Assembly: GCA_002787095.1 (NCBI GenBank)
Contig: PCVW01000010.1
Coordinates: forward strand, 7,774 to 71,773
Source: Candidatus Omnitrophica bacterium CG11_big_fil_rev_8_21_14_0_20_64_10
GTDB taxonomy: Bacteria > Omnitrophota > Gorgyraeia > 1-14-0-20-64-10
DNA: 64,000 bases
Direction of reading: 5' to 3'
In this document: piece by piece, positions 1 through 64,000 of the stretch
Numbering within the stretch: the first letter of the stretch is position 1
Layout of the letters: every line of letters starts with the position of its first letter
Position numbers and translations under genes: made by a program
The notes under the pieces: model-generated
Told to the model about the DNA's origin: nothing
The model's database searches: none
Seen by the model: the letters and a program-made list of their open reading frames with translations, nothing else

Positions 1-642
1 GAAGGTCAGAGCAAGCGTTACCATGTTGGGCCGCCCCGCCCCGTCCCGCATTCCGGCCAGGAGCCGGACCGATTCCGGCTCCGGGACGGCTCCGGCTTTC
101 GGGCTCAGCAGATCCAGGCAGAGGGCCAGATCATGCGGGAGGCGGTCCCAAAGCAGATCGGTCTGGCGGCGGAACGGGCCCAGATCCCCCTCCTCGGTGA
201 CGATTGCCCGGATGCCCCCCCCCGCTTTCCGAACGGCCTCCTTGACGGCTTGATAGGCCGGATTGAACAGCTGGATGTGGTTGACCCACACCGGGAGACC
301 GCTTTTCCGGACCGCATCGTTCAGGCGACGGGTGGAGGGCAGATCGAGGGTCAGCGGTTTCTCGACCCAGCAGGGTTTTTTCGCCGCCAGGCAGGCCGAG
401 ACCATCTCGGCATGAAGGGGATCGGGCGCGGCGATCAGGACCGCTTCGCAGTCGGAGGCGATCAGTTTTTTCCAGTCGTCCGTGACGGCAATCCCCGGCG
501 CGGAGGATGCAAGCCGCTCGGGATTCCGGACGGAGATGTGGGTGATTCGGACGATTTCCGGAAGTGCGGCGGCGCTCCGAAGAAGCACCTGTCCCCATCG
601 GCCGGCGCCGATCAACCCCAGGCGCAACGGCTCCAGCGCCAC
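1..642 (-). CDS. Gfo/Idh/MocA-family NAD(P)-dependent oxidoreductase, partial (C-terminus lies beyond the window start)
   Basis: Reverse-strand translation gives VALEPLRLGLIGAGRWGQVLL...DCEAVLIAAPDPLHAEMVSACLAAKKPCWVEKPL, the classic N-terminal Rossmann fold and EKP motif of this family. The GTG start at 642-640 lies 4 nt from the stop of the upstream gene. The ORF is absent from the track because it runs off the window edge. Confidence 0.7.
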   Translation of the reverse strand, partial: MALEPLRLGLIGAGRWGQVLLRSAAALPEIVRITHISVRNPERLASSAPGIAVTDDWKKLIASDCEAVLIAAPDPLHAEMVSACLAAKKPCWVEKPLTLDLPSTRRLNDAVRKSGLPVWVNHIQLFNPAYQAVKEAVRKAGGGIRAIVTEEGDLGPFRRQTDLLWDRLPHDLALCLDLLSPKAGAVPEPESVRLLAGMRDGAGRPNMVTLALTF

Positions 643-646
643 CCGA

Positions 647-1708
647 TCACTCCCCCCGATAGTGGGTCAGCGCCCAGTCCATGAAGCGCCGCAGCCCGTC
701 TTTCAGGGAGACCTGGGGGGCATAGCCCAGCTGCAGGGTCGCCTTGCCGATGTCAGGACAGCGCCGCTGCGGTTCATCCGCCGGATAGGAATCGGGATAT
801 TCAACCTGATCGATCGGGATTGGCCGGCCGAGGGCCTCGGTGATTGTCTGGGCCAGGTCCAGCATCGAGACCTCCGGCTTCGGGTTGCCGATGTTGTAGG
901 CCTGTCCCGGTCCGCCTTGGACGAGGGTTTTTATGAATCCGGTGATCGCGTCGGTCACATAGCAGAAGGTGCGGGTCTGCCGGCCGGTGCCGTAGATCCG
1001 GAGTGGTTTCCCGGACTTGATCCGGCTGGCGAAGTTCGGGAGGACCCGGTAGTCGGTCTCTTTCATGCCGGGCCCGTAAATATTGAACGGCCGGACGATC
1101 TTGGTCGGGACGCCGTCCTGTTCGTGGAAGATCATGCAGAGGGTCTCCCCCAGCCGCTTCGACTCGTCGTAGCAGGCCCGGGGTCCGATCGAGGCGACAT
1201 TCCCCCGGTACGACTCCGGGGTCGGGACATGTTTCGGATCCGGATCGCCGTAGATCTCGCTGGAGCTGAAATAAAGGAACCCCTTGAGGGGATGGTTTCG
1301 GGAGAAGAGCAGCAGGTTCTTCGCTCCCAGAGTTGCCACCTCGAGGGTCTGCAGGGGGTATTTTCGGTAGTAGTAGGGGCTGGCGATGCCGGCGGCGTGG
1401 ATGCAGTAATCGACCGTCTCCGGGACCTGCAGCGGTTGGATCACGTCATGCTCGATGAAGCGGGTCCCCGGCAGATCGGTTTTAAAATCTTCCGGCCGGC
1501 GGCTGGTGATGTGGTTGTCCACGCCGATCAGCCGGATCGGCTGTTTCCGGTTCTCCCGGTTGAAGGCGGCGAACAGCGCGGTGAAATAGGTTCCGAGGAA
1601 TCCGTGGGCGCCGGTCATCAGCACGACATGGCCGGAAAGGGCCTTCAGTTCCGGCTCGGTCTGCCGCAGGATTTCCTGGATGTCGCTGTCGAGATAGGTG
1701 GCGGTCAT
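647..1708 (-). CDS. UDP-glucuronate decarboxylase (UDP-xylose synthase, UXS/ArnA-decarboxylase-like) SDR
   Basis: 353 aa. GxxGxxG (TGAHGFLG); blocks GPRACYDESKR, RPFNIYGPG, TRTFCYVTD and PQRRCPDIGKA closely match UXS-type NAD-dependent decarboxylases. TGA stop at 649-647 checked. Confidence 0.85.
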   Translation of the reverse strand: MTATYLDSDIQEILRQTEPELKALSGHVVLMTGAHGFLGTYFTALFAAFNRENRKQPIRLIGVDNHITSRRPEDFKTDLPGTRFIEHDVIQPLQVPETVDYCIHAAGIASPYYYRKYPLQTLEVATLGAKNLLLFSRNHPLKGFLYFSSSEIYGDPDPKHVPTPESYRGNVASIGPRACYDESKRLGETLCMIFHEQDGVPTKIVRPFNIYGPGMKETDYRVLPNFASRIKSGKPLRIYGTGRQTRTFCYVTDAITGFIKTLVQGGPGQAYNIGNPKPEVSMLDLAQTITEALGRPIPIDQVEYPDSYPADEPQRRCPDIGKATLQLGYAPQVSLKDGLRRFMDWALTHYRGE

Positions 1709-1718
1709 GGAGTTCCCG

Positions 1719-3005
1719 TCATCTTACCTCAAGTTCCGGCAGCGGCACGATGAAATGTCCCCCGGCCGCCCGGAAATCAACCTGTTTGGCGATGATCGGC
1801 TCAGCGAAGTTCCAGGCCAGGATCAAACAGTGGTCCGGCCGGCGGCGGGGATCCCGCAGCACCTCCGAGGAGACGATCGGGATGTGGTGTCCCGGGGAGA
1901 GGAGCCCCTGCTTCCAGGGACTGTCATCGATGATCTGGGGCAGGTCCGCCGGCCCGAGCTCGAACTGGTACATCAGGGTGGTCGCCTTGGCCGGGGCCCC
2001 GAAACCGATGACCCGGCGCCCCTCGTTTTTCAACCGGTCGAGGAGGGTTCGCAGTTCCTCTTTCCGCCGGTGGATCCGGTCTCCCAGCTTTTGGAAGCAG
2101 GCGGCTTTGAACAGGCCGGCCCGCTCCTCCTCCCGGATCAGCCGGTGGAGCCGTTCGGCCGGTTGGATGCCTGCCCTTTTCGGCCGGACCCATCCCCGGA
2201 GGGAGCCGCCGTGCGTCTCCACCTTCTCCGCGTCGGCGAGGACCCATCCCCGGCTTTCGAAAAAACCGGCCAACGGCCGGGCGGTGTGATAGCTGAGGTG
2301 CTCGTGGTAGATCGTGTCGAACAGCAGCTTCTCCACGACCGCCAGCCCGTGGGAAACTTCGAAGAGGAACCAGCCGGCCGGATCCAGCAGTTCCGCGATC
2401 CCCCGGGCGATCCCGTCCAGGTCGTCGGCATGGGCGAAGACATTGTTCGCGGTGATCACCTTCGGCTTCCACCCTTCCCGCTTGAGGGCCCGGGCCAGCT
2501 CCGGGGTGAAGAATTCCGTCCGGGTCGGGATCCCCGTCTTTGAAGCGCTTTCGGCGATTTTGCGGGCCGGATCCAGCCCCAGCACCCGCATCCCCGCTTC
2601 CTGAAAGAAGCGCAGGAGGGTCCCGTCGTTGCTGCCGATGTCGATCACCTGGTCCCCCGGTTTGAGTTCCGCCCGTTCGATCACCGCCCGCGCGTACCGC
2701 CGGAAATGATCCACGAAGGCCGGCGAGGTCCCCGACACATAGACATAGTCCCGGAAGAGAATTTCGGGGGAGACGATCTCCTCCAGCTGCAGGTGGGCGC
2801 AAGCACGGCAGAGCCGCAGGGTTAGGGGGAAGCGGGGCTGCGGCTCGGCGGCCTGCTCCGGCCGGACGAAGGCATTGGCCAGCGGCGTCTCACGCAACGA
2901 CAGGACCGGGTCGGTCCCGGCGCCGCAAAGCCGGCAATCCCGCCGCCGCTTCAGCCAGCCGGCCGCTTCGGCGGTCCGATCGGCCGGCGCCGAATTCGGC
3001 TTCAT
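1719..3005 (-). CDS. NDP-hexose C-methyltransferase (TylC3/NovU family), copy 1
   Basis: N-terminal zinc ribbon CRLCGAG...PLANAFV...CRAC followed by a class-I methyltransferase core (VIDIGSNDG), then the C-methyltransferase C-terminal domain (WNFAEPI). The real ATG at 3005-3003 forms an ATGA overlap with the upstream stop. The track ORF 1719..3467 carries a 154-aa spurious N-terminal extension. Confidence 0.8.
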   Translation of the reverse strand: MKPNSAPADRTAEAAGWLKRRRDCRLCGAGTDPVLSLRETPLANAFVRPEQAAEPQPRFPLTLRLCRACAHLQLEEIVSPEILFRDYVYVSGTSPAFVDHFRRYARAVIERAELKPGDQVIDIGSNDGTLLRFFQEAGMRVLGLDPARKIAESASKTGIPTRTEFFTPELARALKREGWKPKVITANNVFAHADDLDGIARGIAELLDPAGWFLFEVSHGLAVVEKLLFDTIYHEHLSYHTARPLAGFFESRGWVLADAEKVETHGGSLRGWVRPKRAGIQPAERLHRLIREEERAGLFKAACFQKLGDRIHRRKEELRTLLDRLKNEGRRVIGFGAPAKATTLMYQFELGPADLPQIIDDSPWKQGLLSPGHHIPIVSSEVLRDPRRRPDHCLILAWNFAEPIIAKQVDFRAAGGHFIVPLPELEVR

Positions 3006-3418
3006 TGCTCCGGCGAAACCTTCATCGGGGGGATCCGGACGATGTCCGCTTCGTAGTCCGGCGCGTGGCGGTCGTTGCGGGCCACGACGAACAGGACTGA
3101 ATCCTCGGTGAAGACCATCACATGTTCGAACATCGGCGGCGAGTAGAAGAGGGTTCCCGGGGTGATGATCCACTGCTGGGGCGCCTCGGTGGAGCCGACC
3201 GGCCGGTGGGCGTAGATCATCCGGCCGGAATGGAGCCAGGAGTAGTGGAAATCGGTCTTGTGGTAATGGTTCCCCCGCACCGCCCCCTTCTTGGAATGGA
3301 TCACGAGGGCCGAGCCCAGCGGCAGGTCCACGAGGTTCTGGATCATCCCCCGGTCGTCCCGGAAAGGGGCCGGCAGTTGGACCACGGTTTTCGGATCCAG
3401 TTTCTTTGAAGGGGTCAT
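3002..3418 (-). CDS. WxcM/FdtA-like cupin (putative NDP-4-keto-6-deoxyhexose 3,4-ketoisomerase)
   Basis: 138 aa, small cupin. RGNHYHK resembles the FdtA His-x-His block RGFHAHK; size and context (next to a C-methyltransferase) fit. Confidence 0.55.
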   Translation of the reverse strand: MTPSKKLDPKTVVQLPAPFRDDRGMIQNLVDLPLGSALVIHSKKGAVRGNHYHKTDFHYSWLHSGRMIYAHRPVGSTEAPQQWIITPGTLFYSPPMFEHVMVFTEDSVLFVVARNDRHAPDYEADIVRIPPMKVSPEQ

Positions 3419-3423
3419 TCCGT

Positions 3424-4287
3424 TTACTCCTTGTTTGTCTTTTGATGAACGATGAAATTGCCGCCATGTTTGAGGCGCCGGACCACCCGGACCCCGAACG
3501 GCCGGTTCCCGATCCCCGCCTTCTCCAACAGGCGGGAGAGCGGGTCCGGCTTCAGCTGGCCGAGGAACTCCAGCCCGTGCCGATGAAGCAGCTCATTCCA
3601 GACCGGCATGGCCTGGTAGATGAAGTTCTTCTCCAGATGGATGTGGTGCTGCTCCGAGGGGCTGAAGGTGGATTTGCTGATCAGCCATCCCCCCGGCTTG
3701 AGCGTCTTCGCGATCCGGCCGACCGCCTCATCCAGATCGAACAGATGCTCGAAGACATCCCAGGCGATCACCGCGTCGTACCGCTCCTGCGGCAGCGGCT
3801 CTAGGGCGGAGAGGACCTCCGCCTCGAAGCCTTCCCGCTTGAATCGCCAACCGGCGTAGTCCCGGGTGTTGCCCGGCACATCCAGGTGATCGCATCGGAT
3901 TCCCCGCCGCCGCAGGTGCAGAGTGACGCCGCCGACCCCGCCGCCAAAGTCCAGCACCCGCTCCTTGCCCCATCGCCGGCAGGCCAGCGCCAGCACCTCG
4001 AGCCATTTCTGCTTGTCCCGCGTCGCCTCCCAGTAGCTCAGTTCATACAGGTACTGCGGCGTCTGGGCGTAGTAGGCGTCCACCTCCGCGGCGGTTTGGG
4101 CCCGGGCGGCCCGCTTCTGCGCCTCCACATCCTCCGTTTCCTTCTTCTCCCAGTAGGTTTTGGCGATCGCCTCCAGCGGTTCCCGGAGGTACCCGGTCAG
4201 GTGGCCAAAGGCAGTTTCGGCCGCCCGGGGATCCAGCCCCGCGACGCAGAGCTCCTCCTCCAGGGCCGGATCACGATACGGCGTCAT
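3424..4287 (-). CDS. class I SAM-dependent methyltransferase (MT1)
   Basis: Motif I VLDFGGGVGG and post-I acidic residue; ATG at 4287-4285 checked (cat on the plus strand). Confidence 0.75.
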   Translation of the reverse strand: MTPYRDPALEEELCVAGLDPRAAETAFGHLTGYLREPLEAIAKTYWEKKETEDVEAQKRAARAQTAAEVDAYYAQTPQYLYELSYWEATRDKQKWLEVLALACRRWGKERVLDFGGGVGGVTLHLRRRGIRCDHLDVPGNTRDYAGWRFKREGFEAEVLSALEPLPQERYDAVIAWDVFEHLFDLDEAVGRIAKTLKPGGWLISKSTFSPSEQHHIHLEKNFIYQAMPVWNELLHRHGLEFLGQLKPDPLSRLLEKAGIGNRPFGVRVVRRLKHGGNFIVHQKTNKE

Positions 4288-5872
4288 GGTTTTCCGCGAT
4301 CTCCCAGTATTTGGCCCAGAGGGCATGGTGAAAGAAGGCGGTCAGCCCGGCGAAGAGGAACCCGATCCGCCCTTCCCGGAAGCCCCCCTGCTTGATGAAC
4401 GATTTCCAGAAACGGTGGATCGGTTTGAAGACCATCTGTCCCCGCACGACCTGCCAAGGGAGCCGGCCCTTCTCCCGGAAGAGGACCGCCGCCTCGACGT
4501 TCGAGTAATGGTTCTGCCGGTCGATGAACTGCGCGAACGATTGGAACGGATGGTGCTCGATCTCCGCTTCCAGCGGGGCGACCTCCCCGTCCACCTGCAG
4601 GCGGACATGGATCCCCTGCCCCACGCAGCGGGCGTTCTTCCTGCGGAACAGGATCCGGTGCCGGTGCCGCCAGCCCCCCCGCCGCATCGGATGGCCCAGG
4701 AAGAAGTTGAGTCGGATCAGGTCGTAGGCCCGGACCCGGCCGTCGTTGGTCCGCAGCGCTTCATCGATCGCGTCCCGCAGCGCCGGGGTCACGATCTCGT
4801 CGGCGTCGATGTGCAGGATCCACTCGCTCTCGGCCCGGTCGCTGCCGATGTTCCATTGCTGATCGTGGTTGTCCCGGGAGGGATGGACGAACACCTTGGG
4901 GGTGAAACGCTTCGCGATCGCGACGCTGTCGTCGCTGCTTTCATCGTCCACGATCACGATCTCGTCGGCCCATCCCTGGACCTGCTCCAGGCAGTGGGCC
5001 AGCCGGGCCGCTTCGTTCTTCACCATCATCACCACCGCCAATGTCGGGCGCCGCCGGCCCGGGGGCTCCGCCGCCGGCCGGCTCACCGCATCTCCCGCCG
5101 GAACGGTCTCCGTCCGCTGCGTTGCTTCCCAGTATTTGGCGTAGCTGACGAACTGGTAGAGGCCGCCGAGGACCGCGGCGACGAAGCCGATCCAGCCGTC
5201 CTTCCGTCCCTTCTTGCCGACATAAGCCCGAAAGAAGCGGTCGATCGTCCGCTGCATCCCCTTGCCGAACGACATCTTCCGGCCGTCGGTCAGCCACTTC
5301 CGGGTCTCCAGGGTCGTTTGCCGGTTGAGCTTGCCGATGAAATCCCCGATGTCCCGATAGGAGTAGTGGAGGATGTCGCCGGTCAGCGCCCCCGAGGGCT
5401 GGTCGGAGATCGCCCGGCAGTGGACCGTCGTCTCCTCCCAGCGGAAGGCGGACCGCTTGTACAGCTTGACCTGGGCGCTTGGGTACCAGCCGCCGTGCTT
5501 GAGCCAGCGCCGCCCGATGTAGTTCCGGCGGGGAATCGCGTAGACGGCCTTCTCCGGTGTCCCCCGGAAGAGGGTCTGCAGTTCCTCCGCCAGCTCCGGG
5601 GTCACCCGCTCGTCGGCGTCGATGCTCAGGATCCAGTCGTTCCGGGCCTGGGCCGCCGCCCAGTTCCGATGCCGCCCTTCCAGGTCCATCTTCCGGTGGA
5701 CGACCCGGACCCGGGGGCTCTGATTCCTGGCGATCGCGACGGTGTCGTCGCTGCTTTCATCGTCTACGACCAGGATCTCGTCGGCGAACGGCACCGAGTC
5801 CAGGCAGTCCCGGATCCGGCCGGCCTCGTTCTTCGTCAGGACGACGACGGTGAGCGGGAGAGATTCCGGCAT
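4271..5872 (-). CDS. tandem (two-domain) family-2 glycosyltransferase
   Basis: Two consecutive GT-A/GT2 modules: LTVVVLTKNEAGRI...ILVVDDESSDDT and LAVVMMVKNEAARL...IVIVDDESSDDS. ATG at 5872-5870. The first 111 aa of track ORF 4271..6205 are rejected as an extension. Confidence 0.8.
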   Translation of the reverse strand: MPESLPLTVVVLTKNEAGRIRDCLDSVPFADEILVVDDESSDDTVAIARNQSPRVRVVHRKMDLEGRHRNWAAAQARNDWILSIDADERVTPELAEELQTLFRGTPEKAVYAIPRRNYIGRRWLKHGGWYPSAQVKLYKRSAFRWEETTVHCRAISDQPSGALTGDILHYSYRDIGDFIGKLNRQTTLETRKWLTDGRKMSFGKGMQRTIDRFFRAYVGKKGRKDGWIGFVAAVLGGLYQFVSYAKYWEATQRTETVPAGDAVSRPAAEPPGRRRPTLAVVMMVKNEAARLAHCLEQVQGWADEIVIVDDESSDDSVAIAKRFTPKVFVHPSRDNHDQQWNIGSDRAESEWILHIDADEIVTPALRDAIDEALRTNDGRVRAYDLIRLNFFLGHPMRRGGWRHRHRILFRRKNARCVGQGIHVRLQVDGEVAPLEAEIEHHPFQSFAQFIDRQNHYSNVEAAVLFREKGRLPWQVVRGQMVFKPIHRFWKSFIKQGGFREGRIGFLFAGLTAFFHHALWAKYWEIAENHDAVS

Positions 5873-6936
5873 TGGTTGAGCAGTTCCTCGTGTGTCGGTT
5901 GATCCATCAGACGGGCCCGGTGCAGCCACCGGAGCCGGCGCACCCACCGGGACCAGGCGGGGTCGTGGCTGACCACCAGGTCGAACGGTTTCTTCCGCTT
6001 GGTGACCAGGCGCCAGAGCGCGGTCCGGCGCCAGCTTTTCTCCGGCCCTTCGAGAAAGGCCACCTGCGCCTGTCCTTCCGGGAAGGGGTTGCCGTTCCCT
6101 CGCGGTCCGGCGACGCAAAGCCAGTGCCCCGCCTCCACGATCCGGCGCCAGCCGTCGGGATCGCTCTCGGGGGAATCGGTCAGGATCCGGAGCTTCCGTC
6201 CCCATTTCGCTTCGTACCGCCGGCGGTTTTCCTCAAAGGCTTTCTTCCAGCCCGGCATCCGCCGGAAGCTGGCCTTCTCTTCATGGTACACATAGGCGCC
6301 GCAGGCCCGGACGATCGTTCGCCCGCTGTTTCGGACCCGGTGGGAGAGGTCGTCGTCGTCGAAGTTCCCCATCCCGAACCGTTCATCCAGCCCGCCGATC
6401 TCCTCAAAGAGGGAGCGCCGGCCAAGCAGACAGAAGCCCAGCGCGATCGAGAGGGAGGCCGACTTTCCTGACTCGGCCTGGAGGGATCGGGCGACCGCTT
6501 CGGGGCTGCGCCCCGCCGGACTCAGCCCCAGGGAATTGCTGGTGGGATTGACCAGGCCGATCTGTGGGTCCTGATCGGCGACTCGGATCATCTCGGTCAG
6601 CCAGCCGGCGGTGACGACGGTATCGTTGTTCAGCAGGCAGATCCAGGGAGCTTGGGCCGCCGCCAGTCCCTGGTTGATCGCCTTGATGAAGCCGAGGTTG
6701 ACGGTGTTGCGCAGGATGGCCACCGGCACCGGGGCCGCCTGAGCGAATTGATCGAGCATCTCCCGGGTCGGCGCTTCCGAGCCGTTGTCGATCAGGATCA
6801 GCCGGATCGACCGGCCGGTATTTTGAATGACCGATTCCAGGCAGCGGCCGGTCAACTCCGGCAGGTTCCAGATCGGGATGATGATGTCGCAGTCGGGCCG
6901 ATTCCCCCGGCCCGCTGTTCCCTCCGGGCTACTCAA
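5836..6936 (-). CDS. family-2 glycosyltransferase
   Basis: CDIIIPIWN...LILIDNGSEAP...LLNNDTVV, a GT2 fold with DxD. The only available start is TTG at 6936-6934 (the track's 'M'). Confidence 0.75.
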   Translation of the reverse strand: MSSPEGTAGRGNRPDCDIIIPIWNLPELTGRCLESVIQNTGRSIRLILIDNGSEAPTREMLDQFAQAAPVPVAILRNTVNLGFIKAINQGLAAAQAPWICLLNNDTVVTAGWLTEMIRVADQDPQIGLVNPTSNSLGLSPAGRSPEAVARSLQAESGKSASLSIALGFCLLGRRSLFEEIGGLDERFGMGNFDDDDLSHRVRNSGRTIVRACGAYVYHEEKASFRRMPGWKKAFEENRRRYEAKWGRKLRILTDSPESDPDGWRRIVEAGHWLCVAGPRGNGNPFPEGQAQVAFLEGPEKSWRRTALWRLVTKRKKPFDLVVSHDPAWSRWVRRLRWLHRARLMDQPTHEELLNQCRNLSRSPSSS

Positions 6937-7768
6937 TGATCTCGCGTCCGTAGTAAGGGTGGCGCCGCATCACCTCCGGCAGATCGGCCGGGTCCCACGG
7001 GACCGCCCGGGGAAACTTCGGAGGATCCACAGGATGGATGTTCTCCATCTGCCGGTTTTGCGGCCAGGCCTTCCAGACCCGTTCGTACCAGCCGGAGAGG
7101 ATCTCCTGGGCGTGCGGGAAGGTGGAAAGTTTTTCCCGCATCCGGGCCGGTGAGCGGGCGTAGGAGAAGTGGTAATAGACCGCCTCCTCCGGCGGGAATT
7201 CATGGATCGTCCCAATGGAGTTTAGGTCGTTCGCTCCGACAAAGCGGAGCCGGTGCGGAAAGGGGATGCCGAGGATCCGGCGGACCGGGGTGATCTTGAA
7301 GAGACGGCGGGGACGCCAGGAATTGAGCTCCGCGGGGATCGCGTACCGGAAGGAACGCCAAAAAGTGATGCACTTGATGATGAAGGTCCCCACCTCCGGC
7401 CGCACCGACAGGGTCTCTCGGATGTGCCGCAGATGCTCCGCCTTGTACACCTCGTCCCCGTCCACGAGAAAGTGGTAATCCATTCCCAGCTCCAGGCAGC
7501 GCTTCAGCCCCATTTCGCGGTGGGCCAGCTGATCGGCCCAGCGTCCTTCGATCACCTGGACCTGATTCGGGAACTCGTCCGCCAGTTTTCGGACGATCCG
7601 GCCGGTGTCATCGGGGGGGAACTGGTCGATGGACTCGGTGGCGTAAGCGCTGTAGGGGGCGGTCCCCAGACAAAGGATCACCTTCTCCACGGCCGGGAGC
7701 AGCGAGCGGACGGAGTATTCTAAGTACTCTCCCTCGTTGTAGATGCAGTAGACGGCAGCAATCTTCAT
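6929..7768 (-). CDS. putative GT-A-fold glycosyltransferase (GT2-like), function unclear
   Basis: The N-terminus MKIAAVYCIYNEGEYLEYSV resembles the GT2 'IP.YNE' block. ATG at 7768-7766, preceded by GGGGGG, is the first gene after the only intergenic gap. Confidence 0.45.
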   Translation of the reverse strand: MKIAAVYCIYNEGEYLEYSVRSLLPAVEKVILCLGTAPYSAYATESIDQFPPDDTGRIVRKLADEFPNQVQVIEGRWADQLAHREMGLKRCLELGMDYHFLVDGDEVYKAEHLRHIRETLSVRPEVGTFIIKCITFWRSFRYAIPAELNSWRPRRLFKITPVRRILGIPFPHRLRFVGANDLNSIGTIHEFPPEEAVYYHFSYARSPARMREKLSTFPHAQEILSGWYERVWKAWPQNRQMENIHPVDPPKFPRAVPWDPADLPEVMRRHPYYGREIIE

Positions 7769-7870
7769 GGGCCCCCCATTCTACCAGAACCGCCGCCGGA
7801 AAAGGGGGCTGGCCCAAAAGGGGGTCAAAGGGGGCAGGCCTTCAGTACCCCGCACCGGCCAACATTTCGG
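7769..7870 (-). promoter_or_regulatory. only substantial intergenic gap of the locus (102 bp); candidate internal promoter / RBS region
   Basis: The minus strand reads ...cctTTGACCcc...(39 nt)...ggTAGAATGGGGGGcccATG. A -10-like TAGAAT and a G-rich Shine-Dalgarno sit just upstream of the ATG; the -35 spacing is non-canonical. No convincing terminator hairpin. Confidence 0.2.
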
Positions 7871-8971
7871 CTAGGCGTCGAGGAGGGAGCGGGCGGCAGC
7901 CAAGACCGTTTCCGGCGGCAGTTCGGTCAGGCAGCGGTTCTCCCAGGGGCAAGGCGGGATCCGGAAGCCGCGGTAGCAGGGGCGGCAGGCCAGCCCTTTG
8001 GAGAGGATCCGATGTTGGGGGCCCGGCGGAAAAGGACCGTAGACCGATCCGTCCACCGGTCCGAAGATCGTCACAGTGGGGGTCCCGACGGCGGCCGCCA
8101 GATGGAGCGGACCGCTGTCGTTTCCGATCACCAGCCGGCAGCGCCGCAGGATCGCCGCCAGTGTCATGAGGTCGGGGGCCGGCGGCAGGAGAATCGGTGG
8201 CCGGGGTGACCGCCGCAGCAGGTCGCGGCAGATCAGTTCGTCCGTGGGATCTCCAATGAGCGCCAGCGAGCGGCCCTCTCCCTGAAGGGCGTCGATCAGG
8301 GCCGCGTAGTGCCGGACCGGCCACTGTTTCAATGAAGCCCGCTCGCCCCAACTGGCCCCTCCCCCCGGCACCAGGGCGATCATCGGACCGACCGCCGGAT
8401 TCCAGCCGTTGTTTTTCAGGTGGTCTTCCCCGGCCCGGTCGAACGGTTCTGGGATCGGAATCGGTCCGGCGAACTGTTCCGGTCCGGCCGGGGGGTGTCC
8501 GGCGGCCGGCCGAAACTCCGGAAGGAGATTCAGCAGGGCGAAGTAATGAACGGCGACCGGCCGGTCGTCGAATCCATGGATTGGGAGCGAATCGGTCAGG
8601 AATCGCCCCCGGCCCCGGAAGTTCAGGCCGACCCGTCGGGGGATCCCGGCCCAGAGTCCCAGCCCCCCCAGCTGCCAACCGAGCGAGAGGTCCAGCTGGA
8701 GGTCGAACTGCTCCTTCCGAATTCGGTCCGCCAGGGCGCCAATCTCCCGCAGCCCGCCAATCCGGGATCGTTTCCAGGCGGCCCGCAGGGCATCCTTGTG
8801 ATACCGGATCGTCTCATCCACCTCCGGCCAGGCCTGCGCCAACGCCTCGGTCCGTTCGTTGCAGAGCAGGACCAGCCGGCCCTCCGGGAACCGTTGTTTG
8901 ACCGCCCGGACCAGCGGCAGCGAGAAGAGGAGGTCCCCGATACCGAACGGGTGCGTGATCAGGATCCGCAT
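7871..8971 (-). CDS. glycosyltransferase family 9 (LPS heptosyltransferase-like)
   Basis: MRILITHPFGIGDLLFSLPLVRAVKQRFP...LIGNDSGPLHLAAAVGTPTVTIFGP, the GT9 signature. ATG at 8971-8969; TAG stop at 7873-7871. Confidence 0.85.
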   Translation of the reverse strand: MRILITHPFGIGDLLFSLPLVRAVKQRFPEGRLVLLCNERTEALAQAWPEVDETIRYHKDALRAAWKRSRIGGLREIGALADRIRKEQFDLQLDLSLGWQLGGLGLWAGIPRRVGLNFRGRGRFLTDSLPIHGFDDRPVAVHYFALLNLLPEFRPAAGHPPAGPEQFAGPIPIPEPFDRAGEDHLKNNGWNPAVGPMIALVPGGGASWGERASLKQWPVRHYAALIDALQGEGRSLALIGDPTDELICRDLLRRSPRPPILLPPAPDLMTLAAILRRCRLVIGNDSGPLHLAAAVGTPTVTIFGPVDGSVYGPFPPGPQHRILSKGLACRPCYRGFRIPPCPWENRCLTELPPETVLAAARSLLDA

Positions 8972-9957
8972 TGCGCCAGGGTCTCCGCTTGGGCCGTCAC
9001 GGTTTCCGGGCTCGGATCAAACAGGAGCCGGCAGAGGTCCCCCATCGGCCGCCACCGCTTCAGCAGCCGTTCGTGCGTCTTGGGGGCGACGATGATCGTC
9101 GGGGTCCCGACCGCCGACGCGATGTGGGCCGGACCGCTGTCATTGCTGATTAGGAGCCGGCTTCGCTTGAGCAGGGCCCCCAAGCGCTCCAGGGGGACCT
9201 GCCCCACGCCGTCGATCGTTCCGGGCGGCAGCTCCTTTTCAAGGGATTCCATCCGGGGCCGGTTCTCCGTTCCCCCGATCAAGCAGATCCGTTTTCCCTC
9301 CTGGCTCAGGCGCCGGACGACTTCGCAGAAGGATTCCAGCGGCCAACTCTTTTCAGGATTACTGGTCCAGGGATGGATCGTGATCAGCGGTTCCCCCGGG
9401 TTGATCCCCTGCTGTTGGAGCCAGGACTCAATGCCGGCGGCCGCCGCCGGCGGGACCGGCAGCGGTACGGCCGCCGGCGCCTCCGGAAGCGGCTGAGGCG
9501 ACCCAAGCCCCAGCAGTTGGACCAGCTCCAGGTTGTATCGCGACTCATGGAGCTCCCGCTCCGCCTTGGTGTCCTCCAGGGTCCGATTCAGCAGGAAGCT
9601 CCATTTCCGGTGGTAGCCGATCCGGACCGGGATCCCCGCCAAAAAACAGGCGGCGTGAAAAAGCCGGGTGGGATTCAGCACCACGGCGGCACCGAACCGT
9701 TCCGGACGGAGCCGCTTTCCCCATCGCCACGCGGCGCCGAGGTTGTTCCCTTCATCGGGGGACCAGCCGATCAGCCGGTCGACGCCGGGGTAGCCTTCCA
9801 TCAGAGGGCGCACCGGCTGCTGCAGCAGAAGGGTCAATTCCGCCGCCGGGAAAGCGGCCCGAACCCAGGCCAGAGCCGGCAGGTTCATCAGGAGGTCCCC
9901 GATCCGGTCGGTCCGGATCAACAGGATCCGTTCAGGCGGCGCCGGTTGAGCGGTCAT
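8959..9957 (-). CDS. glycosyltransferase family 9 (heptosyltransferase-like), second copy
   Basis: ILLIRTDRIGDLLMNLPALAWVRAAFP...LISNDSGPAHIASAVGTPTIIVAPK; ATG at 9957-9955. Confidence 0.8.
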   Translation of the reverse strand: MTAQPAPPERILLIRTDRIGDLLMNLPALAWVRAAFPAAELTLLLQQPVRPLMEGYPGVDRLIGWSPDEGNNLGAAWRWGKRLRPERFGAAVVLNPTRLFHAACFLAGIPVRIGYHRKWSFLLNRTLEDTKAERELHESRYNLELVQLLGLGSPQPLPEAPAAVPLPVPPAAAAGIESWLQQQGINPGEPLITIHPWTSNPEKSWPLESFCEVVRRLSQEGKRICLIGGTENRPRMESLEKELPPGTIDGVGQVPLERLGALLKRSRLLISNDSGPAHIASAVGTPTIIVAPKTHERLLKRWRPMGDLCRLLFDPSPETVTAQAETLAQCGS

Positions 9958-11209
9958 GGCGAAGGGTTCGGGCGGTCCCCCAGACGGCGCCGGCCAGCGT
10001 CCAAAAGAGAGCCGACTGCCGCAGGGCGTAGAGTTGTGTGTCGAAGGCGATCTGGACCGCGAAAGCGGTCAAGGCCGCCAACCCGGCGGCCAGATCCACT
10101 CGGATCATCCGGGGGTCGTCGGCGGAAGGGGTTCGGATCGCCCGAATCGCGTGGATCGCGCCGGTGATCCCGAAGACCAGGAAGAGGCTCAACCCCACGA
10201 GCCCCGTCTCGGCGGCGATCTGCAGATAGCAGTTGTGGGCGTAGGCCGGACCGCCGGCGGTTCCCTGCCCGACGAACCGGTCGTAATTCGCCATGAAGGT
10301 GTTGAGCCCCTGTCCCAACAGCGGTTTGTCCAGGAACATCTGCCAGGCGGTCTTGAACCAGATCAACCGTTCGATGGACGAAGCATCCCGGAGCGCGGCC
10401 AGTTTCCCCCAGGCGTCGGTTTGAAAGAACATGTAGCCGTTGGCGGCCAACAGTCCGATCCCGGCCGGAATCCAGAACCGCCACCGCCCCGGTTTCAGAC
10501 ACAGGAGCAGAACGGCCGCCGCGGTTAGGCCGATCATCGAAGCCCGGGAGCGGGTTCCGATGATTGCGATCAGCAGCATCGCGAGCAGCAGGGTGAAGCC
10601 GCTGGAGAAGAGGCGGCCGGTCCAGTGGATCCGGACCAGCGCGATCGCCGCCGCCATCATCAGCAGGGTCGCCAGGTCGTTGGGATTGGTGTAGGGCCCC
10701 ATGAACCGCCCGTAGATCAGCGGTTTTCCAAGGACGGGGTCTGCGATGACGAGGCCGGGGTGCGTATTTCCCCAGACCGCCTGCTGCTGCAGGAAGGAGT
10801 GGAGCAGGACCAGGAGCGTCACCGTGACCAGGGCCCGCAGACAGCGGCGCAGCACGCCGGGCGTTTCGGCGATCCGTCCGGCGATGAAAAAGAAGAAGCC
10901 GTATTCCAATGTTTTTCGGATCCATCCGGCGATGCTCAAGCCCGGATGGGTGCTGAAGAAAACGGTGACGCCGCAGATTGTGAGATAGACGATCAGCCAG
11001 AAGCCGACCGGACGCCCCGGCCCCGGTTCCACCGGGAAGTTTCCCGGTCGGGGAATCCCCCAGCCGATCAGCCAGCAGGCAAGCAGGACGAAGAAGAGGA
11101 TTTCGATCGCCGCATTGGAATAGGGGATGACGAAAAAGAGAAGCGGAAGCGCCGACCGGCCGATGGTTCGGGCCGGCGGCCATCCCGCCCCTCGTTCGGT
11201 TTCGGTCAT
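9932..11209 (-). CDS. O-antigen ligase family (WaaL/Wzy_C) polytopic membrane protein
   Basis: About 12 TM segments and the Wzy_C motif AYAHNCYLQIAAETGLVGL. ATG at 11209-11207 forms an ATGA overlap with the upstream stop. Confidence 0.8.
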   Translation of the reverse strand: MTETERGAGWPPARTIGRSALPLLFFVIPYSNAAIEILFFVLLACWLIGWGIPRPGNFPVEPGPGRPVGFWLIVYLTICGVTVFFSTHPGLSIAGWIRKTLEYGFFFFIAGRIAETPGVLRRCLRALVTVTLLVLLHSFLQQQAVWGNTHPGLVIADPVLGKPLIYGRFMGPYTNPNDLATLLMMAAAIALVRIHWTGRLFSSGFTLLLAMLLIAIIGTRSRASMIGLTAAAVLLLCLKPGRWRFWIPAGIGLLAANGYMFFQTDAWGKLAALRDASSIERLIWFKTAWQMFLDKPLLGQGLNTFMANYDRFVGQGTAGGPAYAHNCYLQIAAETGLVGLSLFLVFGITGAIHAIRAIRTPSADDPRMIRVDLAAGLAALTAFAVQIAFDTQLYALRQSALFWTLAGAVWGTARTLRHDRSTGAA

Positions 11210-13023
11210 GGCGGATCTTGCAGGAAGGCCTGTTCGTCCGGAAGCAGGGTGTTCGCCATTCGCCAAGGGAGGGCATGTTCCTCGCAGGTGATTTGGACAT
11301 GCCGCACCAGATCAGCCGGCGGCCGGCGGATTGCGATCCAAACCTCCTGCACCGACCGTTCATGCAGCAGCCGGCCCAGCATCTGCCGGGGGCCGAGGAT
11401 CCGGACCCCATGGATCTGGCTGCCCCGCTTGGCCGGATCGTCGTCCAGAAATCCGACGATCTTCCTTCGGGATTGGGGCATCTGTTTGACTTGGCGGCTC
11501 AGCATCGCGCCGGTGTCGCCGGCCCCGATCACCAGGATTGCCCGGCTTTGGCCGGTTGAGAGCAAGATCCATTCGTCCAACAGCCGTTCGGTGACGCGGA
11601 CCCCTCCGATGAGGATGAAGAGGAGCAGCGCGTCAATGACGAAGGTCGTCCGGGAATACCCTTCGAACTTCCAGAGCATCAGGACGGCGATGGCCGAAAA
11701 GACCGATCCCAGCAGGACCGCCCGAAGAATGTTGACGAGGTCAGGAATGCCGGTGTAGCGCCAGATCCCCCGGTAGAGGCCGCAAGAAAAGAAGCAGAGC
11801 ATCTTGACGCCGATCACCAGCGGCAGCGTTCGGCCGATCAGCTGCTGTGTTTCAGCGGTCAGGCCCCCCTCGTAACGCAGCAGATGGGCGAACACATAGG
11901 CGGCGCAGATCATCGTGAAGTCAATGCCGACCTCAACGATCCGTCGTTTGTGGAGCAGCATCGTCTGGATCAGGGTCACCCGCTCCTGGGGATGAGGGGT
12001 CCAGCCGGCTGGACCGGTATAGACCCGGACCTTGCCGAGATAGATGCCGAAGATCAGGAACCCGCCAACGGCGAGCAGCCAGACGCCGGCAATGGTCAGC
12101 GGCAGCTGACGGGTCATCGCGACGCTGAGGAGGCCGAATCCAATCGAGATCCCGTAGAGGGTGAAGACCACCTGCCGGGTGGTCAGTCCCAGAATACTCA
12201 TCCGGTGGGAAAGATGGTCGGTCCCCCCCTGGAATGGGGAGCGGCCGTGCGTCATCCGCTGCAGGGTGACGAACAGGGTGTCGAAGATCGGCACCGCCAG
12301 CAGCAGCGACGGCAAGGCCAGGATCCCGACCAGCCGGGTAGATTGCTGCCAGGTGCCGGCCAGCGCCAAGGCTCCCAGCCCCAGTCCCAGCACCTGGCTG
12401 CCGGAGTCCCCCAGGAAGACCTTGGCCGGCGGCAGATTGAACCGGAGAAAGGCGAGCGCGCTGCCCCCAATGGCCGCCGCAATCACCGCCACATCCGCCT
12501 GCCCTACTGCGGCGGCGTGCCAAACACAAAAAAAGGCGGCGATTGCCCCGATCCCCGCCGCCAAACCGTCCATGTTGTCGATCAGATTGAAAGCGTTCAT
12601 CATCAGAATCAACCAGCCGATCGTGACCGGGGTTTCAAGCCACGGAACCGGCAGGGAGACCTGGATGCCGCACAGGGGGACCGCGCAGGCGGCGATGATT
12701 TGGGCGACCAATTTCGCATAGGGACTCAGCCGGCGGATGTCGTCCACCATCCCGATGCCCAGCATCAGGATTCCCGCCAGGGCCAGACCGATCAGGGTCT
12801 TGTCCTGGGGGATCTGTGAAGCGATTGCCGCCAGGAAGCTCAGCGCCAGCGGGACCCCTCCCAGGCGGGCGATCACCCGCCGGCCCCAGCGGTCGTTCGA
12901 GGGGTGGGAAACCCATCCCTGTGCAACGGCCAGGCGGCGGATCAAGGGGGTGCTCAGCAGCATGAAAAGGCCGGCGCCCCCTCCCCAGATCAGAATCGAT
13001 GGAAACATGTCAGTCGGATCCAT
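11206..13023 (-). CDS. WecA/MraY-family polyprenyl-phosphate HexNAc-1-phosphate transferase fused to a WbaP-N-terminal-like TM/Rossmann domain
   Basis: The N-terminal half has the PNPT motifs (MVDDIRRLSP, NAFNLIDNMDGLAAG). The C-terminal ~250 aa have 4 TM helices, then ILVIGAGDTG and KIVGFLDDDPAKRG...GVRILG, which resemble the N-terminal CoA-binding-like region of WbaP-type phosphoglycosyltransferases but without their catalytic domain. ATG at 13023-13021. Confidence 0.75.
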   Translation of the reverse strand: MDPTDMFPSILIWGGGAGLFMLLSTPLIRRLAVAQGWVSHPSNDRWGRRVIARLGGVPLALSFLAAIASQIPQDKTLIGLALAGILMLGIGMVDDIRRLSPYAKLVAQIIAACAVPLCGIQVSLPVPWLETPVTIGWLILMMNAFNLIDNMDGLAAGIGAIAAFFCVWHAAAVGQADVAVIAAAIGGSALAFLRFNLPPAKVFLGDSGSQVLGLGLGALALAGTWQQSTRLVGILALPSLLLAVPIFDTLFVTLQRMTHGRSPFQGGTDHLSHRMSILGLTTRQVVFTLYGISIGFGLLSVAMTRQLPLTIAGVWLLAVGGFLIFGIYLGKVRVYTGPAGWTPHPQERVTLIQTMLLHKRRIVEVGIDFTMICAAYVFAHLLRYEGGLTAETQQLIGRTLPLVIGVKMLCFFSCGLYRGIWRYTGIPDLVNILRAVLLGSVFSAIAVLMLWKFEGYSRTTFVIDALLLFILIGGVRVTERLLDEWILLSTGQSRAILVIGAGDTGAMLSRQVKQMPQSRRKIVGFLDDDPAKRGSQIHGVRILGPRQMLGRLLHERSVQEVWIAIRRPPADLVRHVQITCEEHALPWRMANTLLPDEQAFLQDPP

Positions 13024-13858
13024 TATAGCGTACCCGGCGGGCCTGCAGCCGCTGCACCCACCGGTACCAGTCATAGCATCCGGCGGCTCCCTTTCGGATC
13101 TCCTCGGGGTCGTCTCCCCAGCTGAGGCGGATCCGCTTGAGACAAAGGGGATCGGTTCCAGAAGCGGTTTCCACCCCCCAGACGGTTGTGCAGGCGGTTT
13201 GGAACTTGTGCCGTTCCAAGAGGGTTCGGGTCGCGGGGGTGAAGGTGCCGTAGGTACCGTAGGGATAGGCGAAGTGGACCGGTGGGGTCCCGATCCGCTC
13301 CTGAATGATTTGTCGGGAGCGTTCCAGTTCCCGCTCTGCTTCCTCCAGCGGCAGGTGGCTCAGGGGATGGTGGGCATCGGTGTGGCTGCCGATCGTCCAG
13401 CCCGGTTCGGAAGCGAGACGCCGCAGCTCCGGCCAGGTCATCGGACGGCCCAACGCCGGTCCGGTCCAGGAGAAGGCTGGCCGGCCGATCCAGCCGGTTG
13501 CGACGAACAAGGTGGCTGGGACCCGATGCCGCGCCAGAATGGCCTGGGCATGTTCCAGAACGCCGAGGTAGCCGTCATCAAAGGTGACCGCGACCCAGGG
13601 TCCCCCGTCGGCTCCCCGCCGCAGGAGGTTGACCCCCTGCCCCAGCTCGACCGGCGTCAACCCGGCCGGCCGGAGGAGCGCCAGATGGCTTTCCAGCCGT
13701 TCCGCGGAGATGCTCACCTGCAGTGGATCCTCGACCGGTGCGGCGGTGACCGCGTGGTACATCAGAATGGTCAGGGAGCGGGCCGGGATCTGCCGCAGCC
13801 CGAGCCGGTGCAGCCCGGCCCCGACTGCCTGCCGGATCCGGAGCCGAGCCGGCTTCAT
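13010..13858 (-). CDS. polysaccharide deacetylase (CE4/NodB homology)
   Basis: VAVTFDDGYLGVLEHAQAILARHRVPATLFV, then HTDAHHPL. The start is the internal M (MKPARL...) overlapping the upstream stop; the local numbering is uncertain by 1 nt. Confidence 0.8.
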   Translation of the reverse strand: MKPARLRIRQAVGAGLHRLGLRQIPARSLTILMYHAVTAAPVEDPLQVSISAERLESHLALLRPAGLTPVELGQGVNLLRRGADGGPWVAVTFDDGYLGVLEHAQAILARHRVPATLFVATGWIGRPAFSWTGPALGRPMTWPELRRLASEPGWTIGSHTDAHHPLSHLPLEEAERELERSRQIIQERIGTPPVHFAYPYGTYGTFTPATRTLLERHKFQTACTTVWGVETASGTDPLCLKRIRLSWGDDPEEIRKGAAGCYDWYRWVQRLQARRVRYNGSD

Positions 13859-14685
13859 CCCGGCTTCGTCAGCTCCAGGATTCCCTCCCGGCCCCAACCG
13901 CGCAGCGGTCCGTTCGGAAGGGATAGGTTCGCGATCCGGTCCCACGCCCGGGTCAGCGGCGACAGAGCAGGGATTTGGAATGGAAAGTGGTGGCAATGAA
14001 ATTGGGGCGGTCCCTGCGGAGCCAGTCCCGCCTCCCGGGCCAGCCGGGTGACGCTTGCGGCCGAGAAGAACCGGTTGGGGATGTCGGCCCGGAAGGAGAG
14101 CCGCTGCTCATCGGGGCGGCGGAGCAGTCCGAGCCCGGCGCCCAGAGCGGCCGCGATGCGGACCGATTGAACGGCGGCCCGATGCAGGCTGTTTAAGGGA
14201 GCGCGATTGTTTGGAAAGGTCAGGAGGATTTGTCCGCCCGGGCGGAGGGTCCGGGCCATTTCTCTGATTGCCGGTTGGATGTCCGGCAGGTACTGCAGCA
14301 CCCCGCTGCAGAGAATGGCGTCAAAAACGCTGTCGGAAAACGGCAGTCGGCCGATCTCTCCGACCCCGTGATGGGCCCGGGCCGCGGCGGGATGCCCGGC
14401 AAGGGACTGTCGGCCGAGCCGGATCATCTCGCGGGAAAGGTCCATCGTCCAGCATTCGGCGCCGAGCGCCAGGAGCGCTTCCGTGAAAACGGCCGGACCG
14501 GCCCCGATGTCCAGAACCCGGCCCGGAGGTTGCTTCAATCGTTCGAGGAGAAGCCGGCGCCGTTCCCGGAAGATTTCACCGCGGGCCTCGCCGGTCCGCT
14601 CGTAAGCGGCTTGATAGGGGGCGGCATCCCGGTCGAAATAGGTTTTGACGGTTTGTTCGGCGGACGGCAGCGGGCGGCCGGTCAC
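13855..14685 (-). CDS. class I SAM-dependent methyltransferase (MT2)
   Basis: VLDIGAGPAVF motif I and Methyltransf_11-like spacing. GTG start at 14685-14683 forms a GTGA overlap with the upstream stop. Confidence 0.75.
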   Translation of the reverse strand: MTGRPLPSAEQTVKTYFDRDAAPYQAAYERTGEARGEIFRERRRLLLERLKQPPGRVLDIGAGPAVFTEALLALGAECWTMDLSREMIRLGRQSLAGHPAAARAHHGVGEIGRLPFSDSVFDAILCSGVLQYLPDIQPAIREMARTLRPGGQILLTFPNNRAPLNSLHRAAVQSVRIAAALGAGLGLLRRPDEQRLSFRADIPNRFFSAASVTRLAREAGLAPQGPPQFHCHHFPFQIPALSPLTRAWDRIANLSLPNGPLRGWGREGILELTKPG

Positions 14686-15665
14686 TTCACGGAGATCAGG
14701 TCGGGGGTCTTCTGGGTATAGTCGATCACATCCTGAATGATCGACTTCAAGTCCCGGGTCGGTCGGAATCCGACGAACTCCCGCGCTTTCGTGGTGTCGG
14801 GGACCCGCCGCTGCATGTCTTCAAAACCCTCTTCATAGGCTTCGTCGTAGGGGATGTGCGAGATGCGGGAGCGGCTGCGGGTTTGGGCGATCACCTGCTG
14901 GGCCAGGGATTCGATCGTGACCTCCTCCTGCGAGCCGAGGTTGAAGGCCTGCCCGGCCGCCTTCGGCAGATGGATCAGCTTCATGATTGCCTGCACCGCG
15001 TCTTGCACATGCATGAAACAGCGGGACTGCTTGCCGTCCCCGTAGACGGTCAGCTCGGCTCCCTTGAGGGCCTGTTGGACGAACCGGGGAATGACCATTC
15101 CGTAGGTTCCGGTCTGCCGGGGGCCGACCGTGTTGAACAGGCGGACGATCACCGTGGGCAGCCCTTTCTCCCGCCAGTAGGTGTAGGCCAAGATCTCGTC
15201 GACCGCCTTCGAGGTGGAGTAGGACCACCGGCTCTTCAGAGGGGAGCCCAGGATTCGGTCCTCATCCTCTTTCAGCGGGCCGTGGCTGTTCTTGCCGTAG
15301 ATTTCGGAAGTGGAGGTGATCAGCGTCGGCCGCCGGTAGCGGTTGGCCGCTTCCAGGACAATCTCGGAGCCCCGGATGTTGGTCGTCAGGGATTCGAACG
15401 GCTTCTGAACGATCAGTTCCACCCCGACGGCCGCCGCCAGATGAAAAACCACATCACACCGTTCGACGAATTTGTCGACCAGCCGCTCGTCCAGAATCGA
15501 GCCGACCACCAGCGTGAAGCGGGGGTTTTTCTGAAGCGCTTCGACATTCTGGAGCCGGCCGGTGGAAAGATTGTCCAGGGCCACGACCTCATGTCCCTCC
15601 TGAAGCAGCAACTCTCCGAGATGGGATCCGATGAAGCCGGCCCCGCCTGTGATCAGGGCGCGCAT
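14682..15665 (-). CDS. NAD-dependent nucleotide-sugar epimerase/dehydratase (UDP-hexose 4-epimerase-like SDR)
   Basis: MRALITGGAGFIGSHL and catalytic YSTSK; ATG at 15665-15663. Confidence 0.85.
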   Translation of the reverse strand: MRALITGGAGFIGSHLGELLLQEGHEVVALDNLSTGRLQNVEALQKNPRFTLVVGSILDERLVDKFVERCDVVFHLAAAVGVELIVQKPFESLTTNIRGSEIVLEAANRYRRPTLITSTSEIYGKNSHGPLKEDEDRILGSPLKSRWSYSTSKAVDEILAYTYWREKGLPTVIVRLFNTVGPRQTGTYGMVIPRFVQQALKGAELTVYGDGKQSRCFMHVQDAVQAIMKLIHLPKAAGQAFNLGSQEEVTIESLAQQVIAQTRSRSRISHIPYDEAYEEGFEDMQRRVPDTTKAREFVGFRPTRDLKSIIQDVIDYTQKTPDLISVK

Positions 15666-15678
15666 GAGGGGGATTATA

Positions 15679-16890
15679 TCACAGCGTTTTGGAAAGGAGC
15701 TCCCGATACTGCCCGTCCATCTGGTCGAGCAGCCGGTCCTTCGTGAAACGGGCCCGGGCGTCGGCCCTGCCCTGCCGTCCCATGGTCCGGCGCTTATCGG
15801 GATGCTCCAGCAACTGCCAGAGGGCGTCGGAAAAGTGGAGGATGTCCCCCTTCCTAACGAGGCATCCGTTTTCCCCGTCCTGGATCACATCCCGGACCCC
15901 TCCCACATCCGTTCCGACGACCGGCGTCCCGCAGGCGAGCGCTTCGATCAGCGCGACCGGCGTCCCTTCGTTGAGGGAGGTCAGGACCGCCGCATCCAGA
16001 TCGGGATAAATCCGTTCCAACTGGCGCCGCCAGCCGAGGAATTGGACCGATTCCCCGAGCCCCCAAAGGGCGGCGATCTGTTCCAGGCGCGGCCGCAGCT
16101 CTCCGTCTCCGATCACCAGGAATTGGATCGGGTCTGCTCCCTCAGCCCGGACCCGGCGGTGAATTAGCCGGGCTGCTTCCAGGAACATCTGGTGGTTTTT
16201 GATCGGAACGAGCCGACCGACGATCCCGACGAGCCGGGTCCGGGGGTCCGCCCCCAGTTCCTTTCGGAAGGCGCCGGCATGCATGGCGGAGTCGAAAAAG
16301 GGATCCAGGTCCAGCCCCAGGTGGACGGTGCGGACTTTCTCGGAAGGGACGACCCGGAATCGACGGGTTAGTTCCTCCCGTTGGCTGGCGCTGATCACAT
16401 AGATCCGGTTGGAGAGACGGCCGAGGAACCGTTCGATCCCCAGAAAGAGGGCTGTTTTCCATTTCGGGAAGTAGCTGTGAAAGACATGGCCGTGAAAGGT
16501 GTGGACCCGGATCCGGACGCCGCAGGCGACCGAGATCAGGCGGCCGAGGGTCCCCGCTTTGGCCATGTGGGTGCAGACGATGTCGGGCCGGAAGCTCCGG
16601 AAGGTCCGCCACAGCTTCAGGGCTGCGATTGCGTCGTGCAGCGGATGGATCCGACGGTGCAGCTCCGGGATGTAAACCAGCCGGACGCCGGCCTGCTCGG
16701 CGGCGCTGCGCATGTCTCCCTCTCCCGGCTCGACCGATCCGGTGATCAGCAGGGTTTCATAGCCCCGCTCCCCCATCTCTCTCGACATCAGGATCGCGTG
16801 CAGGGCCGGCCCGCCGATGTTGAGGCGGGTGATCACACGCGCGACCCGAATCTTCCGCCGTTCCTTCGCCGGAGCCGCTGATGCTTTCAC
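15679..16890 (-). CDS. family-4 (GT-B) glycosyltransferase
   Basis: Glycos_transf_1-like C-terminal half (GIVGRLVPIKN...FLVIGDGELR...SLNEGTPVALIEALACGTPVV). GTG start at 16890-16888 in a GTGA overlap. The 346-aa upstream extension of track ORF 15679..17931 is rejected. Confidence 0.8.
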   Translation of the reverse strand: MKASAAPAKERRKIRVARVITRLNIGGPALHAILMSREMGERGYETLLITGSVEPGEGDMRSAAEQAGVRLVYIPELHRRIHPLHDAIAALKLWRTFRSFRPDIVCTHMAKAGTLGRLISVACGVRIRVHTFHGHVFHSYFPKWKTALFLGIERFLGRLSNRIYVISASQREELTRRFRVVPSEKVRTVHLGLDLDPFFDSAMHAGAFRKELGADPRTRLVGIVGRLVPIKNHQMFLEAARLIHRRVRAEGADPIQFLVIGDGELRPRLEQIAALWGLGESVQFLGWRRQLERIYPDLDAAVLTSLNEGTPVALIEALACGTPVVGTDVGGVRDVIQDGENGCLVRKGDILHFSDALWQLLEHPDKRRTMGRQGRADARARFTKDRLLDQMDGQYRELLSKTL

Positions 16891-18122
16891 ATCCACCCGT
16901 TGAAACGGTAGTAGGCGACCGCCAACACCTCGTGCAGCAGCCCCTCGATCTGCTTCCAGCGGGGCGGCCGCTCGGTCGGATAGAAAAGACTCTTCTCGAT
17001 CGGCACCGGGATCCAGTCGATCTCGGGGGTTTGCCGGGAGAAGGTGCCGACGGCCCGGCGCATGTGGTAGGGGGAGCTGACCAGCAGGACCTTGCGAGCC
17101 GGGAGTGTTTCCAGCAGGGCGCCGATTCGCCGGGCCTCTTCCAGGGTATTGCGTCCTTCCGATTCCAGCAGGATATTCCGCTCCGGAACGCCGAGCGACA
17201 GGGCGAGCGCCTTCATGACCTCGGTCTCCTGAAAGCGGTAGCTGTAGCCGGAGGCCAACAGGATCTTCGGGGCCCATCCGGCCTGGTACAGGGCCACTCC
17301 CCGGGCCACCCGCTCTTCGTAACCCTGCCCCGGTCGTCCCGATTCTCCGACACCCCCTGCCAGCACGACGATGGCGTCGGCCGGCTGGGGAGGCGCGGCC
17401 TGCTTCAGCGGCTGCGCGAGCCACCAGACCAGCGGGGTGTGAAAGAGAGCGACATAGACCAGGCCGATGGCGAGGGTCACCCGGAAGATTTTTCGGAGGG
17501 AGCGCAGCCAGTCGGCGGCCCACCGCTTCTCCCAATGGTTTTCCCGTTCCCATTGCAGGATCTCCAACTCCCCCTCGATCAGTTCCGTCAACGTCTCCAG
17601 CGGCTGCTGTTCCGGCGCCCAGGTGCAGACCCGGTTGTGCCGCCCGCTCCAGGCGGCCTGACACGCCGGGGTGTCGGCAATGACCAGGTTCACCCGATCC
17701 AGGAGCCGCAATTCCCCCGGCGCTTCGGCGGGCCGGACCGGTCCGGCCGGTTCCGTCAGTTGTTGCCGCAGGATCAGCCGGCTGGCGATCCCCCGGGCGA
17801 GCGCTTCGGCGGGGCGGCCGGCGCCGAAAAGCCAGAGGATTGGCTGATTGAAGTTCATCAGGTGCATCCACCGGCGGAGGATCGGCAGGAAGGTCGGTTG
17901 GGCCATCGCTCCCGGCACCGGCAGGCGGCACCCGTACAAGCGGGGCTCAATTTGGAAGAATCCCCTGCGGGGTTTTCCCGCCGCGATCGGGCCGGCTGTC
18001 TTCGGGAAAATCAGGAGGAGCCGGTTCCCTGCCCGCGCCAGTCGTCGAACCAGGCGGCCGGTCCGGCTTTCCGGATTCCAGGCGGAGGGGATCCAGCAAA
18101 GGATCGTCTGCTGGGTCAGCAT
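16887..18122 (-). CDS. DUF218/YdcF(ElyC)-family domain protein with N-terminal GT-B-N-domain-like extension
   Basis: C-terminal AIVVLAGGVG...YHMRRA is a DUF218 signature. It is preceded by a TM helix and about 230 aa resembling the N-terminal half of the adjacent GT-B enzyme. ATG at 18122-18120. Confidence 0.55.
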   Translation of the reverse strand: MLTQQTILCWIPSAWNPESRTGRLVRRLARAGNRLLLIFPKTAGPIAAGKPRRGFFQIEPRLYGCRLPVPGAMAQPTFLPILRRWMHLMNFNQPILWLFGAGRPAEALARGIASRLILRQQLTEPAGPVRPAEAPGELRLLDRVNLVIADTPACQAAWSGRHNRVCTWAPEQQPLETLTELIEGELEILQWERENHWEKRWAADWLRSLRKIFRVTLAIGLVYVALFHTPLVWWLAQPLKQAAPPQPADAIVVLAGGVGESGRPGQGYEERVARGVALYQAGWAPKILLASGYSYRFQETEVMKALALSLGVPERNILLESEGRNTLEEARRIGALLETLPARKVLLVSSPYHMRRAVGTFSRQTPEIDWIPVPIEKSLFYPTERPPRWKQIEGLLHEVLAVAYYRFNGWM

Positions 18123-19330
18123 CGGACCGCCGTCCGTTCCAGCGCTTCCCCCATCCGTTGCCGCATCTGTGCGATCCGGGTCCCCCAGTCGTGGGTTCGG
18201 GCCGCTTCCTGCCGCCGACGGACCGTCTCGGGGTCGGTCAGGGTTCGGGCCTGCTCAATGGCCTGGAGAAAACCGGCCGGATTCTCCGCGATTTGGACCA
18301 GTCCGTTGAAATCGGCGTTGTAGGCCAGCACCTCCGGCAGCGGCGAGGCCACGACCGGTTTCCCGAGGGCGTGGTACTCGTGCAGTTTGGTCGGATAGAC
18401 CGTCCGGGTGTAGCCGGTCAATCGGTACGGGATCACCCCGACATCAAACGACCGGGCGATCGCCGGAAGCTCCTCGGGCCGTCGGGGGCCGAGCCGATGA
18501 ACGTTCGGAAGGTGCCGGAGAGCGGTCATCGGGGCCAGCTCCGGTCCCACGAGCAGGAAGGACCAGGCCGGCCGGTGGACGGCGGCGTGGGCGATCCAGT
18601 CGATGTCCAGATGCCGGTGGAGGCCGCCGATGTAGCCGATTCTCGGCCGCGGCAGGCCGGCGATCTGAGCCGGTTCGGGACGGTTCGCTGCCTGGGCGTA
18701 GTCATCGTAACGGACGCCGAAGGGAAAAATCTCCACCGACCGGTTGTGGACCCGGCAGCGGTCGGCGAGCGCCCTTCCCTGGGCAAAGACCAGATCGCAG
18801 GCAGTCAAAAGGGCCGATTCGGAACGACGGATCACAGCCGGCCGCGGACTGATCTGTTCGAAGTCGGCGATGCAGTAATAGATCAGCAGCCGCCTCGACA
18901 GATGGCGCAGGGTCGACTGAATCAACGGGGTTGGGAGGAACGACCAGACGATCGGCCGGTTCCCGCCGCCGGCGGACAGCAGCCAGGCTGCAATCGTCCG
19001 GGCCAGGTGGCGGCCGTTCCAGGCCGTGATCGCAGGTTGATAAGGAGAGGGGACCAGCAGCGGGCTGTGCACCCAGAGCCGATCCTCGACCCGGCGCAGC
19101 CGGCTGCGCCGGTTGCCCCCCCGGCGCAGCCGGTCCCGCAGGCGGCCGGCGTCCCGCCAGCCGGGAGTCCGGATGCCGGTGTTCTCAATGAAGAGAACCG
19201 GGTGGCCCGCCCGGGCCAGCGCAGACATGATCTCCTGATGGCCCTGGCGGTTGAAACTCCAGTCGATCGAAGAGAAGCAGACCACCGGCAGATCGGCCGG
19301 TGCTTCCATCTCAAGCGGCCGGGTGTTCAT
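18116..19330 (-). CDS. GT-B-fold glycosyltransferase (GT4-like)
   Basis: 404 aa. C-terminal TKLHEYHALGKPVVASPLPEV resembles the GT4 E-x7-E region. ATG at 19330-19328. Confidence 0.6.
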   Translation of the reverse strand: MNTRPLEMEAPADLPVVCFSSIDWSFNRQGHQEIMSALARAGHPVLFIENTGIRTPGWRDAGRLRDRLRRGGNRRSRLRRVEDRLWVHSPLLVPSPYQPAITAWNGRHLARTIAAWLLSAGGGNRPIVWSFLPTPLIQSTLRHLSRRLLIYYCIADFEQISPRPAVIRRSESALLTACDLVFAQGRALADRCRVHNRSVEIFPFGVRYDDYAQAANRPEPAQIAGLPRPRIGYIGGLHRHLDIDWIAHAAVHRPAWSFLLVGPELAPMTALRHLPNVHRLGPRRPEELPAIARSFDVGVIPYRLTGYTRTVYPTKLHEYHALGKPVVASPLPEVLAYNADFNGLVQIAENPAGFLQAIEQARTLTDPETVRRRQEAARTHDWGTRIAQMRQRMGEALERTAVRC

Positions 19331-20615
19331 GATCCTCCCGCGGCGGGATTTGCCAGGCGGCCAGCAGGCCGAAGCCGATCCAAAGGAAGCGGAAATTCAT
19401 GATGTCGACATGGAGACTGTTGACCAGGAGTCCGATGTTCGCCGCCCACAGGGCGCGGCGCATCCAGAGGAAGGTTTCCTCCGGGCCGGCCCGGGTCGGC
19501 CGTCCGGCGGCCGCGCCGAGGAGGCCGATCCAGAGAAGAATCAGGAAGCCTGTTCCGATCCCGCCCGTTTCGGCGAGCCGGCCGAGCAGCATGCTGTGGG
19601 GATCGATGCGTTCATACGGGTGGTGGATCCGCCCGGCGTCGAATGCCGACTGGGTCACTTCGTGGAATCGGTTCAATCCCCGTCCGATCCAGGGATGCTG
19701 CGCGAAGGTCTCCAGCGAGAATCGCTTCAGCAGACCATAGCTGATCCAGTTGTAGGCGATCCCGACCGACAGCTGTTCGGCCCCTCGCCGGGGATCCTGG
19801 AAACTGTATTGGTCGGTCGGCGCCGGGAGATCCGGCCGGAAACTCCGCTCGATTCGGACCTCCCGGATCAGGACCCAGGAGACCGCTTGGATCGCGAGGA
19901 TCACGCCGATCGTGACGGCCACCCCGGCCGGCTTGAACCAGCGGTTGCGCTCCTGCAGGAAAGGCCAGAGGAACAGCAGGCCGGCGGTGAACCAGCCGGC
20001 CCAGGCATGCGAAAAGGTGCCGATCAGGGCGGCGGCTCCGATCGGGAGGGTCCATCGCCAAAAATGGGCGCGGGGTCCGAAACGGCTCAAGCCCAGCCAG
20101 ACCGGCAGGACAAAGGTCAGGTAGTTTCCGAAATATTCATGGGTGTAGAAGGTCCCCTTGGCTCGGAAAACCTCCCCCAGATAGGGGACCGGCCAGGGGT
20201 TGCCGATCGCGTACAGGTAGCGGCCGCTGACCGCATAGACGGCCGTCGCCCCCAGGGCAATGACCGACACCGCCAGTCCGACCCCGGTCATCCAGGGGAG
20301 GATCCGTTCCCGGAACCGCGGATCCCGGCCGATGACGGAGAAGGCGCCGTACAGGGCGGCCAGGTAGAGCTGTTTGGCGAGCTCCAGCGCGGAAGCGGCC
20401 CGGTTGTCGCTGTTCCAAAATGAGATCAGTCCGCCGAGCAGATATAATCCGACCAGCGCATCCAGCCGGCTCCACCGCCGCCGGGGCAGCTTTCCCAGGG
20501 CGGCGGCCGCGATCAATCCGATCGCGAACCCGTCGGCCGGCAGGATGTTTCCGGGAAACCGGTGCAGGCTGACCGGCAGCAGCAGCAGGAGACCGAGCAG
20601 CAGGGAGCGGAGCAC
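19311..20615 (-). CDS. O-antigen polymerase/ligase family (Wzy_C) polytopic membrane protein, second copy
   Basis: Multi-TM protein with HPHSMLLGRLAETGGIGTGFLILLW (Wzy_C-like). GTG start at 20615-20613. Confidence 0.65.
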   Translation of the reverse strand: MLRSLLLGLLLLLPVSLHRFPGNILPADGFAIGLIAAAALGKLPRRRWSRLDALVGLYLLGGLISFWNSDNRAASALELAKQLYLAALYGAFSVIGRDPRFRERILPWMTGVGLAVSVIALGATAVYAVSGRYLYAIGNPWPVPYLGEVFRAKGTFYTHEYFGNYLTFVLPVWLGLSRFGPRAHFWRWTLPIGAAALIGTFSHAWAGWFTAGLLFLWPFLQERNRWFKPAGVAVTIGVILAIQAVSWVLIREVRIERSFRPDLPAPTDQYSFQDPRRGAEQLSVGIAYNWISYGLLKRFSLETFAQHPWIGRGLNRFHEVTQSAFDAGRIHHPYERIDPHSMLLGRLAETGGIGTGFLILLWIGLLGAAAGRPTRAGPEETFLWMRRALWAANIGLLVNSLHVDIMNFRFLWIGFGLLAAWQIPPREDHEHPAA

Positions 20616-21530
20616 TCAGCCCTGCCCTCCCGCTTTCCGGGCGATCACGAGCAGGATGTCGAAGACGTCCAGCGTGATCGGGAACCCGGTTCCGGTCCAG
20701 CCCCGTTGTCTCAGCCATTCGTAGAAGCGGCGGCGGCGTTCCGGTTTTCGGTCGGCCAGCAGGCGGTACAGCATGCCGTCCAGCGTCCGGGTGACGCCGA
20801 CCGTCGTCCAAACCTCCGGCTCCAGTCCCCGGTCCCGCAGCAGCCGGCCCAGAGTGGCCCGGGAAAAATAGTGGAGGTGATGCGGCGGGTAATAGAGCCG
20901 CCAGCGCTTCCCCTGCAGGCGGGCCATCCAGGAGCCGACATCCCCGGTGGTCAAGGCCAGCCGGCCGCCCGGTTTCAGGATCCGGGCCGCCCGGTCCAGA
21001 TAGTCGCCGGGATTCCGGAGATGTTCGATCGTGTCCCACATCACGACCCAATCGTAATGGGCCTCGGGCAGCTGAACCTTCAGGAAGTGCCCTTCCCGGG
21101 CCGTCACCTTCAGCGTGTTCCGGGCGTGCCGGATCCCCTCCCCATGAATGTCGATCCCCTCCGATTCCCAGCGGCGCTGGGCCAGCTCCAGGAAGAAGCC
21201 GTAGGCGCAGCCGACCTCAAAGAGCCGTCCCGCCGGTTGGATCCGCCTCAGCCGCTCAACCAGCCTCCGAAAATTCCGCTGCAGCGCCGGTTTGTCCCGT
21301 TGGTAGTCGGCATAGGCCCCTTCGGAGAAAAAGTTCTGTTCGTAGGTTTCGAACAGCTTCTGGTCGGTGTCGGTCCAGGGGACGAACCAGTGGCCGCAGC
21401 TTCGACACCGGAGAAAGGGATAGCCGTCCTTTTCGAACCGGAAATCGTGCTGCCGGTTCCCGCAGATTTCACAGGGGACGGCCTGGGAAGCGGCGGATGG
21501 GCCGGCTGCCCCGGCGGTGACGGGAGTCAC
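20616..21530 (-). CDS. class I SAM methyltransferase with N-terminal Cys4 zinc ribbon (MT3)
   Basis: CEICGN...CRSCGH ribbon, then LFEVGCAYGFF motif I. GTG start at 21530-21528 in a GTGA overlap. Confidence 0.75.
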   Translation of the reverse strand: MTPVTAGAAGPSAASQAVPCEICGNRQHDFRFEKDGYPFLRCRSCGHWFVPWTDTDQKLFETYEQNFFSEGAYADYQRDKPALQRNFRRLVERLRRIQPAGRLFEVGCAYGFFLELAQRRWESEGIDIHGEGIRHARNTLKVTAREGHFLKVQLPEAHYDWVVMWDTIEHLRNPGDYLDRAARILKPGGRLALTTGDVGSWMARLQGKRWRLYYPPHHLHYFSRATLGRLLRDRGLEPEVWTTVGVTRTLDGMLYRLLADRKPERRRRFYEWLRQRGWTGTGFPITLDVFDILLVIARKAGGQG

Positions 21531-22276
21531 GACAGCGCCCTCTGCATCCGAACCAGATTCCGGAAGACCTCCGGCATCCGCCGGATGAGGTTGCGGTATC
21601 CGATCTGCCGGATCTCCCGGATCGGAACGGGGATTTCCCGAATCCGGAGGCCGGCCCGCTGGATTCGAAGCACCAGTTCGGTGTCGAAGATGAAGTGGTC
21701 GGTCACGCAGGCGGCCGCCAGAGTCGAGACCGGTTCCCGCAGGAAGGCCTTCATGCCGTGGGTGTCGGTCCCCTGGAAACCGAAGAAAAGCCGGAGGAAG
21801 CCGTTAAAGCTGCGGGTGATCCAGCGCCGCAGGATCGGCCGGCGATCCCAATCGGTCCGGAGCGTCTTGGAGCCGATCACGAGGTCCGCTTCCCGAAGGG
21901 CTTTCAGCGCTTCCCCGAGGAACTCCGGGCTCCAGAAATCGATGTTAAAGATCACGACCGCCTCCCGGCGGCAGGCGGCGATGCCCCCCTGCAGCGCCCG
22001 GCCGTAGTTGGCTTCCGGAAGACGCAGGGTCCGGACCGCCGGATGGTTTTGGGCAAAGGTTTCGGCCATCGGGCCGGTGGCGTCTGTGGAGCCGTTCTCG
22101 GCGATCAGCACCTCGAACGGCAGTCCCTGCCCTTCGGCGGCTTCCAGGATTCCCGGCAGCTGCTTCGAAAGGACCGGCGCATCGTTGTAGACCGGCACCA
22201 GGACGGAAAAGGAGCCGATGGTTTGTTGGGTCGGTGTCATGGTCTGGGGTTGTGCCTCTTGGAATCCGGTTATCAT
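21527..22276 (-). CDS. polyprenol-phosphate glycosyltransferase (GT2, DPM1/ArnC/GtrB-like)
   Basis: FSVLVPVYNDAPVL...VLIAENGSTDAT...IFNIDFW. ATG at 22276-22274 (MITGFQ...) in an ATGA overlap with the upstream stop. Confidence 0.75.
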   Translation of the reverse strand: MITGFQEAQPQTMTPTQQTIGSFSVLVPVYNDAPVLSKQLPGILEAAEGQGLPFEVLIAENGSTDATGPMAETFAQNHPAVRTLRLPEANYGRALQGGIAACRREAVVIFNIDFWSPEFLGEALKALREADLVIGSKTLRTDWDRRPILRRWITRSFNGFLRLFFGFQGTDTHGMKAFLREPVSTLAAACVTDHFIFDTELVLRIQRAGLRIREIPVPIREIRQIGYRNLIRRMPEVFRNLVRMQRALS

Positions 22277-23790
22277 AGCACCCGCCAGGCCTCGTGCGGG
22301 CCGGATTGGAACAGCCGCTCCACCGTCCCCGCCGGCAGGCGCAGATCCTCGATCGCCGCGTACCGCCGGTCCAGCAGCAGGCCGTTGATTCGGTAAGTCC
22401 GGAGGAAATCCTCGACCGGCTTCCGGAAGACCGGAAAGAAGGGGGCCAGCCGATCCCAGCCGGTCCCATGGGCCCCCCAGAGGACCGCCTTGTCGGTGAA
22501 ATGTGCCAGCGCCTCGGATCGGGTCACCGGCAGGCAGAGCCACCGTTTCTCGGGGCGCTCCTGGATTTTTTCAAAGATCAGCCGAATTTCCGGGTCCACC
22601 ACCGCCATTCGGTTCCATTTCTGCCCCCGGATGGCTTGGAGACTGACCGCCGTCTGAGCCGCCGCCAAACCGAGGCAGATCCAGGCCGGAAGGAAGTTGC
22701 CGGCGGTTTGAGCGGCGGTCCCGGCCCAGGTTCCCAGAAGCAGAAACCAGGGGAAGAGGCCGTAGCGCAGATACTTGAACCCTTCCCCGAACCACCGGCA
22801 TCCCGGAATCCATTGGGTCGCCGCGGCGGTGAGGAATACGAGTCCACTCCAGGCCAAGAAGAATGGTTGATCCGCCCCGGCCCCGGTGTCCGGATGAATC
22901 CCCGATTGCGGGAGACGGCCGGTCATCATGCCGGCCAGGAGACCGGCAATCACGATCAGGTGACCAACCGCCAGAAACCGACTCCATCGGGCCGATCGGA
23001 TCCCCTGCACGCCGGCCAGCTCCCGCTTCTTGGCCGGATCCCGATAGAGGGGGGAATCGTACAGGGGGTGGGCGTTTAGGAACGGTCGGTGGGTTCTCCA
23101 GAAAGCGACGATCTCCCGGTGTCCCCGCATCAGCTTCCGGAAACCAGCGGGATGAACCGCCCACGCGCCGGCAAAAATGCCGACCCCCAGGCCGATCCAG
23201 AGGGGACTGCCGGTGAGGCCGGCCAGGCCGAGGAGCATCGCCGTCATCTGCTGGGTCGTCATCTTGTGGGTCCAGAAGATCGCAATCCCGGCCCCGAGGG
23301 CGATCCCTCCTCCGATCCAGCCCGGCTGGAGCCAGAAGATCAGCAGGCCCCACATGAAGATCGTGAAGAGCAGATTGGCCGCCGGCCGGACATTCAGGTC
23401 GGTCGATTGGGCGACCCCGACCGGGCTGGTCGCGAACAGCCCGCCGGCCAGGGCGGCGCCCAGCCAGGAGCCGGTCCCGGCGGCCACGGCTCCGCTGAGG
23501 AGCGCGGCGTGGAGTCCGTCGATCAAGGGAGAAATCACCCAGTGAAAGCGCTCCCGGAGGCCCTTCGGCAGCAGGGCCAGCGCCCGCGGGAACAAAGGGG
23601 GATAAACCTGTTCCGGATCGTCCAGGAGGTATTGCGGCAACTCCACCGGCCGGAACGGCCCTTTGCGGGCGGCCCGGGCGTAATTCAGGTAATACCAGCT
23701 GTCCACGCCGAACTCCGGCTGCCTCAGCCGCGGCCAGATCCGGAAGCCGAAAGCCATGACCGCTGAAAAGAGGATCGCCGCCCCGATCAT
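22273..23790 (-). CDS. polytopic membrane protein, putative GT-C-like glycosyltransferase / hypothetical
   Basis: About 10 TM segments and a first-loop FGVDSWYYLNYA. It lies immediately upstream of a polyprenol-P GT2, the usual pairing with GT-C enzymes. The ATG at 23790-23788 (MIGAAIL...) gives an ATGA overlap; the track's longer start is rejected. Confidence 0.45.
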   Translation of the reverse strand: MIGAAILFSAVMAFGFRIWPRLRQPEFGVDSWYYLNYARAARKGPFRPVELPQYLLDDPEQVYPPLFPRALALLPKGLRERFHWVISPLIDGLHAALLSGAVAAGTGSWLGAALAGGLFATSPVGVAQSTDLNVRPAANLLFTIFMWGLLIFWLQPGWIGGGIALGAGIAIFWTHKMTTQQMTAMLLGLAGLTGSPLWIGLGVGIFAGAWAVHPAGFRKLMRGHREIVAFWRTHRPFLNAHPLYDSPLYRDPAKKRELAGVQGIRSARWSRFLAVGHLIVIAGLLAGMMTGRLPQSGIHPDTGAGADQPFFLAWSGLVFLTAAATQWIPGCRWFGEGFKYLRYGLFPWFLLLGTWAGTAAQTAGNFLPAWICLGLAAAQTAVSLQAIRGQKWNRMAVVDPEIRLIFEKIQERPEKRWLCLPVTRSEALAHFTDKAVLWGAHGTGWDRLAPFFPVFRKPVEDFLRTYRINGLLLDRRYAAIEDLRLPAGTVERLFQSGPHEAWRVL

Positions 23791-24542
23791 TCGGGGCCCC
23801 TCTGCTCGCAGGCGAGATAGAAACCAGCGCATTGCCCGGGCCAGACGGCGGCCAGCCGCTGCATCAGACGCCAGCCGAAGGCCGGCCAATGGCACCAATC
23901 GAACAGCCGGGTATGGGGGATGAAGAAGTTCTCCCGGAACACCGACCGGATCTCAAAGCCGGCCGCTTCGATCTTCCGGCGGAGCGCCGGTTCGGTGAAG
24001 AAATGGAGGTGGTCGGTTTGCTTCAGGATCTTCGGTTGGACCCAGCGGTTCCGGAGGCGGCCGAGACGGCAGCCTTCGTTGGGCACGCCGAGCCAAAGCC
24101 GGCCGCCCGGTTTCAGGATCCGGCGCAATTCCCGGAGCGCCGAATCGGTCTCCCGCACATGCTCCAGCACCTGCGAGGCCAGGACGCCGTCGAAGACACC
24201 GTCCCGGAATCCCAGCGCCCCGATCTCTCCCAGCGCCAGGCGGGCTTCCGGGAAGCCGACCCGGGTCCGCCGCAGACGGAGGAGATTGAGGTCGCAGCCC
24301 CAGAGGTCGACCCCCGGTCGGCGCAGCGGGGTCATCATCAGGCCGTCGCCGCAGCCGATCTCCAGCAGCCGGATTCCGCTCCGGTTCGACAGATGCCGTT
24401 CGACCTCCTCCTCGATCCAGCGGATCCGCTGCTCGATCGTCCGGCGCATCGCCGGCTGCCGCAGGTAATCTTGCTGGGGATCAGTCTGCCACGGGTCCCC
24501 CGCCGCCCGCCGCTCCCGCAGCCGTTCCCAGTCAGTCGGCAT
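23787..24542 (-). CDS. class I SAM-dependent methyltransferase (MT4)
   Basis: LLEIGCGDGLM motif I; ATG at 24542-24540. Confidence 0.8.
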   Translation of the reverse strand: MPTDWERLRERRAAGDPWQTDPQQDYLRQPAMRRTIEQRIRWIEEEVERHLSNRSGIRLLEIGCGDGLMMTPLRRPGVDLWGCDLNLLRLRRTRVGFPEARLALGEIGALGFRDGVFDGVLASQVLEHVRETDSALRELRRILKPGGRLWLGVPNEGCRLGRLRNRWVQPKILKQTDHLHFFTEPALRRKIEAAGFEIRSVFRENFFIPHTRLFDWCHWPAFGWRLMQRLAAVWPGQCAGFYLACEQRGPE

Positions 24543-26271
24543 CCATCCCCTCCAGGCGCCGGGCGGTTCCGCCCGGAAGGTCCCCCAGCGGGAACCGGCG
24601 GCCGTTCCTGGAAGCGGTCAATTTTGGGAAGACCGCTTCCCCGCCGTTGAACAGTTCCCAGCCGGCGGCCGATTTCCGGATCTCCAGCCGGGCCCAGAGA
24701 TTCATTCGCCGGTAGAGATCCTGGGCGCTGGTCAGCCACCAGCGGTCGTTGAGTTTCCGGAGAGCCGCTTCAAAGGCGGCCAAGGTTCCCTCCGGGCGGA
24801 GGATCCAGCCGCGGGTATGGGCGGGATGAAAAACCCAGAGGTAAGCGCCGCCCGGAAAGGCGTCGGCGAACCGGAAAGCGCGGTTTAAGGTCGCTTCATC
24901 CGGCTCGATCATGCCGCCGCTTTCCCATCCCGCCAGGGGCGTCTGCCGCTCTCGGGAGGCGATGACCGGCCGGATCGGAAAGGAGAACGGAACGCCGGCG
25001 CCGGGATGCCGGATCAGGACCGTTTCCGCGCCGCCGTAGCGGAAGATCTGAAAACGGGAGAAGGAACCGGCCCCCAGAATTTCCGGAAGCTCCCGGAAGA
25101 GATGTTCCAGGGCGAAGAGGTGCTCGGGATAGTGGAGGTAGTGGTAATGCCGATGCAGGGTCCGGAGGGTTCCCAGCCGTTTCTGCGCGGCCCGTACCTG
25201 CGCCGCCAGCCCGCGCGGGCTGACCGCTTCCCGATCGGGGCCCGGCAGTCGTTTGAGCCAGCGCATCCGGGCGCTTTCCAGCCAGCCGGTTCGATTCGAT
25301 CGGTAATGAAGGGCCGTTTCCAGATGCGGGGTTCCCCGCAGCCGTTCTCTCCAGAGTCCGGCCCGCTGGTCGTCCAGCACCGCGTAAGTGGCCGGCAGCC
25401 TCCGATCCCGCTCGATCTCCCAAAACTTCGGATCCGCGGAGTCGTCGGTGTCATGCCGCAGGATGACCGCATGATCCCGTTCCCCCCAGGGTGAGATGCG
25501 CAGGGATTCCAGAACCGAGACGCCGGCGGCCGCCAGGGCCCGGGAGAACCATCGGAACAGCCGGTCCAGGTACCAGGGACTCTCCAGGCCGATCGTTTCC
25601 TTCAGCGGCCACCAGTCGGTTTGCCCCTGCAGGAGTCCCCCCCAATACTCAAAGCAGGGGGCCGGAACCCAGAACAGGTTCCCTTTCCGATGCCACAATC
25701 GGCCGGCCGGCCTGGCGGGCCCCGGTGGGGGGGAAGCGGTTCCCGATCCCTCCGCCAGCAGCGGAGTCCCCGGGTCCGGATCGGGCGATTCCGGCCGGCT
25801 TTCCATGAACCGATAGCCGGGCGGGGCCAGGAACAGCGGCGGGTGCTCCTTTTCGCCGCCCGTCAGCCACCCAGCCAGCCGGCGGCTTCCGTTGGCGGCC
25901 GCTCCGAAGAGCCGGGCGGGCAGGTTCGTCACCCCGGTCACGATGATCTCCGTTTGCCCGGCGGCGGCGATTCGCTCGATTGCCTCGAGGGATTGGGAGC
26001 GGAGGGCCTCCCCTTCCGGGATCCAAAGCTGGTCGGCTTCGTTCATCTGCTTCCAATCGATTTGGGATTCCTCGAGGCGGCGGTGCGGCAGGCCGAGCCG
26101 CCAGAGAAAGTGCCGGCATCCGTTGACCGCCAGGTAGGCGTCGTCCCCCCGGATCCAATGTTCCGTTTCTCCCCCGCCGTTGGAGACCGGATAGAGATGG
26201 TGGGCCGCTTCCGCCCGCCGGGCTTTCGCGACCCGGGAGGATTCGCTGAAAAGGAGGGTGATCCGCTTCAT
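24532..26271 (-). CDS. hypothetical protein (approx. 580 aa); possible NodB-like (HDTDD) hydrolase region
   Basis: No confident family. Internal AVILRHDTDDSADP and later His pairs loosely resemble a metal-dependent carbohydrate esterase. ATG at 26271-26269 (MKRITLLF...) in an ATGA overlap. Confidence 0.4.
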   Translation of the reverse strand: MKRITLLFSESSRVAKARRAEAAHHLYPVSNGGGETEHWIRGDDAYLAVNGCRHFLWRLGLPHRRLEESQIDWKQMNEADQLWIPEGEALRSQSLEAIERIAAAGQTEIIVTGVTNLPARLFGAAANGSRRLAGWLTGGEKEHPPLFLAPPGYRFMESRPESPDPDPGTPLLAEGSGTASPPPGPARPAGRLWHRKGNLFWVPAPCFEYWGGLLQGQTDWWPLKETIGLESPWYLDRLFRWFSRALAAAGVSVLESLRISPWGERDHAVILRHDTDDSADPKFWEIERDRRLPATYAVLDDQRAGLWRERLRGTPHLETALHYRSNRTGWLESARMRWLKRLPGPDREAVSPRGLAAQVRAAQKRLGTLRTLHRHYHYLHYPEHLFALEHLFRELPEILGAGSFSRFQIFRYGGAETVLIRHPGAGVPFSFPIRPVIASRERQTPLAGWESGGMIEPDEATLNRAFRFADAFPGGAYLWVFHPAHTRGWILRPEGTLAAFEAALRKLNDRWWLTSAQDLYRRMNLWARLEIRKSAAGWELFNGGEAVFPKLTASRNGRRFPLGDLPGGTARRLEGMDAD

Positions 26272-27407
26272 CGGGGTTTGACGCCCAGGACGACCCACTG
26301 TTTTCTGAACCGCTCCGGCACCGCCGGTTCCAGGAGGCGGAACAGCCGCTGCGGGAGGAGCACCTCGGTGATCCAGGCGGCGGCGCGGGGAAGCCGGGGG
26401 GAGACCCAACCGTGACTCCAGATCGTTCGAATGTCGAAGCCGGCTTCAGTCATCAGCCGCTCCAGTCCCTCCCGGCTGACATAGCCCTGGACCGGTTCCC
26501 CCGGCCAGAGAGGACGGCCGGTGCGGCGGGTCCAGGGATTGTCCCGGTTGGCCGTTTGCGTCAGCAGCCAGCCGCCCGGTTTCAGGATCCGCCGGATCGT
26601 TTTCAGGGTCCCGGCCGGATCGGGCAGATAGAGCAGGACCCCCATTGCCAGCACCCCGTCGAATGATTCGGGACGGAAGCGGTTGAGGTCTTCGGCTGAT
26701 CCCCGGAGGAAGAGGGCGCCGGGAATCCGGTTCCAATCGGCCTCGGCGATCCGGGGATCGATTCCGACCACTTCATGACCCAGCAGGGCCAGCGGGGCGC
26801 TGTATCGGCCCCAGCCGCAGCCAAGATCGAGGAAGTGTTGCGGGGATCCCTTCGAGGGGATCGGAAGCCGGTATCGCCGGCAGAAGGCGCTTCCCCAATC
26901 GGCCCGGGTTAGGATCCGCTGCTTGAGCCAACGGTCCCGGATCAAACGGATCCATTCGAATGGGAGCAGTGGAAGCGTTGCCAGCTGCCGGATCCATCGG
27001 GCCCGTCGATCGGCCGGCTGCCAGGGGGCCCAGGTCTGGACCGGATGATGTTTGACGACGATCCCCCGCCCGGCCCGCAGGGCGATCAGTTTTTGAAGGG
27101 GGGAGAGCCGTCCATCGTCCCCGCAGGGGAGGAGCCACCCTTCGCCCGGCGTCAGCTTGCGGCGCAAGGCTTGAAGCGGCCCGGTCGCGGTGATCCGGAG
27201 ATCCGGCCGCCTGTTGAGCTCCGGCCACCCGTTCCAGGGGGCCGGCTCCCCCGCCCCGGGGCGGGGGGCGACCCAATAAAGGTGTCGAACGGTTGGAGGG
27301 AGACCCGTTTCATTCGCCGCGGCGGCCTTCGGGTGGAGATCGATCCAGCCGTTAACCCGGCGCCAGTCCGAAGGAATGGCGGGATCCCAGACCGTTTCCA
27401 GCTTCAT
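26268..27407 (-). CDS. two-domain protein: unknown N-terminal domain plus class I SAM methyltransferase (MT5)
   Basis: C-terminal FLDLGCGWGRYS motif I. ATG at 27407-27405 in an ATGA overlap. Confidence 0.7.
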   Translation of the reverse strand: MKLETVWDPAIPSDWRRVNGWIDLHPKAAAANETGLPPTVRHLYWVAPRPGAGEPAPWNGWPELNRRPDLRITATGPLQALRRKLTPGEGWLLPCGDDGRLSPLQKLIALRAGRGIVVKHHPVQTWAPWQPADRRARWIRQLATLPLLPFEWIRLIRDRWLKQRILTRADWGSAFCRRYRLPIPSKGSPQHFLDLGCGWGRYSAPLALLGHEVVGIDPRIAEADWNRIPGALFLRGSAEDLNRFRPESFDGVLAMGVLLYLPDPAGTLKTIRRILKPGGWLLTQTANRDNPWTRRTGRPLWPGEPVQGYVSREGLERLMTEAGFDIRTIWSHGWVSPRLPRAAAWITEVLLPQRLFRLLEPAVPERFRKQWVVLGVKPR

Positions 27408-28840
27408 TCCGCGCTGCGCCCGCTCCACCACTTCAACCGGTTCATCCAAAAGGCGGTCGCGATGACAACCGCCCCGGCCGCCGCCAGCCGGCCCGGCCAG
27501 CCGGAGATCCAGAAACAGAGTCCCCAGGTCAGCCACCCCATCGGCGCGCAGAGCCAGGCGGCTCTGAGACGGATTCCGAATCGCCGGGCGCTGATTCGGC
27601 CGTACAGGATCCCGATCCCGGTGTAGCAGAGGGAGGTCGAAAGCGCGACGCCCGGCAGGCCGCCCCACCGGATCCCGATCCAGTCCCCGACGGTGTTGAG
27701 CCCCGCCATCGCGAGGTTAAGTCCCATGACCATCGGCAGGGCGTCAAAGACGGAAAAGAGCGGGGTCACGAGGACCGCGAGCGGTTGGAAGCTCAAGCCC
27801 GCCCAGAGCAGGGCCAACGGCGCGGCCGCCCCGGCGTAATCGGGGCCGCCGAGCCACCGGACCCCCTCCGGGGTCACCGCGATCAGGAAGGCCATCGCGC
27901 TTCCCCAGAAGAAGGCGATCTTGGGGGCGGTGATTTCGATGAAGTTCCGGATCCGGCCGGCTTCCCCCCGGTTTTTCCACTCCATGAACATCGGAAAGAG
28001 GATGATGATCAGTCCCATCAGCCCGGTTGAGGCCATCAGCATCAGCCGGTAGCCGAACTGATAAATACCGACCGCCGTCGTTCCCAACACCAGACGGACC
28101 ACATAGAGATCCACCCAATCCACCCAGTAGCCGGCGAGAAAAGTGATCCCGTTGCTCCAGGCGTATCGGGCCGCCCGGAGCAGACCGGACCGGTCCGGCC
28201 GCAGCCAAAGCATCCGCCCCGCCCCGGCCCGCAGGATCAGCCAGCTGCCCATTCCCAGGTAGGTGGCCGTTTCGATCAGGAGGACGGTGGTGGGTGTCGG
28301 GGGCAGGCCGCCGAGGAGGAGCCAGCCGGCTCCGGCCGCCAACCCGGCTTGCCGAATGACATTGGCCGTCGCGTACCGGGGAATCGCCCCGGTCGCCCGG
28401 CTGATGGACAACCCCAGGTCCCACCAGGCGATCGCCGGCAGCAGGGCCGTCAGCGCGTGGATCGCGTTGGACGACAGTCCCGACCAAACCTCAAGCCAGG
28501 GGCGGGCTGCCTCGATCCCGATCATCGCGATCCCGCAGCAGACCGTCAGGAGGCACATCCGGACGGACACCGCTTCCCGGAGCGGCCGATTCTCTTCCAC
28601 GCCGGCGACGCCGAAGCGGATCACGGTGTCGCTGGCCCAGCCGATCGCGACCCGGAAGAGGAACTGGACGGTCGCCACGCCGATCAGGTAGGAGCCGAAC
28701 GGGCCGGCTCCCAGGACCCGGGCGATCGACCCGAGCCAGATCAGGCTCAGCGGGAGACTGATCCCCTGCGCGGCCACGACCGCTCCGTATTGTTTGAAGA
28801 TGTTCCGGACGCTCCAGCGGTCCCGGCCGGCGGAGTTCAA
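27404..28840 (-). CDS. wzx: Wzx-type O-antigen/polysaccharide flippase (MOP superfamily)
   Basis: About 478 aa with 12-14 TM helices and the typical Wzx organisation. TTG start (LNSAGRDRW...) checked in the sequence; local numbering uncertain by 1 nt. Confidence 0.8.
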   Translation of the reverse strand: MNSAGRDRWSVRNIFKQYGAVVAAQGISLPLSLIWLGSIARVLGAGPFGSYLIGVATVQFLFRVAIGWASDTVIRFGVAGVEENRPLREAVSVRMCLLTVCCGIAMIGIEAARPWLEVWSGLSSNAIHALTALLPAIAWWDLGLSISRATGAIPRYATANVIRQAGLAAGAGWLLLGGLPPTPTTVLLIETATYLGMGSWLILRAGAGRMLWLRPDRSGLLRAARYAWSNGITFLAGYWVDWVDLYVVRLVLGTTAVGIYQFGYRLMLMASTGLMGLIIILFPMFMEWKNRGEAGRIRNFIEITAPKIAFFWGSAMAFLIAVTPEGVRWLGGPDYAGAAAPLALLWAGLSFQPLAVLVTPLFSVFDALPMVMGLNLAMAGLNTVGDWIGIRWGGLPGVALSTSLCYTGIGILYGRISARRFGIRLRAAWLCAPMGWLTWGLCFWISGWPGRLAAAGAVVIATAFWMNRLKWWSGRSAE

Positions 28841-28844
28841 GGGC

Positions 28845-30173
28845 TCAGACTCCGATCAATCGTTGATAGGCCGCCTGCCGGCGTTCCGAGGCGATCGGCC
28901 AATCGTAATGGTCCCGCACCGCGGCCTGGGCCGCCTCCCCCATGGCTTGGGCCCCCTCCGGCTGTTCCAGCAGCCGGCAGACCGCCTGGGCGGCGGCGGC
29001 GATCGCCCCTTCCGGAATCAGGCGGCCGGTCGCCCCGTCCCGGATCAACTCCCGATGCCAGGCGAGATCATAGGCGACGACCGGTTTGCCGGCGGCGGCC
29101 GCTTCCAGCAGGCTGAAGCCCCCCATCAGGCAGATCTGGACATCCGATGCGGCCCGCCACAGGCGGAGCGACTCTCTCGGCAGGAACCCGAGCCAGCGGA
29201 CGCTGTCCGACAATCCCAAACGCCCGGCGGCCGCTTCCAGCGCCCTCCGCTGGGAACCGTCTCCGATGACGACCGCCTGCAGGTCCGGATGGGACCGCTT
29301 CACTTCGGCGGCGATCCGGAGAAAATCTTCGGGATAGTTCACTTTTTCGAGCCGTCCGATGAACAGCAGCAGCGGTTTTCCACTCAAACCGGCTTCCTTC
29401 CGGAAGCGGACCGCGTCCGTTTCCGGCGTTTTCCAAAAACTGAGATCCACTCCATGCGGCAGCACGGCGATCCGGTCCCGGTCGGCTCCCCGCCGCGTCA
29501 CCCATTCGGTGAGACTGGGTCGGACCACCCAGACCGCTTCGGCCCGCCGGAGGACCCAACGCTGCGCCGTCTCGGCCAGCCGGCGGGAACGGCCCCACCG
29601 GGCGGTCTCTCGGTCATCGAGTCGACGGGAGAGGTCCGGGTCTCCGTGCAGGGAGACCCCCCAGCGGACTCCGGTCAAACCGGCCAGCCAGGCGGCCAAG
29701 AGTCCCATCGGAAAGGGGTCCTGTCCCCGGATCACGGTGACCTCCCGCCGGATCGACAGCGATCGGCTGAGTCCCCAGACCGCCAGCCTCAGACCGTTGA
29801 GGGTGTGGTGGCAGGCGGTCCAGCCGGCGCCTTTCAGAAATCGGGCAATGGGCCGGAGGGTCCGGATCGTTTGCACAGGGCTCCAGCGGGTTCGGCGATT
29901 CTGTTCCGATGGGAAGTAAAGGGTTTCGACCCCGTCCCAGAACCCGGCCTCTTCCCGTTCTGAAATCAGGGAGCCGACCCCCTTGGTTAGGATCGCTTCA
30001 AAACCGGCGGGGACCAGACAAAGCAGCCTCCGTCCGGGCTTGCGGGGGATCCCCCGCAACAGAAGGGCGGTCGGCAGGGCCAGCAGCCCGAGGAGCGCCC
30101 CGCCGAGGAGAGCGATTCCGGCCGCGACGCAACCGTCCGCCCAACGGCTTCCCGGGGAGTTTGAGGCGGCCAT
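28845..30173 (-). CDS. family-4 glycosyltransferase with N-terminal TM anchor
   Basis: KPLLLFIGRLEKVN...VVIGDGSQRRALE...EAAAAGKPVVAYD, a Glycos_transf_1 signature. ATG at 30173-30171. Confidence 0.8.
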   Translation of the reverse strand: MAASNSPGSRWADGCVAAGIALLGGALLGLLALPTALLLRGIPRKPGRRLLCLVPAGFEAILTKGVGSLISEREEAGFWDGVETLYFPSEQNRRTRWSPVQTIRTLRPIARFLKGAGWTACHHTLNGLRLAVWGLSRSLSIRREVTVIRGQDPFPMGLLAAWLAGLTGVRWGVSLHGDPDLSRRLDDRETARWGRSRRLAETAQRWVLRRAEAVWVVRPSLTEWVTRRGADRDRIAVLPHGVDLSFWKTPETDAVRFRKEAGLSGKPLLLFIGRLEKVNYPEDFLRIAAEVKRSHPDLQAVVIGDGSQRRALEAAAGRLGLSDSVRWLGFLPRESLRLWRAASDVQICLMGGFSLLEAAAAGKPVVAYDLAWHRELIRDGATGRLIPEGAIAAAAQAVCRLLEQPEGAQAMGEAAQAAVRDHYDWPIASERRQAAYQRLIGV

Positions 30174-30183
30174 GGCCGTCGGG

Positions 30184-31278
30184 TCAACTGCGGGCCGCAG
30201 CGTCGTCCGCTGCCGGCGGTTGGGAGGCCCTCAGGGCCGGGACCTGGTAGCTGGAGCAGAGCCGGCAGATGTCCACCGTTCCCTGATCGGAGCGGATCTG
30301 TTTCCGAAATGCCCGGTACTTGGGGCCGTTCCATATTTTTCCGAAATCCTCCCGGAAGACATTTCCCATGATGTGGTGGGCCTTTGGGTCCCGGCAGCAG
30401 GGAACGACGTTCCCGTTCCAGGTGATCACCGAGGAGAAGTAGATCCAGTCGCAGCGGTTCTCGGGGAGAACCTTCGGCCGCAGGATCCCCTTCCGGAAGG
30501 CCGCTTCATCGTAGAACCAGTACCGCTTGTCTTCCGGAAGCATCTGGATCGCCTGGGCCATGTTCCGCACGCAGGGATCCACAACATGGACCCGGTCCAC
30601 CCCCCACCCCGAAACGGTCCGGACGAATTCCTCCACCTCATGCTCGTTGTGCTTCATGACGATGAACCCGACATTGATCTGAGGTGTCTTGAGTGGTCCC
30701 CGGGTGCCGGATCCGCCGAGCCGTTTCCGGGCTTCCACGAGTCCCCGGATGTTGGCGCAGACACGGTCAAAGCTGCTGTTGATCCGGTAGGTTTGGTGGG
30801 TTGCCTGGGTCATGCCGCCGATGTTGAAGTTGATCTCGTCCAGGCCCGAACGGACCGTTCGTTCGGGGTCCAGAACGGAACCGTTTGAATAGATCGTCAC
30901 ATAGATTCCCTGGTCCTTGGCGTGGCGGATCATGTCGTAGATGCGGGGATGCCAGAAAGATTCCCCCATGAAGTAGAGCTGAATCGAGTTGGTGTGGTGC
31001 CGCACCTGAGCGATCACCCGCTGAAAATTCTCGAAGGACATCTGTCCCACCGGCCGGTCAATGATCTTAGCGCCGGTCTCGCAGACCGGACAGCCGAGGT
31101 CGCAGGCACTGGTCGGTTCGATCGTCAGGAAAGCGGGCCGGCCGGCCGCCCGTTCGGTCCGGAGCCAGGCTGAGGGGATCGTCCGGCAGAAGGCCCAGAA
31201 TCCTTTGGGGCGCTGCGAAGCCATCCAGGCGAATTTCTTCAGCTTGTGGAGGATCGGTTTCCGGATCGGTTCGCTCAC
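30184..31278 (-). CDS. radical SAM / SPASM-domain protein
   Basis: CDLGCPVC is a CxxxCxxC cluster; the C-terminus NGNVVPCCRDPKAHHIMGNV...CRLCSS is a SPASM-like Cys cluster. A GTG at 31278-31276 gives a GTGA overlap with the asnB-like stop. Alternative ATG at 31224. Confidence 0.75.
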   Translation of the reverse strand: MSEPIRKPILHKLKKFAWMASQRPKGFWAFCRTIPSAWLRTERAAGRPAFLTIEPTSACDLGCPVCETGAKIIDRPVGQMSFENFQRVIAQVRHHTNSIQLYFMGESFWHPRIYDMIRHAKDQGIYVTIYSNGSVLDPERTVRSGLDEINFNIGGMTQATHQTYRINSSFDRVCANIRGLVEARKRLGGSGTRGPLKTPQINVGFIVMKHNEHEVEEFVRTVSGWGVDRVHVVDPCVRNMAQAIQMLPEDKRYWFYDEAAFRKGILRPKVLPENRCDWIYFSSVITWNGNVVPCCRDPKAHHIMGNVFREDFGKIWNGPKYRAFRKQIRSDQGTVDICRLCSSYQVPALRASQPPAADDAAARS

Positions 31279-33107
31279 GATGTCCCCTTCCTGCTTTCGG
31301 CCGGAACCGGGAGGATCTCGCCGGCCGATTCCATGAAGCGGCGCAGCCACCATTCGAAAGCCGCCAGCGACCAGATCAGCAGCCGGTGATCGGCGCGGCC
31401 GTTCTGGTGGGATTCGAGGATTTCCTGAAGCCACGCCGGCTGGAAAACTTCGTTGACTCGGCTGTTCGGTTGAGCCAGCAAGGTTCGGACGGTTGCCATC
31501 CGGTCGGCCCGCAGCCAGGCCGATTCGGGGGGGCTGAATCCCTGTTTCGGACGCCGGCAGGTCCGTTCCGGGAGGAGGGGCGCCAGCGCCCGGCGCAGCA
31601 GCCGCTTTCCTTCCGGCCCGGGGTCCTTTTGTTCGACCGGCAGCCCCCGAACCCAATCGGACAATTCCAGGTCCAAAAACGGCACCCGGCTCTCCAGCCC
31701 ATGAGCCATGCTCAGCTTGTCCTCCACCATCAGCAGTCCCTGCAGAAAGGTGTCGGCTTCGAACCGAACCGCTTTCTCGACCGGCGGCAGCGCCCGATAG
31801 GGGGCGATCCGCTCCCGGTACCGCTCCCAAGGGGAATGGGAGCGCATCCGTCTCCAGACCTCCGGAAGGAAGGCATTGGCCTGCTCGTCTGGAGGGATCA
31901 GCCGGCACCAGGCGGCGAACTGGATCCGATCAAACTGCTCCGGGTCGTTCGCCTCGGCGATTGCCGCGTAACGCCAGGGGTAGCCGCCGAACAGTTCGTC
32001 TCCTCCGACGCCCGAGAGGACGACGGTCACGTCCCGGCGGGCCAGTTCCGCGGCGAAGAAATTGGGGTAGGACATCCCGACCCGAAGTTCTTCCAGGTGG
32101 GTCACGAGGCGGGGCAGCAGATCCCACCCGTCACCCGGTCCGATCGTCCGTTCATGATGCCGGGTCTTGAGCCGGCGGCTCAGCCACCGGGCCTCTTCCC
32201 GTTCGTCGAACCGGGCTTCGGGCCCGGTCACTCCCGAGACATCGAATCCGGCGGTAAAGGTATCGAGCTCGGGCAGCCGCCGCTGAGCCAACGCGACCAA
32301 AGCCCCGGAGTCCATCCCTCCGCTCAGGAAGGCGCCGACCGGCACGTCACTGATCAGGTGGCGGTTTACCGCCGCAGTCAGCCGTTGGAGCAGCTCTTCC
32401 TCCGTCCGCCCGGCCGGCTCGCTCCGGTTGACGGGGATGCCTTCGGCGATCCGATGGGTTCGGATCTTCCCCTCCGCCACTTCGAGCAATTCTCCGGCCG
32501 GGAGCAGTTCGATCCCGTCGAAAAGGGTCTGCCGGCCGAACAAATTCTGAAAGGTGAAGTACTCCCGAAGCGCTTCCCAACAGATCCGGCGGGGAGCTCC
32601 ATCGGCCTGCAGCAGCCCTTTGACTTCCGAAGCGAAATGAAGCCGATTTCGGAAGCGGCCCAGGTACAGCGGCTTGATTCCGAACCGGTCTCGGGCCAAC
32701 CAAAGGGTTTGGGAGCGGCCATCCCACAGGGCGAAGGCGAACATCCCGTTGAGCCGGGCGAAAGCCGCCGGTCCCTGCGCCTCGTACAGGTGGAGGATCA
32801 CCTCCCCATCGGTTTGGGAGGCGAAACGGTGCCCGAGCCCTTCGAGCTCCCGGCGCAGTTCCCGGAAGTTGTAGATCTCGCCGTTGAAAATCAGCTGCAG
32901 GCGGCCGTCCTCGTTGCCCAGCGGTTGGCGGGCCGTGTCGCTCAGGTCAATGATGGCCAGCCGCCGATGCCCGAGTCCGATCGGTCCTTCGAGGAAGAAG
33001 CCTTCCCCGTCGGGTCCCCGATGAGCGAGGGCCCGCGTCATTCGGATCAGCCCCGCCCGATCGGCCCGCCCGCCCGACAGGTCGATCATCCCGGCGATCC
33101 CGCACAT
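31275..33107 (-). CDS. asnB: asparagine synthase (glutamine-hydrolysing) family amidotransferase, copy 1
   Basis: N-terminal MCGIAGMIDL (Cys2 nucleophile), a GATase-2 domain, the PP-loop SGGMDSG and AsnB C-terminal blocks. The ATG at 33107-33105 forms a TGATG 1-nt overlap. Confidence 0.9.
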   Translation of the reverse strand: MCGIAGMIDLSGGRADRAGLIRMTRALAHRGPDGEGFFLEGPIGLGHRRLAIIDLSDTARQPLGNEDGRLQLIFNGEIYNFRELRRELEGLGHRFASQTDGEVILHLYEAQGPAAFARLNGMFAFALWDGRSQTLWLARDRFGIKPLYLGRFRNRLHFASEVKGLLQADGAPRRICWEALREYFTFQNLFGRQTLFDGIELLPAGELLEVAEGKIRTHRIAEGIPVNRSEPAGRTEEELLQRLTAAVNRHLISDVPVGAFLSGGMDSGALVALAQRRLPELDTFTAGFDVSGVTGPEARFDEREEARWLSRRLKTRHHERTIGPGDGWDLLPRLVTHLEELRVGMSYPNFFAAELARRDVTVVLSGVGGDELFGGYPWRYAAIAEANDPEQFDRIQFAAWCRLIPPDEQANAFLPEVWRRMRSHSPWERYRERIAPYRALPPVEKAVRFEADTFLQGLLMVEDKLSMAHGLESRVPFLDLELSDWVRGLPVEQKDPGPEGKRLLRRALAPLLPERTCRRPKQGFSPPESAWLRADRMATVRTLLAQPNSRVNEVFQPAWLQEILESHQNGRADHRLLIWSLAAFEWWLRRFMESAGEILPVPAESRKGTS

Positions 33108-34006
33108 CAGGCCTTCCGTCCGATCGCCGAGATGCCGTTCGGGTTCGGGGTCAGCAGGCGGATTTCCTTCAGGCCGGCCGCTTCGAACCATCCCCGCACT
33201 TCTTCCGGGGTATGACGGAAGGCGTGGGCGGGATGGTACCAGTCAAAGTTCACAAGGGTGTTTTCGTCGAACTTGAAATCGGGGTTCCAGAAACACTTGA
33301 AGAAATGATCGTAGATCAGCCGCTGCAGGTCATACCGGCCGGCCGGGATCCCCAGGCCCGGCAGGTCCTGCGGCACGTCAACGGTCGCCTGCATCTCGGA
33401 GAGCGCCTTTCCGAACCGGGTGAAGGCTTCGCTGAAGGCCCAGCAGGCTTCCGGCTCCATCCGGGTTGCTTCCGCTCGGAGCAAGTCATCGCAGAATTCC
33501 CGGGCCGGCCCCATCTTGCGGTAGACATGGATCGCGATCAGGCCGCCCGGCGCCAGGAACGGCAGCAGCGCTTCGAAGGCCCGGCGGGTATCTGGAGGGT
33601 GATGCAGGACCCCGTCGCTGACGATCAGATCGAACTGTTCTTTCCGGAATGGCATGCGGAAGAGGTCGGCTCGAAGAATCCGGGCGTTGGCGTGGTGCCG
33701 CACGTTTTGCCATGCTGGGACGACCGATTCCGAGAAATCGATGCCCACTGCCGGGGCGGTCCGGTTGAACCGGCAGAAGGTGTCGATCTTGGCCCCCAGC
33801 CCGGTCCCAACGTCGAGAAAGGAGCGCCGGCCGGACAAGAACGCAGGAAGCTGTTCGGGGGCCGGCAGTCCCAGTTTTCGGCTGAACCAGTCGTCGTAGA
33901 ACTGTTTTTGGCGCTCGTCCTGGAAACCGAATCCGGGCAGCCGGTTCCATTTGAACGAGAAACTGCTTTGGACCTGCCGGCGCCGGTCGGTCAATTCCGG
34001 AGTCAT
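33107..34006 (-). CDS. class I SAM-dependent methyltransferase (MT6)
   Basis: FLDVGTGLGAKI motif I; ATG at 34006-34004 in an ATGA overlap. Confidence 0.75.
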   Translation of the reverse strand: MTPELTDRRRQVQSSFSFKWNRLPGFGFQDERQKQFYDDWFSRKLGLPAPEQLPAFLSGRRSFLDVGTGLGAKIDTFCRFNRTAPAVGIDFSESVVPAWQNVRHHANARILRADLFRMPFRKEQFDLIVSDGVLHHPPDTRRAFEALLPFLAPGGLIAIHVYRKMGPAREFCDDLLRAEATRMEPEACWAFSEAFTRFGKALSEMQATVDVPQDLPGLGIPAGRYDLQRLIYDHFFKCFWNPDFKFDENTLVNFDWYHPAHAFRHTPEEVRGWFEAAGLKEIRLLTPNPNGISAIGRKA

Positions 34007-34581
34007 CGGGTTTGTTCCCGGTCGTAGACCAGCCGGACCCCGCCTTCGGCATCGGTCTCCACTCGGCCGACGATCCGGGCCGGGGCGCCGACGGCGATCG
34101 AATGCGCAGGAAGGTCTCGGTTCACGAAACTGTGGGCTCCGATCGCGCAGTGGTCTTCGATCGTCACCCCTTTCGCAATCGTGGCTTGAGGGCCGATGAA
34201 GCAGGCGTCGCCGATCCGGACCGGCGCATGGGCGTAGGGAGCTTTCCCGCCGCTCAAGGCCCAGGCGACGGTATCATGGGAGTAGATCTGAACGCCCGCC
34301 GAGATGCTGCAGAAATTTCCGATTCGGAGCTTTCCGGTTCCGTCGAGGATGACCAGGGGGCCGATCCAGGCGTTCTCTCCCACCGTCACATCGCCGTAAA
34401 CATAGCTGAGCTGGTAGATGCTGCTCCCCTTCCCGAAACCGAGCGCTTGCGCTCGTTCCTTCCGGTCAAACAGGGATTCTTCAAAAGGAAGGGAGCGGTT
34501 CCACTTCCGGCGGATTTGGAGATCCAGTTCCTGTCCGAGGCGCTTGAGCTGGGCGTGAAGGGGGTGGGGCAGCTTCGTCAT
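34003..34581 (-). CDS. hexapeptide-repeat (left-handed beta-helix) sugar acetyltransferase
   Basis: Repeated [LIV]G-x4 hexapeptides (GENAWIGPLVILDGTGKLRIGNFCSISAGVQIY...); ATG at 34581-34579. Confidence 0.8.
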   Translation of the reverse strand: MTKLPHPLHAQLKRLGQELDLQIRRKWNRSLPFEESLFDRKERAQALGFGKGSSIYQLSYVYGDVTVGENAWIGPLVILDGTGKLRIGNFCSISAGVQIYSHDTVAWALSGGKAPYAHAPVRIGDACFIGPQATIAKGVTIEDHCAIGAHSFVNRDLPAHSIAVGAPARIVGRVETDAEGGVRLVYDREQTR

Positions 34582-35741
34582 CGGGCGCTCAACTCCTTGC
34601 GGATTGTCTCGATCACCTGGTCCTGGTCGGCGGCGCTGAGTGCCGGATAGAGCGGCAGGGTCAGCGATTCCTGATCGGCCGTCCAGGCGTTCGGGAAATC
34701 TTCCGGACGAAAGCCGTATTTCCGGGCGTAGTAGTCCAGCGCATGGACCGCGTGGGTCCCCTGCCGGGTGGCGATCCCTTCCCCTTTGAGTTGTTCCGCC
34801 AGTTCATCCCGGGAACAGCGGGCCGCCGGCGTGATCCGGATGACATAGGATTGGAAGGGATGGACCTCCCCTTCCGGGATCGCCGGGGTTTCCAGTCCCG
34901 GCACGCCCCGCAGCCCTTCGGCATACCGCCGGGCCAGCCGGAGGCGGGCCTCCAGCAGCGCCGGGAGGCGCTTCATCTGGACCGCGCCGAGGGCGGCCTG
35001 GAAGTCTGTCATCCGGTAGTTGTAGCCGGCCAATCCGAATTGAGGCAGCCGGGCGCTCTGATCGCCGTGCCGGCTCCAATCCGACCGGGATTCCCCGTGC
35101 GATCGCAGCTGCCGAAGCCGTTCGGCGAGCGTTCCGTCGGCGGTGACGATCGCTCCCCCCTCCCCGGTCGTGATCACCTTCCGGGGGTGGAAGCTGAAGC
35201 AGCCGCTTGTCCCGAAGCTGCCGGCCGCCCGGGACCCGCTCCGGGCGCCGATGGCGCAGGCGGCATCCTCGATCACCCGCAGGTTCCGGCGCTCAGCCCA
35301 CGGCATCAGCCGGTCCATCGGGGCCATGCGGCCGAAGAGATGCACCGGGATCACGGCGCGGGTTTTCGAAGTGATCCGGGCCTCCCAGGCGTCGGGATCG
35401 ATGTTCCAGCTGTCGAGCCGGATGTCCACGAAGACGGGGCGGGCCCCGGTCTGCTCGACCGCGTTGGCGGTGGCGACATAGGTCAAGGCGGGGACCAGCA
35501 CCTCATCCCCCGGTCCGATCCCGCAGGCAACCAGACTCAGATGAAGGGCGGCGGTGCAGGAGGAGACGGCAATCGCGTGGGGGACGCCGCTCGATTCCGA
35601 CAAGAGGGTTTCGAACCGCCGGACCTGCTCCCCCTGGACCAGCCAGCCGCTCCGGAGGACCGCGGCGACCGCCTCCAGTTCCTCCGGACCGATGTTCGGT
35701 CGGGTGATCGGAATGGTCCTGGAAGCGGAGGCCGGGTTCAT
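34578..35741 (-). CDS. DegT/DnrJ/EryC1/StrS-family PLP-dependent sugar aminotransferase
   Basis: IPITRPNIGPEELEAV...AIAVSSCTAALHLSL...VPALTYVATANAV...FSFHPRKVITTGEGG. ATG at 35741-35739 in an ATGA overlap. Confidence 0.9.
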   Translation of the reverse strand: MNPASASRTIPITRPNIGPEELEAVAAVLRSGWLVQGEQVRRFETLLSESSGVPHAIAVSSCTAALHLSLVACGIGPGDEVLVPALTYVATANAVEQTGARPVFVDIRLDSWNIDPDAWEARITSKTRAVIPVHLFGRMAPMDRLMPWAERRNLRVIEDAACAIGARSGSRAAGSFGTSGCFSFHPRKVITTGEGGAIVTADGTLAERLRQLRSHGESRSDWSRHGDQSARLPQFGLAGYNYRMTDFQAALGAVQMKRLPALLEARLRLARRYAEGLRGVPGLETPAIPEGEVHPFQSYVIRITPAARCSRDELAEQLKGEGIATRQGTHAVHALDYYARKYGFRPEDFPNAWTADQESLTLPLYPALSAADQDQVIETIRKELSAR

Positions 35742-37435
35742 CGGCCGGCTCCGAAAGGAAAACGGTACCGGAGGCGCAGTTCCCCGTTCCGGTTCCAATC
35801 ATCCGACAGGTCGGGAGAGCTTCCCTTGATGCCCGACAGGTCCGTCGGCTGGAAGTAGCGGGAAGAACCCATGTGGCGGACCGAGAATTTTCCGGGACGC
35901 CGGAGCCATCGCATCGGCAGCGGCCGGGAGGCGGTGGAGATCAGATGGTCCACGACCTCGATCCAGTCCGGCTCCAGGGCGATCGTCCGGGTCAGCGCGA
36001 TCGGCGCCGTCCGATGTCGGTACAGCAGGGCGCCGACCAGCAGCCGCTTCAGCCACAGGGCGGCGGCCGGCAGCCGGCCGATCGTCAGGTTGAACAGCCG
36101 GAACAGGAAGAATGGGCCCGGCGAGAAGGTTTTCCTCGGCAGCCGGCGGAATTGTTTTTGGATCCGCCAGCTGTTGCCGGCATTCTCGATCCCCGCTTCG
36201 CCGGGATGCTGCAGCCACAGAGAGGAAACCAGTTCCCCGCCCCGGGTCAGGCCGGCGTAGCCGCCGTCGGCGATCACCGGCTGTCCGGTCGTCCGGTCCC
36301 AGGCTTTCAAGACCCCTCCCTTGGAGAGTCCCAGGATCGCGAAATAGCGCGGGGTGCTCTTGACCAGCAGCCCGGCTTCCGCGAAATGGCGCTCCCCTTC
36401 CCGCTCAAAACCGAAGGCCGGGCGCTGCGCGGGGATCGGACCGGCCGCTTCCTGCGCGAACAAGTAGTTGTTCAGCATCGGAAAGAAATTGTAGGGATCC
36501 ATCGCCGCCAATCCCGCCGCTTGCTGGTCGGCGACCGCCGGCCGCATCCAGGCGGCAATCGCGGCGGCCTGCGGGTCGTGGGGGGCCAGGATCTCAAAGG
36601 CCGCCGGAAAGAAGAATTCGGTGTCCCGGCTGCCGGTTTCGCCGCCGAGCGTCCGGTCGGGGTGGATCACCTCCAGCAGGAAGGCGCTGGCCCGTTTGAG
36701 CGTCGTCAGCAGCCGGCCCTCCCGCGACTGCTGCCAGATGCGGGCCAGGTAGAACATCCCCAGCGTCTGGTAGCCGGGATCGGCCCCGCCGTACTCATGC
36801 AGCCAGCCTTCGGCTGATTGGTGCTTCAGGATGATTTCCAGGAAGTGGTCCCGCCGCTGCAGGAAATCCCGTTCCGCCAACAGCTCTCCGGCGTGGTGAA
36901 GGGCGCCGGCGGCGGCGGCGAGGTGGTTGGTCAGGATCCCATGGGTTTCTCCCGATCGGCAGAGCCAGCGTCCCGCTTTCCGGAGGGCCGACTCAACGGT
37001 GTTCCGTTGGGGGACCGAGAGCCGGCCTTGAAGGCGCCGGAAGGCTTCGGCGGCATGAAACGCAGAGACCGCAGTGGCGGCCAGGCTCTGTTCGTGGGGG
37101 TAGGCCTCATCGAAGGAGCCGTCGGCGTGTTGAATCCGGCTCCAATAGAGCAGCGCGGCGGTCGCCCAGGCTTCGGCCTGAGGGAGGCCGGCATACCGGT
37201 TGCCGGGAAACGGCAGTGTCGCCACCGCGGCGAGGGCGTAGGCCCCTTCCTGGAAACGGGCTCCCGGGAAATCGGTGAACTTCCAGCACCAATGGGTCCG
37301 GTCCAGACAACCGTAACTCTTGGAATGCTCCTGACGGTCCAGCATCGAGAAGAGGCGGGGCAGCTCCGCCGTGATCCGGGCGGCGTACGGCGAAGCCAGC
37401 GCCTGCGAATCCGAAACGGCCGGTTGAGTCGGCAT
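35738..37435 (-). CDS. hypothetical protein (approx. 565 aa), possibly alpha/alpha-toroid carbohydrate-active fold (heparinase II/III-like?)
   Basis: No motif recognised with confidence. A helical N-terminal region rich in Trp/His (SYGCLDRTHWCWKF, HEQSLAATAVSAFHAAEA) and a beta-rich C-terminus. ATG at 37435-37433 (MPTQPAV...) in a TGATG overlap with the upstream stop. Confidence 0.4.
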   Translation of the reverse strand: MPTQPAVSDSQALASPYAARITAELPRLFSMLDRQEHSKSYGCLDRTHWCWKFTDFPGARFQEGAYALAAVATLPFPGNRYAGLPQAEAWATAALLYWSRIQHADGSFDEAYPHEQSLAATAVSAFHAAEAFRRLQGRLSVPQRNTVESALRKAGRWLCRSGETHGILTNHLAAAAGALHHAGELLAERDFLQRRDHFLEIILKHQSAEGWLHEYGGADPGYQTLGMFYLARIWQQSREGRLLTTLKRASAFLLEVIHPDRTLGGETGSRDTEFFFPAAFEILAPHDPQAAAIAAWMRPAVADQQAAGLAAMDPYNFFPMLNNYLFAQEAAGPIPAQRPAFGFEREGERHFAEAGLLVKSTPRYFAILGLSKGGVLKAWDRTTGQPVIADGGYAGLTRGGELVSSLWLQHPGEAGIENAGNSWRIQKQFRRLPRKTFSPGPFFLFRLFNLTIGRLPAAALWLKRLLVGALLYRHRTAPIALTRTIALEPDWIEVVDHLISTASRPLPMRWLRRPGKFSVRHMGSSRYFQPTDLSGIKGSSPDLSDDWNRNGELRLRYRFPFGAGR

Positions 37436-39003
37436 CAGGAATAGCGGGAACCCCGCCCCCGGTAGGTCCGGACCTCTTCGACCCAGGAAGCGAACAGAAA
37501 ATAGTAGAGACCGCTCCAGAGGAAGCGGAGGAACCGGCCAAACGGCATGTGCGGGAGATTCCGCAGCCAGGTCCAAACGGTCTTGGGCCGCAGATAGAAC
37601 TTCCGGAAGGCCTCCCGGGCGACCTGCTCCAGCTCCTCCCTGCTTCGGTGGGCGGGAACCCAAATCTTGTCGAAGTTGGTCAGCAGATGGTTCTGGTGTT
37701 CCCCGGACTGGATGAAGGAGCCGTTTTCGACCGCGTCTTTCCAGATCTCCGTCCCCGGGTACGGTTCGAAGATCGGGAAGACCGCGTAATCGAGGCGGCT
37801 GGTGACCGCGAAGGAGATCGTCTTGCGGGACTGCGCCGGGGTCTCGGTCGGCAGTCCCAGCATGAAGGAGGAGAGGGTCCGGATCCCGGCGGCGTTGGCG
37901 ATCCGGATCCCCTCGTAGTTCCGTTCGACGGTCAGCTTCTTCCGAATCAGGTTGAGCAGCTGCTGGTCCCCCGATTCGCAGCCGAAGACGATCAGGTAGC
38001 AGCCGGCCCGCTTCATCACCCGGCACAGTTCGGGATCCACCAAGTCGGTCCGGGTGAAGCACATCCAGCGGAACTGGTGCTTGTTGGACGCCAGCTTCTC
38101 GCAGAGGGCCAGCACCCGCTTCCGATTGGTCGTGAAGATGTCGTCGTAGAACTGGAAGCTGTCGAACCCGTAGGTTGTGTGGAGCCGGTTCAGGTCCTCC
38201 ACCACGCGCTGCGGCGAATGGTGGCGGAAGGTCCGGCCGAAGGTCATCTTGGCTTCACAGAAGGTGCACTCGTAGGGACAGCCGCGGGAGGTCACGTAAT
38301 TGGCGACCCGCCGGCCCCAGATGTGAATCGCCGGGTAGTAGCGGTCCATCGGGTAGAGATCGAGCGCCGGCATCGGGATGGAGTCCAGGTTCTGGATCAG
38401 CGGCTGTCGGGGAGTCCGGACGATTTGGCCGGACCGGTCCTTGACCCAGATCCCCGGCACCTGGGTCAGGGCCTTCGGGTCGTCCAGCGCGGCGGCAAGT
38501 CGGCAGAAGGAGATCTCCGCTTCGGAGATGATCACCGCGTCCACATGGGGGTTCTCGATCGTCCGTTCGGGGAAGATCGTCGCCTGCGGTCCCCCGAGCA
38601 CGACGCGGGCTTTGGGGGAGATCCGCTTGACCAGTTCCGCGACCTTCAGGCAGCGGTCGATGTTGTTGATGAAGACCGCCATGGAAACGATGTCGGGGCC
38701 GAACTCGGCCAGGTCCCGGGCGAGGGTGTCGTACCCCTGCCGGAGGATTTCGTAATCCACGAGGCGGACGGTGTGACCGACGCTGCGGGCGGCCGAGGCG
38801 ACATACGCCATCCCCAGCCAGGGCAGTTCGGTCGCCGCCACCGCGAGACGGCCATAGTTCATCTCAACCGATCCGGGAGGGACCAGGAAGAAGATTTTCC
38901 GCCGGGGGCCGCCCCGGAAATCATCGGCCCGGAAGAGGACGTCTTTCTGCAGGAGTTCGGAGGCCTTCGGGGCCTCCGGCGCGATCAGGAGGGATTCAAC
39001 CAT
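37435..39003 (-). CDS. B12-binding-domain radical SAM enzyme (class B radical SAM methyltransferase-like)
   Basis: N-terminal cobalamin-binding-like Rossmann (KARVVLGGPQAT), then TSRGCPYECTFCEA (CxxxCxxC). ATG at 39003-39001 (MVESLL...). Confidence 0.85.
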   Translation of the reverse strand: MVESLLIAPEAPKASELLQKDVLFRADDFRGGPRRKIFFLVPPGSVEMNYGRLAVAATELPWLGMAYVASAARSVGHTVRLVDYEILRQGYDTLARDLAEFGPDIVSMAVFINNIDRCLKVAELVKRISPKARVVLGGPQATIFPERTIENPHVDAVIISEAEISFCRLAAALDDPKALTQVPGIWVKDRSGQIVRTPRQPLIQNLDSIPMPALDLYPMDRYYPAIHIWGRRVANYVTSRGCPYECTFCEAKMTFGRTFRHHSPQRVVEDLNRLHTTYGFDSFQFYDDIFTTNRKRVLALCEKLASNKHQFRWMCFTRTDLVDPELCRVMKRAGCYLIVFGCESGDQQLLNLIRKKLTVERNYEGIRIANAAGIRTLSSFMLGLPTETPAQSRKTISFAVTSRLDYAVFPIFEPYPGTEIWKDAVENGSFIQSGEHQNHLLTNFDKIWVPAHRSREELEQVAREAFRKFYLRPKTVWTWLRNLPHMPFGRFLRFLWSGLYYFLFASWVEEVRTYRGRGSRYS

Positions 39004-39850
39004 GCGAGGGCCTCGAGGCGATCGCAACCGGCGCTCCGGCCGCTTCCCAAAGAGTTCGGCGCTCTCCCAAAACCAGCTGGAGCGCGGTCAAACGGCTGAT
39101 GGGCCGGTGCCGGCGGCGGTTGTCCGAGAAAGGGGAAAAACGGGTTGGCGCCGCCGGTCCTTCCAGGAGATAGGCGGTCTCTCCGACCACGGAGAGAGCC
39201 ACCGCCTGCCCGGCAATCCCCTCCCGGATCGGGGTGAGCCGGCCGGCCGGATCCAGCCGGCTCAAGCGGCCGGTCGTTCGGTCGGCGACCAGCAGGGTCC
39301 CGTTGGTTCCCCAGGGGGTCACACCGACTGGATTCGATAATTCCGTTTGTTTCCACAGCACTTGTCCGCTCTCCATTTCCCAGGCGACCACCGCCCCTCG
39401 AACGCCGTCCAGACAAATGGCGGCCATCACTCGTTTTCCATCCGGCGTCAGAACCAGCCGCCGGACACCCGGCGACAGACAAAACAAAGCTTTCGGGACC
39501 GCCTTGAAATTTTCCCAACAAAGAAGGCGGCCCGAAGTAGACTCCACCCCATAGATTGACCTGGACTTCAGGTCTAACCCTATGGCGCATAATTTGTTAC
39601 GGCCATGATACACCATTTGGAGGGGGCCGTCAGCCGATTTCATGAAGGCGATCCCCTCTTCGACGAGGAGCCACAGTCCCTCGGGGCTCCAGAGAAGGTC
39701 CAGCAGGGTTGAGGGGAGGGGGCGGCCGAGGCGGCGGATCGGGCCAGCGGCATCCCCGCCCCAAAGCCGAGCAAAGGATCTCCCCAGCCAATTGCGGCGA
39801 CGCAGAAGACAGAGAAGCGGTGGAAAGGAGTTTTTAGCGGGCGCCGGCAT
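38996..39850 (-). CDS. hypothetical protein, beta-propeller-like repeats (putative)
   Basis: It is the only open frame across 39003-39834. Repeated hydrophobic/Gly/Trp strands (YGVESTSGRLLCWE, GAVVAWEMESGQVLWKQT, GTLLVADRTTGRL) resemble PQQ/WD-like propeller blades. ATG at 39850-39848. It spans an AT-rich patch. Confidence 0.35.
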   Translation of the reverse strand: MPAPAKNSFPPLLCLLRRRNWLGRSFARLWGGDAAGPIRRLGRPLPSTLLDLLWSPEGLWLLVEEGIAFMKSADGPLQMVYHGRNKLCAIGLDLKSRSIYGVESTSGRLLCWENFKAVPKALFCLSPGVRRLVLTPDGKRVMAAICLDGVRGAVVAWEMESGQVLWKQTELSNPVGVTPWGTNGTLLVADRTTGRLSRLDPAGRLTPIREGIAGQAVALSVVGETAYLLEGPAAPTRFSPFSDNRRRHRPISRLTALQLVLGERRTLWEAAGAPVAIASRPSHG

Positions 39851-41051
39851 CCCGCCCGTCCAGCCAGCCGCTCTCTTCCAGCAACCGGGCAATCGCTTCG
39901 GCCACCGCCTGGTTGCCGACGGCATTCGTATGCTGCCAATCGATCGGAAAGCGGGTGTCGGCGGTTGCTTCGAAAGTTTCGGAGAGATCTGCCCAGCGGG
40001 CCGTCCCGTTCCGGCGGGCATCGGCTGCTTCGGCGATCCGGTTTCGAATCCGGTCCCGGATCCCCTCCCACAGCGGCCGGTAGGCGGGATTCGGAACACC
40101 TCCCGAAAGGCCCTGTTCCAGGACGGCCCGCTCCTGGGAACTTAAGGCCGGTTTGTCGAAGAGGGTCGGCTGCCAGAGAAAGAGGGTCTTGAATCCGTAC
40201 CGCTCCCCGAGGGCCGAGGCGATCCGGAAGTTCTGGAGATAGATGGAGGCGGCCGCCGCCTCCATCGATTCCAGCTGTTGGGGGTCCTGCCCGAACGGGC
40301 GGCCCGACGGGCCGCTCGTTCCCGAACGGTTTCCGGTCCCGATCAAACGGACCAGATGGGTTTCCTGAAATCGTTCCCGCACCCGGACGGCGAGGTGTCG
40401 GATCAGATCTCCGAAGCCGAGACTGTACCCGATCTTCTGCGCGTCTTCGTAGATGCCGGCGATTCGCTTCAGGTTGTGGTGGTCGCCGGGGGATCCCTGC
40501 GCGACCGCCACCGTCTCGTTGATCCCGTCGTAGAAGATTACGATGTCGGGCGCCGCGCCCCGTTCGAGCTGGTAGATGAGGTCGATCAGCTCCTGCGAGT
40601 TCACATAGCCGCCGATCCCGAAATTCACGCACTCGACCGGCTCCAGTCCCCGGTTGGCTCCGAGACGCTCGGCCAAGCGGGCCGGAATAGTCCAAGCGTC
40701 GGAGGCCCCCTGCCCCAGCATCGTGGAGCCTCCGAACAGGAAGATCCGCCGGGCCCCCGGCTGAACGGTTTGCGGGGTCCGCCGGCGTCCTTCCGAATCG
40801 ATGTTGATATGGCGGCCGACATGCGGCGCGTATCCCCAGACCCGGTACGGCAGATAACGGGCCCGGTAGAAGGCTTTCTGTTCGGAGGAGATCCCCGGAA
40901 AATCTTTCTCCGGGGTTTCCTGGAACCGATTCACCCGGGCCGCCTCCCGCCGGTCGAGGATCACCTTGGCCCCCACTTCCAGCAGACAGCCGGTGCCGCC
41001 GATGATCCCGGTCCAAACGGCCAGGAGCAGAACCAGCCGGCGGCCGCTCAT
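39834..41051 (-). CDS. SGNH/GDSL-like hydrolase (putative glycan O-acyl esterase / acyltransferase) with N-terminal TM
   Basis: TM helix, then RIFLFGGSTMLGQGA (block I), NFGIGGYVNSQE and VIFYDGINE blocks. ATG at 41051-41049 in an ATGA overlap; TAA stop at 39836-39834. Confidence 0.55.
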   Translation of the reverse strand: MSGRRLVLLLAVWTGIIGGTGCLLEVGAKVILDRREAARVNRFQETPEKDFPGISSEQKAFYRARYLPYRVWGYAPHVGRHINIDSEGRRRTPQTVQPGARRIFLFGGSTMLGQGASDAWTIPARLAERLGANRGLEPVECVNFGIGGYVNSQELIDLIYQLERGAAPDIVIFYDGINETVAVAQGSPGDHHNLKRIAGIYEDAQKIGYSLGFGDLIRHLAVRVRERFQETHLVRLIGTGNRSGTSGPSGRPFGQDPQQLESMEAAAASIYLQNFRIASALGERYGFKTLFLWQPTLFDKPALSSQERAVLEQGLSGGVPNPAYRPLWEGIRDRIRNRIAEAADARRNGTARWADLSETFEATADTRFPIDWQHTNAVGNQAVAEAIARLLEESGWLDGRDAGAR

Positions 41052-42937
41052 GCGGGGAGGATCTCCCGATCGATGAAGATCATGTGCCACCACTCCAGGA
41101 TAGCCAAGGCGAAGACCCGCTTCAAGCTCAGGAAATCGTCCGTCGAGGAGTGGGCCAACAGCATTCGGACCGCTTCCCATCGGAAGTAGCCCCGCCGCCG
41201 GACCCGCTGTTCGGTCAAAGTGGTCCCGATCAGCTCCCGCCAGGCGGCGCTCTGCGCGTACCGCTCGAGCGGGACATAGAAGGTCTGCTTCGGCCGGCGG
41301 ACCACGCGGCGGGGCAGCCAGCGGGCCGCCAACCGCCGGGCCGCGATCTTGTCCCGCCAAGCGGTCAGCTTGAGCGTTGTGGGGCAAGCGGCCAGATGTT
41401 CGACGAGGCGGTGATCCAGGAACGGGACCCGTCCCTCGATCCCGACCGCCATCGTCATCCGGTCCAACCGCAGAAGCAGATTGTCCGGCAGCCAATCCCG
41501 ATACTGCAGACGCAGGATCCCTTCAATCGAGTTGATTCCCGGTTCTCCCGCGGCGGCCCCCTCGGCCGGCGCAAGGGCCGGTTCGCAAAGCGCCTGAAGC
41601 TGCTGCGCGTCGAACAGGGAGCGCAGGTGAAGATTCCAGGCGGCCGGGTCGTTCCGTCGGGTGAGCTCAAGGTAATCCAGCAGTTTCCGCTTCCCGCTCT
41701 CCCCGAGGCCGGCCGGATAGCGGAATCCCCGACTCAAGCATTCCGCCGGGAGCCGACGGATCACCGCGGGAGCGATCCGGGTGAGCAGTCCCGGGGTTCG
41801 GCGCCGAAGCCGCAGCGTCCAGAAGAGGACCTGATGGAAGAGATAGCCGCCGAGCACCTCGTCTCCCCCCTCCCCGGTCAGGACCACTTTGACCTGCTTG
41901 GAAGCTTCCCGAGCGAGCAAAAACATCGGCAGAATGATGGCATCCCCCATCGGCTGGTCCAGATTCCAGATCAGCCGGGGGATTTGCTCCAGATCGGCCG
42001 CTTCGCATCGGAGGGTGTGATGGGGAGCGGCCAGCGCGGCGGCGGTCTCGGCGGCCCGGCTCGATTCGTCCCAACGGTCCCCGAACCCGATGCTGAAGGT
42101 GGGGTGGCCGGCCCGCGCTTCCCGGGCAATGGCCGCCAGAATCAGTCCGGAATCCAGCCCGCCGCTGAGGAAGGTGCCGACCGGCCGGTCGCTCATCAGC
42201 CGAAGCCGGACCGCCGTTTCGAACCGGCGCTCAAACTCCTCCTGGTACCGCGCCGCGCCGGCCTGGGACGCCGGTTCCTCCGGCAGGCGCCAGTAAGGCC
42301 GGAGGGTCAGCCGCCCGTTCTCAAACCAGCCGGCATGGGCCGGCGGCACGGAACGGATTCCCTCCAAGAGGGTGTCGGGACCCGGCACATAGCGGTTCCG
42401 CAGATACGGCAGGATTTTGTCCCGGCGGACCGTTCGGGAGACGGCGTCGGCTTCCAGGATCGCCTTGATCTCGGAGCCGAACAACAGCCGGCCGCCCCGT
42501 TCCCAGACATAAAGGGGCTTGATCCCGATCCGGTCCCGGGCCAGGAAGAGGCGGTCCCGTTTCCGGTCATGAATCGCGAAGGCGAACATGCCGTTGAACC
42601 GCTCCAGACAGGCCGGTCCCCATTCGGCAAAGGCCCGAAGGACCGTTTCGGTGTCGCACCGGCTCTGGAAACGGTGTCCCTTCACCCGAAGCTGTTCGGC
42701 GATCTCGGCGTGGTTGTAGATCTCGCCGTTGAACGCGATCCAGAGAGAACCGTCCTCGCTCGAACGGGGTTGGTGCCCCCCTTCCAGGTCCACGATGCTC
42801 AAGCGGCAGGCGGCCAGACCGATTCCCCCGTGGCGGGCCTGCCCCTGCCCGTCCGGCCCTCGATGGGCGATCACCCGGATCATCCGGTCAAGCGGATCGT
42901 TCCCGCTCCAGCCCGAATAGCCGGCGATTCCGCACAT
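41048..42937 (-). CDS. asnB: asparagine synthase (glutamine-hydrolysing) family amidotransferase, copy 2
   Basis: MCGIAGYSGW..., SGGLDSG and AsnB C-terminal blocks. The ATG at 42937-42935 sits in the same TGATG context (cgcacatcag) as copy 1. The 204-aa track extension is rejected. Confidence 0.9.
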   Translation of the reverse strand: MCGIAGYSGWSGNDPLDRMIRVIAHRGPDGQGQARHGGIGLAACRLSIVDLEGGHQPRSSEDGSLWIAFNGEIYNHAEIAEQLRVKGHRFQSRCDTETVLRAFAEWGPACLERFNGMFAFAIHDRKRDRLFLARDRIGIKPLYVWERGGRLLFGSEIKAILEADAVSRTVRRDKILPYLRNRYVPGPDTLLEGIRSVPPAHAGWFENGRLTLRPYWRLPEEPASQAGAARYQEEFERRFETAVRLRLMSDRPVGTFLSGGLDSGLILAAIAREARAGHPTFSIGFGDRWDESSRAAETAAALAAPHHTLRCEAADLEQIPRLIWNLDQPMGDAIILPMFLLAREASKQVKVVLTGEGGDEVLGGYLFHQVLFWTLRLRRRTPGLLTRIAPAVIRRLPAECLSRGFRYPAGLGESGKRKLLDYLELTRRNDPAAWNLHLRSLFDAQQLQALCEPALAPAEGAAAGEPGINSIEGILRLQYRDWLPDNLLLRLDRMTMAVGIEGRVPFLDHRLVEHLAACPTTLKLTAWRDKIAARRLAARWLPRRVVRRPKQTFYVPLERYAQSAAWRELIGTTLTEQRVRRRGYFRWEAVRMLLAHSSTDDFLSLKRVFALAILEWWHMIFIDREILPA

Positions 42938-44670
42938 CAGCCGGTTCCCCCGTGGAGGCGATAGACCGTGAAATGCCGGTTCTGATGGACCGGTTTCAAT
43001 GTCGGATGGGGGGCCGCAGCGGCCGGCAGGATCGCGTAATCGGCCCCGAACCGTTCTCCCAACCGGAGCAGCTCGGCGTCCGAGAGGGACCGGTACTGCT
43101 CCGCGAGTCCCCAGAAGGCTTCCCGCCGCCACGGGAGCGGTTCCGGTCCCAGGTGGTAGCGAAGATAGTGGTCGATCTCCGATCGGGCGGTTTGACTGGA
43201 GTAGATCGACCGCCCCAGATCCTGCCAGCTGATCGCCGGCGTCCGGCGGGAGAAAACCTCGAAACCGGACCAATCCGGCGGATTGAGGAAAACCGCGTCG
43301 GGCCGGCTGTTTTCCCGGGCCCAATCCTGGGTCTCTTTCCAGTCGGCGTTTTCCGAAGCGAGTCGGAGCTGCAGCCTGGGATTCGCCGCAAAGAGGGGTG
43401 GGAGGGCCTGAACGAAAATGTTGCAGGCCGCCAGCCCAAGCAGTCCGGTCCGGACGACGGCGGCGAATCGCCCGCCGGTTCCCTCCGGCAGCCGCCAGGA
43501 CCGGCCGGCCAGGAACGCGGCCGACAGGAAAACCAAAGGGAGGGTCCACCGGATCGCGTAATCAAGGAATAGGAGTCCGATCGCCAAGGCGATGCCGCTC
43601 CATCGCCGGACCGGTGCCGGATCGGAAAGGGCCGATTCCACCGAGGCGCACAGATAAAGGGAGAGCAGCAATAGGAGATAGTCGGAGGCGCGCAAGAGGG
43701 TCAGTTTGGCCAGAAGCACCACCGGCCGGATCTCGCTGAAGAAAACTCCCGCGGCGCACAACACTCCGGCGCCGGCCGCCAGGAGCCCCGCCCCTCGATC
43801 CCGGAGCCGTTGTTCTTCCGATCGCTCCATGCGATGGCGGACCCATCCCCCGGCGGCGGCGTATGCCAGGAGCCCGCCCCAGAGATATCCCCCCCAGGAA
43901 AAGGGAAAAAGATGATGGTTTTTCCGGATCCGCATCAGCGCCCACCAGGTTTCCGGATCGAGTCCGGCGGAAGCGTAGATCTGCCAGCGGGGGAGAAAAT
44001 AGATGACTGCCGGAAGCAGCGCCAGCAGGAACCAGGCGGCGCACCGGAGCCGGCGGGCGCCGGTGGGGCGGTTGGGAGCCCACAGCAGCAGCGGCGCGGC
44101 CAAGCCGCAGAGAATTACCGCGTGGGTCGGATGGATCGAAAAGAAGAGCCCCAGCCCCGCGGCCGCCCATTCCCAGCGGCCCCGCAGCAGCGCGGCCAGG
44201 ATCCAGAGGCCGCAGGAGAAAGCGACGAAGTGCCAGGCGTGGTAGACGCCGATCTTCCAGGCAAACCCCATTCCGAGGGCTCCCGCCCCGCCACCAATCA
44301 GGAGAATCACGGCTAGCAGGCTTACCCGCCGGTTTTTAAAAAGGGCCTGCGCGACGGTCCAGACTCCGCCGACCGCCAGACCGCAGAGGAGCGCCAGGCG
44401 GAGGGTCTCGGCGATGCCTTCCGGCCAGTCGAACAGCGCCCATCCCCGGGCCCAGATCCACTGCAGCGGGGAGAGGGTCGTCGTCATCGCTTCCCGCAGG
44501 GGATGTCCGACCAGCCATTCGGGATGGGCGAACAGTTGAATCGGGACGATCAGGTCGGAACCTTCGACCGCCACCGCCCAGGGGTGCCGCCAAACCCTCA
44601 AGAGGAAGAGGCCGACGGCGATCGCCAGCGGCAGAAGCCGGTCGGCTCCTTTCCCCCTTTCGAGGGTCAC
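42937..44670 (-). CDS. polytopic membrane protein with C-terminal soluble domain (hypothetical; polymerase/GT-C-like?)
   Basis: At least 12 predicted TM segments and no confident motif. GTG start at 44670-44668 in a GTGA overlap. Confidence 0.45.
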   Translation of the reverse strand: MTLERGKGADRLLPLAIAVGLFLLRVWRHPWAVAVEGSDLIVPIQLFAHPEWLVGHPLREAMTTTLSPLQWIWARGWALFDWPEGIAETLRLALLCGLAVGGVWTVAQALFKNRRVSLLAVILLIGGGAGALGMGFAWKIGVYHAWHFVAFSCGLWILAALLRGRWEWAAAGLGLFFSIHPTHAVILCGLAAPLLLWAPNRPTGARRLRCAAWFLLALLPAVIYFLPRWQIYASAGLDPETWWALMRIRKNHHLFPFSWGGYLWGGLLAYAAAGGWVRHRMERSEEQRLRDRGAGLLAAGAGVLCAAGVFFSEIRPVVLLAKLTLLRASDYLLLLLSLYLCASVESALSDPAPVRRWSGIALAIGLLFLDYAIRWTLPLVFLSAAFLAGRSWRLPEGTGGRFAAVVRTGLLGLAACNIFVQALPPLFAANPRLQLRLASENADWKETQDWARENSRPDAVFLNPPDWSGFEVFSRRTPAISWQDLGRSIYSSQTARSEIDHYLRYHLGPEPLPWRREAFWGLAEQYRSLSDAELLRLGERFGADYAILPAAAAPHPTLKPVHQNRHFTVYRLHGGTG

Positions 44671-45626
44671 CGACTGCTCCGGGAGGCCACCAATTTCTTC
44701 AAGCCGGTTTCCAGGGAAACCGCCGCCCGAAACCCCAGTGCCCGCTGAGCCGCTTCGGTAGAGCCGACCCGGTGCTGGACGAATGAGACCGCTTCCGATT
44801 GGAAGATCGGCGTGAGGGTGCTTCCGGTCGCCTCCAGCAGCCGCTCCACGAGCTCCCGGATCGTCGTCCGACGACCGGTCCCCACGTTAAACGCTTGATC
44901 GTTTGCCTGAGCCCGGGCGGCCAGCACATTGGCCCGGGCCACATCGGTGACATCCACGAAATCGTAGGATTGGGAGCCGTCCCCGTGAATCACCGGCGCT
45001 TCCCCCCGCTCGATCCGTTCCAGCACCTTCATGATGACGCTGGTGTAGGCCCCCTTGTCGTCCTGGCGGGGACCGTAGACATTCATGTAGCGCAGCGCGG
45101 CGTAGTCGAGTCCGTAGCGGTGGTGGTGGGCCCGGCACATCTGCTCTCCGGCGATCTTCGTGGCCCCGTAGAAGGTGGTGTTGTTCAGGGGATGGCCCTC
45201 CCGCATGGGGAACTCCACCGCGTCGCCATAAACCGACGCGGAAGAGGAGAAGACCAGGCGGGGGGTCCGGTGCTGGACGCAGGCCTGCAGCACATTGAAG
45301 GTCCCCCGGATGTTCACCTCAAACGCCGCTTCCGGGTGTTCCTGGCAGTGCAGCAACCAGAGGGCGGCCAGATGAAAAACGACCTCCCTGCCCCGGAAGG
45401 CCCGGTCCAGCCGGTCGGTCTCCAGGATGCTGGCCTCCTTTTCGAAAACTGAAACCCGGGGGTCCCGAAGGGCCGATTCCAGGTGGGCCGGTTTCCCCCG
45501 GCTGAAGTCGTCGTATACGAGGATCTCGGCCGGGGATTCCCCGAGCAGCGCCTCGACCAGATGGGAACCGATGAAGCCGGCCCCGCCGATCACCAGCAGC
45601 CGTTTGTTCCGGAGCGAGCGGCTCAT
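44667..45626 (-). CDS. NAD-dependent nucleotide-sugar epimerase/dehydratase (SDR)
   Basis: RLLVIGGAGFIGSHLVEAL and catalytic YGATK. ATG at 45626-45624 in an ATGA overlap; the 81-aa track extension is rejected. Confidence 0.85.
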   Translation of the reverse strand: MSRSLRNKRLLVIGGAGFIGSHLVEALLGESPAEILVYDDFSRGKPAHLESALRDPRVSVFEKEASILETDRLDRAFRGREVVFHLAALWLLHCQEHPEAAFEVNIRGTFNVLQACVQHRTPRLVFSSSASVYGDAVEFPMREGHPLNNTTFYGATKIAGEQMCRAHHHRYGLDYAALRYMNVYGPRQDDKGAYTSVIMKVLERIERGEAPVIHGDGSQSYDFVDVTDVARANVLAARAQANDQAFNVGTGRRTTIRELVERLLEATGSTLTPIFQSEAVSFVQHRVGSTEAAQRALGFRAAVSLETGLKKLVASRSSR

Positions 45627-46717
45627 CGCAGTCCCAGGAGGCGCCGCATCCAGCGGTTGGGGGCCGCCTGCAGCAGCCGGGCCAGGCCGCCGATCGCTGG
45701 GGTTTGGGAGATCAGTTCGAGCAATCCGAAGAGCAAGCGCTCTCCCCAGCCCCGCCGAAGGCTCTCGAGCAGGACCCAGGCTTCCTGCACTTCGACCGGA
45801 CTGAGCCGGTAGCTGCCCATGTCGAAGATCGTTTGTCCCCGCCGTTTCCCGGGCCGGCCATGGCGGCACAACTCATAGATCAGGGACCAGAACAGGTAGC
45901 GCCGGACATTCTCCCGAAAACATTTCGCCCGGGCCGCCCCCCGCGGATCAGCCTGTTCGAGGCGGTCCAGGTAGCTCCCGACCGCTGTTTGGAAGTCCCG
46001 CGCCATCTCCAAGATGGAGCGGTCGCTGAGCGCCTCGGAGTGGATGCGATACCGCCAGAGCCGCTCTCCGAGGTGACCGATCGACCAGCGCTCCGCGATC
46101 CGAAACCAGACGATGAAGTCCCCGAAGCCCAGCGGGCTTTCCGGATCGAAACGGATGCCGTTGAGCGCCTCCCGGCGGATCATCGTGCCCGGGCAGTTCA
46201 GGGAGGAGCGGCCGGAACGGGTCGTCTGCGCGACATAGGCGTCCCCCGTCTGCAGCGGCGGGGCCTCGGCTTGCCGAACGGCGACCACCCGATCGGCCTC
46301 ATCGATCAGTTCCCAATCGGAACAGAGCAGCCCGGCTTCCGGATGGGCCTCCATGAAGGCGACATACCGATCGATCATCTCGGGGGTGTACTGCTCGTCA
46401 TCGTGAAACAGGCAGAGGTAGCGGCCTCGGGCCGCTTCCAGACAGGCGTTGTGGTTCGGATAAAGACCGATGTTCTTCGGGTGCCGGAGGAGCCGGATCC
46501 GGCTGTCGCGCGAAGCCCACTCGCTGCAGAGGGCCTGCGTTTCGTCTTCCGAGGCATTGTCGCTGATCAGGATCTCCAGGTTCCGGTAGGTTTGATTCGA
46601 GACCTGCGGCAGCATTCGTTTCAGGAAGCGGGCTCGGTTGAAGGTGGGGATGCCGATCGTGACCAGGGGCGGCTTCAGCCGCCCGGAAGGAGCGCCGGCG
46701 GTCGTTGGAGGGTTCAT
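45623..46717 (-). CDS. family-2 glycosyltransferase
   Basis: LVTIGIPTFNRARFL...ILISDNASEDET...CLFHDDEQY. ATG at 46717-46715 in an ATGA overlap. Confidence 0.8.
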   Translation of the reverse strand: MNPPTTAGAPSGRLKPPLVTIGIPTFNRARFLKRMLPQVSNQTYRNLEILISDNASEDETQALCSEWASRDSRIRLLRHPKNIGLYPNHNACLEAARGRYLCLFHDDEQYTPEMIDRYVAFMEAHPEAGLLCSDWELIDEADRVVAVRQAEAPPLQTGDAYVAQTTRSGRSSLNCPGTMIRREALNGIRFDPESPLGFGDFIVWFRIAERWSIGHLGERLWRYRIHSEALSDRSILEMARDFQTAVGSYLDRLEQADPRGAARAKCFRENVRRYLFWSLIYELCRHGRPGKRRGQTIFDMGSYRLSPVEVQEAWVLLESLRRGWGERLLFGLLELISQTPAIGGLARLLQAAPNRWMRRLLGLR

Positions 46718-47283
46718 GAAGCGGCCGGCGGGGCCGGAAAGGGATAGGTTTGACCGCAATCGGGACAGCGCCAGGCGCCCGGCTTCCCCTCCAGCCGCCG
46801 CCCGCAGCGGCAGACCCATCCGACCGATCGGCCCGGCGCGCCGATCACCAGCCCGTGCTCCGGGACATCCCGGGTCACGACCGCGCCGGCGCCGATCAGC
46901 GCGTAGGCCCCAATCGTGACGCCGCACAGGATGGTCGCGTTGGCGCCGATGGAGGCCCCCCGCCCGACCCGGGTGGCTTGAAATCCGTCCTTCCGCTCGA
47001 TAAAGCTGCGGGGGATCTCGATGTTGGTGAAAACGCAGGCCGGCCCGCAGAAGACCTCCTCCTCCAGGGTGACGCCGCGGTAGACCGACACATTGTTTTG
47101 AATCTTGGTCCGGTCGCCGATCCGGACCCCGTCGGCGACGAAAACATTCTGGCCCAGGATGCAGTCGGACCCGATCACCGCCCCCTGCATGACATGGGTG
47201 AAGTGCCAGATCCGGGTCCCCGCGCCGATCTGCGCGCCGGGATCCACAACCGCGGTCGGATGGACCTGTGCCGCTGCGCTCAT
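46714..47283 (-). CDS. hexapeptide-repeat acetyltransferase (WbpD/PglD-like LbH N-acetyltransferase candidate)
   Basis: Hexapeptide repeats (IGAGTRIWHFTHVMQGAVIGSDCILGQNVFVADGVRIGD...) and a C-terminal Cys4 cluster (CRCG...CPDC). ATG at 47283-47281 in an ATGA overlap. Confidence 0.75.
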   Translation of the reverse strand: MSAAAQVHPTAVVDPGAQIGAGTRIWHFTHVMQGAVIGSDCILGQNVFVADGVRIGDRTKIQNNVSVYRGVTLEEEVFCGPACVFTNIEIPRSFIERKDGFQATRVGRGASIGANATILCGVTIGAYALIGAGAVVTRDVPEHGLVIGAPGRSVGWVCRCGRRLEGKPGAWRCPDCGQTYPFPAPPAAS

Positions 47284-48314
47284 GCGGCGGCGATCGCCTC
47301 CTCCGCTCCCGCCCGGTCGAGGGAGCGCTGGGCCGCCTCCAGAACCCGGATCACCTGAAGCCCTTCCTGGCCGCCGCTTCGGGGCGTTTGCCCGCTCCGG
47401 ATGCAGCCGAGGAAATGAGCGCATTCGATCCGGAGCGGTTCAACCGCCGGCAGCCGGGGGGCCTGAATCTCTCCGAAACGGAGGGTCAGGGCGTCGACCG
47501 TCCCGGCGCCCGGAATCGGCTCGCTGACCCCCTTGTCGTAGATGCGCAGTTTTTCGGCCGGTTCCATGTCGTCGAAGACCGCCATCTTCCGCCGCCCGAC
47601 GAGGGTCAGCCGCCGGATCTTGTTCGGATCCAGCCAGCTCAGATGGAGTTGGGCCATTCGGCCGGACGCAAAGGAGAGCCAGACGAAGACCACATCGACG
47701 ACCCCGTCCCGCAGAAAGGAATGTCCGAAGGCCTGCACCCGGACCGGGGATTCTCCGAGCAGGTGGAGGGCCATCGAAACATCGTGTGGTCCGAAACACC
47801 AGAGGGCGTTCTCATCGGTTCGAATCGTCCCCAGGTTGACCCGCTGCGAGTAGAGATACAGGATCTCCCCCAGTTCTCCGGCCCGGACGAGGGTCCGGAG
47901 CCGTTCGATCGCCGGGTGGTAAAGCATCAAATGGCCGACCATCAGGAGCCGGCCGGTCCGCTCGGCCAATTCGACCGTCGCTTCGGCGTCGGACAGATTC
48001 AGCGCCAACGGTTTTTCGACGAAGACCGCCTTGCCCCGGTTCAGCGCCGCCTGCGCCAGCGAAGCGTGCGCGCCGGCGTGGGAAGCGATCACGATCCCTT
48101 CGATGGTCCGGTCGTCCAGCAGGGTCTCCGCCTCGCCGGTCAGCCGCAGTTGGGGGGCCCGCCTCCGAAAAGGGGTCAGCCGCTCGGGCCGTTGATCGCA
48201 GAGGGCGACCACCTCGGCCCCTTCTATCTCCAGGAGGGTTCGGGCAATGTTGCTTCCCCAGGGGCCCAGCCCCACGCAGCCGATCCGGACGGTCCGGGCC
48301 GATTCAGGCGGCAT
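47280..48314 (-). CDS. Gfo/Idh/MocA-family oxidoreductase (WbpB-like NDP-sugar dehydrogenase candidate)
   Basis: VRIGCVGLGPWGSNIARTL...AVFVEKPLALNL; ATG at 48314-48312. Confidence 0.85.
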   Translation of the reverse strand: MPPESARTVRIGCVGLGPWGSNIARTLLEIEGAEVVALCDQRPERLTPFRRRAPQLRLTGEAETLLDDRTIEGIVIASHAGAHASLAQAALNRGKAVFVEKPLALNLSDAEATVELAERTGRLLMVGHLMLYHPAIERLRTLVRAGELGEILYLYSQRVNLGTIRTDENALWCFGPHDVSMALHLLGESPVRVQAFGHSFLRDGVVDVVFVWLSFASGRMAQLHLSWLDPNKIRRLTLVGRRKMAVFDDMEPAEKLRIYDKGVSEPIPGAGTVDALTLRFGEIQAPRLPAVEPLRIECAHFLGCIRSGQTPRSGGQEGLQVIRVLEAAQRSLDRAGAEEAIAAA

Positions 48315-49200
48315 CGCGGCCCTGCTCCCATTCGAACAGCGCGGTCAGGCCGGCCTCCAGATTCCGAAATGGGGGCACGCTGGCTTGGCGGAGTTTCCGG
48401 CAATCCATCCGGACCTGAAGGGGCCGGGCGGCCCGCTGCTTAAGTTCAACGGTCTTCAACGGTTTCAGCAAGTTGAGGTCCAAGTTAAAGCGGCGACAGA
48501 CCTGTTCCGAGAGGGTTCTCCGATCGACGAAATCGGGTCCCGCCGCGTGAAAGATTCCCGTATCCCCTTGTTGGAGTAAGAATTGCGTTGCTTTTGCGAC
48601 ATCCTCAGTATAGGTGGGGGTCCCCCATTGGTCAATGGGGATCGAGGCCGGCTCCCCCGCCCGCAGCCGATCCACCAGCCGAAGGATGAAGTTTTTTCGG
48701 ACCGGGTCCGGTCCGAACAGCCAGGCGGTCCGGAGGATCAGATGCCGGTCCGGCAGGAGCGTTCGGATCGCGGCCTCCCCATCCGCTTTGGAGCGGGCAT
48801 ACTGATTGAGCGGAATGATCGGATCGGTTTCCCGATAGGGTTCCCCCTTCCGGCCGTTAAAGAGGTAGTCGGTTGAAAAATAAACCAAACGCTTCAGCCG
48901 GTCCCGGCCGGCTTCGGCAATGCGCCGGGGGGTGCCGGCGTTGATCTGATGACAAACAGTCGGCTCCGATTCGGCGCCGTCCACATTGCAATAGGCCCCC
49001 GCGATCAGGATCTGATCGGGACGCAGCATTTTGACGGCCCGAACGGCTCCCTCCGGGTCCCGCAGGTCGATGGGGTGCTGACCCGGCGCCCGGTGATGGC
49101 AGGCCGATTCCAGGACCTCCTCTCCGGCCGCCCGCAGCAGCCGGACCAGTTGCCGGCCCAATTGGCCGGAGGCGCCGATGACCAGCGAACGCCCCGGCAT
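48304..49200 (-). CDS. RmlD-like NDP-4-keto-6-deoxyhexose reductase (dTDP-4-dehydrorhamnose reductase family)
   Basis: LVIGASGQLGRQL...YFSTDYLFNG...PLNQYARSK (YxxxK). ATG at 49200-49198 in a TGATG overlap. Confidence 0.75.
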   Translation of the reverse strand: MPGRSLVIGASGQLGRQLVRLLRAAGEEVLESACHHRAPGQHPIDLRDPEGAVRAVKMLRPDQILIAGAYCNVDGAESEPTVCHQINAGTPRRIAEAGRDRLKRLVYFSTDYLFNGRKGEPYRETDPIIPLNQYARSKADGEAAIRTLLPDRHLILRTAWLFGPDPVRKNFILRLVDRLRAGEPASIPIDQWGTPTYTEDVAKATQFLLQQGDTGIFHAAGPDFVDRRTLSEQVCRRFNLDLNLLKPLKTVELKQRAARPLQVRMDCRKLRQASVPPFRNLEAGLTALFEWEQGRDAA

Positions 49201-50438
49201 CAGATCACCCGGGGAGCGGGAATCGGGATCAGGAACCGGCCTCCTCCGGCCCGGAAGGATTCCATCTGCCGAACGATCTCCTCCTGAAAGTTCCAGGCCA
49301 GAATCACCAGATGGGTGATGCCGTTCGGATTCCAGCCTTCGGGAGAGCGGACCGGCAGATGGGTTCCGGGGGTCCATAGTCCCTGCTTGTGGGGCGAGCG
49401 GTCCAGCACACAGACCAGCCGGGCGGCCGCTTCGGGGCAGAAATTGAGGAGGGTGTTCGCCTTGGCTGCCGCCCCGTAGCCGGCCAGCCGCCCGCCCGAC
49501 TCGGCGATCCTCTGAACCAGCGATTCAAACCTTCCCTTCCAGCGCCGGACGCGGCCCGCGAAACGATTGAAGGCGGCCGGATCGGTCAGTTTGAGTTTCC
49601 TTTCCGCCGCCAGCAGGGTCTTGAGATTCGAAGTGGGACGGCCGCTCCCTTTGCGCTGCAGGGTCATCAGGATCGACCCGCCGTGCAGCGCCACCGGCTC
49701 CGCCTCGATCAATTGGAAGCCGGTCATCTCGGCCAACCGGGCGATCGGCGCCAGGGCGATATAGGAGAGGTGCTCATGGTAGATCGTGTCGAATTCGTCC
49801 GCTTCCAGCAAGTTCTTCAGGTACGGCACCTCGATCAGGAGGACCCCATCCGGGGTCAGAAAATGGTCGGCGGCGGCCATGAAATCGTGCCAGTCGTCGA
49901 TGTGGGCAAAAACATGGCGTCCCAGCAGGACCCGGGCCTGCTTCCCTTTTTCCTTCCCGGAGAGGATCTTCCGGACCGTTTTGGCGCAGAAGAATTCCGA
50001 GACCGTCGGAACGCCTCGGGCCTGCGCGATCCGGGCCAGGTTCCGGGCCGGCTCGATCCCCAGCACCTGGGTCCCGAGCCCCTGAAAGGCCTTCAGGATC
50101 AGGCCGTCGTTGCTCCCCAATTCGGCGACCCGGTCCTCCGGGCCCAACCGATAGCGGGCGCAGATGCGGGCCGCCAGCGTGCTGGCGTAGACCCGGACCG
50201 CGTCGGAGGTGGAGGAGACATACAGGTAATTGCGGTACAGCTGCTCCGGAGGAACTGTTTCGGTCAGCTGGACCAGTCCGCAATCGGGACAGCCGGCAAC
50301 CGCCAGCGGGAAACGGGGCTCCTTCTTGAAATCGGATCGGTTCTTGAGAAAGGCATTGGCCAACGACATCGGTCCCAGATCCAGGAACGGTTCGGGGAGT
50401 TGGGTTTGGCAGATGCGGCAACGGGTATGGGCAGACAC
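49200..50438 (-). CDS. NDP-hexose C-methyltransferase (TylC3/NovU family), copy 2
   Basis: Zinc ribbon CRICQT...LANAFL...CPDC; ELGSNDG motif I; C-terminal C-methyltransferase domain (LAWNFQEEI). GTG start at 50438-50436. Confidence 0.8.
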   Translation of the reverse strand: MSAHTRCRICQTQLPEPFLDLGPMSLANAFLKNRSDFKKEPRFPLAVAGCPDCGLVQLTETVPPEQLYRNYLYVSSTSDAVRVYASTLAARICARYRLGPEDRVAELGSNDGLILKAFQGLGTQVLGIEPARNLARIAQARGVPTVSEFFCAKTVRKILSGKEKGKQARVLLGRHVFAHIDDWHDFMAAADHFLTPDGVLLIEVPYLKNLLEADEFDTIYHEHLSYIALAPIARLAEMTGFQLIEAEPVALHGGSILMTLQRKGSGRPTSNLKTLLAAERKLKLTDPAAFNRFAGRVRRWKGRFESLVQRIAESGGRLAGYGAAAKANTLLNFCPEAAARLVCVLDRSPHKQGLWTPGTHLPVRSPEGWNPNGITHLVILAWNFQEEIVRQMESFRAGGGRFLIPIPAPRVI

Positions 50439-50446
50439 GGATCGGC

Positions 50447-50896
50447 TCAGCGGTGCTGGATCCGCCAGTCGTACGGGATTGCGCCGCTCGCCGGATCGAG
50501 GCGCTCGATCTCATCCGGATCATGGGGAATCGTCGCGCAGTTGGCCACGATCGCCGGGGTCGTTCCCATCCCCTTGAAGCCGTTCCAGATGAAGGGGGGG
50601 ACCTGCACCAGCTGGTATTGGGACTCCCCGAGGAAGACCTCCTGGATCTCCCCGCGGCTCCTGGAGTCGGGCCGGTCGTCGTACAGCGCCAGCTTGATCA
50701 TCCCGACCGGCACCGCGTAGTTGATCGTCATCCGGGAATGTTTGTGCCATCCCTTGACGACCCCGGGATAGACGGAGGAGAAATAAATTTCCCCGAATTT
50801 CTCAAAATGGGGATCGGTCGCCTTCAGCATGTGCATGACCCGGCCCCGTTCGTCCGGGATCACCTTGAGCGGGATGATCCGCACCCCCTCGATCAT
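50447..50896 (-). CDS. RmlC-like cupin (NDP-4-keto-6-deoxyhexose 3,5-epimerase family)
   Basis: [18 protein letters not shown]...KGWHKH, an RmlC-type fold. ATG at 50896-50894 in an ATGA overlap. Confidence 0.7.
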
Positions 50897-51930
50897 CGGG
50901 TCTCCCGGGCCTCGCTGGCCGATTCCTCGGCGGCGAAGAAGCGTTCGTACCAGGTGATCGTGCGGCGCATCCCCTGCTCCAGCGAGAAGAGCGGTTCCCA
51001 ACCGAGCCGCTTCCGGGCTTTTTCGGCGTCCAAATACTGATGGGGAATCTCGTGCGTCGCCTCGTTGCGGATGTCGAGGGAGAGGTCGCGGCGGTCCATC
51101 CATCGAGCGATTTGCTCCGCGATTTCCAGGACCGACAGCGGCTGCTCGTTGCTGAAGTTGAAGGCCTCCCCCGCCAGCGCGCGGTCCTGAATCAGATGCT
51201 GGGCGAGCGTCAGGTACGCGGCCGCCCCGTCTTCAACGTAAAAATAGTCCCGGGTCATCGTGCCGTCCGATCGGATCACCGGACGCTCCCCGCGGATCAG
51301 GGAGCGGATCGTTCCGGGAACGATCCGGTTCCAGTTCAGGTCTCCGCCCCCGTAAAGGTTGCCGCAGCGGGCGATCGCGACCGGCAGCTTCCAGGTGGCC
51401 GCGTAGCTTTGCGCGATCAGGTCGGCGCAGGACTTGCTGACATCGTAGGGATGCCGGCCGGCCATCGGAGCGTCTTCCCGGTAAGGCAGTCCGCTCTGTT
51501 CCCCGTAGGCTTTGTCGGAAGAAGCCAGGACGATCCCTTCGATCCGGGGGGAGCGCCGGGCCGCTTCCAGCAGGGACCAGGAGCCCCGAATGTTGCTCTC
51601 GAAGGTGGAGACGGGGTTCCGGTTGGCGATCGGGACGATGGTTTGGGCCGCCAGATGAAAGACCGCGCTGACCTCGTACTCCCCCAGGACCCGCTCCATC
51701 AAGGGTTGGTCCTGGAGCTGCCCGCGGACCACCCGAACCCGGTCCAGAAGCCCCTCCCGAACCAGCGGGCTTTGCGGCACCCAATCCCGGATCAGCGCCA
51801 CGACATCGGCGCCGGCTTCCAGCAGGCGCCGGACCAGCCACCCCCCCTGCAGGCCGGCCCCGCCGGTCACGAGGACCGAACGGTCCCGCCAGAAGGTTTT
51901 GGAAGAAGGGGTCGGGGCGGCCGGCGGCAT
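50893..51930 (-). CDS. rfbG: CDP-glucose 4,6-dehydratase-like SDR
   Basis: [20 protein letters not shown] (compare FWxGKxVFVTGHTGFKGSWL), SDKAYG, YDVSK and [10 protein letters not shown]...RIVP blocks typical of RfbG/DdhB. ATG at 51930-51928. Confidence 0.8.
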
Positions 51931-51933
51931 CGT

Positions 51934-52767
51934 TCAATCCGGAAAGTGGCTCAGCCCGATCGGCTTGAAGGCGACACAGAACAGTTCCTCTGAAAGATAG
52001 TTTCGGATTCCCCACGCCTCGGTGGAGAGGAACTCCATCAACGCGCCGTCGCCGAAGCGGCGCAGCGGCGCGTAATAAAAGCGGTAGTTGAGAAAGCCGG
52101 CCGACAGCAGCGTTCGGGTGAGGCGCCGTTTCGTCGTCAGCCCGATGTGCTGGGGATCGTCCGAACCGGGCCCCTGGGAGATGCAGTAGCGCATCGGGTT
52201 CTGAAAACGCAGGAGCCCCCGCAGCCGTTTGAACCCAAGGGCCAGCTCGAGATACGCGAGGTTCGGCGTCTTGATCACCAGCGGCGCGCCGGGCTTGAGG
52301 ACCCGCAGCGCCTCCTGAAAGGCGGGAAGCTTCTCGGCGTCGGTGATGTGTTCCAGGAAATCGCCGGAGATGGCCGCGTCGAAATGGTTGTCCGGGAAGT
52401 CCAGTTTCCGGACATCGGCGCAGCGGGCCTCCCCGGTGATCCCGAACCGCCTGAGGTTCCCGTTGGCCTTCTCGACCTGCTTGGGATCCAGGTCGGCCCC
52501 GTAAACGGCCGCTCCCTGGAGGCCGCAATAGATCATCATCGCGCCGTCGGCGCAGCCCATGTCGAAGATCTGCTGTCCCGGCCGGGGATTCAGCAGATGG
52601 AGGGCGAAATCCTTGAGCCGGAGGAAATCCAGGTTCTTGCGGCACTTCCCGTGCTTGTGGTCGGCCCCCCGAACATCGGTGTCGTTGAGATAGAAGTAGC
52701 CCTTCAGCCAGCCGTCTTCCGGATAGCGGTCCCGGGGGGGCGGAGGGTTCAGCAGGGTACCCGGCAT
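51934..52767 (-). CDS. class I SAM-dependent methyltransferase (MT7)
   Basis: IFDMGCADGAMM motif I; ATG at 52767-52765. Confidence 0.75.
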   Translation of the reverse strand: MPGTLLNPPPPRDRYPEDGWLKGYFYLNDTDVRGADHKHGKCRKNLDFLRLKDFALHLLNPRPGQQIFDMGCADGAMMIYCGLQGAAVYGADLDPKQVEKANGNLRRFGITGEARCADVRKLDFPDNHFDAAISGDFLEHITDAEKLPAFQEALRVLKPGAPLVIKTPNLAYLELALGFKRLRGLLRFQNPMRYCISQGPGSDDPQHIGLTTKRRLTRTLLSAGFLNYRFYYAPLRRFGDGALMEFLSTEAWGIRNYLSEELFCVAFKPIGLSHFPD

Positions 52768-52768
52768 C

Positions 52769-53562
52769 TCAGCGCCACCGTTTCCAGGGAGCCCGCCCCG
52801 AGTCCCACAGATCGTTCAGCAGCTTGTATTCCCGGTAGGTGTCCATCGGCTGCCAGAAGCCGGTATGGGGATAAACCATCAGCTCTCCGTCCTGGGCCAG
52901 CCGCTGCAGCGGCTCCCGCTCCAGGACCAGGTCGGCGTCCGGCCGGATGTAGTCGGTCAGGAAGCGGCGGTTGAAAACGAAGAATCCGCCGTTGATCATT
53001 CCCTGCGTGGTCTGGGGTTTCTCATTGAATTGAACGACCCGTCCGTCGGCGCTCATCTCCATCTCGCCGAACCGGCCGGGCGGCCGGACCCCCGTGACGG
53101 TCGCGGTCTTGCCGTGCCGGCGGTGGAACGCCAGCAGGGCGGCCAGGTCGATGTCCCCCAGGCCGTCCCCGTAGGTCAGGCAGAAGGTCTCCTCTTGGAG
53201 ATACGACCCTCCCCGTCCCACCCGGCCTCCGGTCTGGGTGTTCAGGCCGGTCTCAACGAGGGTGACCTCCCAATTCTCCTCCGGGGGATTGCCGTGGTAA
53301 ACCGGCGGTTTCCCGTCCCCGAGGGTCAGCGTCATGTCTGACTGATGGGACCGGTAATTCAGAAAGAACTCCCGAATCACCTGCCCCTTGTACCCCAGGC
53401 AGAGGACGAACCGGGTCCATCCGAAGCTGGCGTACAGCTTCATGATGTGCCAGAGAATCGGCCGTCCTCCGATCTCCAGCATCGGTTTGGGCCGGAACTC
53501 CGTCTCTTCGTGCAGGCGGCTGCCGAGCCCCCCGCAAAGAATCATAACAGCTGGTTTGGACA
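52769..53562 (-). CDS. rfbF: glucose-1-phosphate cytidylyltransferase
   Basis: MSKPAVMILCGGLGSRLHEETEFRPKPMLEIGGRPILWHIMKLY...TYGDG...ATVTGVRPPGRFG...MINGGFFVF...GFWQPMDT is near-collinear with RfbF/DdhA. ATG checked at about 53562. Confidence 0.9.
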
Positions 53563-54750
53563 TGATTTGGCGCTTTCGATGAGCTGCCGGTAGACAGACT
53601 GGTATTTTCTCACACCTTGCCCCAAATCGAAACAGGACTCTGCGGCCCGCCGGCAGCGGGCCCAGAGCGTTTCCCCTTCCGCCAGCAGGGCCAGCAGCTC
53701 TCGGGCGGCCCGGTTCAGAGCGGCCTCCGAGCAGTCGGAGAGGACCACCCCCACCCGCCCTTCCCCGATCAGGCGGTCGCAGTCGCCGATCCCGGCGGTC
53801 ACCACGACCGGCAGGCCGCAGGCGAGGGATTCCCCGATTTTGGTGGGGCAGGAAGCCGTTTTGGAGGAGACCGGCCGAATCAGGCAGAGGGAGGCGTCCG
53901 CGCCGGCCAGCGCGCCGGCCACCTGATCGTGCGAGAGGATCCGCACCGTCACCGCGCTTGAGTCCAGACCGGCGATCGCCGTTTCGATCTGCGGGTCCGG
54001 ACGGGGAGAGAGGATCTCCCATCGGGTGTCCGGCCGAAGTCGTCGGACCGCCCGAAAGAAATCGGCCATTTCCGGCAGCAGGTAGGCTCCCCCCGCCGAT
54101 CCGGCATAGACCAGCCGCAGGGGCCCGCCGGCCCGTTTTTGAGCGGGCCTAAAACGCTCCAGGTCGGCGCAGGTCGGAATCACGGTGATTGGCCGGCGGA
54201 TCCCTTCGGTTTGAAACCGCTGCTCCAGGATCTCCCGGCTGCGATCGGTGAGGGTCACGATGTGATCGGCCGCTTCGAAAAAGCGCCGTTCCAGCCGCTT
54301 CGTGATCCGATAGAGCCAGCCGCCGGCTTTCCAGAATCCCCCCTCCACCTTCTCGTCGGGCCAGAAGCCTCGGATGTCGAACAGGAACTTCGACTCAAAC
54401 GGCCGCTTGAGCCAAAGGGCCAAGAGGGCGGCCACATAACTGCGGGCATGCAGAACTTCCGGCGGCCGGTTCCGGCAAGCCCGCCGGACCGTCCACCAGC
54501 CGGCCGCCAGATCCCAGACCGTCGACCCGATCGGGGGCCGCCGATGGTACCGAAGCCGAATCCAGCGGATTCCGGCCTCCCGCAAACGGCGCTCCAAGGA
54601 TTCCGCCTCCGGTTCCCTGCCCGGTTTCTCGAAGCTCACAACGGTCCATCTCCGATCAGGGCCGGTCAGGCGGAACAGATAGGGGAGAATCTGCGACTGG
54701 CCCAACGGATCCAGCAATCCGTCGTAAGAGAGATAAAGCAACCGGGTCAT
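53542..54750 (-). CDS. family-4 glycosyltransferase
   Basis: MTRLLYLSYDGLLDPLGQSQ..., then RLVYAGSAGGAY...KIGESLACGLPVVV. ATG at 54750-54748 in an ATGA overlap; the large track extension is rejected. Confidence 0.8.
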   Translation of the reverse strand: MTRLLYLSYDGLLDPLGQSQILPYLFRLTGPDRRWTVVSFEKPGREPEAESLERRLREAGIRWIRLRYHRRPPIGSTVWDLAAGWWTVRRACRNRPPEVLHARSYVAALLALWLKRPFESKFLFDIRGFWPDEKVEGGFWKAGGWLYRITKRLERRFFEAADHIVTLTDRSREILEQRFQTEGIRRPITVIPTCADLERFRPAQKRAGGPLRLVYAGSAGGAYLLPEMADFFRAVRRLRPDTRWEILSPRPDPQIETAIAGLDSSAVTVRILSHDQVAGALAGADASLCLIRPVSSKTASCPTKIGESLACGLPVVVTAGIGDCDRLIGEGRVGVVLSDCSEAALNRAARELLALLAEGETLWARCRRAAESCFDLGQGVRKYQSVYRQLIESAKSCPNQLL

Positions 54751-56177
54751 CCGTTCAGCGATCGATGGGGAGCCGGCACTGTCGCCGCAGCGGCCGCCGG
54801 GTCTCTCGGAAGCCCGATCATCACCAAAAAGAAGAGCAAGGGCCAGAGAGCGGAACGGTGGCGGAAGAGGGTCCCGACGTTCCCCTCCAGCAAAGCGATC
54901 ATCGTCAGGAAGACGGCGGAGGTGATCGGAATCAAAATCAGTCGGGGGGGGCCATTGCAGCTGCGCCAGAATCCCCGAAAGAGGAAAAAAAGCATCGGGT
55001 ACCAGAGAAGCATCTCCAGCGATCCGGCCAGCTCCCTGGCGGAACGGGCCAGCCACGGGGCCGGCAGGATCAGGGCGGACAGGAGCCCCATCGGAAGGAA
55101 GCCGAGCACCTTTCGCCAACTGTCGATGCGGTATGCCTCGAGGAACGGGGTCTCCGCCTCCATCATCCGGACCCGCCGCAGGTATTCGATCCGTTCGGCA
55201 AGCTGGTCCGGATTCACCGCCAACTCGGCCGCCGGCCGGCCAAACAGCCAGCGGTCCAGCTGCCGGCCGACGCCCGCAGCAACCGATTGAACAGGTCCGT
55301 TCGACCAAAGAAGAAGGGCCGAGAGGCACAAGACACCGGATATCGCCAAGGCCGTCCGGCTTTTCAGCAGCAGCCGCAAGAAAAGATAGCAGCCGAAGGA
55401 GAAAAGCAGCAGAGGGCCGATGAACATGTTGAATTGCTGCAGCAGCCCCATGAACAGCGCGCCGAGCGGCCAGCCCCACCATCGGTTCCTCCCACGGGCC
55501 AGGAGAAAACAGCAGATTCCGGCCAGCACCAGAAAAAGGGAGACCGGTTCCTTGAGGTTCTGCGTCGACCAAAGAAAGAGAGAGGGCCAAAAGGCGGTCA
55601 GGAGGGCCGTCCATCGGGCCTGCCGCTCCGGAAGGAATCGCCGGGCGAGCCAGTAGCTCAAGAGGGCCGACCAGGCGCCGAACAGACAGTTGACAAAGAA
55701 AAGATTCAGCGGATGGTATCCCCCCAGGTAGGTCAGCCAGCCGTTCCACCAGTCGAAGGAGGTCGCCGCCTTCGACATGCTGAAATCCCGCAGCATGGCG
55801 GCGTCCGGAAAGATTCCCCGCCGCCAGTTCTCCGCCAGCCAGTAGCCGTTGTGGGCGTAGACATAACCGTCTCCGACCAGGAAACCGCCGTTTTGAAATT
55901 CGCCGGCCGGACCGGAAATCCAATGGCGGGAACCGGTGCAGTAGAAAAGAAGGGAGGCGAGGACCCGAAGCCCCAGGGCGGCGCCGAAGAGCTTCGGAGA
56001 CCAGGCATCGGAATCGACCCGGCGAATGAGGCCGAAGGAAATCACCGCCAGCGTCGCCAGCCCGATCCAGCCGATCCGGAGGGCCGGCGCGCTGATCCCG
56101 ATCAGCAGAATCAGGAGCAGAAGGGCCGGGATCGCCCGCCGGGCGGCCGGCGGAAGGCTAACCTTTGTCGGGTTCAA
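54747..56177 (-). CDS. polytopic membrane protein, GT-C-like (PMT/ArnT-type) glycosyltransferase candidate
   Basis: About 12 TM segments; first periplasmic loop GDGYVYAHNGYW; large hydrophilic loops. TTG start at 56177-56175 is the only in-frame start. Confidence 0.5.
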   Translation of the reverse strand: MNPTKVSLPPAARRAIPALLLLILLIGISAPALRIGWIGLATLAVISFGLIRRVDSDAWSPKLFGAALGLRVLASLLFYCTGSRHWISGPAGEFQNGGFLVGDGYVYAHNGYWLAENWRRGIFPDAAMLRDFSMSKAATSFDWWNGWLTYLGGYHPLNLFFVNCLFGAWSALLSYWLARRFLPERQARWTALLTAFWPSLFLWSTQNLKEPVSLFLVLAGICCFLLARGRNRWWGWPLGALFMGLLQQFNMFIGPLLLFSFGCYLFLRLLLKSRTALAISGVLCLSALLLWSNGPVQSVAAGVGRQLDRWLFGRPAAELAVNPDQLAERIEYLRRVRMMEAETPFLEAYRIDSWRKVLGFLPMGLLSALILPAPWLARSARELAGSLEMLLWYPMLFFLFRGFWRSCNGPPRLILIPITSAVFLTMIALLEGNVGTLFRHRSALWPLLFFLVMIGLPRDPAAAAATVPAPHRSLNG

Positions 56178-57480
56178 GAGGTTCCATCTTGGAGATGGTT
56201 CCGTTGAGCTGCGCCCTTTTCGTGATCAACGGGATCTCCTGTCCAATCCGGTCTTTTTCCGGATTCATCAGCAGTTCGGCGACGACCTTCAGATCGAAGC
56301 GGCCGTCCGTTTGGCGCAGGCGCAGCGCCCCGTCCGGAGATCCCTCCACGACGAAGAGATTGGCCGGGGGTTTCGATTCGACCGAGATGATTTTCCCAAT
56401 AATGGGGAACTCTCCGGCAAACGGCCAGCCGCCCATCGGACCCAAGATGGCATCCTCGGGATGAATGGCTTCAACCAGATAGCAGGGCAGGTCCGCGGCA
56501 TGCAGCGTCACCCGCCACGGCCGTAGGGAAACGACCCTTTCCTCGCCCACCGTCTCCTGCTGCTCCTGTTTCGGCGCAACAGAAGTCACCTGAACCGTCC
56601 GCTCCGAGAAATCAACCACCTCCCCCGAAAAGGCGTATTCGTCGCTCTCCAGGGAGAGGGGCTGTCCGGCGATCAGCGGTTTCCCTTCGTAATAGATCCG
56701 GTTCGCCCCCTGGTGGGCGTTCAAGGCGATCCAAATGTCCACCCGGGAGAGCCGGTCCCTGCTGGCGGGGGTGATCCGCAGCAGTCCCTGTTCGTTGATC
56801 GGATAGGCCAGCAGCTGCTGAGATTCCTCGGAACCGTTCTCCGGGATCAGGGCCCCTCCGATCAGGCGTCCCACAGGGCTTCCGGACTTGTTGTAAAGTT
56901 TGTCCCCCTCGCTCATCCGCCTGACGATCTCCGGGATCAAGTCCACGCTTCTGAGTCGAATGTAAACCTCAACCGGTTTTCCGGACAGGATGACGCCGGA
57001 GACGCTGTAAACCGGTTTTCCCTGCTCCGTCTTCTGGAAAGAGATCTCTCTGTGTTGGGCCACCGGCTGTCGGCGGAAAAGAAAATCTCCCTCCTGCTCG
57101 AAGGTGCCGTGGAGGCGCAGTTTGACGAGGACCTCATAGCGGGGATCCTGAAAACGGATCAGGGCGGACAATCCTCCCCCCAGGGAAGCCTGTTCCGGGA
57201 GGGGGCGGGTGGAAAGGATCTCCAGCAGTTCGGCGACCATCCGGCCGGCGGGATCCGACTCGCTGTCTCCGGCCTTCAGCCGGTCCATCTGCGCCCGGGT
57301 CATCGGGTGGAGGCGGACATAAACCTCCATCGAGTCCTCCACCTGCCAGGGGACCATTGGGATCTGCGGGACGATCAGCAGCCGGTAGCTGGAAACCGCC
57401 AGGACCATCAGGACCGCCACACCCAGTGTGACGCCCCAGGTTTCCCATCGCCTGGGCCGCGGGGAAGTCGGATCGCTCAT
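56158..57480 (-). CDS. hypothetical exported/periplasmic protein with N-terminal signal anchor
   Basis: A single N-terminal TM (WGVTLGVAVLMVLAV); the remaining ~400 aa have no recognised family. ATG at 57480-57478 in an ATGA overlap; TAG stop at 56160-56158. Confidence 0.4.
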   Translation of the reverse strand: MSDPTSPRPRRWETWGVTLGVAVLMVLAVSSYRLLIVPQIPMVPWQVEDSMEVYVRLHPMTRAQMDRLKAGDSESDPAGRMVAELLEILSTRPLPEQASLGGGLSALIRFQDPRYEVLVKLRLHGTFEQEGDFLFRRQPVAQHREISFQKTEQGKPVYSVSGVILSGKPVEVYIRLRSVDLIPEIVRRMSEGDKLYNKSGSPVGRLIGGALIPENGSEESQQLLAYPINEQGLLRITPASRDRLSRVDIWIALNAHQGANRIYYEGKPLIAGQPLSLESDEYAFSGEVVDFSERTVQVTSVAPKQEQQETVGEERVVSLRPWRVTLHAADLPCYLVEAIHPEDAILGPMGGWPFAGEFPIIGKIISVESKPPANLFVVEGSPDGALRLRQTDGRFDLKVVAELLMNPEKDRIGQEIPLITKRAQLNGTISKMEPLEPDKG

Positions 57481-58286
57481 CTGCCAGCTCCTTTGTCGGT
57501 TGATTTTGTTCCGACCGCGAAAAAATTCAGGCGGAACGGAAAACTCAAGAACAGGCGCCGCACCTCAAACGGGCCCTGCAGCAGCCGCCGCAGGGTGCCG
57601 GCGCTGAACAACTGGATGTGTCCCATCGCCAGGTCGTCGCTGAGCGGACCCAGGAAACCGCGCAGCCCCAGCCGCTTCAGCATCGTCTTGATCGCCACAA
57701 TCCATCGGTCGTTGGGAACGGAGACGACCAGCCGGCCGCCCGGCGCCAGCACCCGGGCCAGCTCTCCGACCGCTTCTTCCGGCCGCTCCAAATGCTCCAG
57801 CACCTCGGTGCAGAAGATCAGGTCGAGCGAGCCGTCCCGGAACGGCAGCCGGGTCACATTGGCGGCCATCGCCGGAATCGCGGCCGCCGAACCGTTTTTC
57901 CGGCGATTCTCCCGAAGCATCCCCGAATCCAAATCGGCCAGCAGCGACAGACCGGATCCGCCGAGCCGCCGGGCGGTCACCTGCCCTGACTCGCACCCGA
58001 TGTCCAGAATCCTTCGGGCGGGACAATCCCCCAGCCGTTCGGTGATCCGGAACCGCTGCCGTTCGACCCATCGGATCAGCGGATTGGGATGGGCCGATTT
58101 CTGCGCCATCGGATGCGCCCGATTGACCGCCTGATTCCATTCGGCGACGGAAACCGGCTGGTCGTTCTTGAAAAGGAGAAAGCGGCCCCGCGCGTCATCC
58201 CAACGCTTGAGGAAACGGTCCGAACCGACGCGGTAAAGGTGTTCCCCTTCGTTCCAGCTCACGATTGGGACTCCCGTTGGGCCCAT
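57477..58286 (-). CDS. class I SAM-dependent methyltransferase (MT8)
   Basis: ILDIGCESGQV motif I; ATG at 58286-58284. Confidence 0.75.
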   Translation of the reverse strand: MGPTGVPIVSWNEGEHLYRVGSDRFLKRWDDARGRFLLFKNDQPVSVAEWNQAVNRAHPMAQKSAHPNPLIRWVERQRFRITERLGDCPARRILDIGCESGQVTARRLGGSGLSLLADLDSGMLRENRRKNGSAAAIPAMAANVTRLPFRDGSLDLIFCTEVLEHLERPEEAVGELARVLAPGGRLVVSVPNDRWIVAIKTMLKRLGLRGFLGPLSDDLAMGHIQLFSAGTLRRLLQGPFEVRRLFLSFPFRLNFFAVGTKSTDKGAGR

Positions 58287-59230
58287 TTTCGCTGCAGACG
58301 AATGTTCTGCCGTCTGAGCTCCAGCAATTGGGCTGCCAGGAAGGCAAACAACAGGATCTGCAGGCCGAAAAGGAGGCAGAGCAGCGTGACGGTCAGGAGC
58401 GGCCGGCCGGCCACCGGCGTTCCGCCGATCGAGAGCCAGGCGGCATACCCGCCGCAGAGGGTTCCCAGTCCCATCAGGCCCAGGCCGGCAGTCCCGAACA
58501 GCAGGAAGGGGCCTTCCTGAAAACCGAACAGGAGATGGGTCCAGGCGAAACGAAGCAATTTCGCAGAAGGGAATCCCCGCCGTTTCCGTTCCGGCTCCCA
58601 GCGCAGCACCGCCGGGACATCCACTGATCGAAAACCGAGCGCGTAGGCCTTCGAGAGGATCTCCAGATGGATCTCCTTGTCATCCGATTCCAGATCGAGC
58701 GCCCGCAGCACCTCGGCCCGGTAGCAGCGGGTCATCCCCGATGCCATCGTGGTCCGGCGGCCGAGGGCCAGGCAAAGCAGCCGGTTGCCGTACCGGCTGA
58801 GGAAGACCCGCAGCCCCGGAACATTCTCCAGCCGGCCGCCCGGCATGTGCGGGGAGGCGATCGCAAAATCGACCCCGGCGGTTTCCAGGGCGGCCGGGAG
58901 GCGCTCCAGGACGGCCTCCCCCCAGGTCAGATCGGATTCGGTCGAAAGAATCCATTCCCCGCGGGCTTTAGCGAATCCCCGCCGCAGGGCATACCCGCGT
59001 CCCCGGTTCGGGGAATAATCGATCAGATGAATCGCCGGATCGCCGCCGATCGCCTGCCGGGCCGCCTCCCCGGTCCCGTCGGTGGAGCCGTCGTTGACCA
59101 GGATCAGCTCCCAGGAGCGGCCGAGCCGCTGGAGGACGGCACGCAGACGGCCGATGCTCTCGGCGATCTTCGCCGATTCGTTGTACATCGGGCACACCAC
59201 CGACAGTTCAGGTCGCGGAGAGGGAGACAT
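58259..59230 (-). CDS. polyprenol-phosphate glycosyltransferase (GT2, ArnC/DPM1-like) with C-terminal TM helices
   Basis: LSVVCPMYNESAKI...LILVNDGSTDGT...STESDL; two C-terminal TM helices as in ArnC/GtrB. ATG at 59230-59228. Confidence 0.8.
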   Translation of the reverse strand: MSPSPRPELSVVCPMYNESAKIAESIGRLRAVLQRLGRSWELILVNDGSTDGTGEAARQAIGGDPAIHLIDYSPNRGRGYALRRGFAKARGEWILSTESDLTWGEAVLERLPAALETAGVDFAIASPHMPGGRLENVPGLRVFLSRYGNRLLCLALGRRTTMASGMTRCYRAEVLRALDLESDDKEIHLEILSKAYALGFRSVDVPAVLRWEPERKRRGFPSAKLLRFAWTHLLFGFQEGPFLLFGTAGLGLMGLGTLCGGYAAWLSIGGTPVAGRPLLTVTLLCLLFGLQILLFAFLAAQLLELRRQNIRLQRKWAQRESQS

Positions 59231-60308
59231 GTTGTTTCTTCATCAGGATTTTGGCGATCCGTTCGGCCGCCTTCCCGTCCCAAAGCGGAGGGATCTGTCC
59301 CTTCGGCGGCGTTTTCAGCGCCTGGTCGGCCGCCGCGGCGATCCGGTCCGGGTCGGTGCCGACGATCCGGTTGGTTCCCAGGCGGGTGGTGATCGGCCGC
59401 TCGGTGTTTTCCCGCAGCGTCAAACAAGGGATCCGCAAGGCGGTGGTCTCCTCCTGGACCCCGCCGGAATCGGTCAGGAGCAGGGCGGCATGCCGCATCA
59501 GCTTCAGGAAATCAAGATAACCGAGCGGCTCCAGCAGGGTGATCCGATCCTGCTCGGAGGGAAAGCCGGCCGTCCGGAGACGGGCCTGCGTTCTGGGATG
59601 GACCGGGAAGAACAGCGGGAGACGCTTTGCCGCCCGCCGCAGCCCCTCCAACAGCCGGCCGAGGACCTCGGGGCGGTCCACATTCTCCGGCCGATGCAGG
59701 GTGATCAAGCCGTATCCTCCGGCGGGAGCAGTGGTGCGCTCCAGAATGTCGGATCGTTCCGCCAAAGCCAACGAAGCCTGCAGCGTGTCGATCATGACAT
59801 TGCCGACCCGATGGATGCCGGCGGCCGCGACCCCTTCCCGGGCCAAATTCTCATCGGCCTCCTCGCAATGCGTGAAGAGCAGATCGGAGAGGTGGTCGGT
59901 CAGCAGACGGTTCAATTCCTCCGGCATCCCCCGATCCCCGCTGCGCAGGCCGGCCTCCACATGGGCGACCGGAATCCTCAATTTCGCCGCCGCCAGGGCC
60001 GCCGCCAGGGTCGAGTTGACATCTCCGAAGACGATCACCCGATCCGGCCGATCCTGAAGCAGAAAACGCTCGACGCCGACCAGCACGCCGGCGGTCTGCT
60101 CCGCGTGGCTTCCGGAACCGATCCCCAGATTGAAGTCCGGTTTCGGGAGGGCCAGGTCCCGAAAGAAGAGGTCGGACATCGCCGGATCGTAATGCTGGCC
60201 GGCGTGAAGCAGCTTGGCCTGAACCTCCGGCCAACCGCTCAGGGCCCGGATCACGGGGGCCGCCTTCATGTAGTTCGGCCGGGTGCCGACCACGCAGAGG
60301 AGCTTCAC
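59208..60308 (-). CDS. wecB: UDP-N-acetylglucosamine 2-epimerase (non-hydrolysing)
   Basis: KLLCVVGTRPNYMKAAPV...HVEAGLRS...TDSGGVQEE, WecB/MnaA hallmarks. GTG start at 60308-60306 in a GTGA overlap. Confidence 0.85.
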   Translation of the reverse strand: MKLLCVVGTRPNYMKAAPVIRALSGWPEVQAKLLHAGQHYDPAMSDLFFRDLALPKPDFNLGIGSGSHAEQTAGVLVGVERFLLQDRPDRVIVFGDVNSTLAAALAAAKLRIPVAHVEAGLRSGDRGMPEELNRLLTDHLSDLLFTHCEEADENLAREGVAAAGIHRVGNVMIDTLQASLALAERSDILERTTAPAGGYGLITLHRPENVDRPEVLGRLLEGLRRAAKRLPLFFPVHPRTQARLRTAGFPSEQDRITLLEPLGYLDFLKLMRHAALLLTDSGGVQEETTALRIPCLTLRENTERPITTRLGTNRIVGTDPDRIAAAADQALKTPPKGQIPPLWDGKAAERIAKILMKKQHVSLSAT

Positions 60309-61993
60309 GGCCCCGGCTCCAAGGCGTACAGCTCGATGACCGGACCGGGCCGTTTCAGGCGCCACAGATCAATCAAGGGGGTGTGGGAGGAGGGCAGCTG
60401 GCGCCGGTCGGTCTGCCCATCGTAGGGGGTGAACCGGACGACCGGCCGGCCGCCGGCCCGGAGGCGGGCATAGAAAGCGTCCTGCTTCGGCGAATCGGCC
60501 GTTTCAACGAAAGATTCCACAAAATCGGACAAGATCACCCAGGTCACTCCTTGCCGCTGCAGGCGGTCCAGATCGTAGCCATTCTCCATCTCGGGGATCA
60601 GATGCTCCCTCGGGATCAGTTCGATCAACCGGTACCGGGGCCGGGCCGCCGCCTGATTAGCCCGCGCCGACCACCAGAGACCGCTTCCCTTTCCGGAGTT
60701 CCGAGTCGCCGCGGCCAATTGCGCCGACTGTTCGGCGGTCTCCAACAACTGGGGCACCCAGGCCTGAAAGGTCCGACCGTGATCCACCGCCAGCATCGTG
60801 CCGGAGGGAACATGCGCCTCCACCCATTCCCGGGCCAGCCTCCGGGTATCCGGCCGGGTCAGCAGCCAATCGTGCCGGACCGCGGCGGCTCCGTTCGACA
60901 GGAACAACCCCGCCAGAAGCAGCGCCCGCAGCCGGACCGGCCGGCCCTCCATCCAACGGACCGCATAATAAAGCACAAACGGCGCCAGCGGAAGGATGTA
61001 GGCGGCCCGAACCGACCGGGTATAGCTGCCGATCAACAGGCCGTAAGCCAGCATTCCGGCGGTCAGCCAGAGATCCGGCTTGGACGGCTTCCGGAGCGAC
61101 CCTACCCAACCGATCCCTCCGGCCAGCAATCCGATCCAGCTGACCCCAACCGGAAGGTAGACAATAAGATACCGCCACCACCCCCCGGCCGTCCAGGGGG
61201 TATCCGGTTCCCGAAGGACGCCGCCGGCCCCTTCGGCCAGCCGGCCCAGCGTGCCGGCAGTCTCCCCGGCATGGAGGAGGATCGCCGGGTTGACCAGGGC
61301 GAAACAGGCCAGCGCGATCCCCACCGCTTCCAGCGCCGGTCGAAGCTTCGGCGTTCCCTTGGGCTTCAGCCCATGGGCCAGCAGCAGCCCCGGCAGCCAA
61401 AGGGCGAAGTTCCAGTTCATCCCCATCGCCAGACCGGTCCACAGCCCGGCTCCCCAACTGTCCCGCCGCCCGCCTCGAAGCATGGCCCGGAGGGCGAACC
61501 ATGCGGCTCCCACTCCAAAAAAGAGGGCCGGAATGTCCTGCCGGCAATAGTGGGAATCCCGAACATGGAGGAAACAGACCGCCAGGGCCGCCGCGCTCCA
61601 AAGGGCCGTCTTCTCCCCGGCGCCGGTCTCCCGGACGGTCCGGTAAAGGAGCCAGGGAGTGGCCGCGCCGAACCCGGCCGCCATCAGGCGGCCGCCGAGG
61701 ACCCAGGGGGCCGGATTCTGCAGAAATTGCTGCAGGTAAGCGGCGCTGGAGGACCAGAGACCCAACCCCTTCCCCACCAAAAAAGCCGCGGCATATCCGA
61801 CGAAAAGGAGTTCGTGAAAGAGATGCGGGTGGTGGGGGTAATCGACCGCTCCGATCCCCTGCCCGAAGCTGAGAGCGGTCTTGACGGTCATCAACTCATC
61901 CTGGTGGAAAAGATCGGGAAGGCCGAAGGCGATTCCCCAAAGCCGAAGCCCCAAGGCGGCTCCGAAGATGATCCACAGCCAATGCCCCGTCAT
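60305..61993 (-). CDS. GT-C family membrane glycosyltransferase (ArnT/PMT-like, GT39/83)
   Basis: About 12 TM segments, a first-loop HQDELMTVKTALSF (Asp/Glu motif) and a C-terminal periplasmic domain. ATG at 61993-61991. Confidence 0.7.
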   Translation of the reverse strand: MTGHWLWIIFGAALGLRLWGIAFGLPDLFHQDELMTVKTALSFGQGIGAVDYPHHPHLFHELLFVGYAAAFLVGKGLGLWSSSAAYLQQFLQNPAPWVLGGRLMAAGFGAATPWLLYRTVRETGAGEKTALWSAAALAVCFLHVRDSHYCRQDIPALFFGVGAAWFALRAMLRGGRRDSWGAGLWTGLAMGMNWNFALWLPGLLLAHGLKPKGTPKLRPALEAVGIALACFALVNPAILLHAGETAGTLGRLAEGAGGVLREPDTPWTAGGWWRYLIVYLPVGVSWIGLLAGGIGWVGSLRKPSKPDLWLTAGMLAYGLLIGSYTRSVRAAYILPLAPFVLYYAVRWMEGRPVRLRALLLAGLFLSNGAAAVRHDWLLTRPDTRRLAREWVEAHVPSGTMLAVDHGRTFQAWVPQLLETAEQSAQLAAATRNSGKGSGLWWSARANQAAARPRYRLIELIPREHLIPEMENGYDLDRLQRQGVTWVILSDFVESFVETADSPKQDAFYARLRAGGRPVVRFTPYDGQTDRRQLPSSHTPLIDLWRLKRPGPVIELYALEPGP

Positions 61994-61994
61994 C

Positions 61995-63284
61995 TCACCA
62001 GCCCCGCCAGCGGGCGATCATCCCCGCTCCAACCGCCTGCAGCAGCCCCCATCCGATGCCGAGCCCCGCCTTCCATCGGACCGGCCGGCGCTCTCCCCAA
62101 AAAGCGATCCATCCCAATGCCCCCAGCAGCAGCAGAAACGGCTCGAACGGAAGCCGGAAGCGAGGGGAACCATAGAAAAGAAGGGTTTGGAGCAGCAGAA
62201 CCCCCAGGGGGATTCCGATCAACACGACAGCGTGGCCGGTCCGGCGGATTTGCCACGCCCCCCAAAGGATCCAGGGGAACAGCAAGCCGTAGAGCCAATT
62301 GTACCGGGCGGTTCCATCCCGGGCGATGATCTCCCAATCCCAGGGAACCAACAGCGTGCCGAGCCGCAACCCCAGGATCGCCGGCAAACGCCCGGGCGCC
62401 CGCCGGAGCCGGTCCCAAGCGGCCCGGCGGTAGGCCCGGTCCCGATCCACCTCGTCCGGGAGCCGATCGATTCGACGGGCCGCCGCATCATCGGCCGAGA
62501 AGCCGTACCGAACGCCGTCCAGCGGGATCACCGCCGAATAGAGGGCCCTCCCCCCGTCGGTGGAAATCGGCACCCAGCGACCCAATTGTCGATGGTTCCG
62601 GATCGTCCAGAGGCCGATCAAGCTGCAGGCGATGACGCCGGCACAGAGGACCTGCCGCAGCAGCCGGCCGGATTCGGGGCCGGGCCGGCGCAGGCGGTGC
62701 CACGCCGCGGCGGCGGCAGCCGCCGGAACCAGCAACCCCATCCCCGGTCGGGTCAGGACCAGAGCGGCGCAGAGGATTCCCCAGACTATTGCCCGGAGGA
62801 GATGCCTTCGGTCCGCCCAGACTCCTCCCAGCCATCCCATCAGCATCAAGAGGAAGAGGGCCAGATTTTCGGTCAGCAGGGTCCCGCTGAGTCGAACCAG
62901 CGGCGGAGAAACGGCGATCAACAGCCCCGTGAGCCAGCCGGCCGGACAGCCGCCGATCCGCCGGCCGAGGGCGGCCCCGGCCAGGACGACGATCCCCCCC
63001 AGCAGGGCCTGGATCCAGACCACCGCCCGGTGATTTTGGCCGAACAAGCGATAGATCCCGGAGAGGAAGAACGGGTAGCCCGGCGCCTTGAAGGCGGTCG
63101 GTCGGCCGTCGGCATCCAGATAACCCCGCCCGGCCGACAGATCAACCGCCCGCTGGTGGTAGCCCGCCGCGTCCCCGGCCAAGGTCGCCGGCTCGGGGTT
63201 GCAGACGATTCGAAGCCCGACGGCGAGGAGAAACAGGCCGGCCAGCGCCCACCCGGAACGGTTCAAAACGGGAGGAACCTCCAC
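61995..63284 (-). CDS. GT-C family membrane glycosyltransferase (ArnT/PMT-like), second copy
   Basis: AGDAAGYHQRAVDL...GRPTAFKAPGYPFFL, a typical PMT_2/ArnT N-terminal loop. Candidate starts are GTG 63284, ATG 63323, or TTG 63266 (TTGA overlap with the upstream stop); TGA stop at 61997-61995. Confidence 0.65.
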   Translation of the reverse strand: MEVPPVLNRSGWALAGLFLLAVGLRIVCNPEPATLAGDAAGYHQRAVDLSAGRGYLDADGRPTAFKAPGYPFFLSGIYRLFGQNHRAVVWIQALLGGIVVLAGAALGRRIGGCPAGWLTGLLIAVSPPLVRLSGTLLTENLALFLLMLMGWLGGVWADRRHLLRAIVWGILCAALVLTRPGMGLLVPAAAAAAAWHRLRRPGPESGRLLRQVLCAGVIACSLIGLWTIRNHRQLGRWVPISTDGGRALYSAVIPLDGVRYGFSADDAAARRIDRLPDEVDRDRAYRRAAWDRLRRAPGRLPAILGLRLGTLLVPWDWEIIARDGTARYNWLYGLLFPWILWGAWQIRRTGHAVVLIGIPLGVLLLQTLLFYGSPRFRLPFEPFLLLLGALGWIAFWGERRPVRWKAGLGIGWGLLQAVGAGMIARWRGW

Positions 63285-63970
63285 TTGATGATCGCCCAGA
63301 TCACCGCGAAGCCGTGATGCCATCGGATCTTCTTGCCGGCTTTGTAGGAGCGGGGGTTGTATTGAACCGGCACCTCGACGATCTGCGCCCCCCGGCGCAG
63401 GAGCTTGCAGATAATCTCGTTGTCGATGTCGAACCGGTTGGATTGAAGATTCAGTCCCAGGAGCATCGAGCGCTTGCACACCTTGTAGCAGGCCTCGTAG
63501 TCGGTCGCGTAGAAACCGTACAGGCCGTTGGTCAACCCGATCACGAGCAGGTTTCCAAGATAATGGGTCAGGAAGGGGTCGCCATCCTTGGTGAAGAAAC
63601 GGGGTTTTTCCTTGAGGAACCTCGACCCCATCGCGACATCGGCATGCCCGCGGACCACCGGGCCGACCAGCGCCGCGTAGTCGTTCGGATCGTACTCCAA
63701 GTCGGCGTCCTGCACCAGGAACAGCTCCCCGGTCGCCTCCCCCAGGCCGGTCCGGACCGCGGCCCCTTTGCCGCGGTTGCGGGGATGGTCGATGACCCGG
63801 ACCCGGTCGGCCCAACGCTTCAGGCGCTGCCGGGTGTCGTCCGTTGAAGCATCGTTGACCACCAGCACCTCTTTTTCGAGCCCCGGCAACGGGGCGGCCA
63901 GCACCCGCTCCAAGAGGGTGTCCACATTGCCCGCCTCGTTGTAAATGGGAATCACGACGCTCAGCTTCAT
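63263..63970 (-). CDS. polyprenol-phosphate glycosyltransferase (GT2, DPM1/GtrB-like, soluble form)
   Basis: MKLSVVIPIYNEAGNV...VLVVNDASTDDT...LVQDADLEYDP. ATG at 63970-63968. It is the first gene of the window's transcription direction. Confidence 0.8.
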   Translation of the reverse strand: MKLSVVIPIYNEAGNVDTLLERVLAAPLPGLEKEVLVVNDASTDDTRQRLKRWADRVRVIDHPRNRGKGAAVRTGLGEATGELFLVQDADLEYDPNDYAALVGPVVRGHADVAMGSRFLKEKPRFFTKDGDPFLTHYLGNLLVIGLTNGLYGFYATDYEACYKVCKRSMLLGLNLQSNRFDIDNEIICKLLRRGAQIVEVPVQYNPRSYKAGKKIRWHHGFAVIWAIIKWRFLPF

Positions 63971-64000
63971 CTTGAAACAGCCGCTCCGGCCGGCGTTTCC

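Follow-up and report, generated by a model that had tools for sequence, protein, structure and literature searches.

A composite one-strand cell-envelope glycan gene block, probably with several promoters, in an uncultivated Omnitrophota bacterium

The 64,000-nt stretch of DNA analyzed here (the window) covers the greater part of a one-strand gene block of at least 72 kb, devoted to cell-envelope glycans, from an uncultivated groundwater member of the Omnitrophota. The block is a very large, unusually dense LPS/O-antigen-like cluster of familiar type and not one new super-operon. As a joint explanation, we consider it reasonably probable that a composite one-strand glycan block is combined with several promoters and a clade-wide mode of packing. 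The source contig (75.7 kb) belongs to a high-GC Candidatus Omnitrophota MAG (65% GC), and the best matches of its PriA are named Omnitrophota MAGs (55–61% identity). Upstream, the glycan locus passes both the window end and the contig end, as a preliminary description had proposed for both sides; downstream it likewise leaves the window, but its last glycan genes lie ~2.5 kb past window position 1.

All 57 genes of the window lie on the minus strand, with a coding fraction of 99.7% (Table 1). Gene prediction with a model trained on codon usage in the window placed 56 genes on the minus strand and none that was credible on the plus strand. The 57th, the 284-aa ORF g23, comes from two sets of stored gene calls, that of the source contig and that of an identical contig in another assembly. 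Positions 39004–39833, with a GC dip and atypical codons, are the sole doubtful stretch of the window; g23 is probably coding, because it is called as a gene and has beta-propeller-repeat homologs (249 matches at E ≤ 1e-3; best non-self match, 5e-24). Counted from the start codons of the stored calls, overlaps occur at 42 of the 56 junctions (4 nt at 25, 1 nt at 4 and 7–61 nt at the others), with the motifs ATGA (n = 18), GTGA (n = 7) and TGATG (n = 4), and 13 junctions are gaps of 0–19 nt. The largest called overlap, 61 nt at g01/g02, shrinks to 4 nt with an alternative TTG start (63266). The single gap above 20 nt, 102 nt at 7769–7870, separates g49 from g50. These counts bear out the gene number, the strand and the sole large gap of the preliminary description, as well as its tight spacing and classic ATGA and GTGA overlaps; its ranges of 1–40 nt for overlaps and 1–13 nt for the remaining gaps were slightly too narrow.

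This one-strand, tight layout exceeds chance. Among 21 priA-centered control loci from other bacteria, each at least 15 kb long, the strand switches at 93 of 324 junctions (29%), against 0 of 56 in the window, and one locus is fully co-directional; 4-nt overlaps make up 9.5% of same-strand control junctions versus 45% of those in the window. Nor is the layout an assembly artifact, because contigs of other assemblies (Logan, JGI and ENA) are collinear with the window at 99.96–100% identity. A Shine–Dalgarno core precedes 26 of the 57 starts, compared with a 13% background (P = 2e-9), and together with the 4-nt and 1-nt stop/start overlaps such motifs would permit termination–reinitiation coupling within gene runs.

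Table 1. Genes and candidate -10 boxes of the window
Feature	Coordinates	Strand	Details
g01: GT2, polyprenyl-phosphate-sugar synthase-like	63263..63970	-	235 aa; PF00535 114.7 bits
g02: GT-C glycosyltransferase (PMT_2)	61995..63323	-	442 aa; PF13231 43.4 bits; at least 5 hydrophobic segments
g03: GT-C glycosyltransferase (PMT/PMT_2)	60305..61993	-	562 aa; Pfam
g04: WecB, non-hydrolysing UDP-GlcNAc 2-epimerase	59208..60308	-	TIGR00236 358 bits, cut-off 210
g05: GT2	58259..59188	-	309 aa; PF00535; GTG start at 59200 also possible
g06: class-I SAM methyltransferase	57477..58262	-	PF08241 69 bits
g07: no assigned family	56158..57480	-	440 aa; one hydrophobic segment; only weak DUF4330 match
g08: GT-C glycosyltransferase (PMT_2)	54747..56177	-	476 aa; ~8 transmembrane segments
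g09: GT4-family glycosyltransferase	53542..54750	-	
g10: glucose-1-phosphate cytidylyltransferase (RfbF)	52769..53545	-	TIGR02623 345.8 bits, cut-off 300.25
g11: class-I SAM methyltransferase	51934..52767	-	
g12: CDP-glucose 4,6-dehydratase-like SDR	50893..51930	-	best NCBIfam TIGR02622 222 bits, under cut-off 278
g13: cupin, NDP-sugar epimerase/isomerase-like	50447..50896	-	PF00908 30.4 bits
g14: NDP-hexose C-methyltransferase	49200..50438	-	PF08421 + PF08484; stored call starts at ATG 50369
g15: RmlD-like 4-ketoreductase	48304..49200	-	TIGR01214 218 bits vs cut-off 224
g16: GFO/IDH/MocA oxidoreductase, UDP-GlcNAc 3-dehydrogenase-like	47280..48314	-	NCBIfam under cut-off
g17: hexapeptide-repeat sugar acetyltransferase	46714..47283	-	
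g18: GT2	45623..46717	-	
g19: SDR epimerase/dehydratase	44667..45626	-	
g20: polytopic membrane protein with DUF6798	42937..44670	-	577 aa
g21: AsnB-type glutamine amidotransferase	41048..42937	-	TIGR01536 433 bits, cut-off 267
g22: GDSL/SGNH hydrolase-like	39834..41051	-	405 aa; weak Pfam matches
g23: beta-propeller-repeat protein	38996..39850	-	284 aa; start uncertain
g24: B12-binding radical-SAM enzyme, probable methylase	37435..39003	-	
g25: soluble protein without assigned function	35738..37435	-	565 aa; precomputed Ulvan_lyase_N hint on record
g26: DegT-family sugar aminotransferase	34578..35741	-	PF01041 388 bits
g27: hexapeptide-repeat acetyltransferase	34003..34581	-	
g28: class-I SAM methyltransferase	33107..34006	-	
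g29: AsnB-type amidotransferase	31275..33107	-	
g30: radical-SAM/SPASM enzyme	30184..31278	-	
g31: GT4	28845..30173	-	
g32: Wzx-like flippase candidate	27404..28840	-	478 aa; PF01943 27.6 bits, cut-off 28.2; at least 5 hydrophobic segments
g33: methyltransferase	26268..27407	-	
g34: soluble protein without assigned function	24532..26271	-	579 aa
g35: methyltransferase	23787..24542	-	
g36: membrane protein without assigned function	22273..23790	-	505 aa
g37: GT2	21527..22276	-	
g38: methyltransferase	20616..21530	-	
g39: Wzy-like polymerase candidate	19311..20615	-	weak PF04932, 26 bits vs cut-off 31.7
g40: GT1/GT4 glycosyltransferase	18116..19330	-	first gene of conserved backbone
g41: DUF218 protein, ElyC-like	16887..18122	-	
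g42: GT4	15679..16890	-	
g43: SDR 4,6-dehydratase/decarboxylase-like	14682..15665	-	block's most conserved gene, 74% identity in relatives
g44: methyltransferase	13855..14685	-	
g45: polysaccharide deacetylase	13010..13858	-	
g46: initiating phosphoglycosyl transferase	11206..13008	-	600 aa; WecA/MraY-like domain + WbaP-type N-terminal module
g47: Wzy_C-family ligase, WaaL-like or O-oligosaccharyltransferase-like	9932..11209	-	PF04932 82.6 bits; NCBIfam under cut-offs
g48: GT9 (heptosyltransferase family)	8959..9957	-	PF01075 92 bits; TIGR02195 97 bits vs cut-off 134.6
g49: GT9	7871..8971	-	
g50: GT2-like	6929..7768	-	279 aa; 57–59% identity in L023, L024, L025
g51: GT2	5836..6936	-	
g52: double-GT2 protein	4271..5872	-	internal duplication
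g53: methyltransferase	3424..4287	-	65% identity in L022
g54: small conserved protein, weakly cupin/FdtA-like	3002..3418	-	138 aa; 72% identity in L022
g55: second NDP-hexose C-methyltransferase	1719..3005	-	63% identity in L022
g56: SDR epimerase/dehydratase	647..1708	-	
g57: GFO/IDH/MocA oxidoreductase	1..642	-	truncated by window edge; 328 aa in contig
TATAAT box, extended -10 (upstream TG)	15673..15678	-	7 nt before g43 ATG 15665
TATAAT box	13022..13027	-	13 nt before g46 ATG 13008; within g45 3' end
TAGAAT box, extended -10 (TGG before)	7778..7783	-	9 nt before g50 ATG 7768
TAAGAT box	1721..1726	-	12 nt before g56 ATG 1708; overlaps g55 last codons + stop

Mapping the window proteins by tblastn onto relatives divides the block in two. 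The downstream third (~1–19,330, then 2.5 kb past the left edge) is conserved in the four relatives examined, in the order GT1, DUF218, GT4, dehydratase, WecA-like initiating transferase, Wzy_C ligase and two GT9s, followed by several GT2s, a C-methyl-sugar module, a HAD phosphatase and an MGDG-synthase-like glycosyltransferase, and it adjoins UDG–priA–def–fmt. The order GT4, dehydratase, WecA-like fusion, Wzy_C, GT9, GT9 recurs in the relatives L024, L025 and L108, and the order HAD, MGDG_synth, UDG, priA, def, fmt in L022 and L023. In L024 and L025, the counterpart of g40 is the N-terminal half of a GT1::DUF218 fusion (41–45% identity). The upstream two-thirds (19,311–64,000 plus 4 kb to the contig end) appear to be a lineage-specific extension. 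We regard the block as composite on the basis of the tblastn map, the shared gene orders and the homolog counts: at E ≤ 1e-10, the WecA-like fusion g46 has 820 homologs and g03 only 23. The N-terminal module of g46 comprises transmembrane segments and CoA_binding_3; among the 120 matches listed, identity is 48–60% and the two-domain architecture is the same, and all homologs with a source name are from Omnitrophota. The best match of g03 after an identical protein (NCBI COV76_01715, Candidatus Omnitrophica bacterium CG11_big_fil_rev) has 47% identity, and the sole GTDB relative found for g24 is from an Omnitrophota MAG (57% identity). The proposal of one product with few relatives thus fits the rarity of upstream genes but not the conserved downstream third.

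The block is probably served by several promoters rather than one, as judged from -10-like boxes, which may differ from the promoter consensus of Omnitrophota, and from their counterparts in relatives. Both coding-strand TATAAT occurrences in the 64 kb lie 7–13 nt before a start codon, as do three of six TAnAAT and two of seven TGnTAnnnT; TAnnnT occurs 4–15 nt from a start five times against 0.88 expected (P = 0.002). The box before g43 sits inside a 13-nt spacer right after the g42 stop codon, and the box before g50 in the 102-nt gap, whose RNA folds no more stably than shuffled sequence (z = +0.63). In relatives, TGnTAAGAT and TAACAT occur in true intergenic spacers, respectively before the g43 (dehydratase) ortholog and 10–15 nt ahead of the gene that follows the GT9 pair; in L025, TATAAC lies 8 nt before the ATG of the g46 ortholog. 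Ahead of the def ATG lies TATACT at a distance of 7 nt in this contig, and TAAAAT at 6 nt in L022. A scan for standard sigma-70 promoters with both -35 and -10 hexamers found nothing above shuffle expectation. At least three -10 boxes, 7–13 nt before 15665, 13008 and 7768, would give leaderless or near-leaderless transcripts, and these are probably nested within read-through from upstream, because no terminator is evident in the block.

The upstream 48 kb could still form one very long transcription unit. None of its junctions yielded a -10-like box, and the boxes of the block number three or four, one of which (1721–1726) is ambiguous as a -10 element because it overlaps conserved C-terminal codons and its conservation may be coding-driven. 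For the block as a whole, we favor several promoters.

In the source contig, the same strand and the 4-nt overlaps extend to the adjoining housekeeping genes UDG, priA, def, fmt and galT, with a 4-nt overlap joining the MGDG_synth-like gene to UDG; the UDG–priA junction is also a 4-nt overlap in L022 and L023. Because the layout continues into unrelated genes, packing and strand are not evidence of one transcription or functional unit, and this continuation into housekeeping genes, together with the candidate internal -10 boxes, speaks against the single super-operon first proposed. Co-directional stretches of 37.6 kb (GCA_023818695.1, record 321100–358732) and 44 kb (ERZ978390 k127_611191) in relatives include gap–pgk–tpi–secG, ABC-transporter, pyruvate kinase and cytochrome genes. 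Viewed across one syntenic neighborhood in four relatives, a single strand with tight packing looks like a trait of the clade's chromosome, although L015, a short contig of another Omnitrophota MAG, has mixed gene orientation.

Approximately 50 of the 57 proteins fall into glycan families by Pfam, six have no assignable function and none points to secondary-metabolite export, an unrelated role that profile searches had been suggested to probe. The tailoring set is unusually large, as first described: eight class-I methyltransferases, two C-methyltransferases, two radical-SAM enzymes, two AsnB-type amidotransferases and acetyltransferases. RfbF, WecB and the AsnB paralogs score above NCBIfam cut-offs. 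The LPS-core/O-antigen assignment consists of family-level matches that are weak in several places: GT9, Wzy_C and WecA-like proteins hold at the Pfam level, the GT9s and Wzy_C protein fall below NCBIfam equivalog cut-offs, Wzy is under its Pfam cut-off and Wzx just under. No Wzz, lipid-A or export genes were found on the contig. PDB searches gave no match for g07 or g25, the latter also being without a match in Pfam scans. No hydrophobic segments were found in g54, and its match to Polysacc_synt_C is probably spurious. The g01 protein resembles AglJ, PpgS and ArnC, with NCBIfam matches to all three under their cut-offs.

These families suggest an assembly route. Encoded pathways for CDP-6-deoxy-C-methyl-hexose, UDP-ManNAc and amino/acetamido-sugars would supply the sugars, from which the WecA-like enzyme and ~13 cytoplasmic glycosyltransferases would build oligosaccharide units on polyprenyl phosphate. 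After methylation, acetylation, deacetylation and amidation, the units would be flipped by the Wzx-like protein and possibly polymerized by the Wzy-like one, after which the Wzy_C ligase would transfer them to a GT9-built core or another acceptor. Because a g01-type GT2 and a g02-type PMT_2 form one fused protein in the relative L027, GT2 and GT-C (PMT_2) proteins would act as pairs that add outer-face sugars from polyprenyl-phosphate sugars.

The window holds 57 genes, numbered g01 to g57 from high coordinates down to position 1, and all 57 lie on the minus strand, as do about 70 of about 70 genes on the contig. Because the G+C content of the window is 65%, raw ORF lists are crowded with spurious frames on both strands; the raw listing contained 200 ORFs of at least 100 aa. 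Every window ORF was scored with a codon-usage model trained on the window itself, replacing a GC3 threshold that alone under-called genes, and this scoring returned 56 minus-strand genes and no credible plus-strand gene. The 57th gene, g23, is a 284-aa ORF added from the stored calls of the source contig and of an identical sister-assembly contig. Counted with stored start codons, which are predictions, 42 of the 56 junctions overlap (25 by 4 nt, 4 by 1 nt and the others by 7-61 nt), 13 have small gaps of 0-19 nt each and one has a larger gap of 102 nt, leaving 99.7% of window bases coding. The overlap motifs are ATGA (18), GTGA (7) and TGATG (4), and the stop codons are TGA (51), TAG (3) and TAA (2). 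These gene calls and junction counts bear out, to within a few nucleotides, the single strand, tight packing and lone gap reported in the preliminary description. No tRNA genes or Rfam families were found in the window.

We considered and rejected a second gap of ~830 nt at 39004-39833, a segment with a GC dip (about 39300-39640) and atypical codons. A stored gene call covers it, and a homology search with the g23 product gave 249 hits at E<=1e-3 to proteins of the beta-propeller repeat type (best non-self 5e-24), in alignments that reach its N-terminal part, some extending to residues 26-47. The segment is probably coding. The g23 start differs between gene callers, giving 284 aa or 163 aa, and the gene may be a recent acquisition or the decaying remnant of a longer repeat protein.

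The window sits in ENA contig ERZ27293412 k141_715396 (75,728 bp; record coordinate = window + 7744), whose PriA has its best matches in named Candidatus Omnitrophota MAGs at 55-61% identity. NCBI protein COV76_01715 has the same sequence as g03, a GT-C protein of 562 aa. Upstream of the window, beyond position 64,000, lie genes for a methyltransferase, an LPG_synthase_TM protein and a third AsnB paralogue. Downstream, beyond position 1, are the rest of a GFO oxidoreductase gene, a GmhB-like HAD phosphatase and an MGDG-synthase-like glycosyltransferase, followed on the same strand by UDG, priA, def, fmt and galT. The block extends over at least 72 kb and counts at least 66 glycan genes; it stands out by size, extreme packing and tailoring load and is not a new kind of system.

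We mapped the window proteins onto related Omnitrophota loci, using the stored gene calls of those loci. The synteny comparison proposed in the preliminary description yielded a shared gene order for g40 onward (~1-19,330) and no counterpart at equivalent positions in the compared relatives for g01-g39. The first ~19.3 kb belong to a backbone conserved in the relatives examined, in which variable glycosyltransferase and sugar genes separate two runs of constant order. The first run encodes GT4, a dehydratase (74% identical), a WecA-like fusion (60%), Wzy_C and two GT9 proteins, and the second HAD, MGDG_synth, UDG, priA, def and fmt. Positions 19.3-64 kb and a further 4 kb upstream appear to be a lineage-specific extension.

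The WecA-like fusion, g46, joins a WecA/MraY-like domain to a WbaP-type N-terminal module (transmembrane segments and CoA_binding_3) and lacks the WbaP-type catalytic domain. It has 820 homologues at E<=1e-10, with 48-60% identity among the 120 listed, and every source-named homologue with the same architecture among those listed is from Omnitrophota. In the extension, homologues of g03 number only 23, and apart from the identical protein the closest share 47% and 45% identity. One of the homologues lies in L027, a one-strand cluster of different composition in a relative, which also encodes a 689-aa GT2::PMT_2 fusion (3730-5799) equivalent to the separate g01 and g02; the fusion gives Rosetta-stone support for g01 and g02 acting together. 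Two further fusions were seen among the relatives: a GT1::DUF218 protein of about 630 aa (L024 721-2616, L025 758-2644), corresponding to the separate g40 and g41, and a 678-aa PMT_2::methyltransferase protein (L108 4923-6959).

Gene classes among the 57 window proteins, from Pfam and NCBIfam profile matches, and positions of individual genes and sequence elements
Feature	Window position	Strand	Number	Details
Glycosyltransferases			17	7 GT2, 4 GT1/GT4, 2 GT9, 3 GT-C PMT/PMT_2, 1 WecA/MraY-like initiating
Methyltransferases			10	8 class-I SAM, 2 NDP-hexose C-methyltransferases
Radical-SAM enzymes			2	1 B12-binding, 1 SPASM
Nucleotide-sugar enzymes			12	
Other tailoring			6	2 hexapeptide acetyltransferases, 1 deacetylase, 1 GDSL, 2 AsnB-type amidotransferases
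Assembly			3	Wzx-like flippase, weak Wzy-like protein, Wzy_C ligase
Other			1	DUF218/ElyC-like protein
No assigned function			6	g07, g20, g23, g25, g34, g36
TATAAT	15673-15678	minus		7 nt before ATG 15665 (g43), TG at -15/-14
TATAAT	13022-13027	minus		13 nt before ATG 13008 (g46)
TGG-TAGAAT	7778-7783	minus		9 nt before ATG 7768 (g50), inside 102-nt gap
Larger intergenic gap	7769-7870			102 nt
g23	38996-39850	minus		284 or 163 aa
g25	35738-37435	minus		565 aa
g46	11206-13008	minus		WecA-like fusion
g54	3002-3418	minus		138 aa
27-mer copy in g38	20959-20985			
27-mer copy in g35	24097-24123			
27-mer copy in g33	26566-26592			

Profile searches of the encoded proteins, also foreseen in the preliminary description, returned glycan families, and no secondary-metabolite assignment was upheld. 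Curated equivalog cut-offs are reached only by the glucose-1-phosphate cytidylyltransferase RfbF (TIGR02623, 345.8 bits against a cut-off of 300.25), WecB and the AsnB paralogues; the GT9s, Wzy_C protein, dehydratases and aminotransferase are assigned at family level. RfbF opens a row of genes that continues with a methyltransferase, a 4,6-dehydratase-like SDR, a cupin, a C-methyltransferase and an RmlD-like reductase. The CDP-glucose 4,6-dehydratase candidate has TIGR02622 as its best match (222 bits, below the 278 cut-off), and the NDP-hexose C-methyltransferase g14 carries zinc-binding and C-terminal domains (PF08421, 76 bits; PF08484, 145 bits). The order of genes in the row points to a predicted CDP-linked 6-deoxy-C-methyl-hexose pathway. 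The backbone encodes a second cupin-like and C-methyltransferase module, g54 and g55. The g54 protein has a weak Polysacc_synt_C match, weak cupin/FdtA matches and no hydrophobic segment, and is 72% identical in the relative L022. A small cupin sugar isomerase partnering the adjacent C-methyltransferase is thus a likelier identity for g54 than a flippase remnant.

Tandem and dispersed repeats in the DNA are due only to paralogous genes, the dispersed ones falling in the GT9 pair, the double GT2, three methyltransferases, the two C-methyltransferases and the AsnB, SDR and PMT_2 families. A 27-mer is identical or nearly so in three class-I methyltransferase genes (g38, g35 and g33). Along with the paired GT9 genes, the double-GT2 gene and the duplicate cupin/C-methyltransferase modules, this 27-mer shows that internal duplication contributed to the growth of the cluster. 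Four proteins without assigned function, g25, g34 (24532-26271; 579 aa), g36 (22273-23790; 505 aa) and g07 (56158-57480; 440 aa), have no PDB sequence match, and permissive Pfam scans returned nothing for them beyond a weak DUF4330 match for g07. A precomputed Ulvan_lyase_N hint for g25 may point to a glycan lyase or depolymerase inside the biosynthetic cluster. In a GTDB scan, the B12 radical-SAM protein has a single distant relative, on a short contig. Matches resembling ApyD and lasso cyclases raised a RiPP or secondary-metabolite reading of the radical-SAM and AsnB genes, which we rejected on three grounds: these matches score far under the cut-offs, a precursor gene would not fit between the genes, and the surroundings consist entirely of glycan genes.

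The block most likely builds a polyprenol-linked envelope glycan. In the proposed scheme, the WecA-like enzyme would initiate assembly, and cytoplasmic glycosyltransferases fed by the encoded sugar pathways would lengthen a product that is predicted to be heavily O- and C-methylated, acetylated or deacetylated, and amidated. The glycan would then be flipped, possibly polymerized, and moved by the Wzy_C enzyme to a GT9-built core, and GT2/GT-C pairs may decorate it further at the outer face. Several of these assignments hold at family level. The initiating transferase scores 108.5 bits to PF00953 and 86 bits to TIGR02380 (wecA), below the 326 cut-off, placing g46 in the WecA/WbaP class at family level only by its sequence. 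The polytopic Wzx candidate reaches 27.6 bits to PF01943 against a cut-off of 28.2 and has no NCBIfam match, and the Wzy candidate g39 reaches 26 bits to PF04932 against 31.7. The GT9s score 92 and 94 bits to PF01075, and 97 and 106 bits to the heptosyltransferase II equivalog, below 134.6. The putative GT2 synthase g01 (PF00535) adjoins the GT-C protein g02 (PF13231), and no Pfam family for a GtrA or ArnE/F small flippase was found among the 57 proteins.

That the product is specifically LPS core plus O-antigen seems to us about evenly balanced. In waa/rfb clusters, a GT9 pair, a Wzy_C protein, a WecA-like enzyme and a GmhB-like HAD form the core/ligase neighbourhood, and the window and the HAD gene downstream reproduce it. 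Alternatively, g47 may be an O-oligosaccharyltransferase acting on a protein, S-layer, capsule or EPS glycan, with the GT-C enzymes glycosylating proteins or another polymer. The Wzy_C domain of g47 (82.6 bits) is also found in O-oligosaccharyltransferases, and besides IctB its best NCBIfam matches are an exosortase-associated O-glycosylation ligase and TfpM, an O-linking oligosaccharyltransferase family, rather than WaaL equivalogs; the IctB, PEP O-ligase and TfpM matches are all below cut-off. The shortfall of the GT9s against heptosyltransferase cut-offs, the resemblance of the AsnB paralogues to an XrtA/PEP-CTERM EPS amidotransferase, and the inclusion of protein O-mannosyltransferases in the PMT family of GT-C enzymes (Pfam description) point the same way, as does the failure to recognize Wzz, lipid A or Kdo genes on the 75.7-kb contig. 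Against this stand the LPS-type neighbourhood and the absence of exosortase, PEP-CTERM, Wza/Wzc and ABC-export genes, and we regard a non-LPS product as possible but on balance doubtful.

The preliminary description had taken the whole block to be one translationally coupled super-operon making one heavily modified glycan; in this model it would be a single polycistronic unit read from a promoter upstream of the contig. Its observation that the genes are contiguous and co-directional stands, with zero strand switches, 99.7% coding and three-quarters of junctions overlapping. Further features agree with it: terminator-like hairpins are not above shuffle expectation and none lies at a gene end, the 102-nt gap lacks a stable fold, no -10-like box occurs at junctions from 64,000 to 15,679, and the window encodes a single initiating transferase, a single clear ligase and a single Wzx-like gene. 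The claim of one unit fares worse. Boxes of -10 type lie 7-13 nt before three starts, with boxes at the same junctions in relatives; UDG, priA, def and fmt are packed identically; and the backbone and variable part differ in evolutionary history. The two cupin and C-methyltransferase modules, three GT-C enzymes and two Wzy_C-type proteins suggest more than one product or acceptor. Taken together, we consider the single super-operon quite improbable.

The packing itself does not delimit an operon, since it continues into UDG-priA-def-fmt. Rather than being bounded by unrelated genes in a different arrangement, the block runs on through UDG, priA, def, fmt and galT. The MGDG-synthase-like and UDG genes overlap by 4 nt on this contig and in the relatives L022 and L023 (L011, from this contig, 12595-16875; L022 8173-11998; L023 8215-12004), as do UDG and priA in L022 and L023; unrelated genes being joined in this way, overlap in this clade is not a sign of shared function. 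A 37.6-kb stretch of GCA_023818695.1 (record 321100-358732) is wholly one-stranded through galT, gap-pgk-tpi-secG and an ABC transporter, and 44 kb of ERZ978390 k127_611191, which include pyruvate kinase, cytochromes and rubrerythrin, are one-stranded bar a single terminal gene. These gene arrangements, seen in one syntenic neighbourhood in four relatives, suggest that the super-operon look largely reflects genome architecture.

TATAAT occurs only twice on the coding strand of the 64 kb, each time just before a start, and a third box lies in the 102-nt gap (table). Three of 6 TAnAAT and 2 of 7 TGnTAnnnT motifs are placed just before starts, and TAnnnT was observed 4-15 nt from a start five times against 0.88 expected (P=0.002). 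The three junctions concerned are non-overlapping or barely so, with gaps of 13, 1 and 102 nt. In the relatives L024 and L025, TGnTAAGAT lies in a true intergenic spacer before the dehydratase gene and TAACAT 10-15 nt before the first gene past the GT9 pair, and L025 has TATAAC 8 nt before the WecA-like ATG. The def gene is preceded at 7 nt by TATACT on this contig (L011 about 16881-16886) and at 6 nt by TAAAAT in L022. The L022 boxes lie at 11996 and 17222, 6-13 nt before ATG. Three or four short motifs thus point to putative internal promoters at 15665, 13008 and 7768. From a -10 box 6-13 nt from the start we infer leaderless or near-leaderless mRNA, and the recurrence of such boxes suggests that these mRNAs may be common in this Omnitrophota clade.

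Scans for conventional sigma-70 promoters and for terminators gave counts close to shuffle expectation, and an RNA fold of the 102-nt gap was no more stable than shuffled sequence. Because the window scan found no terminators at gene ends, the promoters would probably add to read-through rather than insulate units. Stop/start overlaps of 4 or 1 nt occur at 29 junctions. Of the 57 starts, 26 have a GGAG/GAGG/AGGA core 4-18 nt upstream, compared with a background rate of 13% (P=2e-9). These overlaps and Shine-Dalgarno-type cores make termination-reinitiation coupling plausible within runs; coupling-type features also join unrelated genes. From the contig start to 15,679, gaps are at most 19 nt and junctions carry no recognizable -10 box or terminator, and a very long transcription unit spanning g01-g42 is possible. 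In its strongest form, at least 52 kb and at least 46 genes upstream of 15,679 would be one mRNA translated by serial termination-reinitiation, and chromosomes of the clade would be very long co-directional, overlap-linked arrays with leaderless promoters at the breaks. We think this unlikely; if true, the stretch would rank among the longest bacterial operons known, and the clade's strand bias would be comparable to, or beyond, that of Firmicutes.

For comparison, we called genes in 21 loci of other bacteria, each centred on priA and at least 15 kb long. They came from a metagenome scan with a PriA alignment, which relied on universal motifs and yielded PriA genes from many phyla. Strand switches occur at 93 of 324 control junctions and only one of the 21 loci is fully co-directional, compared with 0 of 56 switches in the window; 4-nt overlaps make up 9.5% of same-strand junctions in the controls and 45% of junctions in the window. 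At the control switch rate, about 70 consecutive one-strand genes would have a probability of about 1e-10, by arithmetic on this 21-locus set. An origin of the arrangement in chimeric assembly or in gene calling, which the long spurious ORFs of high-GC DNA and the divergence of two short sister contigs (L017 and L010) from one end of the window might suggest, is effectively refuted by the lack of plus-strand genes after codon-usage scoring, by the Pfam domains in minus-strand proteins (the proteins scanned), by related-sample assemblies from different sequencing runs (Logan SRR6240784, JGI 3300004208-10, other ENA) that are collinear with the window at 99.96-100% identity, and by the gene order kept in relatives. 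Identity with the window ends near 18057 in L017 and near 62963 in L010; beyond these points, one enters a Malic_M fragment and the other an opposite-strand ORF. The breaks, at the DUF218 and PMT_2 genes, represent either strain-level rearrangements or chimeric ends of the contigs.

In work attributed to Mitchison in 1997 and to de la Pena-Moctezuma in 1999, Leptospira rfb genes are said to be transcribed in one direction. According to PMC13111663, citing PMC10958091, this LPS locus exceeds 100 kb in some strains. It is very large and lineage-variable like ours and combines nucleotide-sugar pathways, many glycosyltransferases, Wzx, Wzy and tailoring genes, Wzx and Wzy being candidates in the window. 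It belongs to a different phylum and has no close homology to the window locus, which is packed far more tightly (75% of junctions overlapping, 99.7% coding), extends its co-orientation into housekeeping genes, and encodes three PMT-type GT-C proteins, radical-SAM enzymes and two C-methyltransferases. With enterobacterial waa and rfb, the window shares the overall logic of a WecA-type initiator, candidate Wzx and Wzy proteins, a putative Wzy_C ligase, GT9 and dedicated NDP-sugar genes. In E. coli, however, these form separate 10-15 kb loci of several operons under JUMPStart/RfaH control, whereas in the window they adjoin one another, the WecA-like enzyme carries a WbaP-type N-terminal module, GT9, Wzx and Wzy are below equivalog or Pfam cut-offs, and no Wzz was found.

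The adjacent g01 and g02 are, by analogy, similar to the ArnC/ArnT and GtrB/GtrC modules, as a small polyprenyl-phosphate-sugar-synthase-like GT2 adjoins a GT-C and the two are fused in a relative; unlike those modules, g01 scores far below the NCBIfam cut-offs for ArnC, PpgS and AglJ, and no GtrA or ArnE/F-type flippase was recognized in the window. The RfbF row is similar to TylC3-type 3-C-methyltransferase pathways, with RfbF, a dehydratase-like SDR, a cupin, Methyltransf_13/14 and an RmlD-like reductase in a row, but is predicted to be CDP-linked rather than dTDP-linked, and there are two paralogous cupin/C-methyltransferase modules. Virenose, a constituent of Coxiella LPS, is one of the branched 6-deoxy sugars made by pathways of the TylC3 type. 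A study of complete Omnitrophota genomes (bioRxiv 10.64898/2026.06.07.730766) noted variable cassettes for surface polysaccharides, sharing with our locus the phylum and the idea of a population-variable surface-glycan locus; those Fennoscandian/Baltic genomes are of a different lineage, and the study does not describe a one-strand block above 70 kb, a priA-adjacent backbone or the gene packing. In the literature, we found no description of the window locus, the priA-adjacent backbone or the strand bias in the phylum, and the sample accessions were not found in papers; the window sequence itself is already public as an unannotated MAG.

These findings carry a caution for genome scans, as one-strand runs and 4-nt overlaps are not operon boundaries in this clade. 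If the leaderless -10 boxes are real, they would provide an initial entry point to the promoter architecture of an uncultivated phylum. The locus provides a first map of the envelope-glycan machinery of these Omnitrophota, in which a backbone conserved in the relatives examined and anchored at priA-def-fmt is joined by a large tailoring region that appears lineage-specific. Surface glycans probably shape partner attachment and phage evasion in these ultra-small, possibly host-dependent bacteria.

Follow-up and report, generated by a model that had tools for sequence, protein, structure and literature searches.

Gene Content of the Locus

The window (the whole 64-kb stretch of DNA analyzed, positions 1..64000) carries ~57 genes, all on the minus strand, forming a co-directional glycan super-operon in the GC3 frame plot. 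The super-operon runs ~4 kb beyond the window on both sides of the source contig, for a total of at least 70 kb. Neighboring genes overlap or lie at most 19 nt apart at 55 of the 56 junctions in the window, the one exception being a 102-nt gap, and these tight junctions argue for co-expression. The contig comes from the metagenome-assembled genome of an uncultured organism, Candidatus Omnitrophota CG11, from Crystal Geyser groundwater. Its proteins (PIQ828xx at NCBI, mostly labeled "hypothetical") are identical across the NCBI, ENA, JGI, and Logan assemblies. The top matches of PriA are to Omnitrophota/PVC.

The gene content is that of a cell-envelope glycan locus. Alongside ~17 glycosyltransferases (7–8 GT2, 4 GT4, 2 GT9 heptosyltransferases, and 3–4 GT-C) are a WecA-like initiating transferase, a Wzx-like flippase, Wzy_C/WaaL-like proteins, and many sugar-nucleotide enzymes. 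The Wzx-like assignment is borderline (Polysacc_synt, 27.6 bits versus a cutoff of 28.2), and neither Wzz nor an ABC-transporter (Wzm/Wzt) pathway was seen in the locus. A preliminary description of this DNA listed eight class-I methyltransferases, two TylC3-type C-methyltransferases, and one B12-binding radical SAM enzyme; Pfam domains confirm all 11, and each is a genuine minus-strand ORF lying in the frame of highest GC3.

A core HMM, validated on Pfam-annotated methyltransferases and run over ORFs, finds 10 methyltransferase-fold ORFs in the 64 kb, or 1.56 per 10 kb. Background loci centered on PriA hold 4 in 1305 kb (window ~50-fold higher, Poisson P 2e-14), and other glycan loci with a B12-radical SAM gene hold 14 in 317 kb (window ~3.5-fold higher, Poisson P 7e-4). 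The window is thus enriched in methyltransferases beyond chance.

C-Methyltransferases and Deoxysugar Cassettes

The two C-methyltransferases and the cassette around the second are as follows.

1719..3005, minus strand: CMT1, TylC3/TcaB9-family NDP-hexose 3-C-methyltransferase (NCBI PIQ82806.1), 428 aa; Methyltransf_13, SAM, and Methyltransf_14 domains
46714..53545, minus strand: cassette A, CDP-glucose deoxysugar and C-methyltransferase genes
48304-49200, minus strand: RmlD-like 4-reductase of cassette A; TIGR01214, 218 versus cutoff 224
49200..50438, minus strand: CMT2, NDP-hexose 3-C-methyltransferase (NCBI PIQ82846.1), 412 aa; Methyltransf_13 (Zn), SAM, and Methyltransf_14 domains
50447-50896, minus strand: RmlC-type cupin of cassette A; dTDP_sugar_isom, 30.4 versus cutoff 27
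50893-51930, minus strand: CDP-glucose 4,6-dehydratase-like SDR of cassette A; TIGR02622, 222 versus cutoff 278
52769-53545, minus strand: glucose-1-P cytidylyltransferase (RfbF) of cassette A; TIGR02623, 346 bits versus cutoff 300

CMT2 can be aligned over its entire length with MtmC, KijD1, and TcaB9, and its PDB matches are all full length (MtmC 4rv9, E = 4.5e-95; 5t64, 6e-72; TcaB9, 3e-68). The Zn Cys4 site and FDTIYHEHLSY motif are retained, and the start at 50438 is better than the ENA/JGI call, as it keeps the first CxxC and agrees with the 412 aa at NCBI. CMT1, 39% identical to CMT2, keeps both Zn CxxC pairs, VFAHADD, and FDTIYHEHLSY.

Cassette A also includes a class-I methyltransferase (MT7, below), a GFO/IDH/MocA oxidoreductase, and a hexapeptide acetyltransferase; its dehydratase and RmlD assignments fall just under the curated cutoffs. 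In cassette B, which holds CMT1, no nucleotidyltransferase was identified, and a 138-aa "cupin" has matches below threshold only. Each TylC3/TcaB9-type enzyme would methylate C-3 of an NDP-4-keto-6-deoxyhexose before 4-ketoreduction, with CDP-glucose as the probable starting substrate in cassette A. Of the sugars forecast in the preliminary description, those with C-branches are well supported by the homology of the C-methyltransferases, CMT2 above all, and by the CDP-glucose cassette; the O-, N-, and acyl-methylated products are indistinguishable from one another, the class-I PDB matches being mixed and confined to the core.

The Class-I Methyltransferases

Eight class-I enzymes lie within the window.

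3424..4287, minus strand: MT1, class-I SAM methyltransferase, 287 aa; Pfam Methyltransf_23/11/12/25 above cutoff; motif I VLDFGGGVG
13855..14685, minus strand: MT2, class-I SAM methyltransferase, 276 aa; Pfam Methyltransf_11, 72 bits; motif I LDIGAGPA
20616..21530, minus strand: MT3, class-I methyltransferase, 304 aa; Pfam Methyltransf_23, 87.9 bits
23787..24542, minus strand: MT4, class-I SAM methyltransferase, 251 aa; Pfam Methyltransf_23, 83 bits; motif I LLEIGCGDG
26268..27407, minus strand: MT5, 379 aa; Pfam Methyltransf_23/11 on the C-terminal half
33107..34006, minus strand: MT6, class-I SAM methyltransferase, 299 aa; Pfam Methyltransf_11/25/31
51934..52767, minus strand: MT7, class-I SAM methyltransferase (NCBI PIQ82849.1), 277 aa; Pfam-supported, inside the CDP-deoxysugar/C-methyltransferase cassette
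57477..58286, minus strand: MT8, class-I SAM methyltransferase, 269 aa; Pfam Methyltransf_11, 69 bits; motif I ILDIGCESG

All eight score above the Pfam gathering thresholds (Methyltransf_11/23/25), and none of the methyltransferases of the locus contains a transmembrane segment. Pairwise identity is at most 37% over ~120 aa, within the Rossmann core only, which together with the 39% identity of the C-methyltransferases upholds the earlier view that this is not one gene duplicated. The accompanying statement that every class-I enzyme has its own GxGxG motif I must be corrected: the canonical form is present in four of the eight (MT1, MT4, MT5, and MT6), and the forms in MT2 (GAGPA), MT3 (GCAYG), MT7 (GCADG), and MT8 (GCESG) are usual class-I variants.

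The surroundings of these genes differ. MT1 adjoins CMT1 and the 138-aa cupin-like ORF, its PDB matches being limited to the core; MT2, with matches to MitM, RebM, and a glucose O-methyltransferase core, is flanked by SDR and polysaccharide deacetylase genes. MT3, whose N terminus bears a CxxC...CxxC zinc ribbon (CxxC at residues 20 and 42), has a GT2 gene on one side and the gene for a Wzy_C-like membrane protein on the other. MT5 is directly downstream of the Wzx-like flippase; its N-terminal domain (~185 aa) has no family match, and its PDB match, 1vlm, spans the core only. MT6 comes after DegT aminotransferase and hexapeptide acyltransferase genes, and MT8 (publicly called as 261 aa with its start at 58262) is downstream of a GT2. 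A ninth enzyme, MT9, overlooked in the preliminary description, lies immediately right of the window, where it adjoins an LPG_synthase_TM gene.

Neither sequence nor fold allows the acceptors of the eight enzymes to be assigned. No class-I enzyme reaches a curated equivalog cutoff in NCBIfam, which leaves all of them without a link to any known sugar methyltransferase family; matches to PDB sequences cover the Rossmann core only and mix sugar, lipid, and small-molecule enzymes. A likeness to sugar O-methyltransferases, for which the preliminary description proposed a search, is seen in RebM and AtmM, which are among the closest folds, but not in any curated family. It is possible, although unlikely, that several of these enzymes do not methylate sugars. 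Their substrates could be lipids, amino or acyl groups, or phospho-substituents (phosphoethanolamine, for instance); they could also be WbdD-like chain-end caps or SAM-fold proteins whose chemistry is not methylation. Phosphoethanolamine/phospholipid N-methyltransferases, UbiG, the cyclase SpnF, and TleD appear among the nearest solved relatives as often as sugar O-methyltransferases do, and the missing match to a curated sugar methyltransferase family and the LPG_synthase_TM gene beside MT9 point the same way. However, every methyltransferase sits among glycosyltransferase or sugar-nucleotide genes in one operon, RebM and AtmM are sugar O-methyltransferases, MT7 is linked to C-methyltransferase cassettes, and WbdD-type capping would require the Wzm/Wzt transporter that was not seen.

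MT7 is the best-supported case of methylation among the class-I enzymes. Its AF2 model (pLDDT 93.7) has the class-I methyltransferase fold, at equal distance (TM ~0.5) from TleD, RebM, AtmM, MitM, and phosphoethanolamine N-methyltransferases. Orthologues with 52–67% identity adjoin C-methyltransferase cassettes in two loci of unrelated lineages (L134 and L136), although a C-methyltransferase is the neighbor in only two of the four contexts sampled. MT7 is probably tied to the C-methyl sugar of its cassette, which would be a vinelose- or cladinose-like product that is both C-methylated and O-methylated.

The B12-Radical SAM Module

The B12-radical SAM enzyme, its partners, and a second radical SAM gene are as follows.

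30184..31278, minus strand: radical SAM enzyme with SPASM domain; Pfam SPASM and Radical_SAM, no NCBIfam cutoff reached
31275-33191: AsnB-like amidotransferase 1, paralogue of 2
35738..37435, minus strand: 565-aa partner, (alpha/alpha)-toroid and beta-sandwich fold; AF2 pLDDT 87.8
37435..39003, minus strand: B12-binding radical SAM enzyme (NCBI PIQ82836.1), 522 aa; Pfam B12-binding 76 bits, Radical_SAM 74 bits
41048..42937, minus strand: AsnB-like glutamine amidotransferase 2; Pfam Asn_synthase and GATase_7; TIGR01536, 433 bits

The SPASM gene, overlooked in the preliminary description, is not a methyl-transfer candidate. A third AsnB-like paralogue lies right of the window.

The B12-radical SAM enzyme forms its own conserved family (45–76% identity, CxxxCxxC invariant), which in glycan loci is linked to genes of the AsnB-like and lyase-fold types; a relative occurs in a Leptospirales metagenome-assembled genome. 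An AsnB-like amidotransferase accompanies it in 13 of 17 loci and the 565-aa partner in 10 of 17. This partner resembles uronate lyases and C5-epimerases (Foldseek matches 1rwa, 8fyg, 6hzn, and 2e24, probability 1.00), lacks a signal peptide and transmembrane segment, and has >650 homologues, all "hypothetical." The three proteins constitute a separate, conserved cross-phylum module that probably modifies uronic-acid residues, by methylation or by some other chemistry.

Most characterized B12-radical SAM enzymes are methylases, GenK and GenD1 (sugar C-methylases) among them. That this one is, as the preliminary description assumed, a genuine class B C-methyltransferase acting on the glycan, whose target would be an unactivated carbon and whose methylation would be of a third type, falls somewhat short of an even chance. 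This majority, the B12-binding domain and CxxxCxxC core, and a significant if sub-cutoff similarity to PhpK, HpnR, TokK, CysS, and Mmp10-type methylases argue for it. The non-methylases HpnJ and BchE, however, also figure among the top NCBIfam scores, all of which fall under cutoff (ApyD, 217 bits versus 750; likewise HpnJ, BchE, PhpK, and HpnR); the best PDB match is the diol-dehydratase AprD4, ahead of TokK, CysS, and OxsB; and the genes conserved alongside it encode an amidotransferase and a protein of lyase/epimerase fold rather than methyltransferases. The enzyme is a candidate methylase at most and cannot be counted among the methyl-transfer enzymes. Of the eleven proposed earlier, ten have the SAM methyltransferase fold.

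One Product or Several

We put at about 75% the probability that this is an envelope glycan super-operon with two C-methyltransferase cassettes, divergent class-I methyltransferases, and a separate B12-radical SAM module. The window would make up most of this single-strand, translationally coupled unit, whose likely output is a polymer of the LPS-core/O-antigen type plus periplasmic glycosyl decorations. We infer the following order: nine stand-alone, soluble, divergent class-I enzymes (eight in the window) would add methyl groups in the cytoplasm, before Wzx flipping, on nucleotide sugars or lipid-linked oligosaccharide.

With ~57 genes and ~17 glycosyltransferases, the super-operon is likely to yield several products. 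The earlier picture of a glycan locus holds, but so many transferases and subsystems cast doubt on a single glycan. A stronger form of this idea, for which the odds are about even, is that several adjacent, independent systems have been fused in one direction (LPS core and ligase, Wzx/Wzy O-antigen or EPS, an ArnC/ArnT-like periplasmic decoration, and the B12-radical SAM/AsnB module), with methyltransferases spread over several products and no single glycan exceptionally methylated. The glycosyltransferase count, two Wzy_C-type proteins, three AsnB paralogues, and GT2 and GT-C pairs at 60305-63970 are consistent with such a fusion, as is the fact that in other loci the B12 module stands alone and MT7/C-methyltransferase cassettes occur separately from it. 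The tight junctions, in contrast, favor co-expression, and among the genes of the window only one initiating phosphoglycosyl transferase and one Wzx-like flippase were identified.

Comparison with Known Systems

Class B radical SAM enzymes (TokK, CysS, GenK/GenD1, PhpK, and HpnR) share with the window enzyme an N-terminal B12-binding Rossmann domain and a CxxxCxxC barrel, a layout also found in the non-methylase members BchE, HpnJ, OxsB, and AprD4; the window enzyme differs in reaching no characterized subfamily cutoff. A literature search found no paper linking a B12-radical SAM enzyme to an O-antigen or capsule cluster.

The window C-methyltransferases show full-length homology to TylC3, MtmC, TcaB9, and KijD1 (E from 1e-68 to 1e-95), with the same Zn Cys4, SAM, and C-terminal domains and conserved FDTIYHEHLSY and VFAHxDD motifs. 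The antibiotic enzymes use dTDP-2,6-dideoxy or 3-amino sugars of secondary metabolism, whereas the window encodes an envelope glycan with CDP-hexose, and no 2,3-dehydratase or 3-aminotransferase is adjacent to CMT2. CDP-vinelose of Azotobacter vinelandii is 6-deoxy-3-C-methyl-2-O-methyl-L-talose, and cladinose and noviose likewise carry both C-methyl and O-methyl groups. Vinelose would fit the enzymes that cassette A encodes (RfbF, dehydratase, epimerase-type cupin, C-methyltransferase, reductase, and class-I methyltransferase), a likeness of sugar structure only, as the stereochemistry and O-methyl position are not predictable from the cassette; a literature search found no vinelose gene cluster for comparison.

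In the phase I O-antigen of Coxiella burnetii, a proposed pathway to virenose uses TylCIII-type C-3 methylation of an NDP-4-keto-6-deoxyhexose (PMC3539893). The logic is that of the cassettes here, from nucleotidyltransferase to 4,6-dehydratase, TylC3-type 3-C-methyltransferase, and epimerase/4-ketoreductase, within an LPS locus. The window differs in its predicted carrier, CDP (TIGR02623 above cutoff) rather than GDP or dTDP, and in having two C-methyltransferase cassettes, one with an embedded class-I methyltransferase.

The rfb loci of Leptospira are very large in size and gene number. They hold 1–12 SAM methyltransferases per locus (PMC10958091), and other environmental glycan loci are also rich in these enzymes, so that the density seen here is less rare than was first supposed. 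Like the window, Leptospira rfb is a mostly co-directional, Wzy-dependent LPS O-antigen locus with many GT-A transferases, SDRs, PLP aminotransferases, cupins, and SAM-dependent methyltransferases. The likeness, between Spirochaetota and Omnitrophota, is one of gene content, and the window goes beyond Leptospira rfb in its two TylC3-type C-methyltransferases and its B12-radical SAM/AsnB/lyase-fold module. Overall, the locus is an extreme example of known methyltransferase-rich glycan loci rather than a new system.

Extent, flanks, and source of the locus

Essentially all coding capacity of the window, which has a GC content of 65%, lies on the minus strand, where a GC3 frame plot gives about 57 consecutive genes. 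These genes are tightly packed, with 55 of 56 junctions either overlapping or at most 19 nt apart. The sole larger intergenic gap, a C/T-rich stretch of 102 nt at 7769–7870, sits at the boundary between the pair of GT9 genes and the downstream GT2 genes and may represent an internal promoter or a sub-locus boundary. No tRNA or Rfam element was found in the window.

On the left (downstream) side, the glycan genes end with a GFO oxidoreductase, a GmhB-like HAD protein, and a GT28 gene, followed by UDG, priA, def, fmt, and galT. On the right (upstream) flank, the locus continues with its third AsnB-like gene, a gene for an LPG_synthase_TM protein, and MT9, the ninth class-I methyltransferase, before the contig ends. 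MT9 (329 aa; positions 120–1109 of L009, the right-flank segment of the source contig) lies about 3 kb past the right end of the window, carries a Trm112p-like zinc ribbon, and adjoins both the LPG_synthase_TM membrane protein and the third AsnB-like gene. Because the contig stops in the MT9 region, the locus may extend further.

Proteins identical to those of the window are present in a 75.7-kb ENA contig, in JGI and Logan contigs, and in NCBI as PIQ82806–PIQ82864 (76,075-bp contig), where most are annotated "hypothetical protein." The recurrence of identical proteins and segments in independent NCBI, ENA, JGI, and Logan assemblies led us to reject an assembly artifact. A genome query with the flanking PriA returned best matches of only 48–51% identity, from Omnitrophota and PVC lineages; at this distance it gave a coarse placement in those lineages but no synteny with relatives.

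Eight class-I methyltransferases

The preliminary description placed eleven methyl-transfer enzymes in the window, and a Pfam scan of every window gene confirmed the domain assignment of each at its coordinates. Eight are class-I SAM methyltransferases, designated MT1–MT8.

3424–4287, minus strand, MT1, class-I SAM methyltransferase (Pfam)
13855–14685, minus strand, MT2, class-I SAM methyltransferase (Pfam)
20616–21530, minus strand, MT3, class-I SAM methyltransferase (Pfam)
23787–24542, minus strand, MT4, class-I SAM methyltransferase (Pfam)
26268–27407, minus strand, MT5, class-I SAM methyltransferase (Pfam)
33107–34006, minus strand, MT6, class-I SAM methyltransferase (Pfam)
51934–52767, minus strand, MT7, class-I SAM methyltransferase (Pfam)
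57477–58286, minus strand, MT8, class-I SAM methyltransferase (Pfam)

All eight exceed the Pfam gathering score for Methyltransf_11 and/or Methyltransf_23/_25, and all are predicted to be soluble. In the core alignment, each has a motif I loop of the xLDxGxGxG type followed about 20 residues later by an Asp at the end of β2, the position at which an acidic residue binds the SAM ribose in class-I methyltransferases. A GxGxG motif I had been ascribed to every one of these enzymes; it is literal in four, and MT2, MT3, MT7, and MT8 carry variants. Those seen in the set (GAGPA, GCAYG, GCADG, and GCESG) are common among class-I enzymes. MT7, the one class-I methyltransferase modeled, gave an AF2 pLDDT of 93.7 and matched more than 1500 methyltransferase chains with a Foldseek probability of 1.00. 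By domain, by motif, and, for MT7, by predicted fold, MT1–MT8 are confirmed as predicted SAM-dependent methyltransferases.

The view that this set is not one duplicated gene also held. MT1–MT8 share at most 37% identity, over a core of ~120 aa only, and the two C-methyltransferases described below (CMT1 and CMT2) are 39% identical. Such low mutual identity argues against recent duplication, and a recent paralogous expansion of a single methyltransferase was therefore rejected.

Assigning acceptors is a different matter. None of the eight reaches a curated NCBIfam cutoff, and their matches in PDB sequence searches are limited to the Rossmann core and mixed in acceptor class, taking in sugar O-methyltransferases (RebM 3bus, 6uv6), MitM, UbiG, and phosphoethanolamine/phospholipid N-methyltransferases. 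The MT7 model is likewise about equidistant (TM ~0.5) from TleD, RebM, AtmM, MitM, SpnF, and PMTs. Because these sequence and fold neighbors are mixed in acceptor type, the clustering suggested in the preliminary description does not separate sugar O-methyltransferases from other classes.

Predicted C-methyl sugar cassettes

CMT1 (1719–3005) and CMT2 (49200–50438) are TylC3/TcaB9-type sugar 3-C-methyltransferases. Both match PF08421, PF13489, and PF08484 above the Pfam cutoffs, in an architecture of an N-terminal Cys4 zinc domain, a SAM domain, and a C-terminal Methyltransf_14 domain. Each has two CxxC pairs, at residues 24 and 66 in CMT1 and 7 and 50 in CMT2, and both retain the motifs VFAHxDD and FDTIYHEHLSY, which we take to map to the catalytic residues of TcaB9. 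Homology to PDB entries was established through CMT2, which aligns with MtmC (4rv9) over residues 2–389 at E = 4.5e-95 and end to end with 5t64 and TcaB9 at 1e-68 to 1e-72. As called by ENA, JGI, and Logan (389 aa, start 50369), CMT2 lacks the first CxxC of its zinc domain. A full Methyltransf_13 match is regained with a GTG start at 50438, which is also the start in NCBI PIQ82846.1 (412 aa) and in the preliminary description.

CMT2 is flanked by genes for enzymes of the kind that produce and use an NDP-4-keto-6-deoxyhexose, and MT7 is located within the same group, cassette A.

52769–53545, glucose-1-phosphate cytidylyltransferase (TIGR02623, 346 bits against a cutoff of 300)
50893–51930, CDP-glucose 4,6-dehydratase-like SDR (best match TIGR02622, 222 against a cutoff of 278)
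50447–50896, RmlC-type cupin (30.4 against a cutoff of 27)
48304–49200, RmlD-like reductase (218 against a cutoff of 224)

Orthologues of MT7 number more than 260 proteins at 52–67% identity. Four unrelated contexts were compared, and in two of them, L134 and L136, the orthologue adjoins a cassette of C-methyltransferase, cupin, and SDR, which supports a role for MT7 on the C-methyl sugar. Our strongest specific prediction for a product of the locus is a CDP-6-deoxy-3-C-methyl(-O-methyl)hexose.

For CMT1, the association with such pathway genes is only partial. Its neighbors are MT1, a 138-aa ORF, an SDR, and a GFO oxidoreductase; no nucleotidyltransferase for CMT1 was found among the neighboring genes. 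The 138-aa ORF (3002–3418), between MT1 and CMT1, carries the sequence RGNHYH. Tested as a cupin, it gave only sub-threshold matches to Cupin_2, Cupin_1, and FdtA; it may be the epimerase/isomerase of a second C-methyl cassette.

Density of methyltransferases

A core HMM built from MT1–MT8 was used to compare the window with other loci, and it recovered every Pfam-annotated methyltransferase in independent loci as well as both C-methyltransferases. A phmmer union search with the eight sequences had been too insensitive, returning one match in 1.3 Mb and missing the C-methyltransferases.

Table. Methyltransferase-fold ORFs detected by the core HMM
Set; length; ORFs; ORFs per 10 kb
The window; 64 kb; 10; 1.56
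80 PriA-centered genomic loci; 1305 kb; 4; 0.03
19 other glycan loci with the same B12-radical SAM family; 317 kb; 14; 0.44
4 loci around MT7 orthologues, query methyltransferase excluded; 59 kb; 5; 0.84

The enrichment in the window is real and beyond chance. Relative to the PriA background, the Poisson probability of its count is 2e-14; relative to the B12-radical SAM loci, it is 7e-4. Both values are to be read with an HMM tuned to MT1–MT8 and small comparison sets in mind. Several of the retrieved environmental glycan loci themselves hold 2–4 methyltransferases per 15–20 kb.

A B12-radical SAM module

The remaining enzyme of the eleven, B12-rSAM (37435–39003), has both domains expected of a B12-binding radical SAM protein (PF02310, 76 bits against a cutoff of 32; PF04055, 74 bits), and its CxxxCxxC motif (Cys242, Cys246, and Cys249) is invariant in 25 homologues. 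Its listing as a methyl-transfer enzyme is not borne out. All its NCBIfam scores fall far under the cutoffs of the characterized subfamilies, the top NCBIfam matches include the non-methylases HpnJ and BchE, and the sugar diol-dehydratase AprD4 is the best match in the PDB, followed by TokK, CysS, and OxsB. Counting B12-rSAM among the methyltransferases is an assumption.

The family to which B12-rSAM belongs is well conserved and uncharacterized, with 45–76% identity across many phyla. Among 17 member-carrying loci, each 9 kb or longer, 13 have an AsnB-like amidotransferase and 10 a homologue of the adjoining 565-aa protein (35738–37435); class-I methyltransferases occur only sporadically. Over 650 relatives of the 565-aa protein are on record, annotated "hypothetical." Its confident model (pLDDT 87.8, pTM 0.90) combines an (α/α)-toroid with a β-sandwich, and its closest structural neighbors are lyases (chondroitin AC, hyaluronate, xanthan, and alginate) and human dermatan-sulfate epimerase 1. 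Given these co-occurrence partners and the lyase/epimerase fold, B12-rSAM is better viewed as part of a separate module, one that is probably directed at uronic acids.

Members of the module, publicly unannotated, also occur in L011, L013, L014, L016, L099, L102, L105, L113, L115, and L126, and a GT2 of ~310–330 aa often joins them. The phyla and groups represented include Omnitrophota, Acidobacteriota, Alphaproteobacteria, Gemmatimonadota, and Leptospirales, among others. We consider this module the most novel element of the locus; a search for literature on B12-radical SAM enzymes in O-antigen or capsule clusters found nothing useful. A tentative proposal, which we hold to be rather less probable than its negation, is that B12-rSAM, the 565-aa protein of lyase/C5-epimerase fold, and the AsnB-like enzyme form an undescribed cross-phylum glycan-tailoring module, in which radical chemistry on uronic acids of an envelope polysaccharide (such as methylation of an unactivated carbon atom, or else a rearrangement) would be coupled to C5-epimerization and amidation. 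Were this so, the Omnitrophota glycan, acted on as well by two C-3 methylases and the nine class-I methyltransferases, would rank with the most heavily alkylated surface polymers of bacteria.

Glycan assembly and other genes

The cluster encodes about 17 glycosyltransferases, two of them heptosyltransferase-like GT9 proteins. The initiating enzyme (11206–13008), which is WecA-like (Glycos_transf_4, 108 bits), is an unusual fusion of a WecA/MraY-type Glycos_transf_4 region (residues ~95–240) with a CoA_binding_3 region (residues 362–585) that matches the non-catalytic N-terminal half of WbaP/EPS_sugtrans profiles. There are two Wzy_C-type proteins, the first at 82 bits and the second under the cutoff at 26 bits, and one borderline Wzx-like candidate (Polysacc_synt, 27.6 against a cutoff of 28.2); no Wzz was found in the locus. 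Three AsnB paralogues and several pairs of GT2 and GT-C (ArnC/ArnT-like) genes are also present. Given the ~17 glycosyltransferases, two Wzy_C proteins, three AsnB paralogues, and GT2/GT-C pairs, more than a single product or decoration system is probably encoded here, even should the whole cluster form one transcript.

Three GT-C/PMT_2 (ArnT-like) membrane glycosyltransferases lie in the regions 54747–56177, 60305–63970, and 42937–44670; two adjoin a small GT2 (63263–63970), resembling ArnC/ArnT or GtrB/GtrC decoration pairs, and a 7-TM DUF6798 protein is also among the set. Taken together, these genes point to decoration of glycans or lipids in the periplasm, in addition to the cytoplasmic pathway.

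A radical SAM enzyme with a SPASM domain (30184–31278) has an AsnB-like gene on one side and a GT4 gene on the other; it reaches no NCBIfam cutoff, the best match being the tungsten-cofactor maturase model at 106 bits against 380. Five proteins of 300–625 aa (22273–23898, 24532–26409, 56158–57480, 38996–39898, and 39834–41048) with no or faint family matches (DUF4330, PQQ_2/SGL, GDSL) are interleaved with MT4, MT5, MT8, and B12-rSAM. A DUF4330-like homologue recurs beside the MT7 orthologue in L133.

Significance and comparison with known systems

Methyl groups on surface sugars raise glycan hydrophobicity and keep lectins, phages, and glycosidases from recognizing the glycan. Omnitrophota have not been cultured, and attachment to other cells, or predation on them, has been proposed for the phylum. 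An operon of at least 70 kb that one of its members devotes to a heavily tailored glycan therefore gives a useful indication of how these cells build their surface. In practical terms, the candidate sugar-tailoring enzymes of the locus form a compact set, which includes a CDP-hexose 3-C-methylation cassette with an attached methyltransferase and an uncharacterized B12-radical SAM module found widely across environmental glycan loci.

Published genomic work on Omnitrophota refers to variable polysaccharide cassettes but to nothing about this glycan locus, and a search for literature on vinelose genes was not useful. A parallel to cassette A is the pathway proposed for virenose in Coxiella LPS, which runs from an NDP-hexose through a 4-keto-6-deoxy intermediate and C-3 methylation to epimerization/reduction (PMC3539893). 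Cassette A would follow the same order of steps but on a predicted CDP carrier.

The preliminary description held that few glycans are known with such a density of methylation enzymes. That claim does not survive comparison: a survey of Leptospira rfb loci counted 1–12 SAM-dependent methyltransferases per locus (PMC10958091), and environmental loci are rich in them too. Nothing is overturned here, as methyltransferase-rich O-antigen loci had been documented before and C-methyl and O-methyl sugars are already established in LPS. For these reasons, the window is not a new type of locus; it is an unusually long, methyltransferase-dense example of a type already known.

What the first reader, a model, noticed from the sequence alone, without database searches (positions are those of the whole stretch)
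11206..13023. Chimeric initiating transferase: WecA/MraY-type catalytic domain fused to a WbaP-N-terminal-like TM/Rossmann module
Residues 1-350 carry the polytopic PNPT motifs (DDxxD-like MVDDIRRL, NAFNLIDNMDGLAAG). The C-terminal ~250 aa add four more TM helices and a Rossmann-like ILVIGAGDTG...KIVGFLDDD...GVRILG segment. That segment is characteristic of the non-catalytic N-terminal region of WbaP/PglB-type monotopic phosphoglycosyltransferases, which here lacks its catalytic domain. I do not recall this combination of the two initiating-enzyme superfamilies in one polypeptide being described.
Basis: partly seen in the sequence, partly recalled or inferred. Interest (0 to 1): 0.55.

Follow-up and report, generated by a model that had tools for sequence, protein, structure and literature searches.

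The report
WecA-like transferase fused to dehydratase-type membrane module
This gene encodes a sugar-phosphate transferase that starts cell-surface glycan assembly, permanently fused to a membrane-anchored nucleotide-binding module; the fusion is real and found in many bacterial phyla, but the module comes from a sugar-dehydratase lineage, not from the other family of initiating transferases as first proposed.

Summary
One uninterrupted minus-strand ORF (11206-13023) carries PF00953 (residues 78-223, E 4.5e-31) and PF13727 (429-565, E 1.7e-13). All PNPT catalytic motifs are intact. An AlphaFold2 model (pLDDT 82.6, pTM 0.80) shows 11 PNPT helices, a linker, 4 helices and a Rossmann domain.

It is not an artefact. 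In all 81 ORFs tested (window plus 80 species-representative genomes) both halves lie in one reading frame. Hosts include Omnitrophota, Acidobacteriota, Nitrospirota, Chloroflexota and Heliobacteria.

The module is homologous to the WbaP N-terminus, but it is much closer to the N-terminal module of PglF/WbpM/CapD-type membrane-bound UDP-GlcNAc dehydratases:
- Nearly all annotated plasmid tblastn hits sampled are that class.
- The module HMM scores 69-156 bits on dehydratases against 11-70 bits on large monotopic transferases.
- Rare relatives of about 950 aa keep a full dehydratase domain, and one carries a decayed one.

The protein is therefore best read as a WbpL-type transferase fused to a WbpM-type protein that lost its catalytic domain. 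The module's function is inferred, not shown: nucleotide sensing, dimerisation or docking. No publication describing this architecture was found. Interest is moderate.

The parts
11206..13023 (-). CDS of the fused protein (605 aa plus stop). Alternative starts are 13074 (622 aa, NCBI PIQ82815.1) and 13008 (600 aa, P0001).
12019..13023 (-). PNPT (polytopic phosphoglycosyl transferase) domain, residues 1-335, with 11 TM helices. The PF00953 core is residues 78-223 (12355-12792).
12739..12744 (-). D94-D95, the Mg2+-binding DD motif on the cytosolic side after TM3. It is invariant in 140 cluster representatives.
12562..12597 (-). N143-AFNLID-N150-MDGL154, the NxxNxxD(G/N)xDGL motif. The family signature is DNMDGL, where WecA and MraY have DGxDGL.
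12397..12411 (-). G205-DSGS209, a conserved cytosolic loop motif of PNPTs.
12202..12219 (-). D269-HLSHR274, the His-containing motif of the last cytosolic loop. It corresponds to the HIHH/HHH region of WecA/MraY; that assignment is from memory.
11956..12018 (-). Poorly conserved cytosolic linker, residues 336-356, with low pLDDT.
11557..11955 (-). Four-helix transmembrane bundle of the accessory module, residues 357-489. D368 (99%) and R476 (96%) are conserved.
11209..11556 (-). Cytosolic Rossmann-like DUF (the PF13727 part), residues 490-605. It includes GAGDTG (11509-11526) and DDD (11437-11445).
11206..11209 (-). ATGA overlap: the target's TGA stop shares bases with the ATG of the downstream Wzy_C gene, implying translational coupling.
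9932..11209 (-). Downstream Wzy_C (O-antigen ligase/polymerase-like) gene. The ORF is listed from TTG 11266; the likely start is ATG 11209.
14682..15665 (-). Extended-SDR epimerase/dehydratase gene. Its homologue (51-73% identity) lies directly upstream of the fused gene in 41 of 70 assessable related loci. In the window a deacetylase and a methyltransferase lie between.
15679..17931 (-). GT4-family glycosyltransferase (GT domains at residues about 363-746; the N-terminal 360 aa of the ORF are probably not coding). A homologue lies upstream in 61 of 80 related loci.

Best explanation
The gene encodes the initiating enzyme of a surface-glycan pathway. It is a WecA/WbpL-type polytopic phosphoglycosyl transferase that moves a (probably HexNAc-type) sugar-1-phosphate from a UDP-sugar onto undecaprenyl phosphate and releases UMP. 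The PNPT has 11 helices, so it ends in the cytoplasm. There it is fused through a short linker to a 4-helix membrane bundle and a cytosolic Rossmann-like nucleotide-binding domain (PF13727).

This module belongs to the PglF/WbpM/CapD membrane-dehydratase lineage. The most likely history starts from adjacent wbpL-like and wbpM-like genes. These fused into a three-domain protein (PNPT, module, dehydratase), which still exists in a few lineages. The dehydratase domain was then lost in most, leaving the conserved two-domain form seen here.

The retained module is under selection. By analogy with WbaP, I infer that it serves as a dimerisation and uridine-nucleotide-sensing (UMP feedback) cap on the transferase. 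It may also dock the soluble SDR enzyme encoded in the same operon.

Shown: architecture, intact catalytic motifs, topology, conservation, phyletic spread, and the module's closer affinity to dehydratases. Inferred: the order of fusion and loss, the substrate, and the module's function.
For: Domains: (PF00953 108 bits, PF13727 51 bits).

Catalytic residues: D94, D95, N143, D149, D152, G153, G205, D206, D248, H270, H273 and R274 are 99-100% conserved in 140 cluster representatives.

The PNPT HMM scores a PNPT encoded next to a PglF-like gene at 106.8 bits, E. coli WecA at 87.1 and MraY at 52.9.

Module affinity: tblastn of the module alone against 72,556 plasmids gave 227 records. In the top 50 and in a 60-row spread of the whole ranking, every annotated hit except one Lg-PGT (E 9e-4) is a PglF/WbpM-type dehydratase. 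The module HMM scores 156/137/93/72/69 bits on dehydratases against 70/27/23/18/11 on Lg-PGTs.

Three-domain relatives: P0122, P0124, P0126 and P0267 carry PF00953 + PF13727 + PF02719. P0152 carries a decayed SDR domain.

Unfused arrangement: a PNPT gene overlaps a PglF-like gene by 4 bp in E. coli pKTa005_1. The wbpL-wbpM pairing is conserved in Pseudomonas (PMC6804347).

Constraint on the module: majority-residue fraction is 0.45-0.47 against 0.50 for the PNPT domain and 0.16-0.21 for linker and tail. G500 is 99% and D527 94% conserved.

WbaP's homologous DUF mediates dimerisation and binds UMP/UDP/UTP (PMC10942596).

Synteny: GT4-SDR-fusion in 41 of 70 loci. Three independent three-domain loci have no separate SDR directly upstream.
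Against: The three-domain forms are rare. In a crude midpoint-rooted NJ tree they are nested among two-domain forms, not basal. Secondary re-acquisition of the dehydratase domain cannot be excluded.

The dehydratase references were chosen as best hits to the module, while the Lg-PGT references were chosen by similarity to WcaJ. The HMM comparison is therefore biased. The plasmid ranking is the less biased test. One Lg-PGT (Thermomicrobium) scores 70 bits, as high as the weakest dehydratases.

No ligand, oligomer or activity data exist for any member. WbaP's beta-hairpin dimer swap is not evident in the DSSP of the model.

The window's SDR is only a distant relative of both the PglF SDR domain and the pKTa005 SDR. 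In the window it is not adjacent to the fused gene. 29 of 70 loci lack it upstream.

The substrate is unassigned: the WecA equivalog model scores 86 bits against a cutoff of 326.
Confidence: 0.7

Rival explanations
1. One reading: a chimera of the two initiating-enzyme superfamilies. In this view a polytopic PGT captured the N-terminal 4TM + DUF of a WbaP/WcaJ-type large monotopic PGT whose catalytic domain was lost.
For: TIGR03025/TIGR03023/TIGR03022 (Lg-PGT models) match residues 367-590 with their N-terminal halves only, at E 2.7e-20 to 2e-8. Foldseek aligns 243 columns with WbaP 8t53. One Lg-PGT scores 70 bits with the module HMM.
Confidence: 0.12
2. Split-enzyme scaffold. The module's main role is to dock the separately encoded soluble SDR of the operon at the membrane. 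This would rebuild in trans the PNPT-dehydratase assembly seen in cis in the three-domain relatives, and would channel a modified UDP-sugar to the transferase.
For: A well conserved SDR (51-73% identity, higher than the 33-49% of the fused protein itself) lies directly upstream in 41 of 70 assessable two-domain loci. It is absent from that position in all three independent three-domain loci. In PglF-like enzymes the DUF is directly followed by the SDR domain.
Against: Only three three-domain loci were examined. 29 of 70 two-domain loci lack the upstream SDR. In the window two genes separate it from the fused gene. The SDR belongs to a different extended-SDR subfamily from PF02719; its best models are LegB or dTDP-glucose dehydratase, well below cutoff. 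No interaction evidence exists. This rival is compatible with the best explanation rather than exclusive of it.
Confidence: 0.25
3. Vestige. The module is an evolutionary leftover of a lost dehydratase and has no function beyond neutral membrane ballast.
For: The catalytic partner domain is absent. The tail after the Rossmann core is poorly conserved (0.21). P0152 shows that domain decay happens in this family.
Against: The module is kept at full length in 81 of 81 ORFs across several phyla. Its conservation is nearly equal to that of the catalytic domain (0.45-0.47 against 0.50). The nucleotide-binding glycine motif and the acidic residue at the end of beta2 are preserved (G500 99%, D527 94%), as are the membrane residues D368 (99%) and R476 (96%).
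Confidence: 0.05
4. Sequencing or assembly artefact. A frameshift or misassembly joined two separate genes.
For: None was found.
Against: The ORF is continuous. An identical protein occurs in independent assemblies. More than 120 full-length homologues of about 600 aa exist, and 81 of 81 ORFs are single-frame. The AF2 pTM of 0.80 for the whole chain indicates a coherent two-part fold.
Confidence: 0.01

Closest known systems
WecA/WbpL-type polyprenyl-phosphate N-acetylhexosamine-1-phosphate transferases (PNPT/polyPGT, PF00953)
   Different: It carries a 270-residue C-terminal 4TM + Rossmann module that characterised PNPTs lack. It scores far below the WecA equivalog cutoff (86 against 326 bits). 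Its family signature is DNMDGL where others have DGxDGL.
PglF / WbpM / CapD (Cap5D) / WbgZ membrane-anchored UDP-GlcNAc 4,6-dehydratases
   Same: Their N-terminal 4TM + PF13727 module is the closest relative of the window's C-terminal module, at 69-156 bits over all four helices and the Rossmann domain. Genes of this class often sit directly after a PNPT or PGT gene.
   Different: The window protein has no PF02719 SDR catalytic domain. The module is C-terminal to another enzyme instead of N-terminal.
Three-domain relatives PNPT + 4TM/DUF + Polysacc_synt_2 (P0122, P0124, P0126, P0267; uncharacterised metagenomic proteins)
   Same: They are 33-45% identical to the window protein over residues about 14-591 and have the same domain order.
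   Different: They keep a complete dehydratase domain of about 330 aa after the module, and they lack a separate SDR gene directly upstream.
Large monotopic PGTs (WbaP, WcaJ, CpsE)
   Same: They have a homologous 4TM + PF13727 module with the same cytosolic location. For WbaP this module mediates dimerisation and binds uridine nucleotides (PMC10942596). Both enzyme types release UMP.
   Different: The catalytic domain is unrelated (PF02397 monotopic fold against PF00953 polytopic fold). In WbaP the module is N-terminal. Sequence similarity to the window's module is lower (11-70 bits).

Membership tests
PNPT / polytopic PGT superfamily (PF00953, MraY/WecA/GPT) | Match to PF00953 above the gathering threshold | tested here: met
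   108.4 bits against a cutoff of 27, residues 78-223
PNPT / polytopic PGT superfamily (PF00953, MraY/WecA/GPT) | Catalytic motifs: the cytosolic DD pair, NxxNxxDGxDGL, a conserved Asp in a late TM helix, and the His motif in the last cytosolic loop | tested here: met
   D94-D95, N143...D149-N-M-D152-G-L, D248 and D269-H-x-S-H-R274 are all at least 99% conserved in 140 representatives. One variation is Asn in place of the first Gly of DGxDGL.
PNPT / polytopic PGT superfamily (PF00953, MraY/WecA/GPT) | Polytopic 10-11 helix fold of MraY/GPT | tested here: met
PNPT / polytopic PGT superfamily (PF00953, MraY/WecA/GPT) | Transfer of sugar-1-phosphate to polyprenyl phosphate; sensitivity to tunicamycin-class inhibitors | not testable with these tools
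   Requires biochemistry.
WecA proper (UDP-GlcNAc:Und-P GlcNAc-1-P transferase, TIGR02380) | Score above the curated cutoff of the WecA model | tested here: not met
   86.1 bits against a cutoff of 326. The JGI name 'UDP-GlcNAc:undecaprenyl-phosphate GlcNAc-1-phosphate transferase' for homologues is therefore not established.
MraY (TIGR00445) | Score above the curated cutoff | tested here: not met
   49.8 bits against a cutoff of 192. The PNPT HMM scores E. coli MraY lowest of three references.
Large monotopic PGT (WbaP/WcaJ; TIGR03022/03023/03025) | Monotopic catalytic domain (Bac_transf, PF02397) in the C-terminal half | tested here: not met
   No PF02397 hit. Only profile positions 2-221 of about 450 are matched, and scores of 34-73 bits fall far below the cutoffs of 295-410.
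Large monotopic PGT (WbaP/WcaJ; TIGR03022/03023/03025) | 4-TM bundle plus PF13727 DUF | tested here: met
   It is closer to the dehydratase version of the module.
PglF/WbpM/CapD-type membrane dehydratase | Polysacc_synt_2 (PF02719) SDR catalytic domain | tested here: not met
   Absent from the window protein, whose ORF ends about 40 residues after the PF13727 match. Present in relatives P0122, P0124, P0126 and P0267.
PglF/WbpM/CapD-type membrane dehydratase | N-terminal-type 4-TM bundle plus PF13727 DUF with closest similarity to this class | tested here: met
Uncharacterised PNPT-4TM/DUF fusion family (about 600 aa) | Full-length colinear similarity with both domains in one ORF | tested here: met
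   120 of 120 listed homologues carry PF13727 + PF00953 at 48-100% identity and 86-99% query coverage. All 80 loci match residues about 25-590. 81 of 81 ORFs are single-frame.

The most novel reading that the evidence does not exclude
The 4TMH + PF13727 unit may be a self-contained, portable control module for the committed early steps of glycoconjugate assembly. It is now seen on three unrelated catalytic chassis: monotopic PGTs, PglF-like dehydratases and, here, polytopic PGTs. On polytopic PGTs it would work C-terminally as a UMP/UDP-sugar sensor and dimeriser, and possibly as the membrane dock for a separately encoded SDR. That would make a split version of a PNPT-dehydratase channeling machine whose covalent form survives in the three-domain relatives. 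If so, the family offers a natural experiment for the 'one-size-fits-all' feedback idea proposed for WbaP. It would also explain why dehydratases and transferases share the module.
Probability: 0.3. Interest if true: 0.6.

Novelty: new variant of a known kind. Interest (0 to 1): 0.4.

Why it matters
[quoted passage not shown] The 4TMH-DUF module was only recently shown to dimerise WbaP and bind uridine nucleotides. Its presence on functionally unrelated dehydratases was called puzzling (PMC10942596).

A large, conserved, multi-phylum family in which the same module is attached to the other PGT superfamily extends that puzzle. Intermediate forms still carry the dehydratase. Together these suggest that the module's role relates to the shared context (membrane, Und-P, UDP-sugar/UMP) and not to any one catalytic domain.

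The finding also corrects database names: the proteins are labelled 'hypothetical protein' or given an unsupported WecA name. No member has been characterised, and the biology affected (Omnitrophota and Acidobacteriota envelopes) is niche.

Tried and rejected
1. Frameshift or assembly artefact: rejected.

2. A second module-bearing gene (Lg-PGT or PglF-like) in the window or the 80 loci, for an internal comparison: none found at E <= 1e-3. External references were fetched instead.

3. The idea that the upstream SDR is the WbpK/WbpV-type partner seen in the unfused E. coli pKTa005 locus: not supported. blastp gave only a 24-residue match at E 0.007. NCBIfam places it as a generic extended SDR, with LegB or dTDP-glucose dehydratase as best models far below cutoff.

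4. A Polysacc_synt_2 gene split off near the two-domain genes: tblastn with three SDR domains from three-domain proteins found nothing in the 80 loci at 1e-10.

5. The AFDB Foldseek library was unavailable, so I could not list UniProt/AFDB entries with this architecture.

6. Literature searches found no description of the architecture: CoA_binding_3/Glycos_transf_4, polytopic PGT + SSN + fusion, polyPGT, PF13727, PF00953 + PF02719, WbpM + PglF + transmembrane, and Omnitrophota + LPS.

7. The first tree script timed out. It was redone with a numpy distance matrix. The tree is NJ, midpoint-rooted and without support values, so it is used only to say that the three-domain forms fall in at least two places.

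Full report
**1. The observation**

The feature lies on the minus strand. The ORF list gives 11206..13074 (622 aa from the first ATG). I number residues from that Met.

Pfam assigns PF00953 (Glycos_transf_4) to residues 78-223 (E 4.5e-31, 108 bits, cutoff 27). It assigns PF13727 (CoA_binding_3) to 429-565 (E 1.7e-13, 51 bits, cutoff 25). NCBIfam shows the WecA and MraY models matching residues 24-301. The N-terminal halves only of the large monotopic PGT models TIGR03025/03023/03022 match residues 367-590. All of these scores are far below the equivalog cutoffs.

An AlphaFold2 model built on 46 homologues is confident (mean pLDDT 82.6, pTM 0.80). It shows:
- eleven helices in residues 3-331;
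- a low-confidence linker (332-356);
- four long helices (357-489);
- a beta-alpha-beta Rossmann domain (494-601).

Hydropathy and Lys/Arg counts place the DD, DNMDGL, GDSGS and DHxSHR motifs, the linker and the Rossmann domain all on the cytoplasmic side. The layout is topologically coherent. An 11-helix PNPT ends inside the cell, which is where a 4-helix, N-in module has to begin.

**2. It is not an artefact, and it is not rare**

- A 100% identical protein occurs in JGI, Logan and ENA assemblies (P0001). In NCBI it is PIQ82815.1, a 'hypothetical protein' from a Candidatus Omnitrophica MAG.
- All 120 listed homologues are about 600 aa and carry both Pfam domains.
- A scan of species-representative genomes found at least 597 stretches encoding a relative. 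The best 80 all match residues about 25-590. By record title they come from Omnitrophota, many Acidobacteriota (Pyrinomonadaceae, Blastocatellia, Chloracidobacterium), Nitrospirota, Nitrospinota, Chloroflexota, Rokubacteria, Heliobacteria and Desulfobacteria. Only those 80 were verified as full length, and MAG labels may be imperfect.
- In 81 of 81 ORFs (80 loci plus the window) the PNPT and module HMM hits lie in one uninterrupted frame. The linker is 9-23 residues, and the ORF ends 1-59 residues after the module.
- An exhaustive search of 50%-identity cluster representatives returned about 140 distinct full-length clusters among the best 150.

**3. The catalytic half**

A family HMM of this half scores:
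- 106.8 bits on a PNPT that sits next to a PglF-like gene on an E. coli plasmid;
- 87.1 bits on E. coli WecA;
- 52.9 bits on MraY.

The domain is therefore a WecA/WbpL-type enzyme, not an MraY. It does not reach the WecA equivalog cutoff, and I leave the sugar unassigned beyond 'probably a UDP-HexNAc or a derivative'. A family signature is D-N-M-D-G-L, where WecA and MraY have D-G-x-D-G-L (N150 is 96% conserved).

**4. Where the accessory module comes from**

The literature establishes that the 4TMH + PF13727 unit heads two kinds of protein: large monotopic PGTs, and PglF/Cap5D-like dehydratases. In WbaP it forms the dimer interface and binds UMP, UDP and UTP (PMC10942596). Four lines of evidence favour the second.

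(a) Plasmid search. tblastn of the module alone against 72,556 annotated plasmids gave 227 records. In the best 50 and in an evenly spaced 60-row sample of the whole ranking, every annotated hit is a 'nucleoside-diphosphate sugar epimerase/dehydratase', 'polysaccharide biosynthesis protein' or pglF. These include Shigella sonnei WbgZ. The single exception is one Lg-PGT at E 9e-4. Lg-PGTs are present in that collection.

(b) HMM scores. The module HMM scores 156, 137, 93, 72 and 69 bits on five dehydratases, across all four helices and the Rossmann domain. It scores 70, 27, 23, 18 and 11 bits on five Lg-PGTs. The reference sets were picked differently, so (a) is the fairer test.

(d) Longer relatives. 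Among the representatives are proteins of 936-1110 aa (P0122, P0124, P0126, P0267) with PF00953 + PF13727 + PF02719. That is a PNPT fused to a complete PglF/WbpM-type dehydratase. P0152 (936 aa), which clusters with them, has an extension with no Pfam hit. That extension retains weak similarity to P0126 and has a degenerate NAD motif, so it looks like a decayed SDR domain.

The unfused precursor arrangement exists. On E. coli plasmid pKTa005_1 a GT4-family PNPT gene overlaps by 4 bp the start of a PglF-like dehydratase gene. The wbpL-wbpM pairing is conserved in Pseudomonas (PMC6804347).

In a crude NJ tree the PF02719-bearing forms fall in at least two places nested among two-domain forms. 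The direction of change (repeated loss or secondary gain) is therefore not settled. I favour fusion followed by loss, because the module as a whole is dehydratase-like and a decay intermediate exists.

**5. Is the module functional?**

Its conservation (majority-residue fraction 0.45 for the helices and 0.47 for the Rossmann core) is close to that of the catalytic domain (0.50). It is far above the linker (0.16) and the tail (0.21). The glycine-rich motif (G500 99%, A501 92%), the acidic residue after beta2 (D527 94%), G544, and the membrane residues D368 (99%) and R476 (96%) are all maintained. This argues against a vestige.

By analogy with WbaP, I infer a dimerising, uridine-nucleotide-sensing role. 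This has not been shown for any member.

**6. Genomic context**

The gene sits in a minus-strand glycan cluster of more than 25 kb. The cluster holds GT2s, two GT9 heptosyltransferases, two Wzy_C proteins, GT4s, methyltransferases, a deacetylase and SDRs. The target's stop codon overlaps the start of the downstream Wzy_C gene (ATGA).

Across related loci the order GT4 - SDR - fusion is conserved. A homologue of the window's SDR (51-73% identity) ends within 600 bp upstream in 41 of 70 assessable loci, and a GT4 lies upstream in 61 of 80. In three independent three-domain loci no separate SDR lies directly upstream, and two of them have GT4 directly upstream.

This pattern hints that the SDR function may be supplied either in cis or in trans, possibly docked by the module. 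The evidence is thin: only three three-domain loci were examined, the SDR subfamily is different, and the window itself has two genes inserted between.

**7. Comparison with what is known, and verdict**

The protein works like a WecA/WbpL-type initiating transferase, and it is a member of the PNPT superfamily. It is not WecA proper, not MraY, not an Lg-PGT (no PF02397) and not a PglF-type dehydratase (no PF02719). Its accessory module is a member of the 4TMH-DUF family and is nearest to the dehydratase branch.

I found no paper describing PF00953 + PF13727, with or without PF02719. The searchable library omits many subscription papers, and the AFDB fold library was unavailable.

I rate the finding as a new variant of a known kind, with moderate interest. 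It is a real, widespread, uncharacterised architecture that bears on a recently raised question about the module. It is built entirely from known parts, and its function is inferred only by analogy.

Noticed in passing
window 11206-11209 and 13006-13012: The genes are tightly coupled on both sides. The target's TGA overlaps the ATG of the downstream Wzy_C gene (ATGA). The upstream deacetylase's TGA is followed after one base by an ATG (13008) that other gene callers use as the target's start. NCBI uses 13074, which adds 17 residues with no homologue support.
   Followed up: partly
window 12562-12597 (residues 143-154): The family-wide signature is D-N-M-D-G-L (N150 96% conserved in 140 representatives). 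E. coli WecA, MraY and a WbpL-like PNPT have D-G-x-D-G-L. The consequence for Mg2+ or substrate binding is unknown.
   Followed up: partly
P0152 (936 aa, metagenomic; no locus fetched): A relative whose C-terminal extension has no Pfam hit but looks like a decayed Polysacc_synt_2 domain. Its NAD motif is degenerated to LGFSGAAS, and it keeps weak similarity to P0126 (E 8e-6). It is a possible pseudo-enzyme intermediate.
   Followed up: partly
P0183 (928 aa; SAR324 MAG, MBF0289938.1): Another family member carries a different C-terminal extension of about 330 aa with a weak TPR_12 hit instead of an SDR domain.
   Followed up: no
window 15679-17931 (-): The GT4 glycosyltransferase ORF has about 360 N-terminal residues rich in Pro, Arg, Gly and Ala with no domain hit. 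The GT domains start near residue 363. This is probably ORF over-extension in GC-rich DNA rather than a real N-terminal domain.
   Followed up: no
window 7871-9957 (-) and 9932-11266 / 19311-20615 (-): There are two tandem GT9 heptosyltransferase genes and two Wzy_C-family genes in the same cluster. The second Wzy_C hit is below the Pfam cutoff. This suggests that LPS-core-like and O-antigen-like functions are combined in this Omnitrophica cluster.
   Followed up: no
L091 3421-5016 (locus of three-domain relative P0126): The neighbourhood encodes a DegT aminotransferase and a fused GFO_IDH_MocA-Hexapep protein next to a Wzx flippase. This is consistent with a 4-amino-4,6-dideoxy-HexNAc (bacillosamine/QuiNAc4N-type) pathway fed by the fused dehydratase domain.
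   Followed up: no
L083, L084, L086 (Deinococcus, Sphingomonas, S. sonnei plasmids): In these loci the PglF/WbpM-like dehydratase gene is adjacent to a small monotopic 'sugar transferase' (PglC-like) instead of a PNPT. The dehydratase-type module is thus encoded next to an initiating transferase of either superfamily.
   Followed up: no
window 22273-23898 and 24532-26409 (-): Two long minus-strand ORFs (541 and 625 aa) inside the glycan cluster have no Pfam hit at E <= 1e-5.
   Followed up: no
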